A stretch of DNA of 64,000 nt from positions 218,299-282,298 of the forward strand of contig CAWIYR010000003.1 of assembly GCA_963840375.1 (NCBI GenBank). Direction: 5' to 3'. Under the pieces are notes generated by a model. That model made no database searches. It saw only the letters and a list, made by a program, of their open reading frames with translations, and was not told where the DNA came from. The position numbers were made by a program, and so were the translations under genes. The stretch is from an uncultured Chloroflexia bacterium (GTDB taxonomy: Bacteria; Chloroflexota; Limnocylindria; Limnocylindrales; CSP1-4). This document shows positions 1-64,000 of the stretch, piece by piece (positions within the stretch are counted from its first letter, which is position 1; each line of letters starts with the position of its first letter).

Positions 1-684
1 ATGGACGGCAATCGACGCTGGGCCACCGCTGAAGGCTATGCGCCCGGGATCGGCCACCGGCGGGGCGCCGAGAAGGCGCTCGAGCTCATCGACTGGTGCG
101 CCGAGCTCGGCATCCGCGAGGTCACCCTGTGGGCCCTCTCGATCGAGAACCTCGAGCGACCGGCGGACGAGGTCGGGGCGATCGCCGACGTGGCTGCCGA
201 CGCCATCTCGGCGATCACCGAGGGCCGGCGCCGGACCCGCCTCCCGATCCATCTCCGGGTCATCGGTCGGCGCGACCTGCTGCCCGAGAGCCTCGCGTCG
301 GTGGTCGACCGGTCGGCCGCACTCTCGAGGGACGACGGCTCGATCTCGGTCACGATCGCCCTGGCCTACTCGGGCCGCGACGAGCTCCTCGAGGCGTTCC
401 GATCGACGGTCCGGCAGGCCGTGGCCGCGGGCGTTCCGGCGGACCGCCTGGCCGACCAGCTGACCGCCGAGGACCTGGCGGCGCACCTGTACACCCAGGG
501 CTCGAGCGACCCGGACCTGATCATCCGGACCTCGGGCGAGGTGCGTCTCTCGGGCTTCCTGCCCTGGCAGAGCGTCTACAGCGAGTACCACTTCTGCGAG
601 GCCTACTGGCCGGCCTTCCGCGAGATCGACTTCCTCCGGGCGATCCGGACCTACCAGCTCCGCGCCCGCCGCTTCGGTCGATAG
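1..684 (+). CDS. uppS: Undecaprenyl-diphosphate synthase (cis-prenyltransferase), 5' end truncated by the window edge
   Basis: The DGNRRWA motif and the ...IRTSGE.RLSGFLPWQ... core are characteristic of UppS. The ORF runs to a TAG at 682-684. Confidence 0.9.
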   Translation: MDGNRRWATAEGYAPGIGHRRGAEKALELIDWCAELGIREVTLWALSIENLERPADEVGAIADVAADAISAITEGRRRTRLPIHLRVIGRRDLLPESLASVVDRSAALSRDDGSISVTIALAYSGRDELLEAFRSTVRQAVAAGVPADRLADQLTAEDLAAHLYTQGSSDPDLIIRTSGEVRLSGFLPWQSVYSEYHFCEAYWPAFREIDFLRAIRTYQLRARRFGR

Positions 685-773
685 CGACAGACGGACCTGT
701 CGCGCGTCGGTTCAGCAGGACTACGCTCTGCGCCGACACCTCACGGAGCGAGTCCCGGTCGGGAGGACGACGC

Positions 774-1415
774 ATGCCGGAAGGGGACCGGCCCACGACG
801 GGCGGACAGGGTCTGTACCGGCTGAAGCCGGCCTCGCAGCGGCTCGTCGAGCCCTTGGCCGACGGCCTTGCCCGGCGAAGGGTCTCACCGGACCTCATCT
901 CGGCCGCGGCCGTCGTGACCGCCGCCATCGGCGGAGCCTGCCTGGCCGGCTCGACCGCGATGCCGAGCCTGCTCCTCGTCGTCCCGTTCCTGGCGGCCGC
1001 CCGGCTGATCCTCAACCTCCTCGACGGGATGGTCGCCCGACGGACCGGCACCGCTCGCCCGATGGGCGAGGTCTGGAACGAGGTCGGCGACCGCCTCGGG
1101 GACATCGTCTTCATCGGCGCCCTGGCGCTCGTCCCCGAGGTGGGGCCCGGGCTCGCCCTGGGGGCCGCCATGGCCGCCGTCCTCGCCAGCTACGCCGGGC
1201 TGGCGACCCGGGCGGCCGGCGGTCGCCGCCTGTACGGGGGCGTCCTCTCCAAGCCCGGTCGGATGATCGTCCTGGCGGTCGCCGCCCCGCTCGCATTCCT
1301 GGCCGGCGATCCGCGGATCCTCGCCGTGGCCGCCGCGATCCTGCTGGTCGGCGGGGTCGTCACGCTCCTCCAGCGGCTTCGAACCGCGCTGCACGAGCTC
1401 GGTCATGCCGGCTGA
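774..1415 (+). CDS. CDP-alcohol phosphatidyltransferase family protein
   Basis: ATG at 774 is preceded by GGGAGG. The DG(x)2AR...G...G(x)3D(x)3D motif (DGMVARRTG...GEVWNEVGDRLGD) sits in a multi-TM protein, and the stop overlaps the start of the next gene. Confidence 0.8.
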   Translation: MPEGDRPTTGGQGLYRLKPASQRLVEPLADGLARRRVSPDLISAAAVVTAAIGGACLAGSTAMPSLLLVVPFLAAARLILNLLDGMVARRTGTARPMGEVWNEVGDRLGDIVFIGALALVPEVGPGLALGAAMAAVLASYAGLATRAAGGRRLYGGVLSKPGRMIVLAVAAPLAFLAGDPRILAVAAAILLVGGVVTLLQRLRTALHELGHAG

Positions 1416-2340
1416 CCTGATCGTCGACCCGCGGACCGTCCCCGGCGCCGATTACGCCGCCGGCGCGATCCTCGTCCTGCTCGGCGTGACCCTGATCAGC
1501 GTGCTCGTCGCGGGCGGTCTCGGCCGCGGCGGCGCGAGCCCGGGCACGCTCCTGAAGCGCTGGGTGACCTGGGCGGTCCTCGCGCCGCTGTGGTGGCTGG
1601 CCGTCTTCTGCGGGCCGCTCCCGGTCGCGGTGGTCGTGACGATCTTCGCCGTGGTCGGCCTGCTCGAGTTCGCCCGGCTGACCGACCTGCCCGAGGCACA
1701 TCGCCGGCTGCTGCTCGGAGCGGCGCTCCTGTCCGGGGTCCTCAGCCTGTTCGGGTCGACGGCGCTCCTCGCGGCCGTCCCGATCCTCCTCCTGGCCGGG
1801 ATGCTCCTGCCGGTCCTCTTCCCCGACATCCGGTCGGCGGTCCGGCACCTCGCCTTCGGAGCCCTGGCCTTCGGGTACCTGCCGCTCCTCCTGGGACACG
1901 CCGTCCTGATCGTCGAGGACCTGACCGGTGGCGCCGGGATCCTCTTCGCGACCGGGGTGGCGGTCGCCTTCTCGGACATCGGGGCGTACGTCGCGGGACG
2001 GACCTTCGGGCGACACCCGCTGGCGCCGACGATCAGCCCGAACAAGACCGTCGAGGGGCTGGCCGGCAACCTGGTCGGAGCCGTGATCGGCTACGCCATC
2101 TTCCTGCCGGTCCTGCCGACCCTGTCGCCCGTCCTGCTGGCCGCCCTGCCGATCGTCGTCGCGCTCGGCGCGGTCTGGGGCGACCTCTTCGAATCGGCCC
2201 TGAAGCGCGAGTTCGGCACGAAGGACACCGGCACCTGGCTGCCCGGCTTCGGCGGCCTCCTCGACCGGATCGATTCGCTGATCCTCGTCGTCCCCCTCAT
2301 CTACTACCTGTTCCGGGCGGCGGGAGTGCTCAAGCCATGA
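1405..2340 (+). CDS. cdsA: Phosphatidate cytidylyltransferase (CDP-diacylglycerol synthase)
   Basis: C-terminal CdsA signature ...KREFGTKDTGTWLPGFGGLLDRIDSLILVVP..., polytopic membrane protein. Confidence 0.85.
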   Translation: MPADLIVDPRTVPGADYAAGAILVLLGVTLISVLVAGGLGRGGASPGTLLKRWVTWAVLAPLWWLAVFCGPLPVAVVVTIFAVVGLLEFARLTDLPEAHRRLLLGAALLSGVLSLFGSTALLAAVPILLLAGMLLPVLFPDIRSAVRHLAFGALAFGYLPLLLGHAVLIVEDLTGGAGILFATGVAVAFSDIGAYVAGRTFGRHPLAPTISPNKTVEGLAGNLVGAVIGYAIFLPVLPTLSPVLLAALPIVVALGAVWGDLFESALKREFGTKDTGTWLPGFGGLLDRIDSLILVVPLIYYLFRAAGVLKP

Positions 2341-5046
2341 GCGAGGAACGGATCCTGGTGGGGCCGCCGGTCCCCGAGTCGCTCCGCGAGCTGACCGGCG
2401 AGACCCTGATCGAGCTCCTCGAGCGGGCGGTCGAACGCGATCCCGACGCCTCGGTCTTCGTGATGCCGCGGGGCCTCCGGCTCGAGCGCTGGACCTACCG
2501 CGACCTCGAACGGAGCAGCCGGCAGGTGGCCGTCACGCTCGCCGGGCGCGGGGTCGGGCCCGGTGCCCGGGTCGCGACCTGGGCGGCCAACGACCCCTGG
2601 CTCGTGGCCGCCTACTTCGCGGTCTGGCGGCTGGGCGGATCGGTGGTCCCGCTGGACCTGCGGATGGCGCCGGACGTCGCGATCCGGATCGGGCGGACCG
2701 TCCGGCCGGCCCTCACCCTGGCCGGCGCAGGCGGTGAGCGTCGAGGACGCGGCAGCGCTCGGCGCGCCGGTCCTGCGGGTCGACGCCGGGACGTTGCTGG
2801 GGACCGCCGGGGCGGACCAGGCTGCGCCCCGCGGGGACGACCCTGGGGCAGGCGCGAAGCCCGTGAGCGCCTCGATCACGGTGGCCCCCGACACGCTCGC
2901 CGAGGTCCTGTTCACGAGCGGGACGACGAGCGACCCGAAGGGCGTGATGCTGACCCACGGCCAGATGATCCACAACGCCCGGACGATCGCCCTCACCGCC
3001 GGGATCCGCCGCGAGCGGGCCCTCGCGCTCATCCCGCTCTCCCACATGTACGGCCAGATCGTGCCCCTCCTGTATGGGCTGCTCACCGGCTCGCAGCTGA
3101 CCTTCCTGCCCGCCCTCACCCCGTCGGCGCTGATGGCGGCGATGCGACGCGACCGGGTCACGGTCATCACCGCGGTGCCCCAGCTGCTCAAGCTCCTCAT
3201 GGACGGGATCGAGGCCGAGGCGAACCGCGAGGGGCGACTGGACCGACTCCGGCAGATCCGCCGGATCGCCCTCGTCCTGCCCATCCCCGTCCGGCGGCTC
3301 CTCTTCCGCTCGGTCCTCGAGCGCTTCGGCGGGGAGCTCCGGACGATCACCTGCGGCGGCGCGGCCCTTTCGGCCGACCTCCAGCTCGCCTGGGAGGCGC
3401 TCGGGATCGTCATCGTCCAGGGCTACGGCGCGACCGAGTGCGCCACGATCGCCGGTCACACCCGGACCGCCCGCCGGGCCGGGACCGTCGGGCCACCGCT
3501 GGCCGGGATGGAGGTCCGGATCGGGTCGGACGGCGAGCTCATCGCCCGGGGGCCCAACGTCATGCTCGGCTACTGGGACAAGCCCGAGCAGACCGCCGAG
3601 GTCATCGTCGACGGCTGGGCACATTCCGGCGACGCCGCCGAGATCGACCCCCATGGCGACCTCATCATCCACGGCCGCACCCGGGACCGGATCGCCCTGC
3701 CGAACGGTCTGAAGGTCTACCCCGAGGACGTCGAGGCGGCGATCGTCGAGGCCGGCTCCGTCCGGGCCGCCGTGGTCTTCGAGGCGAGCCCGGGTCGACT
3801 CGCCGCGGTCCTCCTGCCGGCCGATCCCGCTGCGGCGGACGCCGACCTCGACGGCGCGGTCGAGCGCGCGAACCACGCCCTCTCGCCCCACCAGCGGGTG
3901 CGACGCTGGGTCCGCTGGCCGGACCCCGAGCTGCCGCGGACGCACACCCTCAAGGTTCGCCGGGCCGAGGTGCTGGCCTGGTACTCGGCCGATGCCGGCA
4001 CCACCGGGTCCACGACGACACCGGAGACCGAGGCGACCGACGAGCGGGCGAGCCCCGGAGCGTCCGGCGGCGGCGCCGGTCCCGGACGGCGCTCCGGGTC
4101 GTCCCCGACCGCCGACGGATCGAGGGTCGTCCCGACCTCCGCCGAGGCCGTGCTTCCGGCACTCATCGACCTGGTCGCCCACGTCGTCGAGGCTGGTGGG
4201 CACCCGAGCTCCCCGATCGGGCCGACGACCACCCTCGAGGCCCTCGGCTTCGACTCCCTCGGCCGGGTCGGGCTGGCGATCCAGATCGAGGATCGCTTCG
4301 GCTCGTCGCTCGATGACTCGGACATCGCGGGCGCCGAGGATATCGCCGGGCTCGCCCATGTCATCGTGGCGCGACGCGATGCCGCCCCGCCCCCGGAGCC
4401 ACCCCGCTGGGCGCACACTCCGCCGGCGAAGACGGTCCGGCGCTGGCTCGACCGGCTTGTCACCGGCCCGGTCGTCGCGATGATCGCCCGCCCCCGGGTC
4501 GACGGGCTGGAGCACCTCGCCGGGCTCGACGGCCCGTTCCTGCTCTGCCCGAACCACGCCAGCCACCTCGACGCGCCGACGCTCCGGTCTGTCCTGCCGG
4601 CCGCGGTGCGCGACCGGACCGCGATCGCGGCCGCCGCCGACTACTTCTTCGCCGGCGGCCTCCTGGGACCCGCCGTCGCGCTGGCGACCGGGGCGTTCCC
4701 GTTCGGCCGGACCGAGCACGTCCGCTCGTCGCTGGAGCGGGTCGGGTCGTATGTCGACGCCGGCTGGAACGTCATCGTCTTCCCGGAGGGCACCCGCTCG
4801 ACGACCGGCCGGCTCGGGCCGATGAAGGCCGGGATCGGCCTGCTCGCCACACAGCTCGGCGTGCCGGTCGTGCCGATCGGGATCCGCGGCGCCGACCGGA
4901 TCCTGCCGAAGGGCGCCACCCTGCCGCGGTGGCGGGGGCGGGTCGGCGTCCGGATCGGCGAGCCGCTGACCTTCGAGCCCGACTGCCCGGTGCCCGAAGC
5001 GACCGCCCGGATCGAGGCGGCGATCCGGGGTCTCGTCGGGGCTTGA
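2337..5046 (+). CDS. Fused fatty-acyl-AMP ligase/acyl-CoA synthetase, carrier (PP-binding) domain and lysophospholipid acyltransferase (PlsC-like); interrupted by one +1 frameshift near 2722-2735
   Basis: The N-terminus (MSEERILVGPP...VVPLDLRMAP...RPALTLAG) reads in frame 0 from 2337; sense then continues in frame 1 (AQAVSVEDAAALG...LFTSGTTSDPKGVMLTH...). The product has an AMP-binding core, a GFDSL phosphopantetheine-attachment motif, and NHASHLD (HX4D) plus FPEGTRS acyltransferase motifs. Confidence 0.7.
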
Positions 5047-5047
5047 G

Positions 5048-6382
5048 ATGGCGCTCCGGGCGCTCTCGAACGCGGAGTACGTCGCGGACGTCGTCGGCGC
5101 CGCCCTGGCCTACCCCGCCTACCGGCGTCGGGAATCCTGGTCGACCGATCGGCTCCGGGCGTGGCAACTCCGTCGGGTCCGGTCGCTGGTCGACCGGGCC
5201 TACGCCTCGGTACCCGTCTACCGGGAGCGCTACGGTGCAGCGGGCTACCACCCGGGCGACATCCGGACCTGGGATGACTTCGCTCGCCTGCCGACCATCA
5301 CGAAGGTGGATCTCGTCGGCGCGTACCCGGAGCGGTCGGTGGCGGCCGACACCCCGCTGGCCCGCTGCCTGATCTCGACGAGCTCCGGGTCGACCGGTCG
5401 GATGATGGAGATCCCCCACCGAGCCGACCGGCTCTGGCCCTATGTCCTGGTCACCGAGCGCCTGTTCCGACGCCTGGCCGGGCGCTACCCACCGAGCTGG
5501 CGGCAGGCCTACATCTACACCTCGCCCTATCCGGTCCGTGGCTCGCTCGGGCTCTACCCGACGACATTCATCCCGACCGCGGACGACCCGGCGCCGATGC
5601 TCGACGCGCTGCGGCGCTGCCGGCCCCGGCTCCTGGCGGTCTATCCGACCGTCCTGCGCGACCTCCTGGCCGCCGACGCCGCGACGATGCGGGCCCTCGG
5701 GCTGCAGGCCGTCGCCGTCTCGAGCGAGCACTCGACGGCCGAGGAGCGTCGCGGTTGGACCGAGCTGCTGGGCTGCCCGGTCGGCGACCAGTACAGCAGC
5801 GAGGAGCTCGCCTACATCGCGGCCGAGTGCGTGGCGGGGACCTACCACCTCGTCGAGGACCTGACCCTCGTCGAGATCCTCGACCCCGACGCCGATCGAC
5901 CGGTCGACGGGATCGGCGAGGTCGTCGGGACGGAGCTCCACAACCGGACGATGCCGTTCATCCGCTACCGCCAGGGCGACCTCGCCCGGGTCGAGATGGG
6001 GACCTGCCCCTGCCGTCCGACGGCCGGTCCGGTCCGCCGGCTGACCGAGCTCGCCGGGCGAGCCAACGACGGCTTCATCCTGGCTGGCGGGCGGACGCTG
6101 TCGCCGGGCTTCCTCCTCGACGCCTGCTACCGGGCGATCCTGCCCCGACCGGCCGAGGTGGCGGCCTACCGGCTGGTCCAGACGGCGCCGGATCGGGCCG
6201 TCCTGGAGGTCGTCCCGGGCCCGACCTGGGACGAGGCGAGCGCCGGGCGGCTCGGCGCGGCGCTGGCCGCCGAGCTCCCGCTCGACCTTCGGGGCGACGT
6301 CCGGGTCGTCGAGCGGCTCGACCGCGCCGAGGCCGGCAAGCGGGCGACGATCGTCCGCCATCGGTCGCTCAGCGCAGCGTGA
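5048..6382 (+). CDS. Adenylate-forming enzyme of the phenylacetate-CoA ligase / coenzyme F390 synthetase (PaaK/CapK-like) family
   Basis: P-loop-like STSSGSTGRMMEIPH motif and overall PaaK-like layout; start codon lies 1 nt after the previous stop, suggesting translational coupling. Confidence 0.75.
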   Translation: MALRALSNAEYVADVVGAALAYPAYRRRESWSTDRLRAWQLRRVRSLVDRAYASVPVYRERYGAAGYHPGDIRTWDDFARLPTITKVDLVGAYPERSVAADTPLARCLISTSSGSTGRMMEIPHRADRLWPYVLVTERLFRRLAGRYPPSWRQAYIYTSPYPVRGSLGLYPTTFIPTADDPAPMLDALRRCRPRLLAVYPTVLRDLLAADAATMRALGLQAVAVSSEHSTAEERRGWTELLGCPVGDQYSSEELAYIAAECVAGTYHLVEDLTLVEILDPDADRPVDGIGEVVGTELHNRTMPFIRYRQGDLARVEMGTCPCRPTAGPVRRLTELAGRANDGFILAGGRTLSPGFLLDACYRAILPRPAEVAAYRLVQTAPDRAVLEVVPGPTWDEASAGRLGAALAAELPLDLRGDVRVVERLDRAEAGKRATIVRHRSLSAA

Positions 6383-6827
6383 AGTAGGCGCCGTAGATGA
6401 CGACCATGAGCCCCACGTACCCTGCCATGACCGCCCGCGGGTGGCGGCCGATCGGACGCCGGAAGACGGTCCCCACGACCCAGGCCACCGCGGCCGAGAG
6501 CCCGACCCGTTCGAGCCGGTTCAGGGCGACCATCAGCAGGACGCCCCCGAGCGGCTGGCCGAGGAGCGCCGCCTCGTGGATGTAGAGCTTGACCGGGAGA
6601 CCCTGGAGGGGGCCGTTCAGGAACGCCCCGAGCCCCTGACCGCCGAGCTCGCCCGACGCGGTCGCCAGATCGACCGGGCGGATCCCCGGGAGGGCCGCGA
6701 TGGCCTCGCCGAGGACGGGCCAAACCGGGGTGAGCCACCACAGGACGGTCGCGCCGACGAGCGCACCGGCGACCGTCGCCAGGAGGACCTTGAGCGTCCG
6801 CCCGGGAGCGAACAGGGCCACGAACAT
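6369..6827 (-). CDS. DedA/YqaA-like (SNARE-associated) membrane protein; N-terminus unresolved (homology continues upstream to about 6935 without an in-frame start codon)
   Basis: C-terminal part of minus ORF 6369..7730: ...LLFLVPDLWVMFVALFAPGRTLKV...GIRPVDLATASGELGG... is YqaA-like. The only in-frame canonical start is the ATG at 6827; the first TM and ~10 hydrophobic residues before the VP motif lie upstream of it. Confidence 0.45.
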   Translation of the reverse strand: MFVALFAPGRTLKVLLATVAGALVGATVLWWLTPVWPVLGEAIAALPGIRPVDLATASGELGGQGLGAFLNGPLQGLPVKLYIHEAALLGQPLGGVLLMVALNRLERVGLSAAVAWVVGTVFRRPIGRHPRAVMAGYVGLMVVIYGAYFTLR

Positions 6828-6920
6828 GACCCACAGGTCGGGGACCAGGAAGAGGAGCGACGCCTCGGCGGCGCCCCAGCCGGCCGCGACCCAGAGCGCA
6901 CCGGTGGAGGCGGCGATCCG

Positions 6921-8205
6921 GTGGATGGTCGAAGGGGAGCGCGGCTCGGCGTCGCGGCCCGTGGTCGCGCCGGGTGGCGCGTTCGCGTCGGAAGCAGGCG
7001 CCGCCGCGGACTGCGTCTGCGCGCCCGCCTCACCGCCCTGCGTTCGGGGATCGTCTACAGCCGGGTCTGGGAGGACGACCGGGTCGACCGGCTGGCCCTC
7101 GCGATCGAGCCCGGCGACCGGGTCCTCGTCGTCGCCTCGGCCGGCGACGTCGCCCTTCATGCCGCGCTCGACGGCGCCCGAGAGGTCATCGCGGTCGACC
7201 GGAACCCCGCCCAACTCCACCTCCTGGAGCTCAAGCTCGCCGCACTTCGGACGCTCGACGCAGATGCGTTCTGGACACTCTTCGGCGAAGGCCGCTCGCC
7301 GGCCGGCGCCGCCTGGTACGACCGGCTGCGACCGGCGCTGCCGCCTCCGAGCCGGCGGTACTGGGACCGGCACGCCGGGCTGTTCGACCTGGGACTGATG
7401 CACCAGTCCCGGGTGGAGCTGGGCCTCCTCCTCCTCGGTCCGCTCGTTCGTGGGATCGCGGGCCGGCGGGACTTCGCCCGACTGATCGAGGCGCCCGATG
7501 TCCGGGCCCAGGGACAACTCTACGCCCGCCGCTCGGCGCGACGCCTGTGGAATCCGGTCACCCGCCGGGCGATCCGGTGGAGCGGGCTGCTGGCCCTGCT
7601 CACGATGAACCGCGAGCAGTGGCGCCTGGTCGGTCGACGACCGCTTCCTCGACGGCTTCGAGGAGCGGGTCGCCTCCCTCGTTGACCGCGAGCTCGTCCG
7701 CGAGAACCCGTTCTGGTGTCGCGTCCTCACCGGGCAGCCGTGCGAGCAGGCTCACGAAGTCGCCTATCTGGCGCCCGGGGCGTTCGAACGTCTCGGCGGC
7801 TGCGCCCCGGCGATCCGGCCCCGGCTCGGCCCGCTCGTGATGATCCTCCGGGGCGAACCCGACGCGAGCCTCGACGCGATCGATCTCCTCGACGTCCCCG
7901 ATTGGCTGCAGCCGCCGGCCCGGCGTGAGCTCTGGGGCGAGGTCGGCCGGGTCCTCCGGCCGGGCGGGCGGTGCCTGACCAGGTCGATCTCGCGACGGCC
8001 GGACCTCCCCGGCCCGGGTCGCGGCCTGGTGCTGGACGGGCCGCTGTCGAGGCAGCTCACCGCGATGGAGCGGACGGCCGTCTACGGCTCGGTGACCGTC
8101 CTCCGGAGGGCCGCGGTCGAGTCAGGCCCGGCCGGCCGGCCGGTCGCCGACGCGCCGGTCAGCGTCGGGCCGATCAGCGCCGGGCCGGTCGCCACAGCGC
8201 GGTGA
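6921..8205 (+). CDS. DUF3419 / BtaA-like protein (family of S-adenosylmethionine:diacylglycerol 3-amino-3-carboxypropyl transferase); frameshift near 7609-7627, start uncertain
   Basis: IVYSRVWEDD, VLVVASAGDVALHAAL, VIAVDRNPAQLHLLELKLAALRTLD and FWTLFG read in frame 0; ENPFWCRVLTG...DAIDLLDVPDWL... continues in frame 1 to the stop at 8205. The nearest in-frame canonical start is the GTG at 6921. Confidence 0.55.
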
Positions 8206-8659
8206 TCGTCGAGCCCGGGAGGAAGCCCTCGAACGAGCCCACCGGCTCGAACCCGAGGCGCCCGTAACGGGCGTCATCGGCTGGGTTCGTCGACTCGAGG
8301 TAGGCCGGCATCCCCTGGCCGTCGATCAGCTCCAGGTTGTCCGCCAGCAGACGCATCCCGTGACCGGCACCACGATGGTCCGGGTGCGTCCCGAGCAGGC
8401 TCAGATAGTGGTGCGGCTCCGACCGGTACCCGGGGCGCCCGCCCCGGGTAGCCGCCGCGCCCGCCTGGGCCGACGAATCGTGACAGGTGACCACCAGGCG
8501 GGCACTCGACAGCGGAGACCCGCCTCTCGAGGCCTCGCGAACCCGCGATCCATCCCGGGCCACGCTCACGCCGGGCGATCCATCCGTTCGAGAAGCCCGA
8601 ACCAGGGCCCGAGCGGGGCTCGGGCGGTGACGAATGACCGGGTGATGGGCATCTGACAA
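8174..8659 (-). CDS. GNAT family N-acetyltransferase (C-terminal half is clearly GNAT; N-terminal half atypical and possibly disrupted)
   Basis: YLSLLGTHPDHRGAGHGMRLL...AYLESTNPADDARYGRLGFEPVG matches GNAT motifs A/B; the N-terminal 80 aa are Arg/Ser-rich and not GNAT-like. Confidence 0.45.
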   Translation of the reverse strand: MSDAHHPVIRHRPSPARALVRASRTDGSPGVSVARDGSRVREASRGGSPLSSARLVVTCHDSSAQAGAAATRGGRPGYRSEPHHYLSLLGTHPDHRGAGHGMRLLADNLELIDGQGMPAYLESTNPADDARYGRLGFEPVGSFEGFLPGSTITALWRPARR

Positions 8660-8665
8660 GAAGCG

Positions 8666-8718
8666 GGCCCCCGGCGCGAGATCATGGCCCCCGGCGCGGG
8701 ATCATGGCCCCCGGCGCC
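8666..8718. repeat. 20-bp tandem direct repeat, about 2.6 copies (ggcccccggcgcg[a/g]gatcat)
   Basis: Visible directly: gcccccggcgcgagatcatggcccccggcgcgggatcatggcccccggcgcc immediately upstream of the GNAT start. Confidence 0.6.
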
Positions 8719-8758
8719 GAACGGGGCCGGGGCCGCCACCGAGCCGATGTCGCTCTGG

Positions 8759-8782
8759 ATATTCCGATCGCGATCGGAATAT
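8759..8782. promoter_or_regulatory. Perfect 24-bp palindrome ATATTCCGATCGCGATCGGAATAT (candidate operator for a dimeric regulator)
   Basis: Exact reverse-complement symmetry, and AT-rich relative to its surroundings, in the long GNAT/nrdJ intergenic region. Confidence 0.45.
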
Positions 8783-8961
8783 CGTACGGACGTTCGATTT
8801 CGGCGATCCCACGACCCTCCGTGCCGGTGCCATCCGAGCTCCCGCCAGGCTCACACCCAGCCACCGCGCCATCCGTTCGTCCACACTCCGTCCACCGTCG
8901 CCGACGACTCGTCCACAGCCCGATCGGGAGCTGTCCACCGCGGATGCCCAATTCATCCACA

Positions 8962-9012
8962 GCCACAGCATGTAGCGGTACGATGGTCCGGCGCACCACT
9001 ACATCTTGTGTT
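8962..9012 (+). promoter_or_regulatory. Two tandem NrdR-box-like sites upstream of nrdJ
   Basis: acagcATGTAGcggt and CACTACATCTTGTG both approximate the NrdR box consensus acaCwAtATaTwGtgt. Their centre-to-centre spacing is about 31 bp, the usual tandem arrangement, and they lie about 350 bp upstream of the nrdJ ATG. Confidence 0.5.
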
Positions 9013-9356
9013 TCGGGGGTTGACTGCGGCCGGAGCGGGAGGTATCGTAGGAGGGTCGCTCGCCCGCGAGGGAACGCGCCGGAACGACCGCTCGGGACCG
9101 CTCGGATCGCGGCTCCAGGGTCGACCCGGGACCCGCCCGGAACGACGATCACGGAGGACCGGTCGCAGCTACGCCCGACGGGCACCACCAGAGCGAGTGG
9201 ACCCTCGACCCGGGCACGGACAAGCCTCCGGACCCAGTCCATCGACCCACCGGCATCGTGGGTCCCAGCCGCCGCATCAAGCCCCCGTCAGCCCCACCGA
9301 CCCCGGCGGAGACCGGGGACCCGCACCCGCCCAGCGCGTTGGAGGAGAGAGCAACG

Positions 9357-12300
9357 ATGGCCCGAGCCGCCGTCCAGGGAGTCCCGGTGATGGAACAGCC
9401 CAAGTCCACCGGTCGGAAGACGCCGCACCGCCACCACGGCCCGTACGGGGTGAGCTTCAACGGCCAGAACCCGGACGGCAGCCCCGCCAGGGGCCTGACC
9501 TTCGAGCGGCGCTGGACCCGGCCGGGCGTCCATCCCTACGACGAGATCCGCTGGGAGACCCGGACCGCGACCATCGGCAACGAGTCGGGCAAGCTCGTCT
9601 TCGAGCAGAAGGACGTCGAGGTCCCGGAGTTCTGGAGCCAGCTGGCCACCAACGTCGTCGTCAGCAAGTACTTCCGCGGCCACCTCGGGCACGCCGGAGC
9701 GCGAGACGAGCGTCCGCCAGCTCATCGACCGGGTCGTCAACACGATCGCGGCCTGGGCCGAGACCCAGCGCTACTTCGCGACCGACGCGGACCTGCGAGA
9801 CGTTCAAGGCGGAGCTCACCCACCTCCTGGTCCACCAGAAGATGAGCTTCAACTCGCCGGTCTGGTTCAACGTGGGGATCGAGCAGAAGCCGCAGTGCTC
9901 GGCCTGCTTCATCAACTCGGTCCAGGACTCGATGTCCTCGCATCATGGACCTGGCCAAGACCGAGGCGATGCTCTTCAAGTTCGGCTCGGGCGCCGGCTC
10001 CAACCTCTCCCCCATCCGCTCCAGCCGGGAGAAGATGTCGGGCGGCGGCACGGCCAGCGGCCCGGTCAGCTTCATGAAGGGCTACGACGCCTTCGCCGGC
10101 GTGGTGAAGTCGGGCGGCAAGACCCGGCGCGCCGCCAAGATGGTCATCCTCGACGTCGACCACCCGGACATCCTCGACTTCATCGACTCGAAGAAGCACG
10201 AGGAGGAGAAGGCCTGGGCGCTCATCGAGATGGGCTACGACCCCAGCTTCACCGGCGAGGCCTACGGCTCGGTCTTCTTCCAGAACGCGAACCACAGCGT
10301 CCGGGTGACCGACGAGTTCATGCAGTCGGTGGTCGACGACCGCGACTGGACCACCCACGCCGTCGTCGACAAGAAGCCGATGGGCACCTACAAGGCGCCG
10401 CGACATCTTCCGCCGGATGGCCGACGCCGCCCACCTCTGCGGCGACCCCGGGATCCAGTACGACACGCACGATCAACGACTGGCACACCTCGCGCGAACA
10501 CGGACCGGATCTACGCCACGAACCCGTGCTCCGAGTACATGTTCCTCAACGACACGGCCTGCAACCTGGCCAGCCTCAACCTCATGAAGTTCGTCCGCGA
10601 GGACGGTGAGTTCGACGTCGAGGCCTACCGCTACGCCGCCGGCTGACGATCACCGCCCAGGAGATCCTCGTCGACAACGCGTGCTACCCGACGCCGCGGA
10701 TCGAGGAGAACTCCCATCGCTTCCGGCCGCTCGGGCTGGGCTACGCCAACCTCGGCGCGCTGCTCATGAGCCGCGGCCTGGCCTACGACAGCGACGAGGG
10801 CCGGGACTACGCCGCCGCCCTGACCGCGATCATGCACGGCGAGGCGTATCGCCAGAGCGCGATCATCGCCCGCGACCACGGCGGCCCGTTCGCCGAGTAC
10901 AAGGTCAACGAGCAGCCGTTCCTGCGGGTCATCGGCAAGCACCGCGACGCGGCCTACCGGATCCCGGCCGACCAGGCGTCCCGGCCGACCTGCTGGCGGC
11001 CGCCCGGGTCGTCTAGGACGAGGCCCTCGAGCTGGGGCCGGCAGCACGGCTACCGCAACGCCCAGGTCACCGTCCTGGCCCCGACCGGCACGATCGCCTT
11101 CATGATGGACTGCGACACCACCGGCATCGAGCCGGACATCGCCCTCATCAAGTACAAGAAGCTCGTCGGCGAGGGCTTCCTCAAGATCGTCAACCAGACG
11201 GTCCCGGCAGCGCTCAAGAAGCTCGGCTACGCGCCCGACCAGGTCGAGGAGATCCTCGCCTACGTCAACGAGCGCGAGACGATCGAGGGCGCCCCGCACG
11301 TCAAGCCCGAGCACCTGTCGGTCTTCGACTGCGCGTTCAAGCCGGTCAACGGCGAGCGGTCCATCCACTACATGGGCCACGTCCGGATGATGGCCGCCGT
11401 CCAGCCGTTCCTCTCGGGCGCGATCAGCAAGACCGTCAACATGCCCGAGGCCGCCACCACCGAGGAGATCGAGCAGGTCTACCTCGAGGGCTGGAAGCTG
11501 GGTCTCAAGGCGATCGCGATCTACCGCGACGGCTCCAAGCGCAGCCAGCCGCTGAGCACGGGCAAGAAGAAGGACGACGAGGCCGACGCCGGGGTCGTCG
11601 CCGAGCTCCGGGCCCAGCTCGCCGCGGCCCAGGCCGAGGCGAAGAAGCCCCACCGGCATCGGCTGCCGACCGAGCGGACCGCGATCACCCACAAGTTCGA
11701 CATCGCCGGCCACGAGGGCTACATCACGGTCGGGCTCTACCCGGACGGCCAGCCCGGCGAGATCTTCCTGAAGATGGCCAAGGAGGGCTCGACCGTGTCG
11801 GGCCTGATGGACACCTTCGCGACCTCGGTCAGCCTCGCCCTCCAGTACGGCGTGCCGCTGCGCGACCTGGTCAACAAGTTCGCCCACGTCCGGTTCGAGC
11901 CGAGCGGCTTCACCGGCAACCAGGAGATCCCGATCGCGAAGTCGATCGTCGACTACATCTTCCGCTGGATGGGCAGCCGCTTCCTGCCGGCCGACGAGAA
12001 GGCCCAGATCGGGCTGATCGACCGTGCCGCGGTGACGGACGCCCCGGCCGCCGGCGGGTTCGGTGGCGGCTTCGGTGGGTTCGCCTCACCGGCCGCTGAC
12101 GCCCGACGGCCGAGGAGGGCCCGTCGGCCATCGACGAGGCGGTCGAGCCGCCGTCCGACCGAACCGCGGGCGACCGCGGTCGCCGCCGAGCCGGCGCCGG
12201 TCGCCAAGGCGGCCCTGCCGGTCGTCGAGTCGGCTGCCACCAACGGTCACGCGAACGGCAACGGGAACGGCAAGGCCAACGGGAACGGCAACGGTCACGC

Positions 12301-12454
12301 CCTGAGCGCGATCACCGCCTCGCTCGGGACGACGAAGGTCTCCTTCACCGTCCAGGAGGACGCCCCCAGCTGCGCCGAGTGCGGCTCGATCATGGTCCGC
12401 AACGGCAGCTGCTACAAGTGCCTCAACTGCGGCAGCACGAGCGGCTGCAGCTGA
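9357..12454 (+). pseudogene. nrdJ: Adenosylcobalamin-dependent ribonucleoside-diphosphate reductase (class II RNR) NrdJ; as written it is broken by at least 8 frameshifts, probably sequencing or assembly indels rather than decay
   Basis: Strong SD (GGAGGAGAGAG) before the ATG at 9357. Conserved NrdJ sense (FEQKDVEVPEFWSQLATNVVVSKYFRG; ETFKAELTHLLVHQKMSFNSPVWFNVG; GSGAGSNLSPIRSSREKMSGGGTASGPVSFMKGYD; NPCSEYMFLNDTACNLASLNL; LAPTGTIAFMMDCDTTGIEPD; AIAIYRDGSKRSQPL; C-terminal CxxC...CxxC tail) jumps between all three forward frames at roughly 9695, 9800, 9940, 10400-10500 (two), 10640 and 10975-11035 (two). Confidence 0.85.
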
Positions 12455-12474
12455 ACCCCTCCCCGAACCAGCGA

Positions 12475-12504
12475 CCGAAGGCCGGGCGATGAGCCCGGCC
12501 TTCG
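12475..12504. terminator. GC-rich hairpin (11-bp perfect stem, 5-nt loop) between convergent nrdJ and the response regulator gene; likely bidirectional intrinsic terminator with no U-tract
   Basis: gaaggccgggc-gatga-gcccggccttc. Confidence 0.5.
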
Positions 12505-12570
12505 ACGTCGTAGCGGCCCGAGGTCTCGCGAGGCCACCCGGATCCCCGTCGGGGCCGACCCCCAGCCGAG

Positions 12571-13203
12571 CTAGAGCTGCGGCTCGAGCCAGCCTTTCTC
12601 TCGAGCGATCCGGGCAGCCTCCGCGCGGTTGCGGGCTCCGACCTTCTGGATGGCCGCCGACAGGTGGTTGCGGACCGTCCCCTCGGTGAGCGACATCGCG
12701 CCGGCGATCTCGGCGATCGTGCCGCGCTCACTGGACACGGCCAGGACCTCCCGTTCGCGGTCCGACAGCGGGTTGTCGCCGTCGGCGAGGGCATCGAGCG
12801 CGAGTCCAGGGTCGACCACCCGCTGACCCGCCGCGACCCGTCGGATCGCGACCGCCAGGTCCCCTGCCGGGGCGTCCTTGAGCACGAACCCGGTCGCGCC
12901 CGCCTCCATCGCCTGGCGAAGGTAGCCCGGCCGACCGAACGTCGTCATGATGAGGACACGACAGCCCGGGACCGCCCGACGCAGCGCCGCCGCGGCCGAC
13001 AGGCCGTCGAGCCCGGGCATCTCGATATCGAGGACGGCGACATCGGGTCGGCCCTCGAGGGCCGCTGGTACGACCTCGTCGCCGCGAGCGCACTGGGCCA
13101 CCACCTCGAGGTCGGGCTCCATCGACAGGAGGGCGGCGACGGCGCCGCGGACCATCGCCTGGTCCTCGGCGATCAGGACCCGGATCGACGACTGCCGACT
13201 CAT
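12571..13203 (-). CDS. Two-component response regulator, NarL/FixJ (LuxR-type HTH) family
   Basis: REC domain (IRVLIAEDQAMVR...DVAVLDIEMPGLDG) plus C-terminal LuxR HTH (LSDREREVLAVSSERGTIAEIAGAMSLTEGTVRNHL). Confidence 0.9.
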   Translation of the reverse strand: MSRQSSIRVLIAEDQAMVRGAVAALLSMEPDLEVVAQCARGDEVVPAALEGRPDVAVLDIEMPGLDGLSAAAALRRAVPGCRVLIMTTFGRPGYLRQAMEAGATGFVLKDAPAGDLAVAIRRVAAGQRVVDPGLALDALADGDNPLSDREREVLAVSSERGTIAEIAGAMSLTEGTVRNHLSAAIQKVGARNRAEAARIAREKGWLEPQL

Positions 13204-14327
13204 CCCAGGGCCCCTTCACCGTCGGACACCGGTACCCTCGCCAGCAGCCGGTAGCCACCCGTCGGGAGGGGGCCGGCCTCGAGACGGCCGCCGACGAGCT
13301 CGAGCCGCTCATGCAGACCGCGCAGCCCGGATCCGCCGTCCGCATCCCCATTCGCCGCTCGGGCCGGAGCGCCAGGTCCGCCGGCTCCCGGGCCATCGTC
13401 GACGACCTCGAGCTCGACGGACCCGCCACGCCGCTCGGTCCGGATCGATCCGTGCCGTGCCGCGCTGTGGCGGACCACGTTCGTGACGGCCTCGCGGACG
13501 GCCCAGGCGAGGATGGCATCCTCCGGGGCCGGCAACGTCCCGGCACGATTCTCGATGCGCGGCTCGATGCCCGCGGCCTCCAGGGCCCGCCGAGCGCCCG
13601 CGAGCTCGGCGTCGAGGGTCGGCTGGTGATAACCGCGGACGGTCTCGCGTACCGAGGCGAGCGACTCGCGGGCGACCTGCTCGATGTCGGCGATCTCGGC
13701 CCGGGCCCGCTCGGGGTCGCCGGGGAGCAGCCGGCCGGCGAGCTCGCTCTTGATCGCGATGAGCGACAGGCTGTGGCCCAGCATGTCGTGGAGGTCGCGG
13801 GCGATCCGGTCGCGCTCCTCGGCGACCGCGGCGGCGGCCAGCTCTCGTCGGGCGGCATGCAGCTGGAGGTTCGTCCGGCGAAGCGCAGTGGCCGAGAAGA
13901 CCGTGAGCCCGATCGTGGAGATCGAGACCCCCTGGAGGAAGGCCCCGGCTGCGTCGCCGGTCGACTGCTGGAAGCTCAGCCCGCCAAGGATCCCCGCGAC
14001 GACGATGAGGACGATCGCGCGCCGATCCGGCTGGAGCAGGCTGGCTGCCGTCGACGCGTAGTAGAAGAGGACGATCCACCCGGCCGAAGGGTCGTGGAGG
14101 GACGCCCCCGTCGCGATCAGGATGAGCGCCACGTCGGCGAGCGCCGCGATGGGGCTCGATCGCCAGCGGTGCCCGGCAGCGCGGCGGGCGAGTCCGCCGA
14201 GCAGGCCGGCGAAGATCGCGGCGGCCGCCAGGACCAGGATCGCGTCGACCGGCTCCGTCGGGGTGGAGAGGACGCGGATGACCGGGTAGGCGATGAACAG
14301 GAGGCCCGCGAACCGGAAGAACGGCAT
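13200..14327 (-). CDS. Sensor histidine kinase (HisKA_3/NarX-DesK type) with an N-terminal multi-TM sensor
   Basis: ATG at 14327 (MPFFRFAGLLFIAY...); H-box ERDRIARDLHDMLGHSLS; HATPase_c GxGxG region; 4-bp ATGA overlap with the downstream response regulator. Confidence 0.85.
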   Translation of the reverse strand: MPFFRFAGLLFIAYPVIRVLSTPTEPVDAILVLAAAAIFAGLLGGLARRAAGHRWRSSPIAALADVALILIATGASLHDPSAGWIVLFYYASTAASLLQPDRRAIVLIVVAGILGGLSFQQSTGDAAGAFLQGVSISTIGLTVFSATALRRTNLQLHAARRELAAAAVAEERDRIARDLHDMLGHSLSLIAIKSELAGRLLPGDPERARAEIADIEQVARESLASVRETVRGYHQPTLDAELAGARRALEAAGIEPRIENRAGTLPAPEDAILAWAVREAVTNVVRHSAARHGSIRTERRGGSVELEVVDDGPGAGGPGAPARAANGDADGGSGLRGLHERLELVGGRLEAGPLPTGGYRLLARVPVSDGEGALG

Positions 14328-14355
14328 CCCGCTGCCCGCCCGGGGCAGCGCCTCG

Positions 14356-15147
14356 TCAGGCACCGGAGCCCGCCTCCGAGGTCCGGTACCGCCAGACGAC
14401 GAGCGCGCCGAAGATCGCGGCGTACGCGCCGAGGACCGCCAGGTCGATCGGGGACGGCGGCTGGCCGGTGACCGCTGCCCGGCCGAGGTCGGCCAGCCGG
14501 AACGACGGCAGCATGCGACCAATGGTAGCCAACGCGTCCGGGAACGACGAGAGCGGTGCCCATAGTCCGCCGAGGATCGACAGCGCGAAGAAGCAGATCA
14601 TCATCGCGCCCTGGGCGCTGTCGGCGTCGAAGACGTAGCCGATGAGCAGGCCCAGGGCCGCGAACGGCAGCGAGCCGAGCACGAGCGAGCAGAAGACCTG
14701 GACCCAGTCGGCGGCGGACAGGCGGACGTTGTCGACGAGGAAGCCGGCCAGCAGGACCGCGGCGACCGCGGGGACCGTGACGACGTAGGCCACCAACAGC
14801 TTGGCCGACACGTAGCCGACCGCCGACAGGGGGGTCACGCGGAGCTGGCGGGCCCAGCCCGAGGCGCGCTCCTGGGCGATGATCACCGCGCCGCCGAGGG
14901 CCGCCGCGATGGACGCATAGGCCGCCATCGAGACCATGAAGTAGGTTCCCCAGGTGGTCCCGTCGATGGGCGCGTCGGCCCGGGCGGCCCCCTGCGAGAG
15001 CACGCCCGTGTAGAGCAGATAGAAGACGGTGGGGAAGGCCACTGCGAACAGCAGGTAGCGCCGGTTCCGGAGGGCTCGCCGGAATTCGAGGCGGACGAAC
15101 GCCGCGAACGGTGGCAGCGCGCCGGGACGGTCGACACTGGCGATCAT
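14356..15147 (-). CDS. ABC-2 type transporter permease
   Basis: Six predicted TM segments and typical ABC-2 permease composition; 4-bp overlap with the upstream ATPase gene. Confidence 0.8.
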   Translation of the reverse strand: MIASVDRPGALPPFAAFVRLEFRRALRNRRYLLFAVAFPTVFYLLYTGVLSQGAARADAPIDGTTWGTYFMVSMAAYASIAAALGGAVIIAQERASGWARQLRVTPLSAVGYVSAKLLVAYVVTVPAVAAVLLAGFLVDNVRLSAADWVQVFCSLVLGSLPFAALGLLIGYVFDADSAQGAMMICFFALSILGGLWAPLSSFPDALATIGRMLPSFRLADLGRAAVTGQPPSPIDLAVLGAYAAIFGALVVWRYRTSEAGSGA

Positions 15148-16169
15148 CGTTCTCCTCTCTCTGGGTGGTCGCGGTCGGTCAGGGCGAGGAAGGCGTCCTC
15201 GAGTCCGGCGCTCCGGACTTCGAGATCGCGGACGTGGAGGCCGGCGACGTACAGGGCCCGGACGGTCGCGTCGGCGTCGTCGCTGGCCAGCTGCACGGCC
15301 GTCCCGTGGATCTCGACGGCGGTGACGCCGGGGAGCTCGGCCAGGGTCGCGGCATCCGGAGCGCCGGACGTCGCCAGGTCGAACCTGACGGTACGGCCGG
15401 TGACCTGCCCCCGGATCGCCCGGCCGGTCCCGTCGGCGACCACCCGGCCCCGGTCGAGGACGACGACCCGGTCGGCGACCTGGTCGGCCTCCTCCAGATA
15501 GTGGGTCGCGAACAGGATGGTCCGGCCCTCATCGGCCGAGCGCCGCATGTCGGCCCAGAAGGATCGCCGGGTCTCGACGTCCATGGCCACCGTCGGCTCA
15601 TCCAGGAAGACCAGATCCGGGTCGCCCGCGATCGCCAGGGCGAACCGGACGCGTTGCGCCTCACCTCCGGACAGCCGATCCGCGGTCCGGTCGACGAGTC
15701 CGCCGAGTCCGGTCCGCTCCAGGAGCGCCTCCCGAGCGAGCGGGTTCGGATACAGGCGACGGGCGAAGTCGACGAGCTCGCCGACCCGGACGTTGGCGGG
15801 CAGCGCCGCCTGCTGGAGCATCGCCCCGACGCGGCCGCTCGCGAGCGCGGCCCGGGGCGCCAGTCCGAGCGTCGTGACCCGACCTTCGGTCGGCTCGAGC
15901 AGACCGAGCATGAGTCCGATCGCGGTGGACTTGCCGGCACCGTTCGGGCCGAGCAGGGCGACGGTCTCGCCCGACGCGATCGACAGGTCGAGCGAATCGA
16001 GCGCGGTGACCTCGCCGAACCGGCGGGTCACCCCGCTGAACCCGATCGCGCCGGAGGCGATGGCCTGCTGGGTCCTCGCGGCGACCGGCATCGGCGATGG
16101 AAGGGTGGAACCCTGCATGAGCGGTACCTCGTGGGGGCGAGTGGTCATGCCAGGAGTCTCGCCCTCCAC
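15144..16169 (-). CDS. ABC transporter ATP-binding protein
   Basis: Walker A GPNGAGKST, signature LSGGEAQRV, Walker B LVFLDEPT; the start is either 16169 or the MTTRP ATG at 16148. Confidence 0.85.
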   Translation of the reverse strand: MEGETPGMTTRPHEVPLMQGSTLPSPMPVAARTQQAIASGAIGFSGVTRRFGEVTALDSLDLSIASGETVALLGPNGAGKSTAIGLMLGLLEPTEGRVTTLGLAPRAALASGRVGAMLQQAALPANVRVGELVDFARRLYPNPLAREALLERTGLGGLVDRTADRLSGGEAQRVRFALAIAGDPDLVFLDEPTVAMDVETRRSFWADMRRSADEGRTILFATHYLEEADQVADRVVVLDRGRVVADGTGRAIRGQVTGRTVRFDLATSGAPDAATLAELPGVTAVEIHGTAVQLASDDADATVRALYVAGLHVRDLEVRSAGLEDAFLALTDRDHPERGER

Positions 16170-16291
16170 CCCCTCGAGTCGAAGTCACGCCCATCCGGAA
16201 CCCGTCGTTACGCCGCCGGATGCGTCGGCGTGACGCGTGTCATGCCGACGCAGGAGGGCGCACCTGCGGCGCGTCGTCGGGTGTCAGCCCG

Positions 16292-16726
16292 TCAAGGCAG
16301 GTCCGGCGTCCGATCGCGGGCCATCAGGATCGCCACCCGCTCCTCTCGCGACATCGCCGCGACCCGGGCCGCCTCACGAGCGAGTGCCTCGAGCTGCACC
16401 TCGGGGATCGGGTCGCCTTCGCGGTAGGTGACGAAGCGGACCTTGCGGAGTCCGAGATGGGCGCCCTCGAGGAGCCGCTCCGGGTCGGACAGGTAGGTGC
16501 CCACCTCGAAACCGAGATGGACGTGGATCGGCTCGGGCGCGACGTAGGCGAAGTAGACCGTCCGGCGCCCGACCGGGAGGTCGTAGCCGATGAGTCGCCA
16601 GCCCGGGCGGACCCGTTCCACGGCCTCGGGTGCCGCCCGCCGAACGATCGCCCGAAGCCGGTCGGCAGCGGCATGGATCCGGTCCGGGTAGGACTCGAGG
16701 AAGAGGTCGGGCGGGATCGGGTCCAT
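16292..16726 (-). CDS. DUF1801 (YdhG-like) domain protein
   Basis: The sequence from MDPIPPDLFLESYPDRIHAAADRLRAIVRR... to ...TYREGDPIPEVQLEALAREAA is typical of DUF1801; ATG at 16726 by in-frame arithmetic. Confidence 0.7.
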   Translation of the reverse strand: MDPIPPDLFLESYPDRIHAAADRLRAIVRRAAPEAVERVRPGWRLIGYDLPVGRRTVYFAYVAPEPIHVHLGFEVGTYLSDPERLLEGAHLGLRKVRFVTYREGDPIPEVQLEALAREAARVAAMSREERVAILMARDRTPDLP

Positions 16727-16770
16727 GGCAGCGTCATGATGCACCGGGTCGGTTCCGGCACAATCGGCCG

Positions 16771-17880
16771 GTGACCGCCGACGTCCTGAGCCTGCGGGCC
16801 CTGAACCGGGCGACCCTGGAGCGCCAGTCCCTGCTCCGGCGGTCGGCGATGACACCGCTCGAGGCGGTGCGGCACCTCGTCGGGTTGCAGGCCCAACTGC
16901 CGCTGAACCCGTACCTCGGCCTGTGGTCCCGGATCGAGGGCTTCGATCCGGCCGAGCTCGGCCGGCTGATGGAGGATCGGCAGGTCGTCCGCGCGCCGGT
17001 CATGCGATCGACGATCCACCTCGTCACGGCGGACGATTGCCTGCCCCTGCGCGCCCTTGCCCAGCCGGCCCTCGATCGCCAGCTCGAGCGCCATCGCGAG
17101 TACGCGCCCAGGCTCCGGGACGTGGACGCCGACGCGGTCATCGCGTTCGCCACGCCGCTGCTCGAGCGACCCCACACGCTCGCCCAGCTCCGCGCGGCCC
17201 TCAAGGGGCAGTTCCCCGACCGCGACCCCGCAGCCCTCAGCCTCCTCTGTCGCAACCGGCTGACCCTCGTCCAGGTCCCACCACGCGGCGTGTGGGGACG
17301 GACGGCGCCGATCACCGTGGCTACGGCGGAGGCGTGGACCGGCCGGGCGCGGCCCGGGCGTCCGTCGATCGACGGGGTCGTCCTCCGCTACCTCGCCGCC
17401 TACGGTCCGTCCTCGGTCGCCGACGTCGCCGCATGGTTCGGGCTCACCGGGCTGCGCGAGGTGCTCGAGCGGCTCCGGCCTCGACTGCGCACGTTCCGCG
17501 ACCCGAAGGGCCGCGAGCTCTTCGACCTGCCGGACGCGTCACGACCCGACCCGGACAGCCCCGCCCCGGTCCGCTTCCTGCCCGAGTACGACAACGTCCT
17601 GCTCTCCCACGCTGACCGGTCACGGTTCGGGTTCGACGCCGTGGCCGCGGCGTGGATCGCGCCGCCGGTCCAGGGGACGACACTCCACGACGGCCGGGTC
17701 ATCGGGACCTAGTCGATCGAGCGCGACCGCGGCGCCGGGCGGTCGACCCTGACGATCCGGGCGATGGCCCCGCTGACGACGGCCGCGACGGCGGAGGTCG
17801 AAACGGAGGGCCTCGCCCTCCTCGGCCTCCTCGAGCCGTCGGCCGTGGCCCACGCCGTCCGGTTCGCCGCGCTGGCCTGA
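16771..17880 (+). CDS. Winged-helix DNA-binding protein of the YcaQ/DUF1006-like family (crosslink-repair glycosylase-like), interrupted by an in-frame TAG at 17710-17712
   Basis: GTG at 16771. Family sense continues for 55 codons beyond the TAG (...HDGRVIGT*SIERDRGAGRSTLTIRAMAPL...AVRFAALA) to a TGA at 17878-17880. The TAG sits where a Trp (TGG) would be expected. Confidence 0.6.
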
Positions 17881-18059
17881 CCGGGCTCGGTCGACCGCGC
17901 CCGACCTGGCGGCCGCCGCTCGTCGAAGACCGACGGGTCGGGGTCGGCGGCCCCCAGAAGCGGCATGGTCTCGGCTCGATCCGCCGTCGCCTGACATCAT
18001 GACGTCGCCGGCCACGCGATACTTGGGGGCCTCACCCCCGTCCGGTCCAGGGAGCACGA

Positions 18060-18653
18060 GTGGATCAGCTGATCGGGAACGGCTGGCGCGCGATCGGCGT
18101 GCTCCTGGCGGCGGCCCTGCCGGCCATGGCCGTGTGGACCGTCCTGACCGCCAGCCGCGCTCGACGGCTCGATCGGATGACGGCGATGCGGTCGTCGGCG
18201 CTCGACGTCGGGGTGGGCTGGTCGCTCGTGGTGATCGCGGTCGTCGGGCTTCGGCCGGGCTTCGGCGAGACGCCCGACTGGGGCCAGTGGAACCTCGTGC
18301 CGTTCGTCGACCTGCTGCGCAGCCTCCGCCAGGCGGACTGGGTGCGCGAGATCGCGATCGCGAACCTCGTCGGCAACGTCCTCTTCTTCGTGCCGTGGGG
18401 GATCGCGGCCGGCCTGCGCTTCCCGACCATGCGCTGGTGGCTCCTCATCGCCGCGACCGCGGCGCTCTCGCTGGCCGTCGAGATCGGTCAGGCGGTCGAG
18501 GCGAGCGGACGGATCTCGGATGTCACCGACGTCCTGATGAACACGCTCGGCGGTGCGATCGGGTTCGGCCTGGTCCGTCTCGCCCAGCTGCTCCAGCGCC
18601 GCCGGGTCGCCGCCCGACGGGCGGCTACACGAACAGCGCCACCAGGGCGATGA
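18060..18653 (+). CDS. VanZ-like family membrane protein
   Basis: NLVPFVDLLRS...NLVGNVLFFVPWG...EIGQAVEASGRISDVTDVLMNTLGG are VanZ motifs; GGGAG lies 6 nt before the GTG start. Confidence 0.75.
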   Translation: MDQLIGNGWRAIGVLLAAALPAMAVWTVLTASRARRLDRMTAMRSSALDVGVGWSLVVIAVVGLRPGFGETPDWGQWNLVPFVDLLRSLRQADWVREIAIANLVGNVLFFVPWGIAAGLRFPTMRWWLLIAATAALSLAVEIGQAVEASGRISDVTDVLMNTLGGAIGFGLVRLAQLLQRRRVAARRAATRTAPPGR

Positions 18654-19002
18654 GCGGTGGCACGGCCTGGATGAGCCCCGACCGGACGAAGCGCCGGTCG
18701 GAAGCCATCAGCACGATCCCGGCGGCGGCCATCGAACCGCAGGCCAGCAGGACGAGCGCCCGACCGGCTTCGACGTAGCCGAGGTTCGCGGCGATCACCC
18801 CGCCGATCGCGCCGATCGCGAGGAACAGGTTGTAGAAGCCCTGGTTGAAGGCCATCGGGCGAAGGAGCTCGGCGTCGGCCTGCGACCCGACGAGGAACCG
18901 GCGCCAGGTGGCCGGTCTCGTGAACGTCACGCTCTCGAGATAGAAGAAGAAGACGTGGATGAGCGCCGCGACGACGGCGAAGATCTCGGTGAGGGGACTC
19001 AT
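18625..19002 (-). CDS. DUF1304 family small membrane protein
   Basis: Four hydrophobic segments with typical DUF1304 length and composition; the 3' end overlaps VanZ by 29 nt (convergent). Confidence 0.6.
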   Translation of the reverse strand: MSPLTEIFAVVAALIHVFFFYLESVTFTRPATWRRFLVGSQADAELLRPMAFNQGFYNLFLAIGAIGGVIAANLGYVEAGRALVLLACGSMAAAGIVLMASDRRFVRSGLIQAVPPLIALVALFV

Positions 19003-19038
19003 CGGGGCATCGTAGCGGCCGACGTCACCGGGATGTCT

Positions 19039-19464
19039 TCAGGCCCAGTCGCCGAGACCTGAGACCTTCTCGACGGCGACCCGGATGACGAACCCGGGCG
19101 GCGGATCCGCCATCGGCGGGAACCGGACATCCGGGCCGAGGTAGACATGGGCCAGGCGCTGAAGCAGCTCCGGCGCGCCACTCTCGGTCACCCGGGCACG
19201 GCCGCGCAGGACGAGGTAGCGGTCGAGACCGTATTCGTCGCGTCCGGGTGCCTGGAACGAGAGGGCGATCCGGGGATCCGCCCGAAGGTTGCGCAGCTTG
19301 CGCTGGTCGCCGAGGGTGCCGATGACGATCTCGTCGTCCTCGACCCCGACCCAGGCCATCGAGACGTCCGGATCGCCGTGGCCGTTGATCGTCACGACGT
19401 GGGCGAGCGGACCGGTGGCGAGGAAGTCGACCACGGAACGAGGCAGGGGCGTCATGACCCGCAT
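19039..19464 (-). CDS. Pyridoxamine 5'-phosphate oxidase-like / F420-dependent (PPOX class) protein
   Basis: LAHVVTINGHGDPDVSMAWVGVEDDEIVIGT...RADPRIALSF... resembles the TIGR03618-type split-barrel fold. Confidence 0.65.
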   Translation of the reverse strand: MRVMTPLPRSVVDFLATGPLAHVVTINGHGDPDVSMAWVGVEDDEIVIGTLGDQRKLRNLRADPRIALSFQAPGRDEYGLDRYLVLRGRARVTESGAPELLQRLAHVYLGPDVRFPPMADPPPGFVIRVAVEKVSGLGDWA

Positions 19465-19479
19465 CCTACCGCCCGGGCG

Positions 19480-19962
19480 TCAGCCCGCCGGGTCGGCCTC
19501 CGGCGCGGTCACGTCGGCGACCGTCGCATCGAGCGCACGGACGAGGTCGGTCGGGGCGAGGTGGACGTTCACTCCCCTTGCGCCGCCCCCGATCGCGACG
19601 ACCGCTCGTTCGAGGATCGAGGCGTCGGCGACGACCGGCCAGGCGCGACTGGCGCCGAACGGGGTGATCGCGTAGCGGACGTAGCCGGTCACGGCGAGCG
19701 CCGCATCCGCGTCGGGCAGCGAGAGCCGGTTCACCCCGAGATGGGCGCGGAGCTTCGGCCAGTCGAACCGACGGCCGGCCGGCACGAGGACGAAGACGTA
19801 GTCGTCCTCACCGCGCCGGACGATGATCGTTCGGAGGAGCGAGCCCAGCTCGATCCCCTGCATCGCTGCGCTCTCCTCCGCGCTGCCGGCGGGCTCGGTC
19901 CGGACGACCCGGTACGGGACGTCGACGCCGGCGAGGGCCGGCAGGGTATCGGGGTCGATCAT
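19480..19962 (-). CDS. YbaK/ProX-type aminoacyl-tRNA deacylase domain protein
   Basis: ...YVFVLVPAGRRFDWPKLRAHLGVNRLSLPDADAALAVTGYVRYAITPFG... is a YbaK-like editing domain. Confidence 0.7.
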   Translation of the reverse strand: MIDPDTLPALAGVDVPYRVVRTEPAGSAEESAAMQGIELGSLLRTIIVRRGEDDYVFVLVPAGRRFDWPKLRAHLGVNRLSLPDADAALAVTGYVRYAITPFGASRAWPVVADASILERAVVAIGGGARGVNVHLAPTDLVRALDATVADVTAPEADPAG

Positions 19963-20162
19963 CGGGCGATGGTAGCGGGCATCGGGCGGGGGAGCGCGGC
20001 TCGAGGAGGGCCGCCGCGGTCGCTCCGGTATGACGTACGCCCGCCTGGTGGTGGCCTGTCAAGAACGAGGCCGTCCAGAGGGTTCGAAGGGCACGGGCAG
20101 CCTGTTCAGGTTCGGGAGCCGCCGCACGGCCCGGACCGGCGGAGCCGCACCACTGGACCCCC

Positions 20163-21891
20163 TCAGCCCCCCTTCCCGGTCCCCTGCCAGTCCTTGAGGA
20201 TCTGGCCGGCGGCGAGCTTGCCCGGCGCTCCCACCACGCAGCCGCCCGGGTGGGTGCCCGAGCCGCACTGGTAGTAGCCGTCGATCGGGGTCCGGTATTG
20301 CGACCAGCCGGGGGCCGGACGGAACATGAACATCTGCGGGGCGAGCAGCTCGCCGTGGAAGATGTTGCCCTCCGACAGGCCGGCGACGCGCTCGATGTCG
20401 AGCGGGGTGACGACCTCCCGCTGGAGGACGAGGTCGCCGAAGCCCGGGAAGAACGACTCGAGGGTCCGCTGGACCGTGTCACCCAGGTTCTGCCGCTCGG
20501 CCTCCCAGTCGCTCTCGCGCAGCTTGTAGGGCGTGTACTGGACGAAGCAGCTCATGACCGCCTTGCCGGCCGGGGCCATGTCCGGGTCGACCATCGACTG
20601 GATCGCGCAGTCGAGGTACGGCCGGTCCGAGTACCAGCCGTACTTCGCCGCGTCGAAGGCGCGCTCGAGGTACTCGAGCGACGGGCCGATGTTCGTGAAG
20701 CCACGGTACTGGTCGGTCCGGTCCCCGAGGGCCGGGTAGCGCGGCACGCCGTCGAGGGCGAAGTTCACCTTGGACGACGTCCCCTGGAAGCGGTACCGCT
20801 CGATCGTCTCGACGAGGTCGGCCGGCAGCTCGCGCGGCTCGACGAGCTCGAGGAACGTCCGCCGCGGGTCGAGCGCCGAGACCACCACCTTGGCCCGATA
20901 CTCGCGGCCGTCGGCGAGGACCACGCCGGTCGCCCGGCCCCCCTTCGTGATCACGTGGTCGACCGGCGACTCAAGGGCGATCTCCGCCCCGAACGAGCGG
21001 GCGGCCCGGGCCAGCACCTGGGTGAACCCGCCGTTGCCGCCCTTGTGGAACGACCACGCCCCGAACTCTCCGTCGTGCTCGCCGAGGAGGTGGTAGAGGA
21101 GGACCAGCCCGGACCCCTGCGAGTACGGCCCCACCTTCGTGCCGATGATGCTCGACGAGGCCATATAGCCCTTGAGGATGTCCGACTCGAAGTAGTCGTC
21201 GAGGAAGTCGGCAGCCGACCCGGTCAGCAGCCGGACCGCATCGTGGAGGACCTTCTTGTCGAGGCTGCGGAACCGCTGGCCGAGGGCGGCCAGCGCCAGC
21301 CACTCCTCGGGATCGTCGCTGAAGATGTCGGGCGGGACCTGGTCCATGAGCGGCTTGAAGACCTGGAGGACCTTCGTGATGTCGTGGTTGAAGGCGTCGT
21401 AGGCGTCGGCGTCATGCCGGCTGTGCCGGGCGATCTCCCGGTGGTTCTCGCCGTGGTCCTGGCCAAGGAGCAGGTAGTCGCCGTCCTCCATCGGGCAGAA
21501 CGTCGTCGGCATGAGGATCGGCATGAAGCCGTGCTTCGTGAGCTCCAGGTCCTGGACGATGTCCGGCCGGAGCAGGCTCAGGGCGTACGAGAACGTGGTG
21601 AACCAGTAGCCCGGCCGGAGCTCCTCCGTGATCGCGGCCCCGCCGACCAGGTGGCGACGTTCGAGGATGAGGGTCTTCAGGCCCGCCTTCGCGAGGTAGG
21701 CGCCGTTCGTCAGCCCGTTGTGACCGCCCCCGATCACGATCGCGTCGTACTCGCGATCCGCCGGACCGACGACCGGACGACCGCCGGCGCCGGCGGCGGG
21801 TCGTCCGGTCGGAACCCGTCTTCGAGCCGTGGGTCGCGGTCTTCGTCTTCGGCCGGGTCCGCTTCGGGGCGTCCGTCTTCGTCTTCGGCAT
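20163..21891 (-). CDS. FAD-dependent oxidoreductase of the phytoene desaturase (CrtI/amine-oxidase-like) family; frameshift near 21780-21800
   Basis: ATG at 21891 with GGAGGA 9 nt upstream, directly after the upstream gene's stop (TGAcATG). The Lys-rich N-terminus (MPKTKTDAPKRTRPK...) is in one frame and the dinucleotide-binding motif (EYDAIVIGGGHNGL) plus the rest in another. Confidence 0.75.
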
Positions 21892-21892
21892 G

Positions 21893-23092
21893 TCAGGCGG
21901 TCCTCCGCTCGGGGTTGAAGAGGGGGGTCCGGGTCACGACGGCATCGAAGTACTCGTAGCGGTGAGCGACCGCCAGCTCCAGCTTCACCCGCGAACCCGG
22001 TGCGGACCGGTCGAGCGGGACCCGGGCCAGCGCGATGTGGCGCTGGAGTATCGGCGAGTACATCTGGCTCGTGGCATAGCCGAGCTGGTTGAGCTCGTCG
22101 TCGTAGATGTAGTACTCGTCCTGGACGGGGGTGTGGTCCATCGGCGGGATGAGTCCGGCGGCGTCCCAGATCCGGCCGTACTCGCGCCAGTCGAGAACGA
22201 GCCCGGTCAGCTTCCAGCGTGAGGTCCTGCCGGCCAGCTCGCGACGGATCGCGTCGCGACCGATGAACGCCCGATCGTCGGTCGCGACGTCGCGGAGCAT
22301 CCAGCCGAGGCCGAGCTCGACCGGGGTCGACCGGTCGGCGTCGGTCCAGGCGAAGCGGCTCGAGTGGAAGTCGACATCGAGGAGGAGGAGGCCGGCCTCG
22401 ATCCGGGCCATGTAGAGCGCGGTCATCCCGATCGGCACGATCCCCTGGCCGCGACTCGCCGCCCAGATCGCGTCCCACACGGCGATGGCGTCCTCGGAGC
22501 GGACCCAGACCTCGTACCCGAGATCGCCCGTGAACCCGGTCCGCGAGACGTGGACCGGGACGCCCGCGATCGCGGTCGTCACGAGCCCGAAATACGGGAG
22601 CGCGACGACCTCCGGACTCAGCGTCGCCAGCAACGGCCGCGAGCGCGGACCCTGGACCGCCAGGACCGCCCAGTCGTCCGAGACGTCCTTGACCGCCACG
22701 TCGAGCCGGCCGATCAGCCCCTGGAAGTAGGCGAGGTTCGGCTCGGCGGCGGTGAGCACGAACTCGTCCGGCCCGTGGCGCAGGATGACGCCGTCCTCGA
22801 TGACGAACCCGCGGTCGTCGCACCAGGCCGTGTACTGGGCCTGGCCGGGCCGGCAGGTCCGGATGTCCCGGGCCAGCACCCCGGCCAGGTAGCGCTCCGC
22901 GTCGGGGCCGTGGATCCGATACTTGTAGAGCGGCGACGAGTCGAACAGCCCGGCGCTGTTCCGGATCGCGAAGTACTCCGCCTTCTCGGACAGCTGGTAC
23001 TTCGTGGCCGTCAGGCAGCCCGACCAGTGCTCCCACAGGCCGGTCTCGTTCAGGGGGCCGATCCGCTCGTGGAACGGCGTCGTCCGGATCAT
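21893..23092 (-). CDS. Aminomethyltransferase family protein (GcvT/DmdA-like, folate-binding)
   Basis: MIRTTPFHERIGPLNETGLWEHWSG...SPLYKYRIHGPDAERYLAGVLARD... is a GcvT-like fold; GGAGAGG 8 nt before the ATG at 23092. Confidence 0.8.
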   Translation of the reverse strand: MIRTTPFHERIGPLNETGLWEHWSGCLTATKYQLSEKAEYFAIRNSAGLFDSSPLYKYRIHGPDAERYLAGVLARDIRTCRPGQAQYTAWCDDRGFVIEDGVILRHGPDEFVLTAAEPNLAYFQGLIGRLDVAVKDVSDDWAVLAVQGPRSRPLLATLSPEVVALPYFGLVTTAIAGVPVHVSRTGFTGDLGYEVWVRSEDAIAVWDAIWAASRGQGIVPIGMTALYMARIEAGLLLLDVDFHSSRFAWTDADRSTPVELGLGWMLRDVATDDRAFIGRDAIRRELAGRTSRWKLTGLVLDWREYGRIWDAAGLIPPMDHTPVQDEYYIYDDELNQLGYATSQMYSPILQRHIALARVPLDRSAPGSRVKLELAVAHRYEYFDAVVTRTPLFNPERRTA

Positions 23093-23269
23093 GAAGGGCG
23101 CCTCTCCTACTCGCCGCGGCACGGTCCATCGCGACGCCGACCGCCGCAGTCCCGCGGGCGACCCGGCCGGGTTCGCCTCGTGGCCGGGAACGGTACGAGG
23201 TCGGCGCGGTCGCGCGGGCCGGCGTTCGGGCTGGTGGGACAGGTCCCGCCGGCTCCTCGCGCTCCGGTC

Positions 23270-24452
23270 TCAGCCCCGGCCGACGGCCTCCAGCGCCGAC
23301 GCGAAGCTCCGCAGGCCGGTCTCCACCATCGCATCCGAGGCGGTCAGGCTGATCCGAAGCCAGCCGGGCAGCTCGACGACGCTGCCGGGCAGGACCAGGG
23401 CGCCGTGCTCGGCGAGCAGCTCCGTGAACGCCAGGTCGTCGGCGATCGGCGAGCGGGCCATGACGTAGAAGGTGCCCTCCGGAAGGTTCGTGTCGTAGCC
23501 CATCGCCCGGAGCGCCGGGACCAGCCGGTCGCGCCGACGCTCGAGCGCACCGACGTCGACCGAGAGGGCCTCGAGATCGTCGATGGCGTGCTGGAGGAGC
23601 GCGTTCGGGAACGCGTAGCCGGTCGCGACCTGGGAGACGAAGATCGCCTGGCGGAGGGTCTCGCGGTCGGGCATCGTCGGCGGCACCGTCACGTAGCCGA
23701 TGCGCATCCCCGGCGCGAGCAGCGTCTTGCCGTACGAGTAGGTGACGATCGTGTTCGGGTAGACCTCCGCGGGGCTGTGGAAGGTCCGCCCGTCGAAGAC
23801 GATCCGGTTGTACGGCTCGTCGCAGACCAGGAGGATCGGCCGGTCCCGTCCCGCCGAGGCGCGCTCGAGCATCGCCCCGAGCGCCTCGAGCGATCTCGAG
23901 CGGATAGATCCGCCCGGTCGGGTTGTGCGGGGTGTTGATGAGGACGGCCCGGGTCCGTGGCGTGATCGCCGCCTCGATCGCGGCCGGGTCGAGGTCGAAG
24001 GCCGGCGGCTCCAGGCGGACCGGGATCGGGACGCCGTCCGCGGCGACGACGAGCAGCTCGTAGAAGAACCACGGCGGCGACAGGTAGACCACCTCGTCGC
24101 CCGGCTCGAGGATCGCCCGCATCGTCACGGCGAGGGCCGCGAAGCCGCCGTTCGTCATCGCCACGTCGGCGGGATCCCAGGGCAGGCCGGTCCGCGCCGT
24201 GAGGGTCCGGGCGACGGCCGCCCGGGCGTTCGGCTCGCTCATCTTGTAGGCGAACCAGTCCGGGTCCTGTGGCTCGAGATGGCGCCGGAGGGCGTCGACA
24301 TAGCCCGGCAGCGGCATCTCGTGGGGATTGCCGACCGCGAAGTCGGCCAGCCCGGGCCGGCCCGCCCAGCGGGCGTACACGCCGTCGAAGAACGTGAGGA
24401 AGGGAACGACGGTCGCGGCATATCGATCGAGCCGGCGCAGCGTGGTCGCCAT
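23270..24452 (-). CDS. Pyridoxal-phosphate-dependent aminotransferase (class I/II); frameshift near 23880
   Basis: The N-terminal part (MATTLRRLDRYAATVVPFLTFF...NGGFAALAVTMRAIL...LINTPHNPTGRIYP) is in one frame and the C-terminal part (...ILLVCDEPYNRIVFDG...VTYSYGKTLLAPGMRIGYV...) in another; GAGGAGG 8 nt before the ATG at 24452. Confidence 0.7.
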
Positions 24453-24584
24453 GGGACGCACCTCCTCGGCGGAGGATACCCCGCGGCCGACGCCGGGCAT
24501 GTCCGCCCCACGGCGGCCGTGCGGCCGGGCGGCACTGAGGACGAGCGATGCGGCAAGTCCGAGGTGGCCCAAGACGAACGGGCC

Positions 24585-25076
24585 ATGGCAGGGACACCCG
24601 ACGACGCGGACGATCAGGGCGTGACCACCACCGCGACAGGGACGGTACGGGGCAAGACCGGGACGAAACGTGTCGTCCTCATCGCGATCGTCGTCCTCAT
24701 CGTGGTCCTGGTCGTCCCGCCGCCGTGGTTCGCATCCGGGCAGCCGGTCGGCTGGGTCGGGGCCCGGGACGCCCTCGGGGGCGAGCTCGGCCCGATGACG
24801 ACCCGCGTCGAGGTCGGGGTCTACGCGCCGCCCGAGTCGGACCCGGCCTACGCGGAGTTCGATCCCGGCGCCCCCTCCTGGCTGGGGACACCGACGGTCA
24901 TCTACACCCCCTGGTCGGTGATCGTCACCTTGCACACGAGCGCCGCCTTCGACACCACGAAGCCGCGCGGCTGGAGCTTCGAACCGACGTACGTCCCGGT
25001 CCAGCTGGTCCAACCGCTCCTGGGTCGCACGCTGGTCGACGGCTCGGGTGGCGCGATCCCAGGTCCGGTGCGATAG
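24585..25076 (+). CDS. Hypothetical membrane-anchored protein (single N-terminal TM: KRVVLIAIVVLIVVLVVPP)
   Basis: High GC3 coding-like ORF, divergent from the aminotransferase gene, 163 aa. Confidence 0.5.
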   Translation: MAGTPDDADDQGVTTTATGTVRGKTGTKRVVLIAIVVLIVVLVVPPPWFASGQPVGWVGARDALGGELGPMTTRVEVGVYAPPESDPAYAEFDPGAPSWLGTPTVIYTPWSVIVTLHTSAAFDTTKPRGWSFEPTYVPVQLVQPLLGRTLVDGSGGAIPGPVR

Positions 25077-25137
25077 CCATCCGACCCGACGCACCTGAGG
25101 TGCGACGCCGGTCTCCGCCGGCCGGTCCCGCGGCACG

Positions 25138-26076
25138 GTGGAGCCAAGGAGGGCTCGAGTCCCCTTCGGTCCCCGACGCTATCCTTGGGGGGTGACCATC
25201 TACCGCCTCGACGAGACACCCGGACTGACCGCTCCGGTGCTCGTCGCCGCCCTCGACGGTTGGGTGGATGCCGGGACGGCCGCGACCACCGCCGCCGAAC
25301 GGCTGGCCGAGGGCGGGAGCGTGATCGCCACTTTCGACGGGGACCTCCTGTTCGACTACCGGGCCCGCCGGCCGACCCTGGAGATCATCGACGGCCGGCT
25401 GGCCGAGCTGACCTGGCCGGCGGTCCGCCTCCAGCGGGCCCGGATCGCGGAGCGCGACCTGCTGATCCTCAGCGGCGCCGAGCCGGACTTCCGGTGGACC
25501 GCCTTCTCGGGAGCGGTCATCGAGCTCGCCAGGCAGCTGGGCGTGACCCAGTCGATCAGCCTCGGGGCGATCCCGGCCGCCGTGCCGCACACGCGGGCCG
25601 TGCCGATCATCGGGACGGCCTCCGAGCCCGGGCTCCTGCATGGCTCCGTCCAGCCGGGCCCGACCGGTCACCTGCGGGTCCCGGCGGCGGCGATCTCGGT
25701 GCTGGAGATGGCCCTGGCCGAGGCGGGGATCCCGACCGTCGGGTACTTCGCCCAGGTCCCCCACTACGTCTCGGGTCCCTATCCCGTCGCCGCGCTCGCC
25801 CTCATCCAGGCGCTCGAGCGCCATCTCGGGGTGGAGATCCCGTCCCTCCAGCTGACCGAGGAGGCCAGCCAGATGCGGGCGAACCTCGACGCGGCGGCCG
25901 CGGCCGACACCTCCACGAAGGCCTACATCGAACGACTCGAGGCGATGGTCGACGAGCAGCGCCAACCCGCCGGTGACGAGCTCATCTCGGAGATCGAGCG
26001 CTTCCTGCGGGCCCGCGGGAGCGGTGGCCCTGGGGGTCCCGGCCCATCGGGCGAGGGCGGCGGCCTCCCGAACTGA
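25138..26076 (+). CDS. PAC2 (proteasome assembly chaperone 2-like) family protein
   Basis: PVLVAALDGWVDAG...LLILSGAEPDFRW...LGAIPAAVPHTRAVPIIGTAS is a PAC2-family pattern. GTG starts at 25138 or 25192, with AAGGAGG at 25147. Confidence 0.65.
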   Translation: MEPRRARVPFGPRRYPWGVTIYRLDETPGLTAPVLVAALDGWVDAGTAATTAAERLAEGGSVIATFDGDLLFDYRARRPTLEIIDGRLAELTWPAVRLQRARIAERDLLILSGAEPDFRWTAFSGAVIELARQLGVTQSISLGAIPAAVPHTRAVPIIGTASEPGLLHGSVQPGPTGHLRVPAAAISVLEMALAEAGIPTVGYFAQVPHYVSGPYPVAALALIQALERHLGVEIPSLQLTEEASQMRANLDAAAAADTSTKAYIERLEAMVDEQRQPAGDELISEIERFLRARGSGGPGGPGPSGEGGGLPN

Positions 26077-26096
26077 GGCCGGATCGGAGGCAGACC

Positions 26097-26999
26097 ATGA
26101 AGATCGGAGTCATCGCCCCGCAGGGCTGGCAGGGCGAGTACGACGGCTGGGATCCCTCCCGGGCGTGGCACCGGACGGCCACGGTCGCCCGGCAGGCTGA
26201 GCGGCTCGGCTTCGAGTCGGTCTGGCTGTTCGACCACTTCCACACGATCCCCGAGCCGACCGACGAGATCACCTTCGAGTCGTTCACCTCGCTCTCGGCC
26301 CTGGCGGCGCTGACCAGCCGGATCCGGCTCGGCCACATCGTCATCTGCACCGCGTTCCGCAACCCGGCCCTGACCGCGAAGATGATCTCGACGATGGACG
26401 CGATCAGCGGCGGCCGGATGGAGCTGGGGATCGGCGCCGGCTGGAAGCGCGACGAATGGCAGGCCTACGGCTACGGCTTCCCGCCTACCCGCGAACGTCT
26501 CGAGCGACTCGACGACGACCTCGAGATCATCACCCGGATGCTGGAGGGTGACCGCCACGTCCACGCCACCTACGAGGGCGACCACTCCCAGGTCCACGAC
26601 GCGGTCAACGTCCCGAAGCCGGTCCAGCGACCGCGGGTCCCGATCATGGTCGGCGGCAACGGGCCGAACGTGACCTGGCGGCTGGCCGCCCGGTTCGCGG
26701 ACGAGCTGAACCTCGACGGGATGCAGCCGGACGAAGTCGCCTCCTCGCTCGCGATCATCCGCGAGCGCTGCGAGGAGATCGGTCGCGACCCGGCCAGCCT
26801 GCCGGTATCGCTCCACATCTGGTCGGAGCACTCGGCGGTCGCCGGCCCGGCCCGGGTCGCCCGCCTGGCCGCGTACCGGGAGCTGGGGCTCAGCCGGGTG
26901 ATGACCCTGGTCCGGGCGTCCGCGACGAGCGACCACGCCCTGGAGTCGCTCGCCGACGATGCCCGGGCCGCCGGACTCGAGCTGGCTCCGGCCGGCTGA
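26097..26999 (+). CDS. Luciferase-like monooxygenase (LLM class), probable F420-dependent oxidoreductase
   Basis: ...FESVWLFDHFHTIP...RIRLGHIVICTAFRNPAL...GGRMELGIGAGW... is LLM family. Confidence 0.8.
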   Translation: MKIGVIAPQGWQGEYDGWDPSRAWHRTATVARQAERLGFESVWLFDHFHTIPEPTDEITFESFTSLSALAALTSRIRLGHIVICTAFRNPALTAKMISTMDAISGGRMELGIGAGWKRDEWQAYGYGFPPTRERLERLDDDLEIITRMLEGDRHVHATYEGDHSQVHDAVNVPKPVQRPRVPIMVGGNGPNVTWRLAARFADELNLDGMQPDEVASSLAIIRERCEEIGRDPASLPVSLHIWSEHSAVAGPARVARLAAYRELGLSRVMTLVRASATSDHALESLADDARAAGLELAPAG

Positions 27000-27000
27000 G

Positions 27001-27726
27001 ATGAGCGAGGGAGTCGTCGCGGCCCCGGCCCGCCACCTCCGCCTGCCCGGCACCCGCAACCTCCGGGATGTCGGTGGCTACCCGGCGGGACCGGGACGCC
27101 GGACGCGATGGCGGACCCTGCTCCGGACCGACGCCCTCGACCGCCTCCCGGCCGCGTCGCAGGAACGCCTCCTCGAGACCGGGGTGCGCTGCGTCATCGA
27201 CCTGCGCTGGCCGCACGAGCTGAGCGAGACGCCGAGCGTCTTCGAGCGGTCCGACCGCGTCGCCTACCGGAGCATCCCGCTCCTGGAGGACGACCCGACC
27301 CCCCACCTCGGGCTGGCCGGGATGTACCGCCACATCCTCGACGAACGGACCGATCAGCTCGTCGAGATCGTCCGCGTGGTTCTCGCGCCCGGCGGTCTCC
27401 CGGCGGTCATCGGCTGCGCGGCCGGCAAGGATCGGACCGGGGTCGCGGTCGCCCTGCTGCTCTCGGCGGTGGGAGTCCCGGCCGATGTCGTGGTCGACGA
27501 TTACACGCTGTCCGGGGCCGCCTTCGCCGACGGGGACGAGGACGAGCATCTCGACGACTGGCGCCTCCGGCCGCTCTGGGTGGAGTGCCCGCCGGAGTAC
27601 ATGCAGGCGATGCTCGAGCACCTCGAACATCGCCACGGCGGCGCCGCCTCGCTCCTGCTCGGTCATGGGATCCCGCCGGGCGAGCTCGCGCGGCTGGTCG
27701 AGCTCCTGACCGAGCCGGTCGACTGA
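27001..27726 (+). CDS. Protein-tyrosine phosphatase-like protein (CX5R P-loop)
   Basis: VIGCAAGKDRTG active-site motif; the ATG at 27001 abuts the previous stop. Confidence 0.75.
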   Translation: MSEGVVAAPARHLRLPGTRNLRDVGGYPAGPGRRTRWRTLLRTDALDRLPAASQERLLETGVRCVIDLRWPHELSETPSVFERSDRVAYRSIPLLEDDPTPHLGLAGMYRHILDERTDQLVEIVRVVLAPGGLPAVIGCAAGKDRTGVAVALLLSAVGVPADVVVDDYTLSGAAFADGDEDEHLDDWRLRPLWVECPPEYMQAMLEHLEHRHGGAASLLLGHGIPPGELARLVELLTEPVD

Positions 27727-27992
27727 GGGTGCGAATGGACCGCCGCTGAGGCAGGATTGCCGGCTCCGCCGCCGCCCGGCATCCCGCCGGGGGGTCGACG
27801 CGCCGCCGGTCGAAGGTCTCGATGTCCGGCGGTCCGTTCGCTGAGCAGACCGTAGGCCCGCGACGGGTCGGCGCACACCCGCAGGACGTCCGGGTCGGGC
27901 CTGGACATTCGTCGCAGGGACGGACCCGTGGGACCCCGTCCGATGCGCAGATCTCATGACAAGAGCTGTCATCTATCGGCTATCCTCGGGCG

Positions 27993-28967
27993 ATGCGAGC
28001 CTCACGCCTGGTGACCCTCCTGCTCCTCCTCCAGACCCGCGGGCGGCTGACCGCCGCCGAGCTCGCCGGGGAGCTCGAGGTCTCGGTGCGGACGGTCCAC
28101 CGCGATGTCGAGGCGCTCAGCCAGGCGGGTGTCCCGATCTATGCCGAGCGCGGCCCCCACGGCGGGATCCGGCTGGTGGACGGCTATCGGACCCGGCTGA
28201 CCGGGATGACCCCGGACGAGGCGGAGGCCCTGTTCCTGTCGGGGATCCCGGGGCCGGCCGCCGAGCTCGGACTCGGAACGGTGGTGACCGCCGCCCGGCT
28301 CAAGGTGCTCGCCGCCCTGCCTCCGGAGCTCCGGACCCGCGCATCGCGCCTGGTCGAGCGCTTCCACCTCGACGCATCCGGCTGGTTCCAGGCCGGCGAG
28401 CCGGTGCCTCACCTCGGTGTCCTCTCGGGAGCGGTCTGGGAGACACGTCGGGTCGAGATCGACTATGAACGCGGGGATCGTCGGGTCAGCCGCGTCCTCG
28501 AGCCGCTCGGGCTCGTCCTGAAGGCCGGCGTCTGGTACCTCGTCGCCGCCACCGACGGGCAGGTCCGGACCTACCGCGTCTCGCGGGTCTCCGCCGCCCG
28601 GCCGCTCCCCGACCGCTTCGTCCGACCGGCCCCGTTCGACCTCGCAGCGTTCTGGACCGAGGCGAGCGCCGCCTACGAGCGGGAGGCGTCACGGGTCGAG
28701 GTCACCGTCCGGGTCCGGCCCGACCGGATCGGTGCGCTTCGCCAGGCGGTCGGCGACCGGGCGGTCGACGGCGCGGCGACCCTGGACGAGCCCGACGCGG
28801 AGGGATGGACCCGTCTCCGGCTCACGATGGACTGGCCCGACGAGGTGCCCGGCCGCCTGCTCGGGATGGGCCGCGACCTCGAGGTGCTGGCACCGGCCGA
28901 GATCCGCCGGGGCCTGATCGAGACGGCCCGCGCCACGCTCGAGCGCTACGACGATGGAGCCGCCTGA
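27993..28967 (+). CDS. WYL-domain transcriptional regulator (N-terminal HTH, YafY-like)
   Basis: N-terminal HTH (LTAAELAGELEVSVRTVHRDVEAL), a WYL-type middle domain (VWYLVAATDGQVRTYRVSRV) and a C-terminal WCX-like part. Confidence 0.8.
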   Translation: MRASRLVTLLLLLQTRGRLTAAELAGELEVSVRTVHRDVEALSQAGVPIYAERGPHGGIRLVDGYRTRLTGMTPDEAEALFLSGIPGPAAELGLGTVVTAARLKVLAALPPELRTRASRLVERFHLDASGWFQAGEPVPHLGVLSGAVWETRRVEIDYERGDRRVSRVLEPLGLVLKAGVWYLVAATDGQVRTYRVSRVSAARPLPDRFVRPAPFDLAAFWTEASAAYEREASRVEVTVRVRPDRIGALRQAVGDRAVDGAATLDEPDAEGWTRLRLTMDWPDEVPGRLLGMGRDLEVLAPAEIRRGLIETARATLERYDDGAA

Positions 28968-29003
28968 CCGCGTCGGTCGCACGGCGGCTCCATCGGTCGG
29001 TCG

Positions 29004-29189
29004 TCAGCGGGCGTCGCCGCTGATCGCCGGTCGCAGCGGGTGGGTGATCCGGGTCGGTCGCTCCGTTGGCACGAAGGTGTCCTCCGAACCGGGTGCGAGG
29101 GCATCCCGGACCGCCCGGGCCCGCCGGTCGCGGGCCATCTCTCGTTCCCGGTCCAGGTGGATGAGTCGGGCAAGTTCCAGGTCATGCAT
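29004..29189 (-). CDS. Small hypothetical protein (61 aa), possible last gene of the DUF2089-DUF4097 operon
   Basis: GAGGAG 9 nt upstream of the ATG; charged, helical-looking sequence with no recognisable family. Confidence 0.3.
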   Translation of the reverse strand: MHDLELARLIHLDREREMARDRRARAVRDALAPGSEDTFVPTERPTRITHPLRPAISGDAR

Positions 29190-29337
29190 CGGGACGGCTC
29201 CTCGGTCCTGACGATCGGCGCGATCGCCTGCTGCTGATGACCGGACGATACCGGAGGAACATGCCAGTTCCTGTCAACATCGGTCGCGGTCGTCGATGCG
29301 GGACGGGGCACGCCCTGGAGCGCGACGGTCCGGTGCG

Positions 29338-29712
29338 CTACTCGACGACGATCCGGACGCCGTCGCCGTCGTCCCCGATCGCCTCGAAGACGGGCCCCCG
29401 GGTCCCGTGGGCGACGGCCGTCCGGATCCGGTCCATGGCCTGGCGGGTCAGACCCGGGATCTCCCCGAGGCCGAGCTCGCCGAGCGAGGCCGGCACCCGC
29501 AGGCGGACCCGCACCACGCCCCCCTCGGTCACCTCCAGGCGGAGGGAGCGGCCCGCGGTCGCCGGCCCCGCCGACGCGCCGGACGGGACCCGCTCGGTGA
29601 CCCCCTCCGAGCCCGCGTCGTCGTCGAGGGCGGCGAGGATCGGACCGGCCTCTTCGGCGGTCAGACGGCCCTCGGCGACCAGCCGGAGGACCCGGTCGAG
29701 GGCATCAGTCAT
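29338..29712 (-). CDS. Small protein with SHOCT-like N-terminus (LRLVAEGRLTAEEAGPILAAL), partner of the DUF4097 protein
   Basis: ATG at 29712; 8-bp ATGACTGA overlap with the upstream DUF4097 gene. Confidence 0.5.
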   Translation of the reverse strand: MTDALDRVLRLVAEGRLTAEEAGPILAALDDDAGSEGVTERVPSGASAGPATAGRSLRLEVTEGGVVRVRLRVPASLGELGLGEIPGLTRQAMDRIRTAVAHGTRGPVFEAIGDDGDGVRIVVE

Positions 29713-30778
29713 CGCCGGGCATCCCTTCGTCGATCTCGGCGAGCCGGCGACCGGCCTCGTCCACGTCGATCCGGCCCGCCTCCAGCTCGCGCAGGATGGC
29801 AAGACGGTCGACATCCGCCGATCGCGGGTCACCATCGACGGGTGGCACGGCCGACGCGGTGGCCTCCGACAGGGCCGGGATCGGTTCGGTCTTCGTCGCG
29901 AGCGGAGCCTCGGTCGCGGCCGGTGCCGCGGTCATGTCGGGCGCTGCCGGGCGCGCCGGCGGCGGGGCGGATGATGGCGCCGCCGGAGGGGCGCTGCCGA
30001 CCCGCGGGCCGACGACGGTCAGCCCGCCCGAGATCGACCGGAAGCCCAGCCGCGGCCCTCCCTCGCCGATCCGGATGGTGCGTCGGCCGGGTCCTCCATC
30101 CGAGCGATGGGGCAGGCTCGTCCGCAGGTCCCCGGAGACGGTCCGGCCCTCGACGACGATCGGCCCGGGCGAGACGATCGAGGTATCCCCGGAGATCGTC
30201 TCGATCCAGTGGTCGACATCCCCGGCGAAGGCGCCCTCGAGCCGCAGGTCGCCGCTGGTCGTCTTGACCCGGACCACCCCGAACTCGGGAGCCGTTGCCT
30301 CCAGGTCGGCCGACACGACGCGTGCCTCGAGGTCGAGCCTGGCGTTCGCCCGGACCGCGACATCGCCGGACACGCCGTCGATGACGACCCGGCCGGCCAC
30401 ACCGGTCAGGCGCAGGTCGCCGGAGACGGTGCGATAGCGCTGGTCGCCCTGGAGCCCGTCCCCATGGATCGAGCCGCTCGCGGTCTCGATCCGGAGGGTC
30501 GCTCCGCGCGGGACCTCCAGCTCGAGGTCCTGGGTCCGATCCGTCCGGAACCAGCGGAGACCGATGCCGCCGATCGCGACCGCCTCGACCCGGAGCTCGC
30601 CGGGGCCCCGGACGATCCGGTAGTCGTCGTCGAGGGGCCGCGACCCGGTGCCGCGAAGCCGGACGGTCGAGACGTCGCCGACCCGAAGATCGATCGACCC
30701 ATCGATGCCACGGACGGAGACGGAGCCGTGGGGCCCGATCTCGTGCTCGACCGACGGCGTGGTCTGGCTCAGTGTCAT
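29705..30778 (-). CDS. DUF4097 (putative adhesin-like beta-helix) domain protein with C-terminal SHOCT-like helix
   Basis: Repeated SGDL/SGDV/GSI strands (TVSGDLRLTGVAGRVVIDGVSGDVAVRA...) and a C-terminal ...LAILRELEAGRIDVDEAGRRLAEID. Confidence 0.75.
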   Translation of the reverse strand: MTLSQTTPSVEHEIGPHGSVSVRGIDGSIDLRVGDVSTVRLRGTGSRPLDDDYRIVRGPGELRVEAVAIGGIGLRWFRTDRTQDLELEVPRGATLRIETASGSIHGDGLQGDQRYRTVSGDLRLTGVAGRVVIDGVSGDVAVRANARLDLEARVVSADLEATAPEFGVVRVKTTSGDLRLEGAFAGDVDHWIETISGDTSIVSPGPIVVEGRTVSGDLRTSLPHRSDGGPGRRTIRIGEGGPRLGFRSISGGLTVVGPRVGSAPPAAPSSAPPPARPAAPDMTAAPAATEAPLATKTEPIPALSEATASAVPPVDGDPRSADVDRLAILRELEAGRIDVDEAGRRLAEIDEGMPGDD

Positions 30779-31179
30779 CGGGGTTCCCTCCGAAGTCCTC
30801 GGATCTCGATGGCGGCCTCGTCCGCATCGATCTCGTGCCGGGCGAGCCGTTCGAGGATGGCCTGGCGGGCGGCCGCCGGATCGCCCCCGGTCGAGGCGGA
30901 CGACGACGGGGGGTCGCCGAGGCCGAGCGCCCGGACGAGGGCGTCGACCCGGGCCCGGACGGTCGGGTAGCTGATGCCGAGCTCTCGCTCGACGTCGCGA
31001 AGGTTCCCCCGCGAGCGCAGGAAGCTCTCGAGCAAGGTCATCTGCTCCCGGCCGAGCCGACCGAAGCGCCCGACGCTGAACTCACCCTCCAGGGCGGTGC
31101 CGCAGGTCCGACAGGCGAGGCGGGTGACGATCAGCTCGCCGGAGCAGACCGGACAGGTGGAGATCACATCATGTGTCAT
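30775..31179 (-). CDS. DUF2089 protein (N-terminal zinc ribbon CPVC...CRTC plus HTH)
   Basis: MTHDVISTCPVCSGELIVTRLACRTCGTALEGEF...EQMTLLESFLRSRGNLRDVERELGISYPTVRARVDAL is the canonical DUF2089 pattern; ATGA overlap with the DUF4097 gene. Confidence 0.8.
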   Translation of the reverse strand: MTHDVISTCPVCSGELIVTRLACRTCGTALEGEFSVGRFGRLGREQMTLLESFLRSRGNLRDVERELGISYPTVRARVDALVRALGLGDPPSSSASTGGDPAAARQAILERLARHEIDADEAAIEIRGLRREPR

Positions 31180-31189
31180 CGCATGGCCC

Positions 31190-31306
31190 GCAGATATGAG
31201 TTCCTGATGCGCACATTATGACATGTGACTTTCGTTTTGTCAATGTCATGCACAACTTTGTTGCGTTGCCTTTCGTCCGGCCGCAGTGGCGTACGCTTGA
31301 CCTCCG
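31190..31306. promoter_or_regulatory. AT-rich divergent promoter region with the inverted repeat ATGACAT-N18-ATGTCAT (31218..31249)
   Basis: Locally AT-rich (ttatgacatgtgactttcgttttgtcaatgtcatgcacaactttgtt) in a genome of about 72% GC, between the DUF2089 operon and the GNAT gene. Confidence 0.4.
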
Positions 31307-32146
31307 ATGCAGCTCGAGCGGTTCGACGACCTGGCGGCCTTCCGACGCCGGGCGGAGCCCTTCCTGGTGGCGCGCGAGGCCGAGCACAACCTGCTCCTCG
31401 GGATGACGTCCGCGCTCGGTTCGGCGGCGGAGCACGACCCGGGCCCGGATTACCTGGCGGTGGTCGTCGACGACGGCGTCGTCGTGGCGGTCGCGGGCCA
31501 GACCCCGCCGTTCGGACTCGTCCTCTCGGAGATCGACCGGATCGAGGCGATCGACCTCCTCCTCGACGACGTCGAGGCGATCGGACCGCCGAGCGTCCTC
31601 GGACCGGCCGAACATGCCGGCGGCTTCGCTCGACGCCTCGCCGAGCGTTTCGGCTTCATCGCCGTCCACGAGTCGTCCCAGCGGATCTTCCGGACCACGA
31701 CGATCCGCCCGCCGGTCCCGGCAGCGGGGCACCTCCGGGCGGCGGCGATCGCCGACCGCGACCTCCTCGTCGAGTGGCTGACCGCATTCGAGCGCGAGGC
31801 GCTCGGTGACGACGACCCGATCGGCGTGGACGAGCTCGTCGCCGGGCGACTCGAACGCGGCTGGGCGTTCATCTGGGACGACGACGGACCGGTCTCATTC
31901 GTCGGGATCGGCGGGCGAACGCCGAACGGCGTCCTGCTCGAGGGTGGGTACACCCCGCCGGGTCTCCGCGGTCATGGCTACGGCGGGAACGCCGTCGCCG
32001 CGATCAGCCGCTCACTGCTCGAGGACGGCGCGCTCTTCGTGTTCCTCTTCACCGACCTCGCGAACCCGGTCTCGAACCACATCTACCAGGCGCTCGGCTA
32101 CGAGCCCGTCCGTGACGTCGAGGTCTGGCGCCTCGAGGCGAGGTAG
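31307..32146 (+). CDS. GNAT family N-acetyltransferase (two-domain)
   Basis: C-terminal GNAT core (GLRGHGYGGNAVAAISRSLL...FLFTDLANPVSNHIYQALGYEPV). Confidence 0.65.
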   Translation: MQLERFDDLAAFRRRAEPFLVAREAEHNLLLGMTSALGSAAEHDPGPDYLAVVVDDGVVVAVAGQTPPFGLVLSEIDRIEAIDLLLDDVEAIGPPSVLGPAEHAGGFARRLAERFGFIAVHESSQRIFRTTTIRPPVPAAGHLRAAAIADRDLLVEWLTAFEREALGDDDPIGVDELVAGRLERGWAFIWDDDGPVSFVGIGGRTPNGVLLEGGYTPPGLRGHGYGGNAVAAISRSLLEDGALFVFLFTDLANPVSNHIYQALGYEPVRDVEVWRLEAR

Positions 32147-32166
32147 TCGACGATCCGCCCGGCGAG

Positions 32167-33054
32167 GTGACCCGCGACGGGACGCCGTGGCCCGGGCCCG
32201 CTACGCTCTCCGGGATGCCGCCACCCGTCGCACCCGCGATCCCGATCCGCACGGTCACCGCCACCCGCTACGTCACCCCGTTCCGCGAGGGGGGTTCCCT
32301 GCCGGGACTCATGGAGGCCGACGACGACGGGCTCTACGTCGTGAAGTACCGCGGCGCGGGCCAGGGGCCGAAGGCGCTCATCGCCGAGCTCGTCGCGGGC
32401 GAGGTCGGACGGGCGCTGGGACTGCCGGTGCCGGAGATCGTCCTGGTCGCGCTCGACCCGGCCCTCGGCAAGGCGGAGCCGGACCAGGAGATCCAGGAGC
32501 TGCTCGACCGGAGCGCCGGGCTCAACCTGGGCCTCGACTTCCTGCCCGGCGCCCTCCCCTTCGAGCCCGGGACGGCCGCCGCGCCGAACGCTCCCGTTGG
32601 CGACCGCCCGGACCCCGAGCTGGCCGCGGACATCGTCTGGTTCGACGGACTCGTCACGAACGTGGACCGGACCGCCAGGAACGTCAACCTCCTCGTCTGG
32701 CACCGCCGCCTGTGGCTCATCGACCACGGCGCAGCCCTCTACGTCCAGCACGCCTGGAGCGACCCGGCCGCCCACGCCCGGCGATCCTTCCCACGGATCG
32801 TCGATCACGTGCTCCTGCCCTACGCGGGCTCCATCGCCGCGGCCGACGAGCGCCTCGCCCCGCGGCTGGTGCCCGAGCTGCTCGGCGAGATCGTCGGGGC
32901 GATCCCCTCGGCCTGGCTGGCCGATGGGGCCCGGCCGGCCGGCGACGGATCGGAGAGCGCCCATCGCGACGCCTACGTGGCGTACCTCATGCGCCGGCTC
33001 GAGGGGCCGCGGCCGTTCGTGGAGGAGGCGGACCGTGCCCGGCGTCCGGCGTAG
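32167..33054 (+). CDS. HipA-like / PI3K-PI4K-like kinase-fold protein
   Basis: LYVVKYRGAGQGPKALIAELVAGEV looks like a Gly-rich N-lobe, VTNVDRTARNVNLLVW a catalytic-loop-like motif (DRxxxN) and LWLIDHGAAL an activation-segment-like motif (IDHG); GTG at 32167 or ATG at 32215. Confidence 0.55.
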   Translation: MTRDGTPWPGPATLSGMPPPVAPAIPIRTVTATRYVTPFREGGSLPGLMEADDDGLYVVKYRGAGQGPKALIAELVAGEVGRALGLPVPEIVLVALDPALGKAEPDQEIQELLDRSAGLNLGLDFLPGALPFEPGTAAAPNAPVGDRPDPELAADIVWFDGLVTNVDRTARNVNLLVWHRRLWLIDHGAALYVQHAWSDPAAHARRSFPRIVDHVLLPYAGSIAAADERLAPRLVPELLGEIVGAIPSAWLADGARPAGDGSESAHRDAYVAYLMRRLEGPRPFVEEADRARRPA

Positions 33055-33433
33055 CCCGTTCGAGTACGCCGTCATCCGGGTCGTACCGCGGGTCGACCGG
33101 GGCGAGGCGATGAACGCCGGGATCGTCCTGCACTGCCGGCCGCGACGCTTCCTCGAGGCCATCGTCGAGCTCGACGAGGACATCCTCCGGGCGCTCGCGC
33201 CGGAGTGCGACCCGGCCGCCGTCCGTGCCCACCTCGAGGCGATCCCTCGGATCTGCAGGGGCGACCCGGCCGGGGGTCCGATCTCCGGCCTGAGCCAGGC
33301 CGAGCGGTTCCACTGGCTGGTGGCTCCGTCGAGCACGATCGTCCAGCCGTCGCCGGTCCACACCGGGCTGACCGGCGATCCGGCGGCCACCCTGGACCAC
33401 CTCTTCGGCACGCTCGTCCGCGGGCGCTGGTAG
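33035..33433 (+). CDS. DUF3037 domain protein
   Basis: GTG at 33035 with GGAGGAGG 6 nt upstream; FEYAVIRVVPRVDRGEAMNAGIVLHC... matches DUF3037; overlaps the kinase 3' end by 20 nt. Confidence 0.65.
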   Translation: MPGVRRSPFEYAVIRVVPRVDRGEAMNAGIVLHCRPRRFLEAIVELDEDILRALAPECDPAAVRAHLEAIPRICRGDPAGGPISGLSQAERFHWLVAPSSTIVQPSPVHTGLTGDPAATLDHLFGTLVRGRW

Positions 33434-33443
33434 GGGGCCGGCG

Positions 33444-34733
33444 ATGACGTCCGACGCGCTCCTCATGGTCCGGGCCGGTCGGCTCGTCGACCCGATCGCC
33501 GGCGAGATCCTGGTCGACCGGACGTTCGTCATCCGGGGCGATCGGGTGGAGGCCGTGCTGGCGCCCGGAGCGGTCCCCGTGGAGTCCGGCGACGCCCGCC
33601 GGCTCGACCTGTCGGACCATACCGTGACCCCGGGGCTCATCGACCTCCACACCCACCTCGTCGGCGACCTCCAGTACGAGGACGTCCCGTCGATCGGGGT
33701 GACCGCCGCGAACGAGCTGCTGATGGGCGTCCGGAACGCCAGGGAGACGCTCCGGGCCGGGTTCACGACGGTCCGCGACGTCGGCACGTTCCGGGCGTTC
33801 CTCGACCTCGAGCTGCGTGATGCGATCGACGCCGGCTGGATCGACGGGCCACGGATGCAGGCGGCCGGCGCGTTCGTGACCGTCCCCGGCGGCGGCGGCG
33901 AGGTGACCGGCGACCCGAGCGTGGAGGTGCCCGCGGAGATGCGGGTGGGGCTCGTCCGCACGCCCGAGGACGTGCGCCGGGTCGTGACCCTCCTGTGCGA
34001 CCGCGGCGTCGACGTCGTCAAGGTCATCGCCACCGGCGCCGTGCTGACCGTCGGCACCGAGCCCGGCGAGGTGGAGCTCGACGAGCCGATGCTCCGGGCG
34101 GCGGTCGAGACGGCGGGCGCCCGCGGTCGCTTCGTCGCGGCGCATGCCCACGGCGCCGAGGGGATCCGGGTGGCCGCCCGGGCCGGCGTGCGGACCGTCG
34201 AGCACGGCTCGCTGCTCGACGACGACGGGATCGATCTGCTCGTCCGGCTCGGGACCTACCTCGTGGCCGACGTCTACAACGGCGACTGGATCGCGACCGA
34301 GGGCGCCCGGGCCGGCTGGCCGGCCGAGACGATGCGCAAGAACGACGAGACCACCGAAGCGCAGCGATCGGCCTTCGGGAAGGCCGTCGCCGCCGGGGTC
34401 CGGGTCGCCTTCGGGACCGACTCCGGCGTCTATCCCCACGGGATGAATGCGATCCAGCTCGGCTACATGGTCCGGTACGGGATGACCCCGCTCCAGGCGA
34501 TCCAGGCGGCCACCGCGGTCGCCGCCGAGGCGATGGGCTGGTCCGACCGGGTCGGGGCGCTCGTCGCGGGCCGGTTCGCCGACCTCGTGGCCGTCCCCGG
34601 CGACCCGCTCGCCGCACTCGACGGCTCCGGCCTCGCGGCCTTCCTCGCCCCGACGCTGGTGATGAAGGGCGGTGTCGTCGTCCGCGACGATCGGCCCGAC
34701 CGATCGGCGGTCAGCCCTTCGCGACCGGGATGA
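33444..34733 (+). CDS. Amidohydrolase family metal-dependent hydrolase (imidazolonepropionase / Xaa-Pro dipeptidase-like)
   Basis: DLHTHL metal-binding motif, ...AAHAHGAEG..., ...AFGTDSGV...; typical TIM-barrel amidohydrolase. Confidence 0.85.
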   Translation: MTSDALLMVRAGRLVDPIAGEILVDRTFVIRGDRVEAVLAPGAVPVESGDARRLDLSDHTVTPGLIDLHTHLVGDLQYEDVPSIGVTAANELLMGVRNARETLRAGFTTVRDVGTFRAFLDLELRDAIDAGWIDGPRMQAAGAFVTVPGGGGEVTGDPSVEVPAEMRVGLVRTPEDVRRVVTLLCDRGVDVVKVIATGAVLTVGTEPGEVELDEPMLRAAVETAGARGRFVAAHAHGAEGIRVAARAGVRTVEHGSLLDDDGIDLLVRLGTYLVADVYNGDWIATEGARAGWPAETMRKNDETTEAQRSAFGKAVAAGVRVAFGTDSGVYPHGMNAIQLGYMVRYGMTPLQAIQAATAVAAEAMGWSDRVGALVAGRFADLVAVPGDPLAALDGSGLAAFLAPTLVMKGGVVVRDDRPDRSAVSPSRPG

Positions 34734-35658
34734 CGAGGACGAACCGCCCGTCCTTCCCCGGGTACCTCCCGGTGGGCCGCTTCCAGGGCAGGTAGTCCTC
34801 CGGCAGGAGCCCGACCGGGACGAGGACGTCCGGGCGTCGCGAGGGTCCCCAGATCGTGCTGATCCGCGGATACCAGACGTCCTCGATGCGCAGGGCAGTC
34901 ACCGTGAAGTCGTCGCCCAGGGCCGGGTCGTTCGTCGCCGTGAAGCCGGAGACGACCCAGTTGTGGGCGCCGCGCCAGACGAGCAGGTCGGCCGGCCGAC
35001 CGGTCAGCCGGATCGCCTTCACGGCGGCCTTGACGGCCGCCGCCCGGGTCGGCATGGCGAGGACCTGCCACGAGCCGTAGCCGAGCGAGGTCAGCGTCCG
35101 GGCGATGCCCTCCGGCTCCGGGCCACCGTCCGGCGCCGGTCCCAGCCGTCGGGAGATCCGCTGGAGGAGGGCCTGGGTCTCCCTCGTGGTGTCCGCGCCC
35201 CGGGTCATCACGTTGATCATCGTCTGCATCGCCGCCGGAGCGCACCACGTCACGCGCTTCTCGCTCACGAAGTCGCCGGTCCGGTACAGGTCCATCGCGA
35301 AGGGTCCGGGGCGGGGGGCCGGCTTCAGGCCACCGGTCGTCGACCCGCTCCCGCCCGGCGACGAGGACGGCGTCGCGCTCGGAGCCACGCTCGGTGCGAC
35401 GGACGGCGCCGGTCCGGTCGAGGGCGGGACACCCGAGGCGCCTCCGGACGGGGTGGCCGACCCGGGCCCGGGGGTCGCCACCGGGGCGGACGGTCGGTCG
35501 GTGGCCCCCGGGGTCGCGCCGGCGGCGACGCCCGGCGACCCCGCGGGCGATGACCCGGCCCCGCCGGCCGATCCGCTCGCCGGGTCGCAGGCCGCAGCCA
35601 CCGTGATCGCGGCGAGCAGGAGCAGCGACGCGATCCACCGGTCCATGAGGCCGTCCAT
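34711..35658 (-). CDS. Lipoprotein with a Ser/Pro/Gly-rich linker and a C39-like (papain-fold) peptidase domain
   Basis: Signal peptide plus lipobox (MDRWIASLLLLAAITVAAAC), then a linker, then ...RVTWCAPAAMQTMINVM...WRGAHNWVVSGF... giving a Cys/His dyad pattern. Confidence 0.55.
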   Translation of the reverse strand: MDGLMDRWIASLLLLAAITVAAACDPASGSAGGAGSSPAGSPGVAAGATPGATDRPSAPVATPGPGSATPSGGASGVPPSTGPAPSVAPSVAPSATPSSSPGGSGSTTGGLKPAPRPGPFAMDLYRTGDFVSEKRVTWCAPAAMQTMINVMTRGADTTRETQALLQRISRRLGPAPDGGPEPEGIARTLTSLGYGSWQVLAMPTRAAAVKAAVKAIRLTGRPADLLVWRGAHNWVVSGFTATNDPALGDDFTVTALRIEDVWYPRISTIWGPSRRPDVLVPVGLLPEDYLPWKRPTGRYPGKDGRFVLVIPVAKG

Positions 35659-35743
35659 CGTGGGACGAGCCGGCAGGACGGTCAACTCGCCCGCCGCGGC
35701 CGATCGTGGGCCGCCGGCCCTCGAGCCGGTCGCGCGGCCGTCG

Positions 35744-36373
35744 TCAGCCGGCGTCGCCCGCCCGCATCGTGGCCATCGCGGCAGCGCCGGCCTCGTCGTC
35801 GGTGGCACCGGCCCGCAGGGCGGCCTTGTAGGCCCGCTTGCCGGCCTGGTAGGACGCGAGCGCCTCGGGCGAGTCGACGTCGCCGAGGGTCGGACGGGTC
35901 GGCGCGACCGCCTCCCAGCCGGGCGGCCGGACCTCGAACCGATGGACGATGACGGCGATGATCGACTTCGCCTTCATCTCGCCGATCCCGGGCAGGGCCA
36001 GCAGGCGACGCTCGAGGTCGCGACCGTCCTGCGCCTCGAGCCAGATCCGCCCGGCGTCGTCGCCGTAGTCGCGGGCGACCGCGACGCACAGGGCCTGGAC
36101 CTTGGCGGCCATCGCGGCGGGGAAGCGGTGGAGGGCCGGTCGCTGCCGGAAGACCTCGATGAACTCGTCGGGACCCATCGCCGCGATCCGTCCGGCGTCG
36201 AGCCCGCCGAGCCGGCGCTTCAGCTCGAGCGGGCCGCCGAACGCCTTCTGGACGGTGACCTGCTGGTCGAGGGCGAAGCCGATGAGGAGCGCCAGGGGCT
36301 CGCTCACCAGCAGCCGGTCGGCGTCGTCGTCACCGGTGAAGTAGAGCCGGTCGGGAAGCTTCGAGGTTGCCAT
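35744..36373 (-). CDS. HhH-GPD superfamily base-excision DNA repair protein (TIGR03252-like)
   Basis: ATG at 36373; ...LALLIGFALDQQVTVQKAF...LLALPGIGEMKAKSIIAV... contains a helix-hairpin-helix. Confidence 0.7.
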   Translation of the reverse strand: MATSKLPDRLYFTGDDDADRLLVSEPLALLIGFALDQQVTVQKAFGGPLELKRRLGGLDAGRIAAMGPDEFIEVFRQRPALHRFPAAMAAKVQALCVAVARDYGDDAGRIWLEAQDGRDLERRLLALPGIGEMKAKSIIAVIVHRFEVRPPGWEAVAPTRPTLGDVDSPEALASYQAGKRAYKAALRAGATDDEAGAAAMATMRAGDAG

Positions 36374-36432
36374 CCGGTCATGGTAGCGAGTCGCGACATC
36401 GCCGTCGGTCGGCCTTCCGGCATACTCGTGGC

Positions 36433-37191
36433 GTGGACGCGACGATCGACTGGCTGGGTCATGCCACACTGCTCATCGAGCTCGACGGCGTGCGCATCCT
36501 GACCGACCCGACGATCCGGGAGCGGATCGGGCCCCTCGACCGGAAGGTCCCGCCGGTCCCCCACCACGCCCTCGAGCGGATCGACGCGGTCCTCGTGAGT
36601 CACCTCCACCTGGACCACCTCGACCTGGCCTCGATCCGCCGGCTCGGCGAGCCGCGGCTCATCGTGCCGGCCGGGTCGGGACGGATCTTCCGCGCGGCCG
36701 GGCATCGCGACATCGACGAGGTGGCCCCGGGCGACACGACCACCCACGGGCCGCTGACGATCGAGGTCGTCCGGGCCGACCACAGCGGCTTCCGGCCGCC
36801 GTTCGGGCCGACGGCACCCGCGCTCGGCTTCATCGTCTCGAACGGCCGGCGGCGGATCTACTTCGCCGGCGACACGGCCCTGTACCCGGAGATGGCGGAC
36901 TTCCAGGACCTCGACGCCGCGTTCCTCCCGGTCTGGGGCTGGGGCCCGAACCTCCGCGGCGGCCACATGGATCCGGTCATGGCCGCCCATGCGGCGGACC
37001 TCATCCGCCCGGGCGTCGCGGTGCCGATCCACTGGGGGACCTTCTGGCCGAAGGCCATGGGCAAGGTCCGGCCGGACCGGTTCGTAGGACCGGGCAGTGA
37101 GTTCTCGGTGGCCGCCGGTGAGCTCGCCGCGGGCGTGAGGGTCACGATCCTCACCCCGGGCGAACGGCTCGACCTGGGCCGCCCGGCGTAG
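36433..37191 (+). CDS. MBL-fold metallo-hydrolase
   Basis: VLVSHLHLDHLD metal-binding motif; the GTG at 36433 avoids overlap with the divergent HhH-GPD gene. Confidence 0.7.
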   Translation: MDATIDWLGHATLLIELDGVRILTDPTIRERIGPLDRKVPPVPHHALERIDAVLVSHLHLDHLDLASIRRLGEPRLIVPAGSGRIFRAAGHRDIDEVAPGDTTTHGPLTIEVVRADHSGFRPPFGPTAPALGFIVSNGRRRIYFAGDTALYPEMADFQDLDAAFLPVWGWGPNLRGGHMDPVMAAHAADLIRPGVAVPIHWGTFWPKAMGKVRPDRFVGPGSEFSVAAGELAAGVRVTILTPGERLDLGRPA

Positions 37192-37200
37192 GGTCCAGGC

Positions 37201-38232
37201 ATGCAGGCGCTCCTCCTCGACGGCCCCGCGCCGGCCGCCTCCGGCCCGCTCCGACTGGCCCGGGTCGCCGATCCGGTCCCGGGCGCCGGCGAGCTCCTCA
37301 TCCGTGTCGGCGCCTGCGCCGTCTGCCGGACCGACCTCCAGCTGGCCGAAGGGGACATCGCGGCCCATCGGTCGCCGCTCGTCCTCGGTCACCAGGCCGT
37401 CGGCCGGGTCGCGGCGATCGGGGATCCGGGTCCCGCCGCGACCGATCGCTCGATCGACACGACCGCCGACTGGGCCGTCGGCGATCGGGCGGCCGTCACC
37501 TGGTTGGCCGGCTCGTGCGGGACCTGCCGGGCGTGCCGGTCGGGTCGCGAGAACCTGTGCCGGGAGGCCATCTTCACCGGCTGGGACCGGGACGGCGGGT
37601 TCGCCGAGCTGATGACCGTCCGCGCGGACGTCGCGGTGCCGGTCCCGGACGCCTTCCCCGACGTCGCGGCGGCGCCCCTCCTGTGTGGCGGGGTCATCGG
37701 CTACCGGGCGCTCCGCGTCTCGGGCATCGAGCCGGGCGGGCGGCTCGGCCTCTTCGGGTTCGGGGCGTCGGCACGGTTGGCGATCCAGGTGGCCCGGTCC
37801 TGGGGGTGCGAGATCTACGCCTGGGCCCGGGACCCGCGCGACCGCGCGCGGGCACTGGCGCTCGGGGCCGCCTGGGCCGGGGGTCACGGCGAACCGGGCC
37901 CGGTCCCCCTCGACGCGGCGGTCACCTTCGCCCCGGTCGGCTCGGTCGTCGTCGAGGCGCTCCGGTCCCTCGATCGCGGCGGGGTCGTGGCGATCAACGC
38001 GATCCACCTCGACGGCATCCCCGCCTTCCCCTACGAGGATCTCTGGTGGGAGCGCTCGATCCGGAGCGTCGCCAACGTGACCCGTCGCGACGCCACCGAG
38101 TTCCTCGCCCTCGCCGCGACGATCGGGATCGAGACCGAGCCCGAACCGATGCCGCTCGCCGATGGCGACCGGGCCCTCCTGGCGATCGCCCGCGGGGAGA
38201 TCGCCGGGGCGGCGGTCCTCGTCCCGGGCTGA
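37201..38232 (+). CDS. Zinc-binding alcohol dehydrogenase family (MDR) oxidoreductase
   Basis: GACAVCRTDLQLAEG, GHQAVGRV, CGTCRACRSGRENLC structural-zinc site, and GFGASARLAIQVA Rossmann motif. Confidence 0.85.
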   Translation: MQALLLDGPAPAASGPLRLARVADPVPGAGELLIRVGACAVCRTDLQLAEGDIAAHRSPLVLGHQAVGRVAAIGDPGPAATDRSIDTTADWAVGDRAAVTWLAGSCGTCRACRSGRENLCREAIFTGWDRDGGFAELMTVRADVAVPVPDAFPDVAAAPLLCGGVIGYRALRVSGIEPGGRLGLFGFGASARLAIQVARSWGCEIYAWARDPRDRARALALGAAWAGGHGEPGPVPLDAAVTFAPVGSVVVEALRSLDRGGVVAINAIHLDGIPAFPYEDLWWERSIRSVANVTRRDATEFLALAATIGIETEPEPMPLADGDRALLAIARGEIAGAAVLVPG

Positions 38233-38268
38233 CGACCGGCCATTTCAAGGATCCGAGGAGAGCGCGAC

Positions 38269-38637
38269 ATGACCGACCCGGTGGGCGTCACCGCCCAGAT
38301 CGATGCCATCCTCGCGGCGCTGCCGCCGGATCAGCGCGCCGCATTGCAGGCCCTCCGCCGGACGATCGCGGCGGCGGCGCCGGAGGCCGTGGACACGATC
38401 AGCTACGGGATGCCCGCCTTCCGGTACCGGGGCCGGGCCCTCGTCTCCTATGCCGCCTTCAAGGCACACTGCTCGCTCTTCCCGATGAGCGCGGCGCTGA
38501 TCGAGACGCACCACGATGAGCTCGCCGCCTTCGCCACGGCCAAGGGCACGCTCCACTTCACGCCCGACCATCCGATCCCGGACGACCTCGTGCGGATGAT
38601 CGTTCGCGAGCGGATGGCCCAGATCGATGGGCGCTGA
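38269..38637 (+). CDS. DUF1801 (YdhG-like) domain protein, second paralog
   Basis: ...TISYGMPAFRYRGRALVSYAAFKAHCSLFP... is typical DUF1801. Confidence 0.75.
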   Translation: MTDPVGVTAQIDAILAALPPDQRAALQALRRTIAAAAPEAVDTISYGMPAFRYRGRALVSYAAFKAHCSLFPMSAALIETHHDELAAFATAKGTLHFTPDHPIPDDLVRMIVRERMAQIDGR

Positions 38638-38661
38638 GGTCGGATCAGGGGGCGAGCTCGA

Positions 38662-39345
38662 TCAGCCCCCGAGATCGGCGGTGATCTCCCAGCCGGGGAC
38701 CGTCCCCTCGGGCACCGCCACGACCTGACGGAGGGTGAGCGCGCGATCCGCGTGGTCGGCGACCAGGCACCCGGTGCACGTCCAGGCCACCCGCTGGCTC
38801 CAGTCGGCCGTATCCGCGGTCGCGGTCGTCCGACCGCACACGGTCTCGCCCTCGGTGCGGCCCAGGGACATCGCGACGTCCACCTGCCGGCACGGTCCAT
38901 CGAGCACCCCGGCGGGCCAGGTCTCGAACACCTGGTTCGACGGAGTGCCGACGAGTCGGGCCCCGATGACCGCCCATCGAGCACCGGTCCCCGCCTCCCC
39001 GCCGAACGTGCTCGAGATGCGCAGGTGGTAGTAGTCCTGATCCGGATCACCGTCATGCGGGTCCCGGTAGGCATCCCAGCACAGCTTCATCGTCCCGGCC
39101 GGTCGCTCGATCGGATCGAGACAGGCGGACCCGGACGGCGAGCGCGGGATCGTCTCGGGATCGACGTCGTCGGTCACATCGGGCGCGATCTCGCCCGTGA
39201 GCGCGACGTTGGCGACGATCGTGGACCCTGCGCCGTCCGGGATCGTCGGGGTCCAGCCGGTCCAGACGGTGGCCCCGCCGAGCGCGATGACCGCGAGGAA
39301 GGTCACGATCGGGATCGCCCACGGCGCTCGGGACACCGGGATCAC
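38662..39345 (-). CDS. Hypothetical secreted or membrane-anchored Cys-rich protein
   Basis: N-terminal TM/signal (WAIPIVTFLAVIALGGATVW), six Cys, coding-like GC3. Confidence 0.5.
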   Translation of the reverse strand: MIPVSRAPWAIPIVTFLAVIALGGATVWTGWTPTIPDGAGSTIVANVALTGEIAPDVTDDVDPETIPRSPSGSACLDPIERPAGTMKLCWDAYRDPHDGDPDQDYYHLRISSTFGGEAGTGARWAVIGARLVGTPSNQVFETWPAGVLDGPCRQVDVAMSLGRTEGETVCGRTTATADTADWSQRVAWTCTGCLVADHADRALTLRQVVAVPEGTVPGWEITADLGG

Positions 39346-39764
39346 CTCCTGGTGCTGACGGTCACCGGCATCCTCTCACCCCCCGCGACCCTGTCAAGGT
39401 CGACCGCGACCGATCGTGCGCGGACCGGCGGGTCGACCCGATCCTGATCCGCCAGACCCTCTCGACACCCGGCCGGGGCGGGAGTAGATTCGAGTGGCGA
39501 ACGGTCCGTGGTCGACCGACCGGCGGTCGTCCCGACGGGCCTGGTGAGGCTTCAAGTCCGATGCGCCTCGACCGCAGCAGACCGGGAAGAACCGGACGGA
39601 GCGACGACCCGCGAACGAGCGGGCGATCGCTGCCGATCACGGCGGATGCGTCGCACGGTGCAGCGAACCTCGCCACGATCCCCCGCGCGGGGAACATCTC
39701 GAGCGACACGCGGGCGGGCCTCTGATCGACGCCACGGTGGCCGGAGAAGGCTCCGTGGCGACCC

Positions 39765-39814
39765 GAGAATCGAAGCGAGACCCACGTCTGACCGGGCGTG
39801 GGCCTCCGATTCTC
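39765..39814 (+). promoter_or_regulatory. Nested hairpin in the long 5' leader of the DEAD-box helicase gene
   Basis: GAGAATCG...CGATTCTC outer stem with CCCACG...CGTGGG inner stem, about 130 nt upstream of the TTG start; the putative leader spans about 39350-39940. Confidence 0.3.
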
Positions 39815-39942
39815 CGGCCCTTCGGCTATGCTCCGCGAGACGACCCGCCCCGCCCACGGGGGCGCGGGCGACCGGGCCGACCCGCCCGACGTCGGATGAC
39901 CCGCCCGCGCGGCCTCGGCCCGACGGGCCACAGGAGCCCTGC

Positions 39943-41205
39943 TTGACCTTCGACACCCTCGGCCTCTCGGCCGACATCCTCCGCGCGGTCGCGGAAGAGG
40001 GCTACACGGAGCCCACCCCCATCCAGGAGCGGTCCATCCCGCTCGTCCTCCAGGGCCGCGACATCCTCGCCGCCGCCCAGACCGGGACCGGCAAGACGGC
40101 CGCGTTCACCCTGCCGATCCTGGAGCGCCTGCGGGTCCACGCGAACACGAGCTTCTCGCCGGCCCGCCACCCGGTCCGCGCCCTCATGGTCACGCCCACC
40201 CGCGAGCTCGCGATGCAGATCGCCGAGAGCGTCGGCGCCTATGGACGACACGTCCCGCTCCGCTCGGCGGTCGTCTACGGCGGTATCCCGATCGATCCCC
40301 AGATCAAGGAGCTCCGCTCGGGCGTGGAGATCCTCGTGGCCACCCCGGGGCGACTCATGGACCACGTCGGGCAGCGGACGGTGAACCTGTCGCAGGTCGA
40401 GATCCTGGTCCTCGACGAGGCGGACCGGATGCTCGACATGGGCTTCATCCCCGACATCCGCAAGATCGTCGCGCTCCTCCCGTCGAAGCGCCAGAACCTC
40501 CTCTTCAGCGCGACGTTCTCGGACGAGATCCGACGCCTGGCCCAGGAGTTCCTGCACGACCCCGAGACGGTCGAGGTCGCCGCCCGGAACATCGCGGCGG
40601 AGGGGGTCTCGCAGGTCGTCTACCCGGTCGACCGCGACCGGAAGGAGGACCTCCTCATCCACCTCGTCCGACGCGACAGGATGGAGCAGGTCCTCGTCTT
40701 CACCCGGACGAAGCTCGCCGCCAGCCGGCTCGCCTCGTACCTCGACCGGCGGGGCGTGAACGCGGTCGCCATCCACAGCGATCGGAGCCAGCCCGAGCGG
40801 ACCCGCGCCCTCGAGGACTTCAAGCGCGGGGAGGTCACCTGTCTCGTGGCCACCGACGTCGCCTCGCGCGGGCTCGACATCGAGGAGCTGCCGTACGTCG
40901 TGAACTTCGAGCTCCCGTTCGAGGCCCAGGACTACATCCACCGGATCGGCCGGACCGGTCGGGCCGGCCTGAGCGGCGCCGCGATCTCGCTCGTCTGCAC
41001 CGACGAGGTCGAGCTCCTGCGGGCGATCCAGCGCCTGCTGAAGATGCCCATTCCCTTCCAGATCGTGCCGGGCTTCGAGCCGGACCGGAACATCGTCCCG
41101 CGCCCGATCCGCGGGTTCGGACAGGACGGGGGCGGTGATCGCGGGCATCACGCCCACCACAAGCCGATCCGGGTGCGATCGGGCGGGGGCCGGACCCGGG
41201 GCTGA
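39943..41205 (+). CDS. DEAD-box ATP-dependent RNA helicase (RhlE/DeaD-like)
   Basis: Q-motif (TEPTPIQ), motif [19 protein letters not shown] (VLDEADRM), [13 protein letters not shown]; TTG at 39943 with GGAG 6 nt upstream. Confidence 0.85.
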
Positions 41206-41223
41206 CCCGACCGCGTCGGGTCA
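41203..41223. terminator. Hairpin TGACCCGAC-cgc-GTCGGGTCA spanning both stop codons of the convergent helicase and beta-lactamase-family genes
   Basis: 9-bp perfect stem. Confidence 0.4.
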
Positions 41224-42640
41224 GGGAGCCGCTGAGGGCGATGGCGTCGGTGAGGGTGACGCCGTCGGCGGCAGGGCGATCTTCAGCAGGCCGGCGGTGA
41301 GCGGCCGGAGGTCCACGCCGTTCTGGTTCGCGAGCACGGCGATCGCGACCCCGTCGTTCGGGAGGTAGCGCAGCTCGCCGCGCGTGCCGAGGAGCCGGCC
41401 GCTGTGACCCAGGGCCCGGTGCCCGCCGATCTTCGTGACCTGGACCCCGAGACCGTAGGGCACGAACGGGTGGAAGCGGGCGGTCTTCCGGGCGTCGGCC
41501 ACCGCGGCGGCGAGGGTGGCCGGCTCGAGCACCCGCCCGCCGTAGAGCGCCCGGGCCCACGCCGCGAGGTCGGCCGTCGTCGCGGCGAGGTCGCCGGCCG
41601 AGCCGGCCGCGGTGACGACCGAGGTGAACGGCGCGATGTTCCCGGCCTTGTCGGCGAGCGGGATCGGTCGGGCCGCGGCCGACGGACTGTTGAAGTAGTA
41701 GCCGACCGAGAGCGGGCCCCGTGGCCGCTCGTCGACCTGCACGAACGTATGGCGCAGGCCGAGCGGGTCGAGCAGCTCCTGGCGGACCTGGCTCGCGAAC
41801 GATCCGGGTCCGACCTGTTCGGCGATGAGCCCGAGGAGCAGGTAGTTCGTGTTCGAGTAGTGCCAGCCCTTGCCCGGCGCGAACAGCTGGCGGCCCGACG
41901 TAGCCGAGCGCCTGGGCCGCTGTCCAGGTCGCCCCGCGGTCGGCCAGGAGCGCCTTGTCGACACCCTTGCCGAAGAAGAAGTCGGCCAGCCCGCTGGTGT
42001 GGTCCAGGAGCATCCGGACCGTGACCGCCTTGGGGATCCGGCGACCCGGCTTGCCGATCCGGACGTCCGGCAGGAGGTTCACCACCGGCGTGTCGAGCTG
42101 GACCCGGCCCTCTTCGACGAGCTTCAGGACGAGGGCCGCGGTGAACGTCTTGCTCATGCTCGCGATCGAGAAGGCCGTGTCCGCGGTCACCGCCCGTCGG
42201 GCTGCGACGTCGGCGAACCCGGTGCTGCCGGTCCAGTGGCGCCCGTCCGGCCAGGTGATCGTGACGCTCGCGCCCGGAAGGCGGTAGCGCTTCGCGTACC
42301 GGTCCAGCGAACGCTGGAGCCGGGCCGCCAGGGCCGGGTCGACGGCGGTCGGCGACCCGCCGGGTGACGACGACGCCCCGGGCGTCGCACTCGGCAGTGG
42401 GCTCGCGGTCGGGACGACGACCGCCGACGGCGCGGCCGAGCGGCTGGCGGCGGGCGAGCGGCCCGGTGAGAGCGACGGTCCTGACGTCCCCGCCGTGCTC
42501 GCTCCGAGGCCGTCGCTCGTCGGGGAGGCCGCCGCGCTCGGAGCGACCGGGCCGCCGGTCGAGGACCCGATGAGCGCGGCGATGCCGACGGCCGCCAGGA
42601 CGAGGGCGAGGATCGGCGCGACGATCGACCGGCGAAGCAC
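41221..42640 (-). CDS. Serine hydrolase of the beta-lactamase / penicillin-binding (class C-like) family, secreted; frameshift near 41900-41960
   Basis: GTG at 42640 preceded closely by TATAGT (possibly leaderless). Signal/TM segment, then an Ala/Ser/Pro linker, then SMSKTF (SxxK) in one frame; YSNTNY (YxN) and the remainder in the second frame. Confidence 0.7.
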
Positions 42641-42681
42641 AGGCGGACTATACGGCGCGCGGACCGAACGACCCGCCGGCG

Positions 42682-43182
42682 TCAGCCGACGCGGGCGATC
42701 CGCGCGATACGGGCCCCGGTGAGCCGGACGAGGTCGTCCCCGCGCAGCTCGATGTCGAGGCCCCGCCGGCCACCGCTGACGAGGATCGTGTCGGCCGCGA
42801 TGGCGCGCTCGTCGACGACGGTCGGCAGCCGGCGCCGCTGGCCGAGCGGACTGATCCCGCCGACGACATAGCCGGTCGCCCGCTCTGCCTCGGCCGGGTC
42901 GGCCATCGTCGCCCGGCGACCGTCGAGCGCCGCTGCGAGCGCCTTGAGATCGAGCTCGCGGTCGACCGGTACGACACCGACCGCGAGACGGGTCTCGTCG
43001 ATCCGGGCCAGGAGGGTCTTGAAGACGCGGCCCGGCTCCACGCCGAGCGCCTCGGCCGCCTCGAGGCCCCACGACCCTCGATGGGTGCCGGCTGGCCGGT
43101 CCTCGGGCACGTACTCCCGGACCGTGAAGGTGACGCCCGCCCGACGCAGCGCATCGACGGCCGGTGTCCCCCGGCCGCTCAT
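42682..43182 (-). CDS. Cys-tRNA(Pro)/Cys-tRNA(Cys) deacylase YbaK-like
   Basis: MSGRGTPAVDALRRAGVTFTVREY...VVGGISPLGQRRRLPTVVD... ; ATG at 43182. Confidence 0.8.
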   Translation of the reverse strand: MSGRGTPAVDALRRAGVTFTVREYVPEDRPAGTHRGSWGLEAAEALGVEPGRVFKTLLARIDETRLAVGVVPVDRELDLKALAAALDGRRATMADPAEAERATGYVVGGISPLGQRRRLPTVVDERAIAADTILVSGGRRGLDIELRGDDLVRLTGARIARIARVG

Positions 43183-43429
43183 CGGCTCGCCCTCATCCCG
43201 GCATCTTGCCAGCCAGGACCGCGCCCCGTTGGTTCGGCTTCCCTTGCCATCCCCGGTCAACGTCCGATCCGCGAGACGGTCCTGCTGGCGGGGATCGTCG
43301 CGGGCGCTCCGCTCTCGGGGCGACGGCCCCCTTCCGGGGCCGGCCGCGGCACCAACCGTCCGACCGGTACACTGAGGTCCAGGGAGTGGCGCCGAGCGCC
43401 GGAGCGCGATCCACAGGAGGGACTCGAAC

Positions 43430-44089
43430 GTGGACACGAAGAAGCTGCTGGCCGAGCTCATCGGGACGTTCACATTCTTCATGATCGCCTTCATGGCCGT
43501 CGTGGCGCAGAAGACCTTCTCGTCGACCGGCGACCTGCCGGTGATCGCGTTCGGCTTCGGCTTCGGCCTCCTGGCGGCGATCCAGATCTTCGGGGCGGTC
43601 TCGGGCGGCCACTTCAACCCGGCGGTGACCACGGCTGCGGTCCTCGACCGGCGGATGGACCCGGCGACCGGGGTGGGTTATGTCGCCTCCCAGCTCATCG
43701 GAGGGATCGCCGCCGCGGTCGTGGTCGCGATCGTGTTCGGGACCGAGACGGTAAAGGGCATCGAGACGCTGCCTCAGAATGGTGTCAGCGACATCCAGGC
43801 CCTGCTGCTCGAGACGATCTTCACTGCGTTCTTCGTGCTGGTCATCCTGGTCTCCACGAAGAAGGCTCCGACCCTGGCCGCCATCGTCATCCCGCTCACC
43901 CTGGTCGCGATGCATCTCGCCCTGGTGCCGTTCACCGGTACCTCGGTGAACCCCGCCCGGTCGATCGCACCGGCCGTGATCGGCGGCGACCTGACGGCGC
44001 TGTGGGTCTACATCGTGGGTCCGACCCTCGGCGCGATCATCGGCTGGGCGGTCTACAAGTACGCCACCGGCGAGCCGTCCGCTGCCTGA
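43430..44089 (+). CDS. Aquaporin / MIP-family channel
   Basis: Two NPA boxes (GGHFNPAVT, SVNPARS), six TM segments; GTG start with GGAGGG 8 nt upstream. Confidence 0.9.
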   Translation: MDTKKLLAELIGTFTFFMIAFMAVVAQKTFSSTGDLPVIAFGFGFGLLAAIQIFGAVSGGHFNPAVTTAAVLDRRMDPATGVGYVASQLIGGIAAAVVVAIVFGTETVKGIETLPQNGVSDIQALLLETIFTAFFVLVILVSTKKAPTLAAIVIPLTLVAMHLALVPFTGTSVNPARSIAPAVIGGDLTALWVYIVGPTLGAIIGWAVYKYATGEPSAA

Positions 44090-44576
44090 CGACGAGCCGA
44101 CACCGGGCGGGTCGGGCCCCGGCGCTGCGGCCCTCCTCCGCTCGGTCGGCCTGCTGGCCGATGGTCCGGCGGTCTGGGGCGCGGCCGTCCGCTCGAACCG
44201 GCCTGGCGTCTACATCGTCGAGCTGCCGGAGCCGACGGCCACGGCGCCGATCGACTTCAACGCCGTCGGCCGCTGGATCGAGCGGGTCCCGACGCTGACC
44301 CTGGACGGGAGCCAGCCTACGGGCCGCGAGCTCGCGGCCCGTCTCCGGTCCTTCTGGCTGGCGGACCAGCCGATCCTGTACATCGGCACCTCGGGCGTCT
44401 CGATCGGAGCCCGGATCTCCGCCTCCCTGCGGACGCCGCTGGGCGACCGCCGACCGTACTCGGGCGGGCACTGGCTCCGGACGCTCAGCGGCCTCGACCG
44501 CCTGCGGATCTGGTGGGCCGAGACCGACGCCGTCGAGGAGTACGAGGACGCCCTCCTCGACGCATTCGCCGGGGCC

Positions 44577-45455
44577 GTGCCGGAGCCGGCGGCAGCGGCA
44601 CTCCACGACCGGGCGGTGATCCTTCCGTACGCCAACCTCCAGGCCGCCGACGGCACGCGCAAGGCTCACGGCATCGCCGGGTCGCTGCTCACCGACGAGT
44701 CCGCTGGGCCGGTGACCGACGCCGAGCGCCGGGCGGCGGCCGGCCGGGCCCAGACCGCCCGGGCAGCCGGGCAGCCGGCCGGGCGAGCCGCCACCGGCGG
44801 GCGGTCCGATCCGACCCGGAACACGGGGGTCCTCCGATCACGCTCGGTCCTCACGGCGAGCGGCCGACCGGCAGCACCGCGGAGTCCGCGGGCGGCGGGC
44901 GCCGGAACGTCCGCGTCGAGCCGGGAGACAGGCGGCGCCGGCCGGCAGACGGGTGTCCCGACCGCGGCGCCGACGATCGGCTCGAAGGCGCCAAAGGCGC
45001 CGACCCGACTCTCCGAGGACGGGCTCGCCGCGCTCCGGGCCGAGCTGGACGAGCTGACGAACGTGACCCGCCCGGCGATCGTCGCCCGGATCGCCGCCGC
45101 GCGCGAGCTCGGCGACCTCAAGGAGAACTCGGACTACCACGAGGCTCGGCGCGAGCAGTCGTTCGCCGAGGGCCGGGTCCGGGCCATCGAGGAGCTCCTC
45201 CGGAACGTCGAGATCATCGAGGAGGGGGCCGACGGAGGCCGGGCGCGGCTGGGCTCCACGGTCGCCGTCCTGGGCCCGGACGAGGAGGAGGAGACCTACA
45301 CGCTGGTCGGGTCGAGCGAGGCGAACGCCGCGGCCGGTCGGATCTCCGCCGAGTCCCCGATCGGGGCCGCACTCATGAACGCTGCGGCCGGCGACGAGGT
45401 CGAGGTCATCATCCCGGCCGGACGCCTCCGCTATCGGGTGGTCGAGGTCCGCTGA
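44577..45455 (+). CDS. GreA-domain transcription elongation factor-like protein; the reading frame is open and coding-like upstream to about 44100 (extra N-terminal domain) with no canonical in-frame start codon
   Basis: Complete GreA N-terminal coiled coil and C-terminal domain (ELDELTNVTRPAIVARIAAARELGDLKENSDYHEARREQSF...GSTVAVLGPDEEEETYTLVGSSEANAAAGRISAESPIGAALMNAAAGDEVEV). The first in-frame ATG/GTG/TTG after the stop at 43992 is the GTG at 44577, yet 44100-44576 has strong GC3 bias and a domain-like sequence. Confidence 0.6.
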   Translation: MPEPAAAALHDRAVILPYANLQAADGTRKAHGIAGSLLTDESAGPVTDAERRAAAGRAQTARAAGQPAGRAATGGRSDPTRNTGVLRSRSVLTASGRPAAPRSPRAAGAGTSASSRETGGAGRQTGVPTAAPTIGSKAPKAPTRLSEDGLAALRAELDELTNVTRPAIVARIAAARELGDLKENSDYHEARREQSFAEGRVRAIEELLRNVEIIEEGADGGRARLGSTVAVLGPDEEEETYTLVGSSEANAAAGRISAESPIGAALMNAAAGDEVEVIIPAGRLRYRVVEVR

Positions 45456-45468
45456 CGCCGGACGCGAC

Positions 45469-45496
45469 GAGACCCCGACCCGAGGGCCGGGGTCTC
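45469..45496. terminator. Hairpin GAGACCCCG-(10 nt)-CGGGGTCTC between convergent genes
   Basis: 9-bp perfect stem directly after the GreA-like stop. Confidence 0.4.
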
Positions 45497-45554
45497 ACGC
45501 CGGAGGAGGAGCGGATCGCCCGAGGGCCCGGCCCGAGGGCCGGTCACGGTCCGT

Positions 45555-45716
45555 TCAGGCCGCGACGGCGTGCCGGACCGGGATGAGGCGGTCGATCCAG
45601 CGCCCGCGCTGGCGCGAGCTGCGCTCGACCGTCATGCTCCGCCGCTCGATGGTCGCGTCGCGGAGCATCTCCTGCTGGCGACGGGTGACCTCGATGAAGC
45701 GTTCGACGTGGTTCAC
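45555..45716 (-). CDS. Small hypothetical protein (53 aa)
   Basis: GTG at 45716 preceded by a very strong SD (GGAGGAAGGAGG, 5-nt spacer). Confidence 0.4.
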   Translation of the reverse strand: MNHVERFIEVTRRQQEMLRDATIERRSMTVERSSRQRGRWIDRLIPVRHAVAA

Positions 45717-45873
45717 TGGGACCTCCTTCCTCCCGGTCCGCCGACCTGGCGTCCCTGGGGCTGAGGTCACTATCGCCGCGCGGGGCTCCGGCTTCGAGGG
45801 TCGTTCGTCGAGCCGGGGGGTCGAGGTTCGCGGGCCGCGACGATGGACATTCGTCGACGGCGGCACGACCGGA

Positions 45874-46518
45874 TCAGACGAGCTTGTGCTCGACAGCGTA
45901 GAGGGCGGCCTGGGTCCGGCTCGTCAGGCCGAGCTTGCCGAGGATGTTGCTCACGTACGTCCTGGCCGTGCCCTCGGCGATCCCCAGCTCGTAGGCGATC
46001 TCCTTGTTGCTGAGACCGCGGGCCACGAGCCGGAGGACGTCGCGCTCGCGCTCGGTGAGCGGCTCGACGGGGTCCGGGGCCGGCTTCGCCCGCATCTTCT
46101 GGGCGAGCAGCCGGGCGACCTGCGGATCGAGGGTCATCTCGCCGGCCGCGGCTGCCCGGACCGCTGCGGCGACCTCCTCGGCAGACGCGTCCTTGAGCAG
46201 GTAGCCGGTGGCGCCCGCCTCGAGCGCGGCGGTGACCTTCTCCTCTTCGATGAAGCTCGTCATCGCGACGACCTCGATCTCGGGGTGCTCGTCCTTGATC
46301 CGGGCGATCGCGGTGACGCCGTCCATGTTCGGCATCAGGAGGTCCATCAGCACGACATCGGGCAGGAGCCGGCGGGCCATCGCCACGCCCTCGCTGCCGT
46401 CGCCGGCCTCGCCGACGACCTCGATATCGTCCTGGAGGTCGAAGAAGAGGCGCAGGCCGCTGCGGACGACCGCGTGGTCGTCCACGAGCAGGATGCGGAT
46501 CCGGACGGGTTCGTTCAC
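45874..46518 (-). CDS. Two-component response regulator, NarL/FixJ (LuxR HTH) family
   Basis: IRILLVDDHAVVRSGL...DVVLMDLLMPNMDG... REC domain plus LuxR HTH (LTERERDVLRLVARGLSNKEIAYELGIAEGTARTYVSNIL). Confidence 0.9.
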   Translation of the reverse strand: MNEPVRIRILLVDDHAVVRSGLRLFFDLQDDIEVVGEAGDGSEGVAMARRLLPDVVLMDLLMPNMDGVTAIARIKDEHPEIEVVAMTSFIEEEKVTAALEAGATGYLLKDASAEEVAAAVRAAAAGEMTLDPQVARLLAQKMRAKPAPDPVEPLTERERDVLRLVARGLSNKEIAYELGIAEGTARTYVSNILGKLGLTSRTQAALYAVEHKLV

Positions 46519-46555
46519 GGACGGACTCCCGGTGGTGGGAACGGCGATATCGAGT

Positions 46556-47017
46556 CTACTGCAGGCCCCGCCGGCCGGGCCCGGCGACCGCGTCCGGGTC
46601 CGGGCGTTCGCGACCGGCCGTCTCGATCGCGGCGATGAGCTCGCCCGGGCCGATCGTCTTCGGCAGGTAGCGATCGGCGCCGGCGTCGAGGGTCAGCGAC
46701 TCGAGCGAGTCCGACCAGGTCAGGACGACGATCCGGGTCCCCGGCCAGCGGGTCCGGACGAGCCCGACGAGCCCGAGTCCGGCGTCGATATCGGGCAGCT
46801 TCGGGTCGATCACGAGGACGTCGGCCGGGGTCGACTCGAGGGCCGCGAGGGCCGCGGCGACGTGGCCGACCGAGGCGCTGAGCTCGAGGCCGTCGGCGAG
46901 CCCGACGAGCGCCGCGATGGCGGCGCGGACCCGGCGGTCGCCGTCGACGACGACGACGCGGACCGGGGGAAGGGCGAGCGAGGCCGGGGCGGCGGGAGGC
47001 GACAGTGGTTCGAGCAT
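46556..47017 (-). CDS. Stand-alone response-regulator receiver (REC) domain protein
   Basis: VRVVVVDGDRRVR...DVLVIDPKLPDIDG...; start at 47017 (or 47083). Confidence 0.7.
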   Translation of the reverse strand: MLEPLSPPAAPASLALPPVRVVVVDGDRRVRAAIAALVGLADGLELSASVGHVAAALAALESTPADVLVIDPKLPDIDAGLGLVGLVRTRWPGTRIVVLTWSDSLESLTLDAGADRYLPKTIGPGELIAAIETAGRERPDPDAVAGPGRRGLQ

Positions 47018-47123
47018 GACTCGATCTTCGTCGGTCACGAGCGCCCCCGCCCATCGCCTGAGGGCGGGATCCGACCTCCACATCCGTCATGGTCGGTCAC
47101 CGCAGGTGGTCGGTCCGCGACCG

Positions 47124-50100
47124 TCATCCGGACGTCACTTCGGTCTCGGTCGGCAGGATCGCCCGGACGATGGTCCCGCGCCCGGGCGCGGCCTCGACCT
47201 CCAACCGGCCGCCGGCGCGCTCGGCCCGGACGCGCATCCCGTCGAGGCCAAGGTGGCCGGACCCGACGGACGTCGGATCGAAGCCCGACCCGTCGTCCTC
47301 GACGCTGAGCTCCACCGCTCCGTCGGAGCGGGCGATGGTCAGTCGGGCCCGGGTCGCGCCGGCGTGCTTGACCACGTTGTGGAGCGCCTCCTGGCCGATC
47401 CGATAGAGGACATCCTCGGTCTGGAGGGGGAGCCGGTCGGTCGGATCGAGACAGTCGACGACGATCGAGAGGCCGGTCCGGCCCTCGACGGCGGCGGCGT
47501 GGGTCCGCAACGCCTGGGCGAGCCCATCGCGCTCGAGGCTCCCGGGTCGGAGCTCGAAGATGAGCGCCCGCATCTCGGCCAGGGCGTCACGCTGCAGCTC
47601 GCGGAGCGTCTCGAGCCGCGCGACGGCGGCGACCGGGTCGCGCTCGACGAGGATCTCCACGCTGCGGGTGATGAGGGTCATGCTGAAGAGGGCCTGGGTG
47701 ACGGAGTCGTGGAGCTCCCGGGCGAGGTGGGCACGCTCCTCGCCGGCGGCGATCTCGGCGGCCTGGCGACGGAGCTCCAGCTCGAGCCGGTTCCGGTCGC
47801 GGACGTCGCGGGTGGATCCGTGGACGCCCACCAGGCGCCCGTCGACGACGACCCCGACCGCGGTGATCTCGGTCGGGACCACGGTCCCGTCGGACCGGAC
47901 GAGGTCGAGCGGGACCAACTGCCGCTGGGTCGGCTGGGCGAGGATCCGGGTCCAGCGGTCCATCGCCCGCGGGATCGACACCGGGGCCACGACCGTCGCG
48001 AAGTGACGACCGACGAGCTCGTCGGGGGTCAGCCCGAGGAGCTCCCGGGAGGCCTCGCTGATGAAGGTGAAGACGCCGTCCGGTGAGGCCGACCAGATGA
48101 GATCCGGCGAGGTCGTGGCCAGGCGACGGTGGCGCTCCTCCGACGCCTCGAGACGCCCCCAGAGGCGGGCGCTGGCGAGGGCCAGGGCCGCCTGGCCGGC
48201 GAACGCCTCGAGGATGGCGATCTCGTCGGGTCCGAACGCGTCCGGCCGCTCGGAGAACACCTCGAGGGCCCCGAGCACCTCGTCCTCACCGAGGAGGGGC
48301 GCGGCGACGAGCGAGCGGATCCCGGCCCGACGGATGAAGTCGTCGGCCTCGGCCTCGTGCTCGATCGACTCGTCGGCGAGGTAGTCGCCGGTGACGATGA
48401 CCCGCCGCTCGGCGACCGCCCGGCCGGAGATCCCCTGGCCGACCGGCAGCTCCTGCTCCCGGACCCGCTCCCCGCCGACCCGCTGGGACAGGCCCGCGTC
48501 GTAGGTCGTGCGCAGCGTGCCTCGCTCGGCGACCACCAGGTCGAGGAGCGCCCCGTGGCCGCGCAGGATCCGGATCGCCTCGTCGACGACGAGGTGGAGG
48601 ACCGTCTCCGGGTCGCGGGTGCCCACGAGGCTGGTGGCGATCTCGCGCAGGGCATGCTCCATGTCGGCGCGTCGGGCGACGTCGGCCGCCGACCGGTTGA
48701 GCCGCTCGATGAGGCCGGCGTTCGTCACGGCGATCGTGGCCAGGTCGGCGATCGTCCCGATGATCCGCAGCTCGTCCGGTCCGAAGGCGTCGCGTCGCAG
48801 CGCGTGGACGTTGAGGACCCCGACCGGGCCGGCATCGGTCGCGAGCGGAGCCGCCATGACCGAGTGGATCCCCTCGCTCGCGATGAAGGCATCGCGGGAG
48901 GGCTCATGGTTGAAGCTCGGATCGGTGAGGTAGTCGCCGGTCGCGATCGGCCGACCCTCGGCGAGAGCCCGGCCGGAGATCCCGACCCCGACCGCGGTCT
49001 CGACATCCATGAGCGCCGGCGCGTTCACGTCGTTCTGGGCGACCCCGACCGCGAACCAGAAGCCGCTCCCGGACCCGACCGGGGTGAGCAGGTCGATCGT
49101 GGCGCCCTCGGCGTCGAGCAGCCGGCCGGCCTCCGCGGCGGCCTGCTCGAGGATCGTCGCCGGGTCGTGCAGGGCGGTGATCCGGGCGGCGATCTCGCGC
49201 AAGGCTCGTTCCGTCTCGGCCCGGCGGGCCACGTCTTGACGGGAACCATCGAGCGCCTCGATGAGCCGCGCGGTCGCGATCGCCACCGAGACCTGGGTCG
49301 CCAGGGCATCGAGCAGCTCGGCGTCGAAGGCGTCGAAGGCGTCGGGGGTCGACGAGCCGACCGACAGGACCCCGATGGTCCCGTCCTCACCCGAGAGCGG
49401 CACCGACAGGACCGAGCGCAGCCCGACGGCCGCGACGTAGACGTCCTCGGCGGCATCGTGCTCGAAGCCGGTGTCGAGGAGGTAGTCGCCGGTCGAGTAC
49501 CGCTCACCGGTGGCCACGACCCGGCCGCCGACCCCGGTGCCCGCCGGCCGCCCGGCCCCGGCCCTTCGGTCGGGCGGGGTCCGCCGGTCGCGTGACGACA
49601 TGTAGGCGACCCGGAGCTGATCGGTCGCGGCGTCGATGAGCTCGATCCGGGCCTGATCGGCACGGAGGAGCCGGACCGACTCGTCGACGGCGTGCTGGAT
49701 GACCTCGGCCGGCGCCCGGATCGATGAGATCCGGGCGGCGATCTCGCGCAGGGACCGCTCCGCGTCGGCCCGCCGGGCGACCTCACCCCGGGATCGATCG
49801 AGGGCCTCGATGAGGCGGGCGTTCGTCAGGGCGATCGCGGCGTGGTTGGCGATCGACTCGAGGACCCCGGCGTCGGCCTCGTCGAAGGCGGACGACCGGG
49901 TGGAGAAGACCGTGAGCGCACCGAACGGCCCATCCTCGCCGACGAGGGGGGCGGCCATGACCGACCGGATCGCCTGGTTCCGGATGTAGACGTCCGATCC
50001 GGAGCCGTGCCGGAACCGGTCGTCGGCCAGGTAGTCGCCGGTGAAGAACGTCCGGTTCTGGGCGACGGCCAGACCCGAGACCCCGGTGTCGAGCGTCTCG

Positions 50101-51461
50101 TCGGGAGTGTCCGGCCACTCCTCCTCGCTGGGGTGGACCCCGCCCGACATGTACGCGCCCCGGAGGAGACGCAGGCTCGGTTCGATGAGGTCGATCCGGG
50201 CGCCGTCCGCCCCGAGGAGACGAGCGGCCTCGTCCACGGTCTGCTGGACCACGGAGCCCGGCTCGCGGATCGCGCTGATCCGGGCGGCGATGCCGAGGAG
50301 GCTCCGCTCGACCTCGGACCGGTGAGCGAGCTCGGCCTGGGACTCGGTCAGGTCGGCCATCCGACGGGCGGTCGTCAGGGCCACCGCCGCGTGATCGGCC
50401 AGCGCTCCGACGAGCGCGGCATCGTCCGGGTCGAAGGCGTCCGGCCGGGTCGAGTAGACCTCGAGCGCGCCGAGCGGCCGGGCGTCGTCGCCGATCGGGG
50501 CGGCGATCATCGATCGGAAGCCGGTGACCGCGAAGAAGTGGTCGGACTCGGCGGACCTGGGGAACTCGGCGACGAGGTCGTCGCCGGCCACCAGGACGGT
50601 CCGCTGCTCCACGGCGCGCCCGGTGAGGCCGACACCGATCGGCAGCGTGTAGTCGCCGATGTCCTCCGGTCCGAACCGGTCGGAGAGACCCGAGTCGTAG
50701 GCCCAGGCCAGGATATGCGTCCCGGGCTGGAGGACGTCGAGGACCGCCCCGTCCCCGTCCACCAGCCGGTTCGCCTCGTCGACGACGTACTGGAGCAGGT
50801 CGGCCGGGTCGGTGATCGCCGCGAACCGGGCGGCGATCTCGCGGAGCGACCGTTCGTTCTCCGCCCGCCGGGCCAGCTCCATCCGGGAGCGCCCGAGCTC
50901 GTCGATGAGGCGCTCGTTGGCGACCGTCCCGGCGATGTGATCAGCGAGGGTGCCGAGGAGCGTGACCCTCGCCTCGTCGAACGCCGCTGGGCGATCCGAG
51001 TAGACGGCAAGGACTCCGGCCGCCACGGCGTCGATGACGATCGGGACCGCGACCATCGCCCGGATGCCGAGCTGGCGGACGGCTGCCGCCTCGGTCCGAC
51101 CCGGGACGAACGAGCGATCCTCGAGGTAGTCGTCGGTGACGACCGGACGGCCGGAGACCATGGCCTTGACGAGGATGCCGTCGAGCTTCCTGGGGTCCCG
51201 CAGGGTCGCCTGCCAACGGGCCAGGCGATCGGCCGGGAGCGGCTCGGCGGTCGCGGAAAGCAGGACACCGTCGGGACCTTCGCCCCGCAGGAAGACGAGC
51301 CCACCCCGGGCGGAGGTCAGTCGGACGGCCTCGTCGACGGACCGCCGGGGCGACTCGTCGCGCGGCGCGGGGGCGCGATCGACGAGCGGCGCGCTGGCAG
51401 GGTCGGCGGTGGTCACGGCGGGCCCACGATACGTCACCCGCGCGCGCGTGATGCTCGACAT
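47124..51461 (-). CDS. Very large cytoplasmic sensor histidine kinase with about seven tandem GAF domains, a PAS-like segment, HisKA_3 and HATPase_c
   Basis: 1445-aa ORF with repeated GAF-linker modules (ELARRAENERSLREIAARF..., EVARRADAERSLREIAARI..., DVARRAETERALREIAARI...), H-box EERAHLARELHDSVTQ and C-terminal GxGxG ATPase. Confidence 0.85.
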   Translation of the reverse strand: MSSITRARVTYRGPAVTTADPASAPLVDRAPAPRDESPRRSVDEAVRLTSARGGLVFLRGEGPDGVLLSATAEPLPADRLARWQATLRDPRKLDGILVKAMVSGRPVVTDDYLEDRSFVPGRTEAAAVRQLGIRAMVAVPIVIDAVAAGVLAVYSDRPAAFDEARVTLLGTLADHIAGTVANERLIDELGRSRMELARRAENERSLREIAARFAAITDPADLLQYVVDEANRLVDGDGAVLDVLQPGTHILAWAYDSGLSDRFGPEDIGDYTLPIGVGLTGRAVEQRTVLVAGDDLVAEFPRSAESDHFFAVTGFRSMIAAPIGDDARPLGALEVYSTRPDAFDPDDAALVGALADHAAVALTTARRMADLTESQAELAHRSEVERSLLGIAARISAIREPGSVVQQTVDEAARLLGADGARIDLIEPSLRLLRGAYMSGGVHPSEEEWPDTPDETLDTGVSGLAVAQNRTFFTGDYLADDRFRHGSGSDVYIRNQAIRSVMAAPLVGEDGPFGALTVFSTRSSAFDEADAGVLESIANHAAIALTNARLIEALDRSRGEVARRADAERSLREIAARISSIRAPAEVIQHAVDESVRLLRADQARIELIDAATDQLRVAYMSSRDRRTPPDRRAGAGRPAGTGVGGRVVATGERYSTGDYLLDTGFEHDAAEDVYVAAVGLRSVLSVPLSGEDGTIGVLSVGSSTPDAFDAFDAELLDALATQVSVAIATARLIEALDGSRQDVARRAETERALREIAARITALHDPATILEQAAAEAGRLLDAEGATIDLLTPVGSGSGFWFAVGVAQNDVNAPALMDVETAVGVGISGRALAEGRPIATGDYLTDPSFNHEPSRDAFIASEGIHSVMAAPLATDAGPVGVLNVHALRRDAFGPDELRIIGTIADLATIAVTNAGLIERLNRSAADVARRADMEHALREIATSLVGTRDPETVLHLVVDEAIRILRGHGALLDLVVAERGTLRTTYDAGLSQRVGGERVREQELPVGQGISGRAVAERRVIVTGDYLADESIEHEAEADDFIRRAGIRSLVAAPLLGEDEVLGALEVFSERPDAFGPDEIAILEAFAGQAALALASARLWGRLEASEERHRRLATTSPDLIWSASPDGVFTFISEASRELLGLTPDELVGRHFATVVAPVSIPRAMDRWTRILAQPTQRQLVPLDLVRSDGTVVPTEITAVGVVVDGRLVGVHGSTRDVRDRNRLELELRRQAAEIAAGEERAHLARELHDSVTQALFSMTLITRSVEILVERDPVAAVARLETLRELQRDALAEMRALIFELRPGSLERDGLAQALRTHAAAVEGRTGLSIVVDCLDPTDRLPLQTEDVLYRIGQEALHNVVKHAGATRARLTIARSDGAVELSVEDDGSGFDPTSVGSGHLGLDGMRVRAERAGGRLEVEAAPGRGTIVRAILPTETEVTSG

Positions 51462-51478
51462 CCGTCGGGTCGGACCAT

Positions 51479-51496
51479 CGACATCTGTGGATGTCG
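51479..51496. promoter_or_regulatory. Inverted repeat CGACATC-tgtg-GATGTCG, with a third CGACATC half-site overlapping the HK start codon; candidate operator between divergent genes
   Basis: Perfect 7-bp arms 17 nt upstream of the HK start (51461). Confidence 0.35.
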
Positions 51497-51625
51497 GACG
51501 CCGTCCTTCATCGGGCGAGCGGGTCGTCGTTCCGCGCTGTCGGGCTCCGCCGCGCGGCCCGGAGACTCCGGACAGCGGCGGTCGTCCCGAACCGCCACAC
51601 CGGACGAACTCCCTGGAGGACCACG

Positions 51626-52069
51626 ATGACCAGCTCCGCTCGCTCGACGGCCGGCCCCGGCGCCGTCGATGTCGCCATCCGCCTCGCGATCGTCGGCCTG
51701 ACCCTGGCGACCGCCTACGTCCACTCGACCCTCGGCGGCCTCATGTTCACGGCCAACGCCGTGGGCTTCGCGGCCCTTGCCGTTGCGATGATCGTCCCCG
51801 TCCCGATCGCGGCCCGCTACCGCGGTCTCATCCAGCTGGCGCTCGGTGGCTTCGCCGCGGCGACGATCGGCGGCTGGCTGATGTTCGGCGCCCGCTACTC
51901 GACCGGATACATCGCCACCGGGATCGAGCTCGCGATCGTCGCCCTCGTCGCCGTCGCGACGTACCGCGCCTACGGCAGTCCGGTCGCCATGGCCCGGTCA
52001 GTGGTCGCCATCGCCCGGTCCGTGGTCGCCCGCGTCGCCCGACCCTCGAGCGCCGGCGCGCCGGCCTGA
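51626..52069 (+). CDS. Hypothetical small integral membrane protein (about 4 TM)
   Basis: GGAGG 6 nt before the ATG at 51626; hydrophobic helices. Confidence 0.5.
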   Translation: MTSSARSTAGPGAVDVAIRLAIVGLTLATAYVHSTLGGLMFTANAVGFAALAVAMIVPVPIAARYRGLIQLALGGFAAATIGGWLMFGARYSTGYIATGIELAIVALVAVATYRAYGSPVAMARSVVAIARSVVARVARPSSAGAPA

Positions 52070-52128
52070 CCCCTGCGACCGTCGACCACCCGCGGGCCAC
52101 GACCCGCGTCACCAAAGGAGATCCTTCG

Positions 52129-52521
52129 ATGACCCGCATCCTCTCGCGAGCCACCTTCGCCGGCGCCCTGCTCCTGGTGGCGCTCACCGCCGCCGCCTGC
52201 GGCCAGGCCTCGGGCGCCCAGCCGGCGAGCGCCGGCCCGGTCGACCCCGACGCCGTGAAGATCGTCGCCAGCGGCCAGTCGTTCGTGACCGCGGACGTCG
52301 CGGCCCCGGCCGGCCGGCCGTTCCAGATCTCGTTCGAGAGCCGGACCGGCGACCCGCACGACATCGCGATCGGCGCCGACGGATCGGACCCGGTCTTCCG
52401 CTCCGACGTCTACTCGGGCCCCGGAACGACCACCTTCCAGGTCCCGGCCCTGGCCGCCGGGACGTACACGTTCAAGTGCGACGTCCACCCCGGCATGACG
52501 GGGACCATCACGGTCAGGTAG
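52129..52521 (+). CDS. Cupredoxin-like (type 1 blue copper, plastocyanin/pseudoazurin-like) lipoprotein
   Basis: Signal peptide with lipobox (LTAAACG), a copper site (DPHD...KCDVHPGM: His, Cys-x2-His-x2-Met), and AAAGGAG 8 nt before the ATG. Confidence 0.75.
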   Translation: MTRILSRATFAGALLLVALTAAACGQASGAQPASAGPVDPDAVKIVASGQSFVTADVAAPAGRPFQISFESRTGDPHDIAIGADGSDPVFRSDVYSGPGTTTFQVPALAAGTYTFKCDVHPGMTGTITVR

Positions 52522-52553
52522 CGACCGTCCCAACCCGTCGCCCCGCCCTCCTC

Positions 52554-52588
52554 CGAACGACCCCTGGCCCCGGGCCAGGGGTCGTTCG
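52554..52588. terminator. 16-bp perfect-stem hairpin (cgaacgacccctggcc-ccg-ggccaggggtcgttcg) between convergent genes
   Basis: Seen directly in the sequence. Confidence 0.5.
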
Positions 52589-52633
52589 CACGTGCGCCGG
52601 CCCATGGCCCGGAGCCGGGGCGCGGTCCCGCCG

Positions 52634-53437
52634 TCAGCTCGGGGCGGCGAGGTCCCGCCGCGGGAAGATCGCCAGGGCGGCCGCGACGGCGACGACGATG
52701 ACGGCCGTCGGGGCGATCCAGTCGGCCGGCGGCATCGTCCCGGCGAGCGCGCCCCGCGGATCGAGGTAGTGGAACAGCGACCACGGCTGCAGGCCGCGGG
52801 CATCGGGCCAGAGCGACCCGAGGATCTCGAGGAAGTATGAGACGAGAACGACGGTCAGGCTCACCGTCAGGGCCGGCGAGAGGCGGTCGAACGAGACGGA
52901 CGCGAGGAGCGAGACCGCGCCGATCGCCACGAAGACCAGGCAGGCATTGAGCCACATCAGGGCCAGCCGGTCCGCCCCGAGGGCGCCCAGCTCGCCGCTC
53001 ATCGCCGATCCGACCACGATACCCGCGACCTGGGCGGTGATCGCGAGCACGGTGAACACGATGCTGGCCGCCAGCAGGGTGAGGTACAACCGTCGACGCG
53101 AGATCGGCCTGGCCAGAAGCACCTCGAGGGTCCCGCGCTGCCGCTCGCCGGCGACCGCATTGACCGTGAACCCGAGGGCGAAGACGAGGACCATCGCCAC
53201 GGCCATGGGGTGGATGAACCCGATGGCCACGACGCCCTCGAGGCTGAACATGTCCCCGCCGCCGAAGCTCATCAGCTGCTTCGGGATGAGGCCGGAGTCG
53301 ACGATGAACGAGATCTGGGCCTGGAACGCCTTGTAGATGACCGGCATCAGCGAGCCCCAGATCGCGAGCGCGACGGCGACCACGAGGAGCTTGAGGCGCT
53401 GCGCCTCCCAGGTCCGGACGAAGAGGGCGCGGCTCAT
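52634..53437 (-). CDS. ABC-2 type transporter permease
   Basis: ATG at 53437; six TM segments; ATGA overlap with the ATPase gene. Confidence 0.8.
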   Translation of the reverse strand: MSRALFVRTWEAQRLKLLVVAVALAIWGSLMPVIYKAFQAQISFIVDSGLIPKQLMSFGGGDMFSLEGVVAIGFIHPMAVAMVLVFALGFTVNAVAGERQRGTLEVLLARPISRRRLYLTLLAASIVFTVLAITAQVAGIVVGSAMSGELGALGADRLALMWLNACLVFVAIGAVSLLASVSFDRLSPALTVSLTVVLVSYFLEILGSLWPDARGLQPWSLFHYLDPRGALAGTMPPADWIAPTAVIVVAVAAALAIFPRRDLAAPS

Positions 53438-54402
53438 CCCGACCCCAGCGGTTCGGTCGAGAGGTCGTCGGCATCGCCGGTGTCCTCGCCCTCGTAGAAC
53501 TCGAGGAACGCCTCCTCGAGGTGGGCCGGCTCGATCGTCAGGTCGGTGACGGCGACGCCGTCGAGCGCGTGGAGGAACGGCGCGACGTCGCCATCGAGGC
53601 GGCAGCTGAGCAGGCCGTCGTGGACGGTCAGACCGCTCACCCCCGGCACCGTCGAGAGGTCCGGCGGCACCCCCCGGACGCGGAGCTCGACGTGGCGCTT
53701 GCGGCGCTCGAGGAGCGGACCGATGTCCTCCAGGGCGACGAGCCGGCCGCGCCGGACGATCGCCACGCGATCGCAGACCCGCTCGACCTCGGAGAGGACG
53801 TGGGACGAGAAGAAGATCGTCCGGCCGGCCGCCCGGAGGTCGTCGAGGATGTCGTAGAACGCCCGCTGCATGAGTGGGTCGAGGCCCTCCGTGGGCTCGT
53901 CGAGGATGGCCAGCTCGGGGTCGTGCTGGAGGGCCTGGATGATGCCGATCTTCTGGCGCATGCCGCGCGAGTAGTCGCGGACCGGACGGCGGAGGGTCCG
54001 GGCGGAGAGCTCGAGACGGTCGAGGAGCCCGGACCGGGCGGTCGGTGGCCCGTCGTAGAAGCGCCCGAGGTAGTCGAGCAGGTCCGACCCGGTCAGCCCG
54101 TCGTAGAGGGCGATGCCCCCGGGCAGGTAGCCGACCCGCCCTCGGATCGCCACCGAGTCCACCCGGCTGTCGAGGCCCAGGACCTCCGCGCGTCCGGCGG
54201 TCGGGTGGAGGAACCCGAGCAGAAGCCGGATCGCCGTGCTCTTGCCCGCCCCGTTCGGCCCGAGGAAGCCGAAGACCTCGCCGGGGTGGACGGTGATCGA
54301 CACGTCGCGCAGGGCGACGACCTCGTGGGACGCCGGCAGGGGTCCGCGACGCGGACGGCCGTACCGCTTGGAGAGGCCCTCGGTCCGGATCGCATCCACC
54401 AC
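53434..54402 (-). CDS. ABC transporter ATP-binding protein
   Basis: Walker A GPNGAGKST, signature YSRGMRQKI, Walker B LAILDEPT. Confidence 0.85.
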   Translation of the reverse strand: MVDAIRTEGLSKRYGRPRRGPLPASHEVVALRDVSITVHPGEVFGFLGPNGAGKSTAIRLLLGFLHPTAGRAEVLGLDSRVDSVAIRGRVGYLPGGIALYDGLTGSDLLDYLGRFYDGPPTARSGLLDRLELSARTLRRPVRDYSRGMRQKIGIIQALQHDPELAILDEPTEGLDPLMQRAFYDILDDLRAAGRTIFFSSHVLSEVERVCDRVAIVRRGRLVALEDIGPLLERRKRHVELRVRGVPPDLSTVPGVSGLTVHDGLLSCRLDGDVAPFLHALDGVAVTDLTIEPAHLEEAFLEFYEGEDTGDADDLSTEPLGSG

Positions 54403-54549
54403 GCCCCAAGGCTACAACGCGCCGTCGGACCGGCGGTCGGGCGGGCCGCGCCATGACCCGTTCGGTCGGCCCGGGGCTGGTCCTGTCGGGTACTGGAGCG
54501 GGGCCCGGAAGCAGGGCATCGTGCTAGCCTCACCCGCTGGAGACGTTCC

Positions 54550-55889
54550 TTGTCCGTGCCCGACCGGCGACCGCTCCGACTCCGCCCGCACGCCCGAGCG
54601 ACGACCGCGACCGTCCTGGCCGTCGTCGGGGCGATGCTCGTGGGCGGGTCGTTCGCGGCGGCCGCCGCCCCGACGCCGACGCCCAGGGTCGATCCCGCGC
54701 CGCCGCCGCCGACGACGATCACGTTCTACGGACGCGGCTACGGCCACGGGGTCGGCATGTCGCAGTACGGGGCCCGGGGTCGGGCGCTGGCCGGCCAGGA
54801 TGCGGCGACGATCCTGGCCCACTACTACCGGGGCACGACGCCCGGCGCCACCAGCCCCGACCCGCGCGATCCGGGTCCTCGTGCTCCACGCGTTCAGGCC
54901 GACGACCGCGGTCCCGCTCCGGCTCTACGGGCGAGGCGGGACGTGGACGATCGACGGCGTCGCCGGGACGTTCCCGCCCGGCGCGAGGCTCCTCGTCACG
55001 CGAGACGTCGACCGGCTTCCGCATCTCCGTGCGGAGCGTGGCCGGCGTCACGCTCCTGAGTCGGTCCACGGCCGCCGACCTCCGGGTCCGACCCACGAAC
55101 CCTGAGAGCGGGCGGATCCAGGTCTGGTCCAAGCCGGGCTCCTACGACACGTATCGCGGGGTCATCCGGATCCGGGCCGCGTCCGGCGGCATCGACGCCA
55201 TCGACGAGGTCGGGCTCGACGCCTACCTCCTGGGCGTGGTCCCGGCCGAGATGCCGTCCAGCTGGCCGGTCGAGGCGCTCAAGGCCCAGGCGATCGCCTC
55301 GCGCAGTTACGCCGCCCGCCGGCTTCACCCGAAGACCGGGACCTGGGACCTGTACGACGACACGCGGAGCCAGGTCTACCGTGGCTCGCTCGCCGAGAGG
55401 CCGGGGACGACCGCGGCGGTCGGCGCGACCGCCGGGCAGGTCCTCCGGAGCGGCACGGCGATCGCCAACACCCTCTACCACTCGACGGGCGGGGGCGCCA
55501 CCGAGGACAACGAGAACGTCTTCGTCTCCGCGACCGGCGCCATCGTGGCCGGACCGGTCTCGTATCTGCGAGGCAGCGCGGACCGGGCTCCCGACGGGAC
55601 CGCGTACGACGCCGCCGCACCGCGAGCGACCTGGCAGACCGCCGCCTACACGATGGACGAGCTGTCGACGATCTTCGCCGGGGACGCTCGAACGAACGTC
55701 GGGAGCCTGACCGCGCTCGACCTGACCCGGGTGGGGGTCTCCGGGCGGCTGATCAGCGTCACGCTGACCGGCAGCCTCGGGGCGAAGACCGTCGCCGGCG
55801 ACGTCTTCCGGTCCGTGTTCAACAGCCGATCGCCGGCCGCCGATCCGGCCATGTGGAGCACGCTCGTCTCGACCGAGCCGATCCCCTAG
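54550..55889 (+). CDS. SpoIID/LytB-domain protein (peptidoglycan amidase enhancer-like), secreted; two frameshifts near 54850 and 55030
   Basis: Signal peptide, then GYGHGVGMSQYGARGRA in frame 1; IRVLVLHAF...LRLYGRGGTWTIDG in frame 2; ...LDAYLLGVVPAEMPSSWPVEALKAQAIASRSYA... in frame 0. Confidence 0.7.
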
Positions 55890-55947
55890 CGACCAGCCGG
55901 GGACCCGGGCCGCGCCATCGCGCCGCGGACCACTATCCTGCCGGTCC

Positions 55948-56559
55948 ATGGACCACCCGCCCGCTGAGCCCGGCTTCGACCCGTCCCTGCCCCGCTGCAG
56001 CTGGGCGGGCGCCGACGGCCCGCGGCCGGACCGGCTGATGGTCGCCTACCACGACACCGAGTGGGGCGTGCCGGTCCACGACGATGTCGAGCTGTTCGAG
56101 CGGCTCGCGCTCGAGGGCTTCCAGGCCGGCCTCGCCTGGTCGACGATCCTCCGCAAGCGGGAGGCGTTCCGGCTCGCGTTCCGCGGCTTCGACCCGGCGG
56201 TCGTCGTCGGCTTCGGCCCGACCGACCGCGAACGCCTCCTGGCCGATGCCGGGATCGTCCGCAACCGGGCGAAGGTGGACGCGACGATCGCCAACGCGGC
56301 ACGGTTCCTGGCGGTCGTCGCGGAGTCGGGATCGTTCGCGGCCTACCTCGCCGAGAAGGTCCCCGGGCCCGTCCGCGCGGTGGCCCCGGGGACGACGCCG
56401 GCCGACCTCCCCGCCCGGACCGACGCCTCCGACCGGCTGTCCACGGACCTCCGCCGACGCGGCTTCGGCTTCGTCGGCTCGACGATCGTGTACGCCTTCA
56501 TGCAGAGCGTCGGCCTCGTCGACGACCACCTCCCGGACTGCTTCCGCTACCGGGGCTGA
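55948..56559 (+). CDS. tag: DNA-3-methyladenine glycosylase I
   Basis: CSWAG...YHDTEWGVP...FERLALEGFQAGLAWSTIL... is Tag family. Confidence 0.85.
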   Translation: MDHPPAEPGFDPSLPRCSWAGADGPRPDRLMVAYHDTEWGVPVHDDVELFERLALEGFQAGLAWSTILRKREAFRLAFRGFDPAVVVGFGPTDRERLLADAGIVRNRAKVDATIANAARFLAVVAESGSFAAYLAEKVPGPVRAVAPGTTPADLPARTDASDRLSTDLRRRGFGFVGSTIVYAFMQSVGLVDDHLPDCFRYRG

Positions 56560-56572
56560 GGCGCGACCGCGT

Positions 56573-57076
56573 TCACGGCAGCCGAGAGGCGAACATCCGT
56601 CGTGGCTCGATCCGGAAGTAGGTCGCCGAATCGGTGGCCCAGTCGATCCATCCCGGACCGTAGCGTGGCGCGTACACGTCGACGAGCGTCTCGCGGAACG
56701 CCTGCTCGGCCGGGTCGGCCAGGTCGATGCGGACGGCCCGCCCATGGATGATGACGACGATCCGCTCGCCCTCGAGATAGGTGGCGCTGACCGCCGGCCG
56801 CACCGCCAGGTGACCGGCCCGAACGGAGCCGGGCGACGTCGCGAAGTGGATCCGGCCACGGTGGAAGATCCCGTCGGCGGGGGCGGTGAGTGGAGCGCCG
56901 GCGGCCGTCACGGTCGCGATCACGAGGACCCGCACCCCGGTGAGCAGGTCCGCGACCTCGCCCGCGGACAGCCGGGCCGCGTCGGCGAAGACCTCGCGGA
57001 GATGGACGCCGGCCGTCCCTCGACTCTCGTCGAGAAGGGCCTGGAGGGCCTCGAGGTCATCCTCCGTCTCGTGCAT
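56573..57076 (-). CDS. Pyridoxamine 5'-phosphate oxidase-like FMN-binding family protein
   Basis: Split-barrel-type sequence (...VLVIATVTAAGAPLTAPADGIFHRGRIHFATS...). Confidence 0.65.
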   Translation of the reverse strand: MHETEDDLEALQALLDESRGTAGVHLREVFADAARLSAGEVADLLTGVRVLVIATVTAAGAPLTAPADGIFHRGRIHFATSPGSVRAGHLAVRPAVSATYLEGERIVVIIHGRAVRIDLADPAEQAFRETLVDVYAPRYGPGWIDWATDSATYFRIEPRRMFASRLP

Positions 57077-57132
57077 CGCGGGTCAGCGCAGGCCGGGCCG
57101 CGCGATCACGCCACGGCCCCGGGCGGCGCCGC

Positions 57133-57570
57133 TCACTGGACGCAGAACTCGTTCCCTTCCGGGTCGTTCATCCGGACCCAGTACTCGCCCCGGAGATCCA
57201 TGGCCCCGCGCTCGTCGGTCGCACCGAGGGCCTTCAGGCGGGCGACCTCGGCATCGACCCGTGGGCGCCGCTCCGCGACGGGTACGCCATGATCGCCACT
57301 CACGTTGAGGTCGAGGTGCAGCCGGTTCTTGGCGACCTTGCCCTCGGGGACCTTCTGGAAGAACAGCCGCGGCCCGACCCCATCCGGGTCCTGGATGGCC
57401 GAGGCGTCGTTCCAGCTCTCCTCGGGGATGCCCTGGGCGCGCAGCCAGTCGTCCCAGGAGGCGAAGCCCTCGGGCGGGTCGGGCTGGATGTAGCCGAGGG
57501 CCGCCAGCCAGAACTCGGCCTGTCGGGCCGGGTCGGCACAGTCGAACACGATCTGGACACGGGTCGCCAT
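57133..57570 (-). CDS. VOC (glyoxalase/bleomycin-resistance-like) family protein
   Basis: MATRVQIVFDCADPARQAEFW...LHLDLNVS...GNEFCV; ATG at 57570. Confidence 0.7.
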   Translation of the reverse strand: MATRVQIVFDCADPARQAEFWLAALGYIQPDPPEGFASWDDWLRAQGIPEESWNDASAIQDPDGVGPRLFFQKVPEGKVAKNRLHLDLNVSGDHGVPVAERRPRVDAEVARLKALGATDERGAMDLRGEYWVRMNDPEGNEFCVQ

Positions 57571-57623
57571 CCGGGTCTCCTCCGCTGCGGTCGTGGTCGC
57601 CCAGTGTGCCTCGAACGGGGGAC

Positions 57624-60457
57624 CTAGCGCAGCGATATCGAGGAGGCCGTGACGTTCCGACCGCGGGACCGGTCGCTGCCGCCGACCGTCAGGCTCATCG
57701 CGCCGGCCCGGCCACCGCGATGGATCGTCCAGGTCGCCCGGTAGGTGGAGCCGGACACGTGCTTGAGGGTGAGCGCGTAGGGCGCCAGGCCCGGCTGGCG
57801 GACCGTGAGCCGCGGGCTCCCGGAGAGGGGCTCGGTCGAGACGACCGTCACCGTGAGCCGGGCACCACGCCGGGCCCTGGCCACCGAAGGCCGGATCTCG
57901 AAGGCCGCCGCTCGTACGGCGGCGACGTGCGTCTCGCTCGCGTCTCCGACGGCCGCCCGGACCACGAGCCGGTAGACGCCCTGCGGGGCGAAGCCCCGGC
58001 GTCGGTCCGACCGTCCCAGGCCACCGCGACCGGTCCCGTCGGATACGGGCCGGCGATCGTCCGGACCGCGAGGCCCCTGGCATCGAGCACGCGGAGCTCG
58101 ACCTCGGCCGGGGCGCGAAGGGTGAACGCGGCACCGGTCCGGGGCGCCAGAGCGTCGCCGTCCTGCGGGAAGAAGCGCGCCGGCGTCGCGGCCAGGCCGA
58201 CGAACGACCCGAAGACGGAGACGTCCACGGAGGCCGTCGGACCGGCGTTCCGGGCCCGGTCGAGCGGGGTGAGGGTCAGCGTGTAGTCGCCGTCGGGGAC
58301 CACGTGGCCGGCGTCGTCCCGACCGTCCCAGACGACCGACCCGGAGCCGGCCCTGGGGGCGCCGGTCGTCAGGGTGCGGAGCGTCGATCCGCCGGTCTTC
58401 GGGGTCACCGCCAGCCGCACTGCGCCGGGCTCGCTGATCGCATGGCTCACGGCGACGGTGTCGGCGATGCCGTCGCCGTTCGGCGAGAAGATCGTGCGCG
58501 AGACGGTCACCGAGCCGTCCGGGCCGAGCGACGGCGCGGTCCGGTCGATCGTGAACCGGGTGGTCTTCACGGCCTCGGCCCGCCCGGTGACGTCGATCGA
58601 GCGGTAGGCGACGGTGTGGACCCCCTCGGTGGTGACGATGATCGGACCGGCGTACGGCGTGAGCGGGGCGCCGTCGAGCGAGATGAAGGTCGACGCGACG
58701 CCGCTCTGGGCGTCGGTCGCGCTCAGACCGACGGTGACGTCGTCGCGGAAGTAGCCCGCCTCGCCGACCGGGCCGGCGAGGTCCGCGCTGGTCACCGGGG
58801 CGGTCACGTCGACCCGGACGGCCACGCTCCGTGCGGTCTCCACGTTGCCGGCCCGGTCGGTGGACCAGTAGCGCAGCCGGTGGTCGCCGGAGCGGGCGAT
58901 GACGACCGGACCCGTGTAGCGCGTCGCCGCCCCGCCGTCGAGGCTCCAGGCCGTGCCCCGGAGCCCGCTGAGGGCATCGCGGCCGGCGAGGGTGACGGTC
59001 GCCGCGGTCGCGTACCAGCCGCTGGGATCGAGCGTCCCGGTCACGCTCGACGTGGTCTGCGGCGCGGTCGCGTCGAGGACGAACCGACCCGACAGGGTGA
59101 ACGGCGCCGGGTTGTTGCCGGCCGGCTCGCGACCCGCGTACGCCCACGTGTAGGTGCCGTCCGGGATCAGCGTCCCGCCCGTCCCCCGGAGGTTCCAGTC
59201 GAAGACGGACCAGGCGTCGGTCCCCGCCAGGGTCCGGACGACGGCCCCGCCGGCATCCCGGACCTCGATCGTCCCGTCGAGCGGCTCGGAGGCGCGGACG
59301 ATCACGTGGAAGGTGTCGTGGACGTAGTCGCCGTTCGGCCCGATGAGGACGCCCGGCGGGTCGTAGTCGTAGAGCCGGGCCGGCGTCCCGTCGACCGGGA
59401 CGAGCGCGTCGGCGCGGACGTAGCCGACCAGGTCGGGAGCGTCGAACGGGTGGACTCGGACGACCCGACCGCCGTCCGGGAGGGCCGCCGCGTCGGCGAC
59501 GATCCGCAGCCGGCGGCCGGCCTCGAGCGGGGCGATGACGCTGCCGAGCTCGGGATCCGCGAACAGGTCGCCGGCGGTCGCGACGTCCCCGGCGCCGCCG
59601 ACGACGATCGTCGGGGGCACGACGTCGGTCGGAAGGTAGGCCGTCCGGGTGACCATCGCCGCGGTGAGGCCCGGGTCGAAGACCGCCGAGTGGTACCACG
59701 GCCCGCGACTGACGCTCGTCGGGTCCATCAGGGCCCGGGCCCCGGTGGTCCGGAACGAGTCCCAGGCGATGTCGTGGCCGTGATAGGTCGGCGCGGCATG
59801 GAACAGGGCGTTCATCCCGAGCGACGAGGTGAAGAGCCGGCGGAGGTACGTCGTCTGGGGGTGATAGGCGTCGGCGATGACAGCCCGCGCGCCCGCCGCG
59901 AAGAACCCGGCTCCGTAGTTCTCCACCCGCGCCTTCTTGTCGGACAGTGACCCCGTCGCCAGCCCCGGCTCGGTGTTGCCCGACGCGTAGCAGAGGTGGA
60001 AGAGGAGGACCACCGCGTTGGGTGCCAGCCGGATCTCGGAGCCGACCTGCGCCTCGCCGTAGTAGACGTGGGTGGTCCCGTTCGCGCCGGTCGGCGGGTC
60101 GAGACCGAAGCCGTTCTGGGTGAACGGCCAGAGCGCATCCCGGTAGCGGGACGGCCAGCCGTTGCCGTGCCCCAGGTAGATGAGGATCGAGGCCCCCTGC
60201 GCCGCGGCCCGGACGGCCGACCAGGTCGCCCGGGGCGTCTTGATGACGACGACGTTCCTGGTGTACTTCCGGGCGACCGCGGCGAGCGCATCCGCGTCGG
60301 CCTTGTAGTGGGCGTTGTACGAGCCGACCGGGCCGACGACGATCACGACCTTCGGGTTCACCGCCGCGGATGCGGCGGCAGCCGGGTGGACCGTGGCCAG
60401 CGGAAGGAGCAGGCCGAGGGCGACGAGGACGGCGACGATCGGTCGGATCATGGGCAC
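57624..60457 (-). CDS. Large secreted protein with an N-terminal clan-CD-like cysteine peptidase domain (gingipain C25 / clostripain C11-like His-Gly ... Cys dyad), followed by multiple Ig-like (Big/FlgD-Ig) domains; frameshift near 57990-58020
   Basis: Signal peptide, then IYLGHGNGW and LLFHLCYASG (His/Cys dyad pattern); repeats ...FSPNGDGIADT...VWDGRDDAGHVVPDGDYTLTL...; the C-terminal 120 aa read in the frame of ORF 57624..59699. Confidence 0.65.
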
Positions 60458-60542
60458 CGTCTACCCTGACAGCCGGCGGCGCTGTCGGCCATAGGGCAGA
60501 CGGGCCAGTCCGGCCCCGGACGTCCGAGTCCGGGCCGTCGCT

Positions 60543-60866
60543 TCACCGGGGCAGCAGGTAGAGCGCCATCACGAGCGGGGTCCGGGCGGCGATGCCGTGC
60601 CGGGTATCCGGGGCCATCCTGAGCCAGGCCCCGGCGCCGAGCCGGTGGGATCCTCCGCCGACGGTCACGTCCGCCTCTCCGGACAGGATGTGGACGATCG
60701 TCGGACGGGCCGAGGTGTGCTCGGTCAGTGCCTCGCCCTCCGCGAAGGCGAACAGCACCAGCTCCACCCCGTCGCCCTCGGAGACCGTCTGGCTGTGGAT
60801 CCCGCGACGCGGGATCGGCGCCTCCTCGAGCAGGTCCGCGAAGAGCTCGTACGCCGGAGCGTTCAT
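60543..60866 (-). CDS. Cupin-domain protein
   Basis: ...HTSARPTIVHILSGEADVTVGGGSHRLGAGAWLRMAPDTRH... is a cupin beta-barrel. Confidence 0.7.
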   Translation of the reverse strand: MNAPAYELFADLLEEAPIPRRGIHSQTVSEGDGVELVLFAFAEGEALTEHTSARPTIVHILSGEADVTVGGGSHRLGAGAWLRMAPDTRHGIAARTPLVMALYLLPR

Positions 60867-60888
60867 CGCCCCACGATAGCGCGGCGGG

Positions 60889-61761
60889 TCAGAGTTCGCG
60901 ACGTCGGAACGACAGGATCGCCAGGCCGAGCGTGCCGGCGACCCAGACCAGGCACCAGCCCAGGAAGGCCGGCCCCGGACCGGTCGATGCGAAGAACGGG
61001 TTGGCCTGGAGCACCCGGAGCGAGCGGCCCTCGGTCATCAGGGCGATCACCGCGCCCGGCTCGAGGGCGAAGATCGTCGCCCGCCACAACCCGTCGGACG
61101 GGAACGCGATCCGGACCATCCGGCTGACGGTCTCCAGGGACTCGACGCCGAGCGCGCTGCCGACCCCGCCCAGGACTCCGAGGCCCCAGGCCAGCCCGAA
61201 CAGGACCACCGCGACGGCGCCGCTCGCGATCGCGGGCATCCGCGTCCCGAGCAGGACGGTCACGGTCAGGACCACGACGGCCTGCGCCGCGAGCCCGCCG
61301 GCGGCTCCGAGCGGATCGGGTGGTCCGTAGCCGGAGACGAGCCGCAGGGCGGCGATCTCGCCCAGGCCGGCTGCCACGCCGTAGCCGGCGACGACGATCG
61401 CCAGGCCCGTCCATCGACCGAGCAGCCAGGCGCCCCGGCCGATCGGCCGGGCGAGGATCGCCAGGAGGACCCCCGACTCGATGTCGGCCGCGATCGCCGG
61501 GGCGCCGATGAACGCCGCGGTCGCGGCGAGGATGAAGCTGAACATGAACGCGCACAGGACGAGGACCTGGCTGACCCCCAGCTGGAGCTCGAGCTCGGTC
61601 GTGCCCCGGGCCCGCGTCTCGCTGACCAGGAAGTGGAAGCCGAGTCCGCTGAGGACGACGACGATGGCGGTCAGGGCGATCAGGGCCCACAGGGTCCGGC
61701 GACGGAGGGTCTCGAAGAGGGTGACCCGGACCCCGATCGCGACCGTGCGCAGGACCGTCAC
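60889..61761 (-). CDS. ABC-2 type transporter permease
   Basis: GTG at 61761 overlapping the ATPase stop (GTGA); six TM segments. Confidence 0.75.
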   Translation of the reverse strand: MTVLRTVAIGVRVTLFETLRRRTLWALIALTAIVVVLSGLGFHFLVSETRARGTTELELQLGVSQVLVLCAFMFSFILAATAAFIGAPAIAADIESGVLLAILARPIGRGAWLLGRWTGLAIVVAGYGVAAGLGEIAALRLVSGYGPPDPLGAAGGLAAQAVVVLTVTVLLGTRMPAIASGAVAVVLFGLAWGLGVLGGVGSALGVESLETVSRMVRIAFPSDGLWRATIFALEPGAVIALMTEGRSLRVLQANPFFASTGPGPAFLGWCLVWVAGTLGLAILSFRRREL

Positions 61762-62699
61762 CCGACCCGGCCCCCCGCGATGAGGCCGAGGAACCGCTCC
61801 TCGAGGGACGCCCGCTCCGGCTCGACGGCGTGGATCCGCCCGCCGGCCGCCACAACCGCGGCGACGAGCTCGGGGATGCGATCCGGCGCGAAGGGACGGA
61901 AGGCCAGCCAGTCGCCGTCGGCGGCGTGCGGACCGAACGCCGCGAGACCGGCCCGTGCCGCGGCGTCCAGGCCGGTCACCCGGAGCCGGACCCCGTCGCC
62001 GCCGAGCATCTCGTCGAGGGTCCCGGCCGCGACGACCCGCCCGGCGTCCACGACGGCCACCCGGTCGCAGACGAGCTCGACCTCGCTCAGGAGGTGGGAG
62101 TTGAGGAAGACCGTGGCACCACGGTCGCGCGCCGCCCGGATGATCCCGCGGACCTCGGTCCGGCCGAGCGGATCGAGGGCCGAGGTGGGCTCGTCGAGGA
62201 GGACCAGCTCGGGACGGCCGAGCAGCGCGGTCGCCAGCCCGAGCCGCTGCTGCATCCCCTTCGAGTACGTTCCGACGAGGTCGTCCGACCGATCGGCCAG
62301 GCCGACGGTCTCGAGGGCCTCCGCCACGGCAGCCGGTCGCGCGACCCCTTCGAGGCCGATGAGACCGGCGTGGAACGCGAGGACCTCGCGTGCCCGCATC
62401 CAGGGCTGATAGCGGAACATCTCGGGCAGGTAGCCCACCCGGCGACGGGCCTCGCGGTCCCCGAGCGGTCGTCCGAGGACGGTCCCACCGCCCGAGGACG
62501 GCGGGGTGAGGCCGAGGAGGAGCTTCACCGACGTCGTCTTGCCGGCGCCGTTCGGACCCAGGAAGCCGAAGACCTCGCCGCGCTCGACCCGCATCGTCAG
62601 CCCGGCGAGGGCGGTCGTCCGGCCGTAGCGCTTGACGAGATCGTGGGTCTCGATCGCGGGCGCGAGGTCGATCGCTGAAGGGGACGGCATGGCGGCCAT
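61758..62699 (-). CDS. ABC transporter ATP-binding protein
   Basis: Walker A GPNGAGKTT, signature YSKGMQQRL, Walker B LVLLDEPT; ATG at 62699. Confidence 0.85.
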   Translation of the reverse strand: MAAMPSPSAIDLAPAIETHDLVKRYGRTTALAGLTMRVERGEVFGFLGPNGAGKTTSVKLLLGLTPPSSGGGTVLGRPLGDREARRRVGYLPEMFRYQPWMRAREVLAFHAGLIGLEGVARPAAVAEALETVGLADRSDDLVGTYSKGMQQRLGLATALLGRPELVLLDEPTSALDPLGRTEVRGIIRAARDRGATVFLNSHLLSEVELVCDRVAVVDAGRVVAAGTLDEMLGGDGVRLRVTGLDAAARAGLAAFGPHAADGDWLAFRPFAPDRIPELVAAVVAAGGRIHAVEPERASLEERFLGLIAGGRVG

Positions 62700-62770
62700 G
62701 GTCCCACAGACTCGCCGGCGCGCCGAGGTGTGACACACGAGCTGTCACGAGGGCCCGGCACGATCGGTCC

Positions 62771-62971
62771 ATGAACACGCCATCGAACGCCAGGAACGCC
62801 ACGGTCGCCCTGGATTGCCCATGGTGCGCCGAGCCGCTCCGGTCGAGCCTCGACGAGCTCAGCGACGGGTTCGCCTGTCCGGCCTGCCTGGTGGAGGTCG
62901 TCCTCTTCGACTCGGCTCCCGTGGCCGGCCAGCGCGCCGATCGGCCGGTCGCCCGCCCGCTCGCCGCCTAG
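62771..62971 (+). CDS. Small zinc-ribbon-like protein (CPWC...CPAC)
   Basis: Two CxxC pairs in a 66-aa ORF; 4-bp convergent overlap with the next gene. Confidence 0.4.
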   Translation: MNTPSNARNATVALDCPWCAEPLRSSLDELSDGFACPACLVEVVLFDSAPVAGQRADRPVARPLAA

Positions 62972-63756
62972 GCGATCCGGACGGTGGCGGCGCCACCGGA
63001 GAAGCGGACGAGGACCCGGTCCGAAGCGGCCCCGAAGCCGGGCGTCTCTGTCCGGCCGTCGACCGAGGTCAGGCCGCCGCTCGTCTCGAGCCGGTACTCG
63101 ACGCCCGCCGGAGCCTGGAGGTCGAACTGGGCGGCGCCACCGGTCAATCGGATCTCGACGGTCCCACGGGGCCTGGGCAGGACGATCGAGGCCCGGGCCG
63201 CTCCGATCTGGACCCGGGCGCCGGCCACGGCGAGCGTCGAGAGATCGACTCGGAATTCGCCCGCCCCGCCGTTCATCGTGAACATCGTCGGGACGGCGGG
63301 GGCGATGCGAACGGTCCAGTCCGCCCCGCCGCGCCATGCGTCCGGCCACCAGGCCACGTCCTGGCGGAGACGGACCCGCGCCCGGTCGCCGACCCGCTCG
63401 ATCCGGGTGGCGATGTCGTCATCCGTGGACGAGACCTCCACGAGCCGGCCGGCCGAGGCGCCGCCCTCGATCCGGAACCGGCCGGCCCCGACGCTCAGGT
63501 CCAGCTCGAGACGCGAGGATCCCTCCACGGGGACCTCCGAGGTGCTCGCCGTGCGGCGACCTGGCCTGACCGCCCCGAGCAGGAGGACCGCCCCGACGCC
63601 GATGATGAGGATCGGCCAGATCATGCTCCAGGCCACCCGGATGACCCCCATCTCGCCGAGGAGGTAGACGCACCCGATGGCGATGAGGACGATCCCGAAG
63701 AGCTCCGCGCCGCGCCAGCCGCGTCGGCGACGGCGCGCATCCCGGTCGCGCGACAT
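62968..63756 (-). CDS. LiaF-like / DUF2154-type cell-envelope stress-response membrane protein
   Basis: N-terminal 2 TM (LFGIVLIAIGCVYLL...WPILIIGVGAVLLL) plus a C-terminal beta-rich domain typical of LiaF-like proteins. Confidence 0.6.
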   Translation of the reverse strand: MSRDRDARRRRRGWRGAELFGIVLIAIGCVYLLGEMGVIRVAWSMIWPILIIGVGAVLLLGAVRPGRRTASTSEVPVEGSSRLELDLSVGAGRFRIEGGASAGRLVEVSSTDDDIATRIERVGDRARVRLRQDVAWWPDAWRGGADWTVRIAPAVPTMFTMNGGAGEFRVDLSTLAVAGARVQIGAARASIVLPRPRGTVEIRLTGGAAQFDLQAPAGVEYRLETSGGLTSVDGRTETPGFGAASDRVLVRFSGGAATVRIA

Positions 63757-63875
63757 GCACACTCCTCCCATGACGACGATCCGGTCCAGCCTAGCGAACC
63801 GACGGCCGGCCGACCACTGCCGAGCGGCACCCGGTGACCGCCGGGGGGATGCGTGCCGATGAGGCGGAGCGGACG

Positions 63876-64000
63876 ATGAGCCGGGCCGAGCTCGACGCGC
63901 TGTCGAGCGCCATCGTGGCAGCCGGGCGGCGGCTGGGGGCGAGGGGTCTGATCGTCGCCGGCGAGGGCAACCTCTCGGTCCGGCTGGGCGATCGCATCCT
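63876..64000 (+). CDS. Class II aldolase/adducin-family protein (fuculose-phosphate aldolase / MtnB-like), 3' end truncated by the window edge
   Basis: ...GARGLIVAGEGNLSVRLGDRIL is the N-terminal motif of class II aldolases. Confidence 0.45.
   Translation, partial: MSRAELDALSSAIVAAGRRLGARGLIVAGEGNLSVRLGDRI

Follow-up and report, generated by a model that had tools for sequence, protein, structure and literature searches.

The adjacency of uppS and cdsA is a classical housekeeping arrangement, and DedA proteins recycle undecaprenyl phosphate. PaaK-like ligases are paired with PlsC-like acyltransferases in aryl-polyene, flexirubin, and xanthomonadin clusters, and in S. meliloti the gene btaA is followed by btaB, which encodes a methyltransferase. 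Among the CDP-alcohol phosphotransferases, PgsA1 binds its di-metal site through the first and third Asp (D1 and D3) of the CDP-alcohol signature (PMC6506517). We found no published description of the module reported here.

The window, i.e., the whole stretch of 64,000 nucleotides that was analysed, begins with eight genes that the initial annotation had read as a single lipid locus. Pfam and NCBIfam searches recovered all eight families about where they had been placed, although the GNAT gene is a remnant only and genes D and G are frameshifted:

1..684, plus strand: uppS, cis-prenyltransferase (Pfam Prenyltransf, 230 bits; NCBIfam TIGR00055, 191 bits vs. a cut-off of 109.55), 5' end cut by the window
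774..1415, plus strand: gene B, predicted PIPS/AIPS-like CDP-alcohol phosphotransferase (17 bits vs. a Pfam cut-off of 22)
1405..2340, plus strand: gene C, CdsA-family phosphatidate cytidylyltransferase (Pfam CTP_transf_1, 177 bits)
2337..5046, plus strand: gene D, fusion of AMP-binding, PP-binding, and Acyltransferase (PlsC) domains (all three found by Pfam)
5048..6382, plus strand: gene E, PaaK-like adenylate-forming enzyme (PDB profile match)
6369..~6947, minus strand: gene F, membrane protein of ~185 aa, putative divergent branch of DedA/VTT (family-level matches)
6921..8205, plus strand: gene G, DUF3419 (BtaA-family) protein (Pfam DUF3419, in two halves)
8174..8659, minus strand: gene H, GNAT remnant (weak Pfam GNAT matches)

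B overlaps C by 11 nt and C overlaps D by 4 nt, and a gap of 1 nt separates D from E, spacings that speak for translational coupling; E and F are convergent with a 14-nt overlap, and F and G are divergently oriented. GGGAGG lies 7 nt 5' of the B ATG, and G starts at a GTG at 6921 with GGAGG upstream; for F, no ATG, GTG, or TTG was found 5' of its conserved N-terminal motif (invariant E21/P29/D30). The initial annotation had not mentioned the frameshifts, nor that F is on the minus strand, that the catalytic motif of B is altered, or that B-C-PlsC and E-F-G are separable.

Comparison with two relatives by tblastn and DNA alignment shows that D and G each contain a single surplus G that breaks the reading frame, in D at ~2720-2731 and in G at ~7631. 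The nrdJ gene just downstream of the module is full of such breaks (at least five out-of-frame patches plus an in-frame stop), so those in D and G are most likely nanopore assembly indels rather than signs of pseudogenes. The D homologue of the relative L001 is intact at 912 aa, and its intact G homologue scores 213 bits against DUF3419, while the two halves of the window's G score 158.6 and 52.2 bits. Only the C-terminal ~77 residues of H match the intact 201-aa L001 GNAT protein, of which aa 120-196 were located by tblastn at 8192-8422. The relatives are Microflora Danica "MFD" MAGs. We would like to note that D and G being out of frame as sequenced counts against the pathway proposed below.

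Synteny was compared over 80 genome loci anchored on E, with linkage to B or C counted within 8 kb. The conserved module consists of B, CdsA (C), PlsC either alone or fused to the ligase-ACP portion, E, F, and either G or X, a second, divergent adenylating enzyme that replaces G in PVC-type modules. F, G, or X is present in 43 of the 80 loci, and 33 of these 43 also have B or C within range. Module loci carry about 11 phylum-level labels, at least eight gene orders, and unrelated flanks, and in loci other than the window X/F/E and E/G overlap. The linkage is conserved across phyla, and six of the eight genes lie together more than chance would allow. Synteny in other genomes, which the initial annotation had named as a check, holds for B, CdsA, PlsC (fused to the ligase-ACP portion or not), E, F, and DUF3419. 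UppS and GNAT, in contrast, are bystanders outside the module: beyond the closest relatives (L001-L003, L005, and L006), uppS does not adjoin B, and GNAT is present only in L001 and L005. The dedicated lipid pathway predicted at the outset would thus be a reasonable reading of the sequences, since six families stay linked while their order is shuffled. The module comprises two separable sub-modules, B-C-PlsC and E-F-G, because the B-C-PlsC trio was also found without E, F, G, or X within 9 kb (three of three B-anchored loci); E-G occurs without B or C in Leptospirales. A true LplT-Aas fusion adjoins the module in L049.

In NCBIfam the best model for B is that of archaeal AIPS (82 bits, cut-off 180), and PIPS also scores below its cut-off (59 bits, cut-off 170). 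B aligns collinearly over its full length to M. tuberculosis PIPS (PgsA1, 6h53), and the top Foldseek matches of its AF2 model (pLDDT 88.5) are PIPS structures (6h59 and 6h53) with TM-scores of 0.71-0.79; in sequence and modelled fold, B is PIPS-like rather than a canonical PgsA. Its signature reads N-x2-D-G-x2-A-R-x8-G-x3-N-E-x2-D-x3-D, i.e., D1 and D3 are replaced by Asn across the family, while D2, both Gly, the Ala, the Arg, the catalytic base D4, and an adjacent Arg are kept. This N/N motif does not vary among 34 loci and recurs in 114 of 120 database homologues; the replacements could mean either a different chemistry or a loss of chemistry. No inositol-phosphate synthase is linked to B, a further difference from PIPS and AIPS. 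In L059 a PAP2 phosphatase adjoins B, consistent with a product that carries a phosphate and loses it at a later step.

With the exception of the N/N motif of B, the catalytic motifs of the module (CdsA, PlsC, ACP, and ANL) are all intact. C aligns to T. maritima CdsA (4q2g, E 9e-25) and retains the catalytic motifs, with PGHGG changed to PGFGG in the Limnocylindria clade. D comprises a fatty-acid adenylating domain (2337-~3990), a carrier domain (~4141-4407), and a PlsC acyltransferase domain (4408-5037); the translation of D contains TSGTTSDPKG, GFDSL, NHASHLD, and FPEGTR. E matches phenylacetate-CoA ligase (4r1l, E 4e-38) in a PDB profile search, with all NCBIfam scores below cut-off (DVU_1553 family, 117 bits; PaaK, 100-105 bits), and its invariant residues include G430-K431 (the A10 Lys), C261, C320, and C322. 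A search recovered 175 homologues of E. A neighbour-joining tree of E places G-linked and X-linked proteins in separate subclades, both apart from partner-less PaaK-like proteins. In Myxococcota, E adjoins a fatty-acid-desaturase-family protein, i.e., it lies in a lipid context. The F protein of the window matches no Pfam or NCBIfam model, and its AF2 prediction is all-helical (pLDDT 93); within its family of 1626 representatives, 47 of the 134 tested (35%) match VTT_dom (best E 3.7e-8). The DedA/YqaA label given initially to F, and with it the predicted membership of the DedA/VTT superfamily, is thus supported only transitively, through the family and not through a match of the window protein itself.

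We favor, at a probability of about 45%, the reading that these genes form a conserved two-sub-module lipid system which would make a dedicated phospholipid, decorate its head group, and then flip it. From the domain identities, motifs, and linkage observed, we infer every substrate, the order of the steps, and the flipping role. The first sub-module (B-C-D) would build the phospholipid precursor: D would activate a fatty acid, keep it on its own carrier domain, and acylate lyso-phosphatidate; CdsA would convert phosphatidate to CDP-diacylglycerol; and B, with its remodelled metal site, would use an anionic alcohol of the inositol-phosphate kind as acceptor for the phosphatidyl group. The second (E-F-G) would decorate and move that lipid, with G using SAM to add a 3-amino-3-carboxypropyl or similar group to a free hydroxyl (X would take its place in other phyla), E using ATP to adenylate and ligate a carboxylate (the simplest linkage would be an amide to the amino-acid-like moiety just added), and F carrying the product across the membrane. 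Because it is kept together across about 11 phyla, the module probably makes a novel membrane phospholipid, and since B-C-PlsC and E-G each occur apart, the two sub-modules may not share one target molecule.

We regard two other readings as unlikely. E might supply an unusual acyl donor to PlsC instead of decorating a head group, because the named families nearest to it convert aryl or acyl acids to CoA esters; its best named relatives, all of them ligases of such acids, are PaaK, BagE/FevW, and FlxY from flexirubin clusters. E would then be an acid-CoA or acid-ACP ligase for an aryl or unusual carboxylic acid, PlsC would transfer that acid to lyso-phosphatidate, and CdsA and B would turn the special phosphatidate into a polar lipid, with G or X and F as accessories. 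The route from PlsC through CdsA to B is linear without an extra assumption, PlsC lies immediately 5' of E in the window and most Limnocylindria loci, and the aryl-polyene, flexirubin, and xanthomonadin clusters resemble such a system. However, the coupling of E to PlsC is looser and less widespread than its coupling to F and to G or X, some E-G pairs have no PlsC nearby, C, X, and F lie between PlsC and E in PVC-type loci, no thioesterase or polyketide genes are linked, and every E score falls far under the family cut-offs. It is similarly doubtful that the adjacency is plain housekeeping, with E, F, and G as unrelated neighbours, even though B-C-PlsC could be the ordinary phospholipid operon of the lineage, of the plsC-cdsA-pgsA type, beside uppS. 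The classical uppS-cdsA arrangement, the ordinary catalytic motifs of CdsA, the occurrence of the trio alone, and the JGI annotation of B homologues as PGP synthase all speak for it. Against it stand the retention of B or C near E in most partnered loci, a linkage that survives rearranged orders and unrelated flanks, the invariant N/N motif of a PIPS-like B in place of a canonical PgsA, and the limitation of uppS to the closest relatives.

The DGTS-type betaine lipid that had been suggested fares worse. If G were a BtaA orthologue converting DAG and SAM to diacylglyceryl-homoserine (DGTS/DGHS), its full-length DUF3419 match and its alignment to Shinella BtaA-like genes over 92-95% of its length would be explained. 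However, DGTS from G is unlikely because its identity to rhizobial BtaA is no more than 26-30% (the S. meliloti match spans 39% of G) and no btaB, nor any other methyltransferase, is linked to G in any of the 28 G-containing loci. An adenylating enzyme also substitutes for G in PVC-type modules, and a DAG-based betaine lipid needs neither CdsA nor a CDP-alcohol transferase; we therefore consider the betaine reading very improbable. Slightly more remote still is a pathway in which the substrate of UppS, the CdsA-like C, the AIPS-like B, and the DedA-like F would be polyprenyl phosphate or some other isoprenoid lipid in place of diacylglycerol lipids. In its favor, the clade of the window has UppS next to the module, a polyprenyl synthase adjoins C/B in L059, CruF-like (PF04240) membrane proteins adjoin E-G in L058, L059, L065, and L066, archaeal AIPS is the top model for B, and the recycling role of DedA proteins would suit F. 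Yet the core of the module includes PlsC, an acyl-glycerol enzyme, the linkage of UppS is limited to one clade, bacterial CdsA far outscores archaeal CarS as the NCBIfam model for C (95 vs. 22 bits), and no GGGP or DGGGP synthase is linked.

Returning to the two-sub-module system we favor, B, D, E, F, and G each resemble a known protein and depart from it. B equals PgsA1/PIPS and AIPS (class I CDP-alcohol phosphotransferases) in length and shares their six-helix fold, and the ERPER stretch of PgsA1 has a counterpart in K/R-P-x-R; in contrast, where D1 and D3 hold the di-Mg site of PgsA1, B has Asn at both, with a Glu after the second. D shares with Aas an AMP-forming fatty-acid ligase and a PlsC-type acyltransferase on one polypeptide, but in D the ligase comes first, the reverse of Aas, the chain includes a carrier domain, and the ligase domain (residues ~335-455) reaches just 128-151 bits against Aas models with cut-offs of 1221-1349. 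Unlike the LplT-Aas system of lysophospholipid re-acylation, D is linked to CdsA and B instead of LplT.

E has the PaaK fold and the ANL core motifs, including the A10 lysine, whereas its scores fall far under the equivalog cut-offs for PaaK, BagE/FevW, and FlxY, an invariant C-x-C plus a third Cys sets it apart from PaaK and related aryl-acid ligases, and its partners are always a DedA-like membrane protein and lipid enzymes rather than paa catabolic genes. F is alike in size to DedA/VTT proteins such as E. coli YqaA and DedA, is likewise all-helical, and carries near its N-terminus an acidic residue with a P-D loop after it, but its hhalign probability to YqaA/DedA is at most 1.5%, and it belongs to a family of its own that has about 1600 representatives and is tied to E. 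G is a full-length member of the Pfam family of BtaA and has in common with it the N-terminal VY..WED and Rossmann-like motifs; in contrast to the BtaA/BtaB system, it lacks a BtaB partner, its translational coupling is to a PaaK-like enzyme instead, and some phyla have a second adenylating enzyme in its place.

At the G+C content of this region (72-75%), plain ORF lists fill with shadow frames; the coding frames of the lipid locus were chosen by third-position GC and named by Pfam and NCBIfam. The genes, with the single-letter names used here, are as follows:

1-684, plus strand, UppS, above the TIGR00055 cut-off, 5' end cut at the window start
774-1415, plus strand, B, CDP-alcohol-transferase-like protein of 213 aa
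1405-2340, plus strand, C, CdsA
2337-5046, plus strand, D, AMP-binding/PP-binding/PlsC fusion
5048-6382, plus strand, E, PaaK-like enzyme
6369 to ~6947, minus strand, F, small membrane protein
6921-8205, plus strand, G, DUF3419 protein
8174-8659, minus strand, H, GNAT fragment

B and C overlap by 11 nt and C and D by 4 nt, D and E are separated by a 1-nt gap, E and F are convergent with a 14-nt overlap, and F and G diverge from a short common region. Two of these reading frames are broken: D carries one extra G at ~2720-2731 compared with the intact genes of two loci fetched for comparison (L001 and L006), and G shifts frame at ~7631, where again two relatives with unbroken genes have one G fewer. 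In the nearby nrdJ gene (9357-12454), for a ribonucleotide reductase of class II (B12-dependent), the frame is lost over at least five patches (~9700-9960, 10400-10500, 10640, 10985-11040, 12050-12190), and an in-frame stop lies at 9843; between the damaged patches its protein sequence is nearly identical to that of a relative. This damage points to frequent assembly indel errors. Since the most closely related genomes are 'MFD' metagenome-assembled genomes (MAGs) with long contigs and nrdJ is equally damaged, the breaks in D and G are probably assembly indels rather than gene decay, and a pseudogene reading of the two frameshifts was set aside on the latter ground.

The ~700 bases upstream of nrdJ (8660-9356) hold no convincing coding frame and have a lower G+C content (0.69-0.72); Rfam detected no cobalamin riboswitch there and matched no family over the whole window. 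Downstream of nrdJ, the minus strand at 12571-14597 encodes a LuxR-type response regulator and a HisKA_3-type histidine kinase; in locus L003 an ABC transporter pair comes after their counterparts. The nrdJ gene of a 78%-related genome (L002 15562-18342) is called with a LAGLIDADG_3 domain inside Ribonuc_red_lgC; this insert, probably an intein, is missing from the window nrdJ.

For synteny, E served as the anchor for a profile that led to 80 genome loci, onto which the window proteins were mapped and in which all ORFs were clustered. Many seemingly conserved ORF clusters in high-GC loci were discarded as shadow ORFs antisense to real genes. The nearest loci come from uncultured Chloroflexota ('uncultured Chloroflexia bacterium') and the farther ones from Candidatus Limnocylindria or Limnocylindrales. 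F, G, or X (a putative second adenylating enzyme of other phyla) is present at 43 of the 80 loci, 33 of which also have B or C within 8 kb; the record titles of the linked loci name Chloroflexota (Limnocylindria, Anaerolineales), Acidobacteria, Elusimicrobia, Omnitrophica, Verrucomicrobia, Kiritimatiellota, Lentisphaerales, Planctomycetota, Marinamargulisbacteria, a Saccharibacteria-labelled MAG, and Gemmatimonadota. At least eight gene orders occur, for example B-C-D-E-F-G (the window), E-F-G-B-C-D, B-PlsC-C-X-F-E, D-B-C-X-F-E, and X-F-E-B-C, and the genes on either side have nothing in common (ClpB, GidB, permeases, sulfatase, MoxR, cytochromes). Conserved linkage with shuffled order and unrelated flanks would be expected if the genes of the module are coupled in function. 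The initial annotation had proposed an eight-gene lipid pathway locus and named synteny in relatives as a check; the linkage is kept for B, C, D, E, F, and G, while UppS and GNAT drop out. Across the same 80 loci, UppS adjacency is confined to the closest relatives and GNAT adjacency to one of them, and so both are neighbors, not module members. UppS scores 191 bits against an equivalog cut-off of 109.55. The GNAT domain (PF00583) of H is incomplete, matching at profile positions 48-116 only (22.7 bits); only the last ~77 residues of H match an intact 201-aa homologue in L001, whose N-terminal 119 residues have no match in the window.

The module falls into two sub-modules that can occur separately, B-C-PlsC on the one hand and E-F-(G or X) on the other, which are very often but not always joined: three loci reached via B homologues have B-C-D or C-PlsC-B but lack E, F, G, and X within 9 kb, and Leptospirales loci have E-G but lack B and C. 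Among Myxococcota (L026, L028, L039, and others; Polyangiaceae, Enhygromyxa), a fatty-acid-desaturase-family protein of ~460-500 aa lies just upstream of E homologues that are 42-46% identical, and B, C, F, G, and X are all missing from the neighborhood. In a Marinamargulisbacteria MAG, X-F-E-B-C adjoins an MFS-Acyltransferase-AMP-binding fusion of 1137 aa (L049 6130-9543, minus strand), which is of the LplT-Aas type (lysophospholipid transporter and re-acylase).

Against PF01066, B reaches 17 bits, short of the Pfam cut-off of 22, and its homologues in L004 (22.6 bits) and L059 (31.4 bits) score above it. When tested against the four-Asp class signature D1-x2-D2-G-x2-A-R-x8-G-x3-D3-x3-D4, B departs at D1 and D3, which are both Asn, with a Glu after the second Asn, and keeps D2, G, A, R, G, and D4. 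The Asn pair is found in the window, in every module-linked homologue of all phyla (34 loci), and in 114 of 120 database homologues. In PgsA1 of M. tuberculosis, to which B aligns over its full length, the di-magnesium site is held by D68 and D89, the catalytic base is presumed to be D93, and position 94 invariably has K or R (PMC6506517). B retains D71, D93, and, in most lineages, the Arg after D93. The residue after D4, reported as always K or R in CDP-alcohol phosphotransferases and needed for inositol-phosphate binding in PgsA1, is Val in B of L037, L045, L049, and L064 (Omnitrophica, Lentisphaerales, Margulisbacteria, and one Planctomycetota), which suggests that the acceptor may differ within the B family.

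The best NCBIfam models for B are AIPS (NF040950; 82 bits, cut-off 180) and PIPS (NF045883; 59 bits, cut-off 170), both below the equivalog cut-off, and B of Kiritimatiellota shows the same pattern. The AlphaFold model (AF2, pLDDT 88.5) has the six-helix CDP-AP fold, and the best 13 Foldseek matches to it are all PIPS chains (TM 0.67-0.79, probability 1.00; top PIPS structures 0.71-0.79), with PGP synthase, PS synthase, and choline phosphotransferases matching worse. No inositol-phosphate synthase or recurring head-group supply gene was found in the flanks of ten diverse loci.

C scores 177 bits against PF01148, above the cut-off, aligns to 4q2g, and keeps the CdsA motifs S-x-x-K-R...K-D...D-R-x-D, with PGHGG changed to PGFGG in Limnocylindria only. 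By Pfam and translation, D has Aas-like AMP-binding and PlsC domains and a carrier Ser, with all motifs present (NHASHLD, i.e., H-x4-D; FPEGTR; GFDSL with the carrier Ser; TSGTTSDPKG). E is PaaK-like at the superfamily level only: it has the PaaK fold, the A10 lysine, and three invariant cysteines, and scores 100-105 bits against TIGR02155 and NF041878, below their cut-offs of 646-700. On a neighbor-joining tree, G-linked and X-linked E proteins form separate subclades, both apart from the PaaK-like proteins without partners that occur in Clostridia, CPR bacteria, and archaea.

The profile of F matched 1626 cluster representatives. When the profile was compared by hhalign with the single E. 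coli YqaA and DedA sequences no signal was obtained, and the case that this made against DedA was revised when 47 of the 134 family representatives tested matched the Pfam VTT_dom (PF09335, the DedA domain; best E 3.7e-8). On these matches we regard F as a probable divergent DedA/VTT branch, so that the initial DedA/YqaA call was right in spirit, through transitive evidence. The N-terminus of F (6827-6947, minus strand), which overlaps the 5' end of G on the opposite strand, has no ATG, GTG, or TTG upstream of an invariant motif (W17, E21, P29, D30); initiation at the nearest canonical codon (6827) would remove this motif, and only ATC is found upstream (6917 and 6926). Because canonical starts are likewise absent in three related assemblies (L001, L003, and L006), the start of F may be non-canonical.

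G matches DUF3419 (PF11899) over its full length, the two halves in the window scoring 158.6 and 52.2 bits and the intact L001 homologue 213 bits. In Limnocylindria and a few other lineages G follows E, and the stop codon of E often overlaps the start codon of G. G is absent from the PVC group, Acidobacteria, Omnitrophica, Elusimicrobia, and Margulisbacteria; there, X (~480 aa) is followed by F and E with overlapping codons. X is encoded nowhere in the window and has no Pfam match; its ANL-type motifs and weak PaaK match mark it as a putative second, very divergent adenylating enzyme. At some loci a membrane protein with a weak match to Caroten_synth (PF04240) and the CruF carotenoid hydratase lies beside E-G, in Leptospirales, Gemmatimonadota, and the Saccharibacteria-labelled MAG; the L059 cluster also holds a polyprenyl synthase and a PAP2 phosphatase:

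L058 7800-8738, CruF-like protein
L066 6273-7328, CruF-like protein
L065 ~12043-12822, CruF-like protein
L059 12975-13784, CruF-like protein

From the observed domain identities, motifs, and linkage we propose a scheme whose substrates we infer throughout. D, or a stand-alone PlsC, would yield phosphatidate, which C would convert to CDP-diacylglycerol; in the B step, the phosphatidyl group would go to an inositol-phosphate-like anionic alcohol, and the PAP2 phosphatase adjoining B in L059 fits such a phosphorylated product. G (or X) would put an amino-acid-like unit on a hydroxyl, E would ligate a carboxylate with ATP, and F would translocate the product. We give this general scheme, a head-group-decorated phospholipid that is then translocated, a probability of roughly 0.45, and place much less confidence in any single step. 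Doubtful is the bolder proposal of a new phospholipid class from phyla largely without cultured members (Limnocylindria, PVC, Acidobacteriota, Omnitrophota, and others), in which a phosphatidyl-polyol built by the enzyme with Asn for two of its four catalytic aspartates (N/N) would carry an amino-acid-like unit on its head group, added by SAM-dependent aminocarboxypropyl transfer or ATP-dependent ligation, and would be exported by a dedicated DedA-like flippase.

There are four main rivals. E might supply an unusual acyl or aryl acid to PlsC. B-C-PlsC might be an ordinary phospholipid operon with E-F-G acting elsewhere; the three loci with B-C-PlsC alone speak for this reading and the conserved linkage against it. 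An isoprenoid-lipid pathway is hinted at by UppS in the window, the polyprenyl synthase in L059, and the CruF-like proteins beside E-G in four loci, with UppS itself being a neighbor of the module. A DGTS-type betaine-lipid pathway, raised in the initial annotation on the strength of DUF3419, is disfavored: G is only 26-30% identical to rhizobial BtaA, and whereas S. meliloti has btaB directly after btaA, there is no counterpart near G, no methyltransferase (BtaB) cluster being linked to G in 28 G-containing loci. In S. meliloti Ak57 (CP090106.1, 3.7 Mb, labelled pSymB although it looks chromosome-sized), btaA appears split in two frames and is unannotated (L087 1755-2995), with the downstream btaB annotated.

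Should the product of the module be a distinct lipid, this would be a new pathway in bacterial membrane biochemistry and could account for unassigned polar lipids of environmental lipidomics. The module spreads over about eleven phyla, which are rarely cultured although abundant in soils, freshwater, and sediments. The complete genome of Kiritimatiellota strain B12222 (L044) suggests that this strain is in culture, in which case the lipid prediction is directly testable there. With its change of D1 and D3 to Asn, the B family is also a natural experiment on a metal site that is strictly conserved among CDP-alcohol phosphotransferases. The transport substrates of DedA/VTT proteins are still debated, and the E-F pairing offers a concrete, testable substrate context for one; under the bolder proposal above, E-F would be the first adenylating enzyme known in a fixed pair with a DedA-family protein.

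Compared with known systems, no described pathway matching the module's gene combination was found in the literature, nor do B, E, F, G, or X fit any NCBIfam equivalog. We rate the module as a phospholipid biosynthesis and modification cluster in which each enzyme comes from a known superfamily, and we rate as new in themselves the N/N subfamily of CDP-alcohol phosphotransferases and the fixed partnership between an adenylating enzyme and a DedA-like protein.

Follow-up and report, generated by a model that had tools for sequence, protein, structure and literature searches.

A ligase–carrier–acyltransferase fusion gene in a CdsA-containing operon of an uncultured soil Chloroflexota

Gene organization of the locus

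The 64,000-nucleotide stretch of DNA analysed here (hereafter the window) comes from the genome of an uncultured soil Chloroflexota, in which a ligase, a carrier and a phospholipid acyltransferase are encoded by a single gene. This tri-domain gene belongs to an operon of forward-strand genes that overlap or lie 1 nt apart, in the order AIPS-like, CdsA-like, tri-domain and PaaK-like. The first gene (774..1415) encodes a 213-aa protein resembling CDP-alcohol transferases (AIPS/PIPS-like), whose matches to PF01066 (17 bits, cut-off 22) and to the NCBIfam archaetidylinositol-phosphate synthase model (82 bits, cut-off 180) are both weak. The canonical CDP-alcohol phosphatidyltransferase motif DxxDGxxARx8GxxxDxxxD was not found in this protein; in its place stands NxxDGxxARx8GExxNExxDxxxD, i.e. 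two of the four canonical Asp residues are Asn. This variant (N82-xx-D85-G-xx-A-R90-x8-G99-E-xx-N103-E-xx-D107-xxx-D111) is invariant in seven sequences from three phyla, and given the two replacements the chemistry of the enzyme may not be classical. The second gene (1405..2340), assigned to a CdsA-like cytidylyltransferase by its Pfam match (PF01148, 6.1e-52) and by synteny, overlaps both neighbours, and its stop shares the sequence ATGA with the start codon of the tri-domain gene (ATG at 2337).

The tri-domain gene ends with a TGA codon at 5044-5046, and the ATG of the next gene follows at 5048, 1 nt after that stop. This intact gene (5048..6382, forward strand) encodes a 444-aa adenylate-forming enzyme of the PaaK/F390-synthetase type, which confirms the second adenylating enzyme proposed in an earlier sequence-only reading. 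The translational coupling suggested there for the two genes is consistent with their spacing in the window but is not universal, as the corresponding genes of the relative L082 are apart and on opposite strands. Further downstream, a conserved small membrane protein of about 190 aa (6369..6950, reverse strand, predicted start) was recognised from the module genes of relatives and from GC3 periodicity; it has no Pfam match and is 30-65 % identical to genes of the same module in L001, L082 and L084/85. It is followed by a forward-strand gene for a DUF3419, BtaA-like SAM-dependent enzyme (7038..8205), split by a one-base insertion at about 7631, both halves of which match Pfam; the intact L001 orthologue covers positions 9-384 of the 385-position profile (1.9e-63). 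A UppS gene is also among the neighbours, and the window genes examined include no ACPS phosphopantetheinyl transferase.

Nature of the frame break

The raw sequence of the tri-domain gene contains two overlapping ORFs which, when the frames 2337-2726 and 2728-5046 are joined, encode a protein of 902 aa. Codons 1-130 (2337..2726, forward strand) are 90 % identical, free of gaps, to residues 1-130 of the intact homologue P0002, and codons 131-902 with the stop (2728..5046) form one frame collinear with its residues 132-911. The +1 frame change that had been reported at about 2722-2735 is present in the given sequence as a single extra base at ~2727 (within 2721-2731, ggcgCaggcgg), and it is the only frame change of the gene. 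DNA alignment with two related genomes (L001 and L002) showed this base in the window only, and protein alignment with homologues gave no gap across the junction.

A biological split of the N-terminus is improbable. From these sequence comparisons, the gene is most likely intact in the organism and the break a one-base insertion of assembly or sequencing, since relatives lack the extra base and at least ten more breaks occur in conserved neighbours. Besides the insertion in the DUF3419 gene, the class II ribonucleotide reductase of the contig has at least nine frame changes in 3.1 kb, and its pieces keep 84-95 % amino-acid identity. A genuine pseudogene, i.e. a real frameshift inactivating the gene in this strain, is improbable: the extra base does stand in the deposited sequence, at a site that is not a long homopolymer, and the deposited gene call (P0001, 770 aa) begins 3' of it, but the lesion is single, in a protein that matches P0002 at 86 % identity from end to end, with no stop codons and no excess of substitutions. 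Moreover, neighbours such as the ribonucleotide reductase are more broken yet undecayed, a sign of technical indels throughout the contig. The more than 70 full-length homologues (855-925 aa) are all uninterrupted. That the two overlapping ORFs are distinct genes, or that ribosomes undergo programmed +1 frameshifting at ~2727, we consider extremely improbable. The break falls in the middle of the AMP-binding N-terminal domain, whose Pfam match is continuous, and the structural model is confident through the junction; as for programmed frameshifting, relatives have neither the frameshift nor the extra base, so that there is no conserved shift site. More generally, apparent frameshifts of this contig should not be taken as biology, given its richness in one-base indels.

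Domain architecture and catalytic motifs

Pfam searches were run on the joined 902-aa protein, and the AF2 model was built from the joined sequence (mean pLDDT 86.4, pTM 0.81; pLDDT 91-97 over residues 120-140, at the junction). The AMP-binding N-terminal domain (residues 28-413; 2418..3576; PF00501, 6.5e-69), which spans the frame break and matches the whole profile (1-384), is followed by the adenylation C-terminal subdomain AMP-binding_C_3 (residues 450-550; 3685..3987; PF23562). A low-complexity linker of varying length (residues 557-594; 4006..4119), gappy in the alignment and with pLDDT <50, separates it from a PP-binding carrier domain (residues 614-675; 4177..4362; PF00550, 2.6e-9), and a PlsC/LPLAT-type acyltransferase domain completes the protein (residues 720-849; 4495..4884; PF01553, 9.6e-22). 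All these features, like the motifs below, lie on the forward strand. Domain mapping on the joined protein thus recovered the ligase-carrier-PlsC order in one polypeptide that the sequence-only reading had described, and the LGFDSL, HX4D and FPEGTR motifs it had named are present and invariant across 69 homologues. The pattern is not due to chance, as the E-values are far below chance expectation and the same order recurs in over 70 close homologues and in many distant ones.

The catalytic motifs are all intact. ANL adenylation domains were recognised by the P-loop TSGTTxxPKG, GYGxTE, GDxA, GRxxD and the A10 lysine; the corresponding residues T193-G202 (TSGTTSDPKG, 2914-2943), G362-E367, G431-D432, G446-R451 and K539 (3952-3954) are invariant in 69 sequences. 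Carrier domains were defined by a helical bundle with a Ser in (D/E)S(L/I). The AF2 model has a three-to-four-helix fold here (pLDDT 81-92), D639-S640-L641 are invariant or nearly so, and the phosphopantetheine-attachment residue Ser640 (4255-4257), within an invariant LGFDSL, shows no variation. The four LPLAT motifs, i.e. HX4D, (F/G)xxR, (F/Y)PEGTR and hydrophobic-P, correspond to NHASHLD (residues 739-745, H740...D745; 4552-4572), AFPFGR (786-791; 4693-4710), FPEGTRS (815-821; 4780-4800) and VPVVPI (about 842-848; around 4861-4881). NHASHLD and FPEGTRS are conserved throughout the 69 homologues, H740, D745, F789, R791, F815-G818 and R820 being invariant. In PlsC/GPAT enzymes the arginines of motifs II and III bind the acceptor phosphate, and R791 and R820 are presumably their counterparts.

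On sequence grounds, the adenylation domain is assigned to the ANL superfamily as long-chain acyl-CoA-synthetase-like. Its best named NCBIfam matches are long-chain fatty-acid-CoA ligases and its best PDB matches are FadD13, FadD5 and feruloyl/fatty-acyl-CoA synthetases, from which a long-chain fatty acid is the probable substrate class. Top matches by sequence and structure were CoA ligases (FadD13, MenE, CBAL) and not FAALs, a subclass set apart by its own insertion and by a pocket remodelled to exclude CoA (PMC8460268).

Distribution and conservation of the neighbourhood

The same three-domain order was found in the more than 70 close homologues and in hundreds of distant ones (800-960 aa), from Chloroflexota, Acidobacteriota, TA06, Acidimicrobiia, DPANN-type archaeal contigs and Saccharibacteria-labelled MAGs. 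The family comprises hundreds of 50%-identity clusters annotated in databases only as 'long-chain acyl-CoA synthetase', and we know of no characterised member of the tri-domain family devoid of a FAR domain. The architecture is genuine and widespread. It is not new, and is less unusual than had been implied: it is the A-ACP-AT core of myxobacterial ElbD with hundreds of database homologues, and earlier papers mention ElbD-like proteins devoid of FAR as well as ligase-LPLAT fusions (PMC9131029, PMC8460268). FAR-less ElbD-like proteins and ligase-carrier-LPLAT fusions have the same domains in the same order at similar length (about 800-960 aa), with no architectural difference. What distinguishes the window clade is its own operon (AIPS-like, CdsA-like, PaaK-like, membrane protein and DUF3419) and the existence of close relatives in which ligase and acyltransferase are separate, carrier-less genes.

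In L001-L003, L010, L022, L082-L085, L087 and the P0425 contig, an AIPS-like gene accompanies the tri-domain gene or parts of it. L001 and L002 have the same neighbours as the window; these are kept, rearranged and split, in L003, L082, L083 and L084/85, and TA06 (L010) has them too, as do two archaeal contigs with GatD (L022 and P0425). L087 has a minimal trio of CdsA, acyltransferase and AIPS-like genes. The association of tri-domain, AIPS-like and CdsA-like genes therefore recurs across phyla, and the lineage of the window adds the PaaK-like ligase, the small membrane protein and the BtaA-like DUF3419 enzyme. In the L084/85 sister lineages the module contains a separate 545-aa ligase and 214-aa acyltransferase with no carrier domain, which suggests that the tether is not essential to the pathway and that the ligase may also make acyl-CoA. 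The tri-domain homologue of the P0425 contig has a gene for a 4'-phosphopantetheinyl transferase (ACPS) two genes away, in support of a putative working carrier. Most of the ~30%-identical homologues, e.g. those of Acidobacteriota, are without CdsA- or AIPS-like neighbours, so the family may serve more than one pathway.

Comparison with Aas and the repair of lysolipids

Domain alignments bore out the proposed inversion relative to E. coli Aas, whose acyltransferase is N-terminal and whose synthetase is C-terminal. The adenylation domain aligns to Aas 355-655 (27 % identity, E 7e-24) and the acyltransferase domain to Aas 31-141 (29 % identity, E 1e-8), whereas the built-in carrier has no counterpart in Aas, which uses free ACP. 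Additionally, a 40-residue ACSL-type insert (about 293-330) in the adenylation domain is missing from Aas. The two proteins have in common the concept of activating a free fatty acid and putting it on a lysolipid; their partners differ, i.e. LplT for Aas and CdsA-like and CDP-alcohol-transferase-like proteins for the window gene. Judged from these alignments, the tri-domain protein is not orthologous to Aas but is an analogue of it with permuted domains.

The self-contained lipid reacylation put forward in the sequence-only reading is retained as far as ligase, carrier and acyltransferase share one chain. Its Aas-type repair side was not, as the gene is embedded in a CdsA/CDP-alcohol-transferase operon, a context more suggestive of lipid synthesis than of lysolipid repair. 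Such a repair function would re-acylate lysophospholipids (for instance 2-acyl-GPE from lipoprotein maturation or phospholipases) with scavenged fatty acids. Both Aas catalytic domains are present, though permuted, and the NCBIfam Aas equivalog models match partially; these matches, however, fall widely short of the cut-offs (143.9 bits vs 1221 for NF006386, 128.1 vs 1349 for NF005291). In some distant homologues the next gene encodes an MFS transporter (L005, L015), recalling aas-lplT, but this neighbour does not match the LplT model, and the window genome and its relatives have the CdsA/CDP-alcohol-transferase operon with no transporter. In the distant homologues L012 and L006 the next gene encodes a flippase-like LPG_synthase_TM protein, again reminiscent of aas-lplT. 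Also in favour of repair, the homologue of the P0425 contig adjoins lgt, whose product belongs to lipoprotein maturation, a source of lysolipids. Taking both sides into account, we regard membrane repair as unlikely to be the role of the window gene.

Comparison with ElbD, PlsC and A-PCP didomains

M. xanthus ElbD, an enzyme of ether-lipid biosynthesis, has a ligase, a carrier and an AGPAT-like acyltransferase in the same order (PMC9131029). It is described there with an additional N-terminal FAR1-like reductase domain and within an elbA-E operon, both absent for the window gene. In vitro work is reported to have confirmed the activities of its ligase and carrier (Lorenzen et al. 2014, reported in PMC9131029), a precedent for the related core of the window protein; attempts to show acyl transfer by ElbD in vitro did not succeed (PMC9131029). 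A FAR-less ElbD working with a separate reductase would yield alkyl or alkenyl ether lipids. The common A-ACP-AT core is compatible with this role, as are published reports of FAR-less ElbD-like homologues in other phyla, of elbD split at the boundary of its reductase and A domains, and of CDP-alcohol phosphatidyltransferases among elbD neighbours (PMC9131029; bioRxiv 10.64898/2026.06.23.733905). Against it, the window ORF has no FAR domain and opens with the A domain right behind cdsA, and no genes for a reductase, an ElbB-like HAD, ElbC, an ElbE-like NAD-dependent epimerase or AGPS were found within the operon. None of 24 distant homologue ORFs examined had room for a ~370-aa FAR domain, and among the 150 closest ACP-AT relatives from an exhaustive search none reached 1200 aa, the length able to hold one. 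Ether-lipid biosynthesis of the ElbD type is accordingly very improbable.

The sole solved structure matched by the C-terminal domain is T. maritima PlsC (PDB 5kym, 1.3e-9), a 1-acyl-sn-glycerol-3-phosphate acyltransferase with the same HX4D and FPEGTRS motifs. It is a stand-alone protein of 247 aa supplied with acyl-ACP or acyl-CoA in trans. The adenylation domain followed by an in-cis carrier which it loads has a parallel in the A-PCP didomains of carboxylic acid reductase and NRPS (5mss, 5t3d), and structures of this type align over both domains of the predicted model; their downstream partner is a reductase or a condensation/thioesterase domain, in contrast to the PlsC-type acyltransferase here.

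Proposed role in lipid synthesis

With moderate confidence, we favour an intact, self-loading ligase-carrier-acyltransferase that supplies a CDP-diacylglycerol-dependent route to lipids. A free long-chain fatty acid would be adenylated by the N-terminal domain of the long-chain acyl-CoA-synthetase type, and the acyl group would be thioesterified onto the phosphopantetheine arm of the protein's own carrier (Ser640) instead of CoA or free ACP. The C-terminal PlsC-type domain (HX4D, FPEGTRS) would then transfer it to an acceptor of the glycerophosphate type, at its free hydroxyl. Judging by the match to PlsC and by the CdsA-like gene next door, the most likely acceptor would be 1-acyl-glycerol-3-phosphate, giving phosphatidic acid. 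No GPAT gene was found in the operon, and as one acyltransferase domain cannot by itself convert glycerol-3-phosphate to phosphatidic acid, a different lysolipid or a non-glycerol alcohol could serve as acceptor. The two enzymes encoded just upstream, the CdsA-like cytidylyltransferase and the AIPS/PIPS-like CDP-alcohol transferase, would use the product, and elaboration of the head group in this lineage probably falls to the PaaK-like ligase, the BtaA-like DUF3419 enzyme and the small membrane protein.

If this mechanism is true, the family makes glycerolipids straight from free fatty acids, with no need for CoA or for the ACP pool of the cell. This would explain its occurrence in genome-reduced, lipid-scavenging lineages (DPANN archaea, Saccharibacteria-labelled MAGs) and also in abundant uncultured soil Chloroflexota and Acidobacteriota. 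The conserved operon represents a concrete, testable lipid-synthesis pathway in a host class for which, to our knowledge, there is no cultured lipidomics.

A wider and much more tentative reading is that the tri-domain enzyme may be the main PlsC equivalent in Limnocylindria-type Chloroflexota (and, in a reduced form, in TA06 and DPANN archaea), the second phospholipid acyl chain being drawn, through a dedicated in-cis carrier, from free fatty acids and not from FAS-II acyl-ACP. The conserved seven-gene module, including the ligase-carrier-acyltransferase, CdsA-like, Asn-substituted AIPS-like, PaaK-like and BtaA-like DUF3419 proteins and the small membrane protein, would then make an undescribed polar lipid, a candidate being one with an inositol-phosphate- or homoserine-type head group, further amidated. 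Homologues of the PaaK-like enzyme occur almost only in Limnocylindria-type metagenome contigs.

Gene neighbourhood of the tri-domain gene

The genomic context of the tri-domain gene was the most informative new result of this analysis, and it is the conserved operon that merits further work; the architecture of the encoded protein had already been noted in the literature, though it is uncharacterised. In the window, a UppS gene (1-684) is followed by a plus-strand gene (774-1415) for a 213-aa CDP-alcohol-transferase-like protein whose closest relatives are archaetidylinositol-phosphate and PIP synthases (hereafter AIPS-like), a CdsA-like gene overlapping both of its neighbours (1405-2340), the tri-domain gene (2337-5046), a gene for a PaaK/F390-synthetase-type adenylate-forming enzyme (PaaK-like ligase, 5048-6382), a minus-strand gene for a small membrane protein of about 190 aa (6369 to about 6950) and a plus-strand DUF3419 gene (7038-8205; BtaA-like, SAM-dependent) that is broken at about 7631. 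The ATG at 2337 and the TGA that ends the upstream gene share bases (ATGA), and the PaaK-like ligase gene starts one base past the tri-domain stop, which bears out the close coupling to a second adenylating enzyme reported earlier.

Seven AIPS-like sequences from three phyla share the invariant motif N-x2-D-G-x2-A-R-x8-G-E-x2-N-E-x2-D-x3-D, in which the first and third Asp of the canonical DxxDGxxARx8GxxxDxxxD are replaced by Asn. Homologues from Chloroflexota, TA06 and archaea retain this variant; the window protein scores under both Pfam and NCBIfam cut-offs. The small membrane protein matches no Pfam family, carries the motif AxAEAxxLxVPD and also belongs to the module in the compared loci L001, L082 and L084/L085; its window copy has no in-frame ATG, GTG or TTG start between 6850 and 7130. 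Ten large ORFs sampled between 12 and 64 kb included no further lipid genes.

Domain architecture and reading frame

With its two frames joined, the tri-domain gene encodes 902 aa, on which Pfam recognises AMP-binding (residues 28-413, 6.5e-69, entire profile), AMP-binding_C_3 (450-550), PP-binding (614-675, 2.6e-9) and Acyltransferase PF01553 (720-849, 9.6e-22). The sequence-only reading had placed a ligase, a carrier and an acyltransferase in one polypeptide; the domains were found, the quoted motifs are present, and its observation proved correctly described in every particular. The 69 full-length homologues compared keep, with little or no variation, the P-loop (TSGTTSDPKG), GYGATE, K539 as the A10 lysine, Ser640 in the carrier motif LGFDSL, H740 and D745 of NHASHLD, F789 and R791 of AFPFGR, and F815-G818 and R820 of FPEGTRS. 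The adenylating (A) domain is of the long-chain acyl-CoA-synthetase type, and the sole solved relative of the acyltransferase part is T. maritima PlsC. A PDB fold search with the full model matched ANL enzymes and A-PCP didomains only, with no tri-domain structure among the matches.

The window has a G+C content of about 73 %. The first frame of the gene gives 130 sensible residues (2337 to 2726), and the remainder (2728 to the TGA at 5044-5046) lies in the +1 frame. This frame change, noted earlier as splitting the N-terminus, is real in the given sequence: aligned at the DNA level with the two closest genomes, L001 and L002 (the latter an uncultured Chloroflexota MAG with 84-95 % amino-acid identity to the window), the window is longer by a single base, i.e. 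'ggc gCaggcg gtgagc' vs 'ggc g-gtgcc gtgagc' in the relatives. The contig's own gene call, P0001 (770 aa), begins downstream of the break. No second frame change was found in the gene, the joined protein aligns gap-free across the junction, and over 70 homologues, 855-925 aa long, run without interruption. The AlphaFold model of the joined sequence has a mean pLDDT of 86.4 and a pTM of 0.81, with pLDDT 91-97 at the junction. A GC3-periodicity scan of the whole window confirmed both coding frames; used without references, such a scan does not separate gene boundaries from frameshifts. A programmed frameshift or a pair of genes was ruled out, since the extra base is absent in the relatives and the break cuts through the middle of a folded domain.

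One-base errors are dense in this contig. The class II ribonucleotide reductase gene (9402-12451, plus strand) has at least nine frame changes in 3.1 kb, each of its pieces being 84-95 % identical to the L001 orthologue, and the DUF3419 gene has a further one-base insertion at about 7631 (ctggtcGgtcgac in the window vs ctcgtc-gtcgcc in the relatives). These errors indicate technical indels, so the frameshift of the tri-domain gene is best regarded as an artefact and the gene is treated as intact in vivo. The extra base might instead be a genuine inactivating mutation leaving a pseudogene; this is quite improbable, because the neighbouring reductase, of an essential type, shows many such breaks in a sequence that is not decaying.

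Opposite the ATG start of its orthologue, the DUF3419 gene has CTG. The L001 reductase contains an intein (Intein_splicing and LAGLIDADG) that is absent from the window copy. In L002, the closest relative, the UppS region (7272-9076) likewise aligns to the window in two frames, and frame errors are suggested in that assembly too; by their isolate and contig names, the relatives look like long-read metagenome bins.

Distribution of the architecture

The architecture is not rare, and the new protein is a member of a kind already noted. A word-indexed search with it gave 1350 matches, the top 70 being full-length with the same three Pfam domains. In a genome scan, proteins of this architecture with about 30 % identity came from many Acidobacteriota, one Acidimicrobiaceae MAG, TA06, Saccharibacteria-labelled bins and a Woesearchaeota-labelled contig; the presence of GatD and GatE shows the last to be truly archaeal. 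An exhaustive HMMER search (E <= 1e-30), using the carrier and acyltransferase part only as query, yielded 304 representatives of 50%-identity clusters; among the best 150 of these 304, about 50 were proteins of 790-895 aa matched at their C-terminus, and none was long enough for an extra reductase domain. No N-terminal extension was present in the distant tri-domain homologues examined. To our knowledge, no tri-domain member without a FAR (reductase) domain has been characterised, and the family is without any biochemistry.

Conservation of the module and proposed function

The full module, with an identical set of genes, was found in L001 and L002, and a rearranged one in L082. In L084 (8001-14799) and L085 (1029-7827), independent assemblies of a sister lineage with identical proteins, the ligase (545 aa, 66 % identity to the window A domain) and the acyltransferase (214 aa) are separate genes, and no carrier domain occurs anywhere in the cluster. 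Reduced sets comprise AIPS-like, CdsA-like and tri-domain genes in TA06 (L010) and two archaeal contigs, and CdsA-like, acyltransferase and AIPS-like genes in L087. The contigs L022 (9998-14257) and that of homologue P0425 carry the tri-domain gene together with bacterial-type CdsA-like and AIPS-like genes; archaea-specific GatD occurs on both, GatE also on L022, and the P0425 contig adds genes for Lgt and for an ACPS phosphopantetheinyl transferase close to the tri-domain gene, as well as a PEMT/ICMT-like gene. From its gene content, this set is a putative fatty-acid-based lipid toolkit in DPANN-type archaea. On L083 (8001-11593), P0112 looks like a 929-aa fusion of a CdsA-like enzyme and a ligase; the next gene, which overlaps it, encodes 285 aa with an acyltransferase domain and a truncated PP-binding domain. 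The locus may encode a four-domain protein; an indel artefact in the same kind of assembly is more likely, and we downgraded it as Rosetta-stone evidence because the assembly is error-prone and the natural ATGA overlap eases artefactual fusion.

This recurring neighbourhood suggests that the acyltransferase works with the cytidylyltransferase and the CDP-alcohol transferase. Phosphatidate synthesis, CDP-activation and head-group attachment form a classical sequence, to which the ligase, whether or not a carrier comes with it, would be an add-on supplying the acyl donor. From the domains, motifs and synteny observed, we infer that the ACSL-type domain would adenylate a long-chain fatty acid and pass the acyl group to the phosphopantetheine on Ser640 of its own carrier, which a 38-residue linker (557-594), disordered in the model, may free to move. 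The PlsC-type domain would then acylate a glycerophosphate acceptor, most likely 1-acyl-G3P, and the product would feed the CdsA-like and AIPS-like enzymes. We lean slightly towards this explanation as a whole; the carrier-less split versions in sister lineages, an operon without GPAT and the non-canonical active-site motif of the AIPS-like protein speak against it. A more doubtful extension is that the enzyme serves as the principal PlsC equivalent in this lineage, draws on free fatty acids and belongs to a pathway of seven genes leading to a lipid not yet described. Our literature search found no paper describing the module.

Relationship to Aas and ElbD

As to layout, the protein is accurately called an inverted Aas that has its own carrier. 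In direct comparison with E. coli Aas, the window A domain (175-502) aligns with Aas 355-655 (27 % identity, E 7e-24) and the acyltransferase (735-853) with Aas 31-141 (29 %, E 1e-8), i.e. in reversed order, and the carrier has no counterpart. Orthology was ruled out by this order and by the NCBIfam Aas equivalogs, whose scores (144 and 128 bits vs cut-offs of 1221 and 1349) are so far below threshold that family membership is denied. The Aas partner LplT is absent beside the gene, and an Aas-like repair role appears unlikely.

M. xanthus ElbD comprises a FAR1-like reductase, ligase, ACP and AGPAT-like acyltransferase, and FAR1 is missing from nearly all ElbD-like homologues of other phyla; the ligase and carrier activities are the only ones shown for ElbD (PMC9131029). 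A FAAL survey mentions bacterial fusions to lysophospholipid acyltransferases (PMC8460268), and a preprint of 2026 reports elbD genes that are divided between their reductase and adenylation domains and have GPAT, DAG-kinase and CDP-alcohol-transferase genes as neighbours (bioRxiv 10.64898/2026.06.23.733905). Compared with ElbD by published description only, the window protein is missing the FAR domain and the operon partners, which rules out membership; an ElbD-like ether-lipid role is highly improbable.

Members of the tri-domain family probably act in different pathways. Most acidobacterial homologues are without CdsA-like or AIPS-like neighbours. Distant homologues are followed by a flippase-like LPG_synthase_TM protein in L012 (12366-13442) and L006 (12370-13392), and by an MFS transporter in L005 (12456-13703) and L015 (11391-12518), an order loosely like the aas-lplT pairing; the MFS gene fails the LplT model. 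On L081, the gene before P0070, a 50%-identical tri-domain homologue, encodes 619 aa including a DAG-kinase catalytic domain (6122-7981), and HAD-hydrolase and NAD-epimerase genes are nearby, a setting unlike that of the window and more elb-like.

Follow-up and report, generated by a model that had tools for sequence, protein, structure and literature searches.

Does a stretch of DNA in which eight otherwise well-conserved genes are interrupted by frameshifts record the decay of a genome, or the errors of an assembly? This question is raised by the 64-kb segment of a soil-bacterium contig analyzed here (the window), which has a GC content of 73% and a Chloroflexota, Limnocylindria-like sequence. 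A preliminary description had stated that conserved genes in it switch frame, with family-typical sequence encoded to either side of each break, and had favored consensus errors over pseudogenization. We located the breaks by codon-usage Viterbi segmentation of the window, as a GC3 frame plot alone gave too much noise at 73% GC, and cross-checked them by frameshift-aware protein-to-DNA alignment against intact orthologues, by Pfam profile continuity and by three-way DNA alignments. When the six-frame open reading frames (ORFs) of a relative, L004, were compared by blastx, many matches were off-frame, since wrong frames remain open at high GC; this comparison was replaced by piecewise tblastn with frameshift-aware dynamic programming. 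The four methods agreed with one another and the Pfam profiles continue across the breaks, confirming the frame switches. The window contains 20 single-nucleotide frameshifts in the eight genes, which bears out the earlier figure of about 20 events in 64 kb; 17 are insertions and three are deletions, every one of 1 nt. In addition, two in-frame TAG codons were found.

Four sequences served as the main comparators: L001, a sister assembly 98.4% identical to the window, with which the comparison reaches 23.2 kb; L003, a related 668-kb contig of another species; L004, used for the beta-lactamase family, SpoIID, Ig-like and GreA-fusion genes; and L085, a same-species JGI contig of independent origin (sample 3300001213) that matches the window at 98.7% identity across 4.26 kb. 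Exact-protein look-ups with four window proteins (26-35 kb) gave no retrievable record extending L001 past 23.2 kb. No same-species independent copy of central nrdJ emerged when metagenome DNA was scanned with an anchor in nrdJ, the sole match being L084, an intein-containing nrdJ of another species, 88-91% identical. Searching proteins with the C-terminal part of the repaired NrdJ failed to pick up a 122-aa fragment from JGI, which belongs to the same strain group.

Outside nrdJ, the frameshifts occur as one event per gene, except for SpoIID. The gene for an AMP-ligase/ACP/acyltransferase fusion (2337..5046, + strand) has a +1 insertion at about 2732, an extra C in GCAGG[C]GGTG that is present in neither L001 nor L003; frameshift-aware alignment with the intact 912-aa L003 orthologue placed one single-base insertion at 2733, with 776 identical residues. 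The three-way alignment also suggested window "deletions" at 4067 and 4194, which we attribute to noise in the alignment or to insertions in L001, as the protein-guided alignment contained only the one ligase frameshift. The DUF3419 gene (6987..8145, +) carries a +1 insertion at 7631 (CTGGT[C]GGTC), a wobble site at which L001 has G, L003 has C and the window has CG. In the amine-oxidase/CrtI-like oxidoreductase gene (20169..21891, -), a +1 insertion lies at about 21805 (codon 28), as compared with the 575-aa L003 orthologue, and a product of equal length, 575 aa, is encoded on a JGI contig from the same strain group. The +1 insertion in the class I/II aminotransferase gene (23271..24470, -), at about 23890 (23885-23895), was located by Pfam continuity, with positions 5-166 and positions 178-359 of PF00155 lying in two successive frames. 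The beta-lactamase family gene (41260..42640, -) has a +1 insertion at about 41884 (GTCGGG[C]CGCCAG); positions 2-133 and 132-313 of PF00144 lie in different frames, and both pieces match one continuous frame in L004. A further candidate frameshift at the N-terminus of this gene (42632) was dropped, an in-frame GTG start being present in the window at that point. The SpoIID/LytB-domain gene (54574..55889, +) contains +1 insertions at 54860 and 55003, the two sites expected from the earlier reading, and its three pieces match one L004 frame. Finally, the gene for a large secreted Ig-like (FlgD_ig) protein (57627..60451, -) has a -1 deletion at about 57993, seen as a single-base deletion in the frameshift-aware alignment, and both pieces match one L004 frame; the former name "peptidase" finds no support in Pfam, which gives only FlgD_ig/Big domains.

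One of the TAG codons (17710..17712, +) interrupts an AlkZ/YcaQ-like gene (16771-17880) where both L001 and L003 have TGG (Trp314). The preliminary description was right about this stop in place of Trp, and wrong in counting it as the only one, as it missed the TAG at 11014..11016 (+) in nrdJ, where L001 and L003 have TAC (Tyr552). It had also listed two genes as lacking start codons, and there is indeed no ATG, GTG or TTG upstream of their conserved parts. The "DedA-like" membrane-protein ORF (6372..6930, -), a name for which a Pfam search gave no match, has a conserved N-terminal extension without a canonical start; since intact L003 shares the same extension, this anomaly is not an error and stands outside the artefact. 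In the gene for GreA with an N-terminal domain of unknown function (44082..45455, +), the first canonical start is at 44577, and the CTG of the window at 44154 is ATG in L004.

The gene most heavily affected is nrdJ (9357..12454, +), which encodes a class II, B12-dependent ribonucleotide reductase. Three-frame reading, protein alignment with the L003 product (P0001) and three-way DNA alignment revealed 12 frameshifts, where at least eight had been described: +1 insertions at 9687, 9796, 9941, 10397, 10467, 10487, 11043, 12096, 12106 and 12159, and -1 deletions at 10641 and 10978. When the frames were followed, 980 residues were identical to the 1039-aa P0001, which has the domains PF08471 (Ribonuc_red_2_N), PF02867 (Ribonuc_red_lgC) and PF12637 (TSCPD), and the repaired protein is about 94-95% identical to it. 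The NPCSE active-site motif is kept, ATNPCSEYMF being read at 10520-10550. A riboswitch was looked for in the nrdJ leader and none was found. The proteins on record for the window itself include a 562-aa nrdJ fragment, and many ENA contigs longer than 100 kb have NrdJ only as C-terminal fragments of 90-240 aa.

Wherever L003 or L004 has an orthologue of an affected gene, its reading frame runs unbroken through the sites of the window lesions. L003 encodes an intact 912-aa ligase fusion, 384-aa DUF3419 protein, 1039-aa NrdJ, 369-aa AlkZ and 575-aa amine oxidase, and in L004 the beta-lactamase, SpoIID and Ig-like genes are continuous in frame at the break sites. The check proposed earlier, a position-by-position comparison with the nearest genomes, gave a similar result within the species. 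L001 covers 15 of the frameshifts, and 12 of these are absent from it in the three-way alignment; besides the deletion at 10978, the window alone, as compared with L001 and L003, carries 11 single-base insertions. Only three indels separate the window from L085; in each case the window is the longer sequence, and two of the three are the SpoIID frameshifts. The SpoIID encoded by L085 (P0254, 445 aa) is intact and shares 99% identity with the repaired protein of the window. The aminotransferase, beta-lactamase and Ig-like sites lie outside the same-species comparison. The relatives have lesions of their own: L001 has about 40 private ones, of which about 35 are insertions of one or two nucleotides, 33 of them of just one, and five are deletions; most lie at 2.5-6.4 kb, a part that is intact in the window. 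The Ig-like gene of L004 contains a frameshift at a point where the window is intact.

At three nrdJ sites L001 is also hit, with the same kind of change at 10487 (+1) and 10641 (-1) and with an insertion a few bases apart at 11043. These are the only 1-nt sites among the nrdJ indels that the window and L001 have in common relative to L003, the others being of 3, 33, 6 and 3 nt. In the shifted frame, the 51 codons from 10487 to 10641 show perfect conservation, and the base lost at 10641 is not the same one in the window as in L001. The three lesions could be shared real changes; judging by these alignments, a recurrent, context-dependent error would fit better.

We examined the substitutions on the window branch, which comprise 61 synonymous and 44 non-synonymous changes over all genes, a ratio close to that between species (956 and 567). 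These data indicate that the affected genes are under purifying selection and do not show the relaxed selection of pseudogenes. Coding frames cover about 91% of the window in the Viterbi segmentation, in contrast to the low coding density of a decaying genome, and no transposase-like ORFs or insertion sequences were noticed while reading the translations of the window ORFs.

Taken together, these results suggest that the frameshifts and both TAG codons are very probably consensus errors of a long-read-only metagenome contig and not mutations of the organism, and that the genes, as far as the sequences of the relatives tell, are intact in the real population. The preference for consensus errors expressed earlier is thus supported by the intact orthologues, the private nature of the lesions, the frameshifts of L001 itself and the purifying selection. 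The nearest relatives belong to the MAGs of Microflora Danica (MFD), their contigs being named contig_N. The MFD catalogue consists of Nanopore-only metaFlye assemblies given one round of Medaka polishing, and its authors refer to errors associated with Nanopore sequencing in MAGs of low coverage (PMC12313526). Nanopore bins under about 40x coverage are known to keep frameshifting indels (Sereika et al. 2022, PMC9262707). Judging by these relatives and by its length of 721,697 bp (NCBI and ENA), the window contig was most likely also produced from Nanopore reads with metaFlye and Medaka.

The main alternative to an assembly origin is genuine pseudogenization, in which nrdJ and the seven other genes are being lost, either in a decaying genome or in a relaxed lineage with another ribonucleotide reductase. 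The lesions do stand in the deposited sequence, 12 frameshifts and a stop give nrdJ the look of a long-dead gene, two of the nrdJ sites are hit in L001 as well, and the presence of the AlkZ-like gene varies among strains. However, a gene with 12 real frameshifts would be expected to evolve neutrally, and the 24 synonymous versus 17 non-synonymous substitutions of nrdJ on the window branch, together with the 94% identity of the repaired protein and the retained NPCSE motif, speak against its decay. Apart from the three nrdJ sites, the lesions that could be compared are absent from L001 and L085, the sister assembly has some 40 different ones, and the window combines a coding fraction of about 91% with no insertion sequence noticed among the ORFs read. 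The size and direction of the changes, all of 1 nt with 17 of 20 being insertions, are the reverse of what genuine bacterial pseudogenes show, a bias towards deletions reportedly described by Mira, Ochman and Moran in 2001. We therefore regard pseudogenization as very unlikely. A milder version, in which a minority of the lesions are real, is given equally little probability, and its extreme form would have nrdJ being inactivated; the candidates would be the opposite pair at 10487/10641 and the G>A nonsense change of the AlkZ-like gene, which is missing from one related JGI contig and may therefore be dispensable, so that this change could be a real allele. Still less credible, to the point of being negligible, is recoding, whereby programmed frameshifting or transcript editing would restore the frames and TAG would be read as an amino acid. 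Nothing favors it beyond the frame breaks in conserved genes themselves, whereas the orthologues are single-frame at every site and no common slippery motif was found in the junction contexts. Reassignment of TAG was rejected, since the two codons stand for different residues, Tyr and Trp, and TAG is the normal terminator of 14 of the about 60 window genes.

If the lesions are consensus errors, how they arose is a separate matter. The preliminary description had pointed to short G/C runs, a remark that proved weak because only about 3-4 of the 17 insertions (2 of the 10 scored) extend a base run. At five of ten window insertions, the relatives carry the two adjacent bases as alternatives, as compared with a null mean of 0.68, none of 2000 simulations reaching five. 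Similarly, 9 of the 33 L001 insertions fall at two-allele sites (null mean 3.6, P=0.005). Examples of two-allele sites in the window are 7631, 9687, 9796, 10467 and 55003. In five events the inserted base is the L003 allele. Frameshifting indels co-localize with SNP-dense 1-kb bins (rho 0.65, p 0.002). These enrichments point to consensus errors caused by a mixed population, with the read-level mechanism deduced from the assemblies. Many of the errors would be 1-nt insertions at sites, mostly G/C wobble positions, where reads of the population or of a cross-mapping relative carry two alleles. Both alleles may then be written side by side in the consensus, as in GG[G/C] becoming GGGC, so that one base is added and the frame is shifted. 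The nrdJ hot spot could be explained in the same way, because nrdJ, the most conserved gene of the region at the DNA level (90.8% identical to the other species, as compared with 84-87% for its neighbors), would recruit reads of co-occurring relatives and is situated in a SNP-dense part of the contig.

A simpler possibility is that the errors are random ones of low-coverage Nanopore data without any population heterogeneity, the nrdJ cluster reflecting only a local drop in coverage. In its favor, low-coverage bins retain indels anyway (PMC9262707), about half to two thirds of the insertions lack direct two-allele evidence, and the L001 insertions are not enriched beside wobble positions (23 of 33, where 2/3 is expected). 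We nevertheless consider it the less probable account, at perhaps one chance in a few, as it explains neither the significant two-allele enrichment nor the co-localization with SNP-dense segments, nor the five inserted bases that match L003, nor the position of the cluster in the segment most similar to the other species.

The finding is real in the sequence and biologically ordinary; with the genes intact in the organism, it has no biological import. It is relevant to users of this contig or of similar Nanopore-only MAGs, as automatic annotation of the contig will report nrdJ and the seven other genes as fragments or pseudogenes, and this could be mistaken for genome decay or for the loss of B12-dependent ribonucleotide reduction. 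The IDEEL test, attributed to Watson and Warr in 2019, is said to measure gene calls fragmented in this way by long-read indels. A technical point that may be useful is that many of the errors appear to be one-base insertions at polymorphic wobble sites and not homopolymer miscalls; strain-aware polishing or frameshift-aware annotation would remove them.

Among known systems, programmed +1/-1 frameshifting, as in prfB, dnaX and IS3 transposases, resembles the window in that the protein continues in another frame, but its sites are conserved and have slippery or stimulatory signals, whereas the orthologues of the window genes are unshifted and the junction contexts are heterogeneous. Decay of the Mycobacterium leprae type likewise leaves frameshifts and stops in recognizable genes, at a density comparable to the roughly one per 3 kb seen here; in contrast to the window, it is accompanied by relaxed selection, deletional bias, lesions of varied sizes and their inheritance by close relatives. 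The closest likeness is to Nanopore assembly indel errors (Sereika et al. 2022, PMC9262707), known in uncorrected long-read MAGs, in which assembly-private single-base indels break conserved ORFs, and the window lesions compared with the independent JGI assembly are likewise absent from it. The window departs from the classical form of these errors, which are homopolymer-length changes and often deletions, in that 17 of its 20 events are insertions, mostly outside runs, many of them at bi-allelic wobble sites and clustered in a conserved, SNP-dense gene.

The window has a G+C content of 73% along its whole length; incorrect frames remain open at this composition, so that plain ORF lists were uninformative. 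The gene map was made by codon-usage Viterbi segmentation together with reading of the translations, giving about 60 genes, with about 91% of the window coding; no tRNA genes and no Rfam matches were found in the window. Frame breaks were located by frameshift-aware protein-to-DNA alignment against intact orthologues, by continuity of Pfam profiles, and by piecewise tblastn to L004, a contig from a more distant MFD (Microflora Danica) MAG (MFD02134.bin.2.85 contig_6050, 702 kb) that is syntenic with window positions 36.5-61 kb at ~75% identity. Combined, these tests gave 20 single-base frameshifts in eight genes. Twelve lie in nrdJ (9357-12454; sites from 9687 to 12159), encoding the class II, B12-dependent ribonucleotide reductase, and the others in the ligase-ACP-acyltransferase fusion gene, which starts at 2337 (2732), DUF3419 (7631), the amine-oxidase/CrtI-like gene (21805), the aminotransferase (about 23890), the beta-lactamase family gene (about 41884), SpoIID (54860 and 55003) and the large Ig-like protein called a peptidase previously (about 57993). 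In three-frame reading, the NrdJ sequence hops between frames across 9330-12460. Likewise, profile positions 5-166 and then 178-359 of PF00155, and 2-133 and then 132-313 of PF00144, were matched in different frames. A 562-aa nrdJ fragment is among the window's own proteins on record (NCBI and ENA). The remaining same-strand frame switches of the segmentation were rejected as breaks, since they are normal boundaries between genes, marked by stop and start codons.

There are also two in-frame TAG codons, at 17710-17712 in the AlkZ/YcaQ-like gene (TGG in relatives) and at 11014-11016 in nrdJ (TAC in relatives). The inventory in the preliminary description was thus correct and slightly conservative; the stop reported in the YcaQ-like gene is present, but it is not the only one, the TAG in nrdJ having been overlooked. 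Recoding of the breaks or TAG codons is excluded, since TAG is an ordinary terminator, ending 14 of the ~60 window genes, and the residue replaced is not the same at the two internal TAGs.

Three further contigs were compared with the window. The same-species sister assembly L001 (ENA ERZ25039502 contig_52138), found via a response regulator that matches the window's exactly, is 98.4% identical to window 2287-23208. The related-species contig L003 (ERZ25039554 contig_1175, 668 kb) was reached from the best NrdJ match, P0001 (1039 aa, 95% identical to the window NrdJ); it is 84-91% identical to the window, and all the genes at issue are uninterrupted in it. NrdJ homologues are named as 'Candidatus Limnocylindrales' or Chloroflexota MAGs. 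L085, an independent 4.26-kb same-species contig from JGI sample 3300001213, was found via its intact SpoIID (P0254, 99% identical to the repaired window SpoIID) and is 98.7% identical to window 52863-57128.

A three-way alignment of the window, L001 and L003 showed 11 one-base insertions and a deletion at 10978 that are private to the window and absent from L001. L001 has its own ~35 insertions of 1-2 nt (33 of 1 nt) and 5 deletions, mostly within 2.5-6.4 kb, a part that reads cleanly in the window. Three indels separate L085 from the window, each an extra window base, and two of these are the SpoIID frameshifts. The Ig-like gene of L004 carries a frameshift of its own (291-635, near the N-terminus) at a point where the window is continuous. 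All 20 window lesions are of 1 nt, with 17 insertions and 3 deletions, whereas a bias towards deletions is typical of real bacterial pseudogenes. The nrdJ indels common to the window and L001 as compared with L003 are of 3, 33, 6 and 3 nt, leaving aside three 1-nt sites at which both carry a lesion, indicating that real evolutionary indels respect the reading frame. Neutral evolution is expected of a gene with 12 frameshifts and a stop, yet substitutions on the window branch, polarised with L003, were 24 synonymous versus 17 non-synonymous in nrdJ (61 versus 44 in all genes; 956 versus 567 between species). Private lesions, lesion spectrum and selection, including the comparison with the closest genomes that had been proposed as a check, therefore support consensus error rather than decay, as originally preferred.

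Two nrdJ lesions, +1 at 10487 and -1 at 10641, are present in L001 as well. These sites are read as recurrent, context-dependent errors, because conservation persists in the shifted frame over the 51 codons between them, including the NPCSE active-site motif, because 10641 lacks a different base in each assembly, and because 10487 reads CGCG in both where CGC or CGG is expected. In the intergenic region after nrdJ, position 12539 has GGG in the window and L001 (Nanopore-type assemblies) versus GGGG in the JGI contig L002, which may be a homopolymer contraction common to both or a genuine difference. Among the lesions, the likeliest to be real is the single nonsense change in the AlkZ-like gene (16771-17880), with error the simpler reading. 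This gene is missing from one related JGI contig (sample 3300075153) with an identical response regulator; its VanZ-DUF1801 gap is only ~200 nt, so the gene is variably present among close strains.

Missing start codons had also been noted. The 'DedA-like' membrane ORF (minus strand; no Pfam match) indeed lacks ATG, GTG or TTG in its conserved N-terminal extension (6827-6930), but so does the intact L003, and the anomaly is a lineage feature, not an error; ATC at 6926 may serve as a non-canonical start. In the GreA-fusion ORF, the first canonical start is at 44577, as reported, and CTG at 44154 corresponds to ATG in L004, which could reflect a genuine difference or an erroneous substitution. 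This ORF (44120-45455) joins GreA (PF03449 and PF01272) to an N-terminal domain of ~300 aa that has no Pfam match, a fusion kept in L004 at ~65% identity.

The nrdJ leader (8429-9356, ~920 nt) is conserved with L003 and had no match in Rfam, even with E-values up to 1 allowed. Within it lie a perfect 24-nt palindrome, ATATTCCGATCGCGATCGGAATAT (8759-8782), two AT-rich, NrdR-box-like 16-mers (8964 and 8997), and ~2.5 tandem copies of a 20-nt unit, GGCCCCCGGCGCGRGATCAT (8666-8717), with one copy fewer in L001. The window and L003 share a 289-bp segment (8146-8434) whose minus strand encodes a C-terminal GNAT-like fragment; L001 lacks it. Many Limnocylindria NrdJ homologues (1315-1492 aa) contain an intein (PF14528/PF14890), located at 2923-4111 in L084, a JGI contig of another species, in the active-site region equivalent to window 10559-10562; the window nrdJ has no intein.

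Contig names of the relatives are in the Flye style, and the GTDB entries among them are titled MFD MAGs. The MFD catalogue is Nanopore-only, and its authors describe Nanopore-associated errors in lower-coverage MAGs (PMC12313526); the same group reported that R10.4 bins still required polishing with short reads at coverage below ~40x (PMC9262707). By way of these relatives, we infer Nanopore as the platform of the window's own contig. Although breaks in short G/C runs had been remarked upon, only ~3-4 of the 17 insertions lengthen a run, and the lesions are therefore not classical homopolymer error. At several sites, the relatives' alternative wobble alleles are both present in the window side by side: GGGC at 9687 (GGC and GGG in relatives), CTGC at 9796 (CTG and CTC), ACGC at 10467 (ACC and ACG) and GTCG at 7631 (GTG and GTC); 55003 reads CGAG (CGG in L085). 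In a placement simulation, such two-allele insertions exceeded the null both in the window (5 of 10; null mean 0.68; at least 5 in 0 of 2000 simulations) and in L001 (9 of 33; null mean 3.6; P = 0.005).

Frameshifting indels track SNP-dense 1-kb bins (rho 0.65, p 0.002). Between the window and L001, private differences number 251 substitutions and 47 frameshifting indels in 2.3-12.5 kb, as compared with 22 and 7 in 16.3-23.2 kb. The nrdJ segment is the closest to the other species, L003 (90.8% versus 84-87% in neighbouring segments). Many long ENA contigs of the clade carry only short NrdJ fragments, suggesting that nrdJ is recurrently fragmented in its long-read assemblies; numerous ENA/NCBI contigs between 100 kb and 1.6 Mb long have only 90-240-aa C-terminal pieces (e.g. 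P0134, P0170, P0174, P0187, P0196 and P0221). The best reading is that mixed alleles in the pile-up, arising from strain microdiversity and from the mapping of co-occurring relatives' reads to a conserved gene, lead the consensus step to write two bases in place of one. The feature is a known type of assembly artefact whose error signature is uncommon.

Follow-up and report, generated by a model that had tools for sequence, protein, structure and literature searches.

A DUF3419/BtaA-family gene of a rare Chloroflexota clade, found without btaB and within a conserved set of lipid genes

Introduction

[quoted passage not shown] 2005; both cited in PMC10685587 and PMC4796936). BTA1, the eukaryotic counterpart known from Chlamydomonas, fungi and algae, is a bifunctional betaine lipid synthase in which BtaA and BtaB domains are fused (PMC10685587, PMC6383925). 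The DUF3419 literature that we found does not cover the clade treated below, no member of which has been characterised, and our searches on BtaA-like proteins, diacylglyceryl-homoserine or Chloroflexi betaine lipids, as well as on a connection between F390 synthetase and CDP-alcohol transferase, returned no relevant papers.

To our knowledge, every DUF3419 protein is labelled BtaA (betaine lipid synthase) in databases, and on this label rest inferences that lipids in soils and waters are remodelled to spare phosphorus. The Chloroflexota are an abundant soil phylum that is poorly cultured and whose lipids are little known. Here, we analysed a DUF3419 gene in a 64-kb stretch of Chloroflexota DNA, termed the window throughout. 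We consider it an even call that the gene encodes, all parts taken together, an intact, non-DGTS BtaA-family enzyme of a rare clade that works in a six-gene lipid pathway, the extra G in its frame being an artefact. For this branch of DUF3419, the BtaA annotation is probably wrong, because its conserved partner genes are different ones and BtaB is absent.

Results

Reading frame and integrity of the DUF3419 gene

One gene of the DUF3419/BtaA family extends over positions 6921–8205 of the plus strand (Table 1) and encodes, once one base is removed, a product of 427 amino acids. The first-pass annotation, made from the letters of the DNA, had seen no convincing start codon, a view that we had to abandon: the in-frame GTG at 6921 is preceded by a GGAGG element and aligns with the GTG GAT GGT (M-D-G) start of the closest homologue (P0001, encoded at locus L001 of MAG CAWEKG01) as well as with the MDG start of P0002. 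No other canonical start codon is in frame anywhere from the upstream gene to the conserved WED motif. P0001 is a single ORF of 384 amino acids, and an intact homologue from a Chloroflexia MAG is 81% identical to the window protein.

Table 1. Features of the window discussed in the text (positions of the 64-kb stretch).
Feature	Position	Strand	Remarks
UppS-type cis-prenyltransferase, cut by window start	1..684	+	TIGR00055 uppS E=1.9e-56, above cutoff
CDP-alcohol phosphatidyltransferase, (archaetidyl)inositol-phosphate-synthase type	774..1415	+	NCBIfam, PF01066
CdsA-type phosphatidate cytidylyltransferase	1405..2340	+	PF01148 E=6e-52
AMP-dependent ligase/ACP/PlsC-type acyltransferase fusion	2337..5046	+	Pfam; +1 indel ~2728
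PaaK-like adenylate-forming enzyme (phenylacetate-CoA-ligase / F390-synthetase type)	5048..6382	+	NCBIfam, PDB
Small multi-pass membrane protein, putative start	6372..6938	-	divergent from DUF3419 gene
Shine-Dalgarno-like GGAGG	6906..6910	+	10 nt 5' of GTG 6921; read from sequence
DUF3419 gene, N-terminal part	6921..7631	+	codons 1-237, from GTG 6921
72-bp (24-codon) in-frame Arg-rich insertion vs L001	6949..7020	+	pairwise DNA alignment; disordered N-terminus
Motif YSRVWED	7056-7076	+	N-terminal part
Motif VVASAGD, SAM loop	7128-7148	+	N-terminal part
Motif AVDRNPAQLHLLELK	7191-7235	+	N-terminal part
Single extra G	~7632	+	vs intact L001; exact site ambiguous within GTCGGTCG, ~7628-7633
DUF3419 gene, C-terminal part	7633..8205	+	stop codon 8203-8205
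Motif RENPFW	7699-7716	+	C-terminal part
Motif LTGQP	7726-7740	+	C-terminal part
Motif LLDVPDWL	7885-7908	+	C-terminal part

The sequence as given contains no single uninterrupted DUF3419 frame, as a 1-nt insertion at ~7632 makes the uncorrected frame end at codon 254. DNA alignment places CTGGTC[G]GTCGAC of the window (CTGGTCGGTCGAC) opposite CTCGTC-GTCGCC of L001, and the two remaining indels relative to L001, of 72 bp and 57 bp, are both in frame. A frameshift had been suspected near 7610–7627; its existence is confirmed by this alignment, while its site is moved to ~7632. If the extra G were real, only a truncated product of 254 amino acids lacking the C-terminal half would be made, and such a true pseudogene would fit the frameshift in the given sequence and the gene call of the source assembly, which is split as well (the fragment 7840–8202 being a separately called public protein of 121 amino acids, P0184). 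Several observations nevertheless render a pseudogene rather improbable. Both gene halves are under purifying selection, with dN/dS values relative to L001 of 0.17 before the frameshift and, in the corrected frame, 0.41 after it, and the 190 codons past the frameshift are free of further stops or out-of-frame indels. Similar ±1 indels afflict the adjoining AMP-ligase/ACP/PlsC gene (~2728) and the presumably essential NrdJ gene (several sites between 9690 and 11045), in agreement with the indel problem that had been proposed for the window at large. Assembly-type frameshifts are found in relatives, too, namely in the UppS gene of L001 and in P0023, a second relative from another assembly that is frameshifted at different places. 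Purifying selection on both halves, the indels in NrdJ and the acyltransferase gene and the intact 81%-identical homologue thus argue that the extra G is probably an assembly error and that the gene is intact in the organism. Programmed frameshifting was considered separately and rejected, as CTGGTCGGTCGAC holds no slippery sequence and the homologues are all contiguous ORFs.

Family membership and predicted fold

The N-terminal piece (6921–7628) matches PF11899 (DUF3419) with E=7.8e-46 at profile positions 8–206 and the C-terminal piece (7624–8202) with E=6.7e-14 at positions 222–384; removal of the one base unites them in a single match with E=5.3e-65 and 220.5 bits (cutoff 28.2), now covering positions 8–384 of 385. 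This nearly complete profile match bears out the DUF3419/BtaA family assignment made at first reading, and every motif named on that occasion is present in the window protein. No NCBIfam model was found for it. Conservation was compared between the clade of the window protein (n=30 sequences) and the btaB-linked clade (n=47): 36 positions are conserved to at least 85% in both clades, and all 36 are retained in the window protein. The shared signature residues comprise WED, the SAG loop, D93-x-N95-P96-x-Q98, W-D-R, D327-W328 and R..R-S, as befits a member of the family. Another 21 positions switch between the clades, among them D76 versus C in the SAM loop and V325-P326 versus H-M beside the invariant D327-W328; with such switches, the reaction catalysed or the acceptor used may not be that of the btaB-linked proteins.

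An AF2 model of the protein (pLDDT 86.6, with values <50 at residues 1–21 and of ~65–71 up to residue 50) displays alternating strand-helix core elements. We found no structure of any DUF3419 protein, and in a Foldseek search of the PDB the best matches were all class-I SAM-dependent transferases (probability 1.0), aligned over 130–190 columns with TM ≤0.31. The model is consistent with a predicted class-I SAM-binding Rossmann core that carries a large helical insertion. Methyltransferases, among them a phosphatidylethanolamine N-methyltransferase, make up most of the Foldseek neighbours, which also include spermidine synthases, i.e., aminopropyl transferases.

These neighbours raise the question of whether the enzyme could instead pass a methyl or another alkyl group from SAM to a lipid or head-group intermediate made by the linked genes and perform no aminocarboxypropyl transfer at all. 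The class-I methyltransferase-like fold, weak Methyltransf_11/25 matches of some clade members and the clade-specific residue switches in the SAM loop and next to D327-W328 would be in line with such an activity, which we nonetheless regard as unlikely: the residues that distinguish DUF3419 (WED, SAG replacing GxGxG, D-x-N-P-x-Q and D-W) are kept, and the window protein matches no Pfam methyltransferase family at threshold. As the clade is uncharacterised and the DUF3419 family has no structure, methyl and aminocarboxypropyl transfer are indistinguishable here. From the retention of the SAM-binding Rossmann core together with the residues shared with BtaA proteins, we infer the same chemistry as that of BtaA.

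A separate clade without btaB

Since the profile search for true BtaA yielded only betaproteobacterial MAG proteins, btaB synteny and the BTA1-type protein P0059 of Klebsormidium served as proxies, so that btaB-linked proteins stand in for experimentally characterised BtaA in all comparisons made here. In a neighbour-joining tree, the window protein falls into a clade apart from the btaB-linked sequences; the core of this clade has a bootstrap of 100/100, and the placement of L008 within it is weak (25/100). A btaB gene lies directly downstream of DUF3419 in 47 of 83 genome loci, yet none was detected within 10 kb at any locus of this clade, nor anywhere in the 64-kb window. Some subclades inside the BtaA clade are likewise devoid of an adjacent btaB. 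The gene under study thus neither pairs with btaB nor groups with the btaB-linked and BTA1 sequences, and its product scores 220 bits against PF11899 versus 385 bits for btaB-linked proteins. Of the earlier BtaA-like reading, membership in the DUF3419/BtaA family accordingly stands, while orthology to the BtaA of betaine lipid synthesis does not.

Resemblance to BtaA consists in the common PF11899 domain, 29–37% identity with btaB-linked proteins, the predicted SAM-binding core and a context of lipid genes; the separate clade, the missing btaB, the other set of partners and the 21 switched positions set the window gene apart. With BTA1 it shares the homologous DUF3419 domain (P0059 matches with E=4e-19 at 30% identity), but in the tree P0059 is placed among the btaB-linked bacterial sequences, and the window protein has no methyltransferase domain fused or adjacent to it. 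This sister branch is rare and occurs chiefly in soil Chloroflexota of high GC content, to which the source organism also belongs, judging by its nearest genomes. In a set of 1.8 billion representative proteins, only about five clusters at 50% identity share at least 42% identity with the window protein.

Conserved partner genes

The DUF3419 genes of this clade are accompanied by a characteristic gene set, composed of genes for a PaaK-like enzyme, a small membrane protein, the ligase/ACP/PlsC fusion, CdsA and a CDP-alcohol phosphatidyltransferase, which recurs in about 17 of the 23 informative loci, in varied gene orders and down to 33% identity. At 46% identity, L003 and L086 carry all six genes, intact and in identical order, L084, L092, L093 and L094 carry genes of the set in other orders and orientations, and all six are present in L008 (46% GC, 33% identity). 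The most tightly linked partner is the PaaK-like gene, which adjoins DUF3419 in 14 distinct related loci, at a distance of 0–12 bp in L084/L085, L092, L093 and L094. Together with the small membrane protein it is found beside DUF3419 in the window and in L001, L003, L008, L084/L085, L086, L088, L092–L095, L097 and L110. The ligase/ACP/PlsC, CdsA and CDP-alcohol transferase genes lie within ~6 kb in the window (774–5046), L001, L003, L008 and L086, and partial sets of these three occur in L084, L088, L092–L094, L097 and L164. The set is missing from the relatives L130, L159, L160, L135 and L142 and from the contig of P0017. The two conserved partners next to the DUF3419 gene, for the PaaK-like enzyme and the small membrane protein, had escaped the first-pass annotation, which had pointed to the CdsA/PlsC-type neighbours; the latter are verified by matches to PF01148 (Table 1) and PF01553 (E=8.6e-22). 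The link to lipid genes that had been proposed on this basis holds in distant relatives with rearranged gene order, and for this reason it is not a chance adjacency.

In two loci, L003 and L086, a class-I methyltransferase gene without counterpart in the window is located upstream of the set; it has only generic similarity to BtaB. A PAP2 phosphatase (L008) and a PLC-type phosphoesterase (L093) were also seen beside the gene set.

With the partners at hand, an ordinary BtaA function can be weighed, in which diacylglycerol and SAM would give diacylglyceryl-homoserine, a BtaB encoded elsewhere would convert it to DGTS under phosphate limitation, and the neighbours would be unrelated housekeeping genes. 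The common Pfam family and the 36 positions conserved in btaB-linked proteins as well are compatible with this scenario, as is the name 'S-adenosylmethionine-diacylglycerol 3-amino-3-carboxypropyl transferase' that JGI pipelines give to relatives. Diacylglycerol could be supplied by the phosphatase or phosphoesterase just mentioned, btaB could sit elsewhere in the genome, and its absence next to DUF3419 has precedents in the BtaA clade itself. Against this weigh the firm separation of the core clade, the lack of btaB near any clade locus compared with its frequency overall, and the lower Pfam score. Above all, rearrangements have not separated the genes for the PaaK-like enzyme, the membrane protein and the acyltransferase from DUF3419, even at identities as low as 33%, so that chance or housekeeping adjacency fails as an explanation. 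We therefore rate an ordinary BtaA as improbable. For CdsA and the CDP-alcohol transferase taken by themselves, it could still be that they are mere housekeeping phospholipid genes.

As to the individual genes, the CDP-alcohol phosphatidyltransferase, which co-occurs with DUF3419 in eight loci, resembles archaetidylinositol-phosphate synthase (E=4.8e-23) and PIP synthase (E=4.5e-16) of NCBIfam, both below cutoff, and matches PF01066 weakly (E=0.008, 17 bits versus a cutoff of 22). CdsA and DUF3419 co-occur in L001, L003, L008, L086, L092, L093, L094 and L164. The stop codon of cdsA is overlapped by the ATG of the ligase/ACP/PlsC gene (ATGA), in whose product AMP-binding (3e-47) and PP-binding (3e-9) domains precede the acyltransferase domain; intact homologues of this fusion have 912–923 amino acids. 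For the PaaK-like enzyme, matches to the NCBIfam DVU_1553-family ligase and PaaK ranged from E=8e-34 to 1e-28, all below cutoff, and those to PaaK structures in the PDB went down to E=6e-26. Orthologues of the small membrane protein adjoin DUF3419 in 13 loci, with invariant residues that include W21, E25 and V32-P33-D34. This protein may be DedA-like, though the sole match to VTT/DedA among the 13 orthologues is that of L008 with E=7e-5, below cutoff. UppS is encoded nearby only in the window and in L001 and is absent from the other related loci, which places its gene outside the core set. Scans of the 64-kb window with Rfam and for tRNAs gave no matches, and the 20 largest remaining ORFs of the window include no further lipid or methyltransferase genes.

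Discussion

Judged from its sequence and that of its neighbours, the enzyme is best read as a SAM-dependent transferase, probably of aminocarboxypropyl groups, that would act in a glycerolipid pathway not yet described. Its gene keeps company with five others for lipid synthesis and not with btaB, so it probably helps to make an undescribed membrane lipid. In the DUF3419 reaction, a lipid hydroxyl would attack the gamma-carbon of SAM, so that a 3-amino-3-carboxypropyl (homoserine) group is passed on and methylthioadenosine is set free. The pathway could begin with CdsA, the CDP-alcohol transferase and the ligase/ACP/PlsC protein, which would together make either a glycerophospholipid specific to this pathway or the diacylglycerol that forms its backbone; to this the DUF3419 enzyme would add the amino-acid moiety. 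The PaaK-like enzyme might then spend ATP on activating the new carboxylate or on joining an acid to the new amine, a step that would take the place of N-methylation by BtaB, and the small membrane protein may finally handle the lipid in the membrane. Tentatively, the six genes may thus constitute an undescribed membrane-lipid pathway of soil Chloroflexota in which the SAM-derived homoserine of a glycerolipid or phospholipid is subject to ATP-dependent, PaaK-like amidation or N-acylation replacing the trimethylation of the DGTS type; as specified here, this is a possibility that we would not bet on. If true, the BtaA family would acquire a second function, in which the transferred group is processed differently downstream. 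What the six genes offer is a testable route to an amino-acid-bearing lipid of the Chloroflexota that is possibly new.

A lead for the role of the PaaK-like enzyme comes from the diphthamide pathway, where aminocarboxypropyl (acp) transfer is followed by methylation and ATP-dependent amidation; by analogy, an adenylating enzyme might act on the transferred amino-acid moiety here. Among class-I aminocarboxypropyl and aminopropyl transferases, Tyw2 and spermidine synthase are brought to mind by a weak TRM5/TYW2 Pfam match of the window protein (E=0.0019) and by the spermidine synthases among its structural neighbours; there is, however, no family relationship at the sequence level, and TM values do not exceed 0.31.

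Finally, the ligase/ACP/PlsC protein recalls Aas, an acyl-ACP synthetase / lysophospholipid acyltransferase, and multidomain lipid enzymes of the ElbD type, in that a single polypeptide unites an AMP-ligase with a PlsC acyltransferase. It differs from them in its domain order (ligase-ACP-PlsC), in having a carrier domain of its own and in lacking a reductase domain, and it falls outside the curated Aas families, the match to the NCBIfam acyl-[ACP]--phospholipid O-acyltransferase (E=3e-42) being far below cutoff.

The DUF3419 gene and its reading frame

The DUF3419 protein is spread over two reading frames of the plus strand in a window with a GC content of ~73%. Its assignment to the DUF3419/BtaA family in the first-pass annotation was confirmed by a search against Pfam PF11899, in which the first piece matched profile positions 8-206 (E=7.8e-46) and the second positions 222-384 (E=6.7e-14); as the residues between the two matches exactly fill the unmatched positions, no sequence is missing. 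Upon deletion of one base, a 427-aa product with a single match is obtained (E=5.3e-65, 220.5 bits, profile 8-384 of 385). The motifs that had been read by eye (YSRVWED, RENPFW, LTGQP and LLDVPDWL) were located within the two frames.

The closest homologue, P0001 (the intact protein of related locus L001, 81% identical), is encoded by one uninterrupted ORF of 384 aa on a contig of 668 kb. DNA alignment of the window with L001 revealed three differences inside the gene, of which only an extra G breaks the frame, with a stop at codon 254 if left uncorrected; the split ORF noticed at first thus comes down to a single base. The gene might be a true pseudogene, but dN/dS values versus L001 of 0.17 before and 0.41 after the frameshift (corrected frame) show past purifying selection on both halves, and the indel pattern is window-wide, making this reading improbable. 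Indels in other window genes, likewise suspected initially, were found relative to L001 in the ligase/ACP/PlsC fusion (intact L001 gene, 912 aa) and the class II ribonucleotide reductase gene NrdJ (1039 aa in L001), mostly outside homopolymer runs, and the assembly appears error-prone across this region. Indels also occur in the UppS gene of L001, and in P0023, another relative, the frame is broken at different sites. The 3'-part of the gene is present in the public protein library as a separate 121-aa protein (P0184), indicating that the gene caller of the source assembly met the same break. We consider it likely that the frameshift is an assembly artefact.

The gene had been described as lacking a convincing start codon, which did not hold: a GTG preceded by GGAGG 10 nt upstream lies in frame, is the sole canonical start ahead of the conserved region, and lines up with GTG-GAT-GGT, the first codons in L001, and with the MDG start of protein P0002. 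Two close relatives in public collections are mis-called: P0023 (ENA, 319 aa) is in frame in its middle third only, and P0003 (571 aa) carries a spurious N-terminal extension of ~190 aa, read through the opposite-strand gene. A window ORF at 6441-7685 would yield a spurious call of the latter kind.

Features of the window and of related loci (window positions unless a locus is named)
Feature	Position	Strand	Remark
UppS (cis-prenyltransferase)	1-684		first in gene order
CDP-alcohol phosphatidyltransferase	774-1415		
CdsA	1405-2340		
AMP-ligase/ACP/PlsC fusion	2337-5046		±1 indel vs L001 at ~2728
ATGA overlap	2337-2340		ligase/ACP/PlsC ATG, CdsA TGA
PaaK-like adenylating enzyme	5048-6382		
Small membrane protein	6372 to ~6938	minus	
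DUF3419	6921-8205	plus	GTG start at 6921
In-frame insertion vs L001	6949-7020		72 bp
YSRVWED	7056-7076	plus	frame from GTG
VVASAGD	7128-7148	plus	frame from GTG
AVDRNPAQLHLLELK	7191-7235	plus	frame from GTG
Extra G vs L001	~7632		CTGGTC[G]GTCGAC
RENPFW	7699-7716	plus	second frame
LTGQP	7726-7740	plus	second frame
P0184	7840-8202		
LLDVPDWL	7885-7908	plus	second frame
In-frame insertion vs L001	8112-8168		57 bp
DUF3419 stop codon	8203-8205	plus	second frame
GNAT acetyltransferase	after DUF3419	minus	
NrdJ	9258-12454		after GNAT gene; ±1 indels vs L001 at several sites, 9690-11045
LuxR-type regulator	12571-13203	minus	
Histidine kinase	45877-51461	minus	
Second PaaK-like paralogue	L003 10946-12310; L086 11100-12482		directly downstream of DUF3419
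Class-I methyltransferase	L003 748-1587; L086 2553-3368		~2 kb upstream of gene set
trans-Polyprenyl synthase, Caroten_synth-family and PAP2 genes	L008 11058-16268		

Relation to BtaA

BtaA forms diacylglyceryl-homoserine from diacylglycerol and SAM, and BtaB, usually encoded beside it, trimethylates this product to DGTS (PMC10685587, PMC4796936). We used as probe a bacterial BtaB from locus L013, which shows the expected methyltransferase Pfam profile. In 47 of 83 genome loci btaB immediately follows DUF3419; none was found in any locus of the window's clade or across the 64-kb window. In a neighbour-joining tree, the window protein, L001, L002, L003, L005, P0002 and P0005-P0022 stand apart from the btaB-linked sequences, on whose side P0059, the DUF3419 domain of a eukaryotic betaine lipid synthase, is found. 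Bootstrap support was 100/100 for the core clade, 71/100 with L016 and only 25/100 with L016 and L008. Both clades share 36 positions conserved to at least 85%, including E51-D52, A74-G75, D93, N95-P96, Q98, W148-D149, D327-W328 and R350/R354/S355, whereas at 21 further positions each clade has its own fixed residue. Among these, the SAM loop has D76 in the window's clade and C in the btaB-linked one, and L159-H160, P263 and V325-P326 (the last beside D327-W328) are replaced in the latter by F-Y, Y and H-M, respectively. The PF11899 score is 220 bits for the window protein versus 385 bits for a btaB-linked one. Missing btaB, separate clade and residue switches together indicate a family member that is not an orthologue of the DGTS enzyme, and the label 'BtaA' is probably misleading for this branch. 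An ordinary BtaA whose BtaB is encoded elsewhere is hard to reconcile with the separate clade, with the lack of btaB near every clade member and with the conservation of alternative partner genes, and we regard it as improbable.

Whole subclades within the btaB-linked clade (Verrucomicrobiota, Pirellula-type Planctomycetota) also have no adjacent btaB (L007, L009, L010, L012, L017, L018, L026-L028, L033, L034, L039, L040, L045, L047, L049, L052, L054, L057-L059, L062, L063, L066, L069, L079). Two of these loci, L018 and L045, have DUF3419 ORFs of ~805 aa, suggestive of a fusion. Among metagenome relatives at 24-34% identity (L096-L165), the majority lack both btaB and the six-gene set. The family PF11899 is functionally heterogeneous.

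A comparison with 185,579 species-representative genomes gave the uncultured Chloroflexia MAG MFD05942.bin.3.126 (81% identical) as nearest relative, followed by 'Chloroflexi bacterium GWC2_73_18' (46%); the remaining genomes, mostly Planctomycetota, Verrucomicrobiota and Proteobacteria, reach at most 37%. These relatives assign the window to a high-GC member of the Chloroflexota and not to an actinobacterium. The clade is rare: among 1.84 billion 50%-identity representatives, 2144 matched at E<=1e-3, only about five of them with at least 42% identity.

A conserved lipid gene set

The adjacency to CdsA/PlsC-type genes pointed out in the first-pass annotation is kept in relatives down to 33% identity despite rearrangement. 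L001 (81% identity) has the gene order of the window, and L003 and L086 (46%) retain six genes, from the CDP-alcohol transferase to DUF3419, in the same order. In L084 (42%), the PaaK-like and DUF3419 genes are followed by the membrane protein and ligase/ACP/PlsC genes on the other strand; in L092-L094 and L164 (36-42%), membrane protein, PlsC, CdsA and CDP-alcohol transferase lie downstream on the other strand; and L008 (33%, 46% GC) has all six genes. The PaaK-like gene is spaced 0-12 bp from DUF3419 in L084/L085, L092, L093 and L094. At least the PaaK-like or the membrane partner is present in ~17 of 23 informative, distinct clade loci, and neither in L130, L159, L160, L135, L142 and the P0017 contig. 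Only in the window and L001 is the set adjoined by UppS and the GNAT gene. That the linkage outlasts rearrangement and deep divergence strongly supports a shared pathway. The branch marks a conserved set of six lipid genes in soil Chloroflexota that is undescribed and on which we found no literature.

The ATGA overlap between CdsA and the fusion gene suggests translational coupling. A second PaaK-like paralogue (~34% identical to the first, 50-55% among copies) follows DUF3419 in L003, L086, L002, L005, L088 and L091; in the window and L001 the opposite-strand GNAT gene occupies this position. The methyltransferase upstream of the set in L003 and L086, with generic similarity to BtaB only (33% over ~100 aa) and no window counterpart, could be an N-methylase for the product in those organisms. 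In L008, genes for a trans-polyprenyl synthase, a membrane protein of the Caroten_synth family and a PAP2 phosphatase lie between or beside DUF3419, CdsA and CDP-alcohol transferase; the window and L001 have UppS at the corresponding place, and within NCBIfam the CDP-alcohol transferase best matches archaetidylinositol-phosphate synthase. A putative tie of the set to isoprenoid lipids is possible.

Proposed function

In a confident AF2 model of the DUF3419 protein (pLDDT 86.6, pTM 0.84), a long helical insertion divides the Rossmann-type core. Structural neighbours in the PDB are class-I SAM-dependent transferases, notably spermidine synthases (aminopropyl transferases), but at TM-scores of at most 0.31, and no solved structure of a DUF3419 protein was found. 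From the retained signature residues we infer that the enzyme binds SAM and that, like BtaA, it most likely modifies a lipid hydroxyl with the 3-amino-3-carboxypropyl group. The residue switches in the SAM loop would fit a methyltransferase instead, which we consider unlikely in view of the retained signature residues.

With aminocarboxypropyl transfer as the central step, a dedicated glycerophospholipid, or the diacylglycerol derived from it, would come from CdsA, the CDP-alcohol transferase of the inositol-phosphate type and the self-loading ligase/ACP/PlsC protein; a PAP2 phosphatase (L008) and a PLC-type phosphoesterase (L093) adjoining the set were counted as support for the diacylglycerol route. 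The DUF3419 enzyme would then modify the lipid hydroxyl, and the PaaK-like enzyme, homologous to phenylacetate-CoA ligases with an intact adenylation signature, is the prime candidate to take BtaB's place and process the transferred amino acid, which it may do by activating the carboxylate or attaching an acid to the amine. Such a step would resemble diphthamide synthesis, the last step of which is ATP-dependent.

The small membrane protein, with its conserved motif W..AE......VPD, may serve in lipid handling, as hinted at by a sub-threshold VTT/DedA match in one of 13 orthologues. In the window, no canonical start codon lies upstream of its invariant W21/E25/VPD motif, and a start giving the full length would overlap the divergent DUF3419 gene at its 5' end. 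The explanation is either a further indel or a non-canonical start. Public calls begin past the motif in L001 and L003, with 152 and 161 aa, whereas L008 and L084 give ~190 aa.

Elsewhere, the window encodes a 1445-aa histidine kinase with six GAF domains, PAS and HisKA_3/HATPase_c; a LuxR-type response regulator adjoins it, and a second one follows NrdJ.
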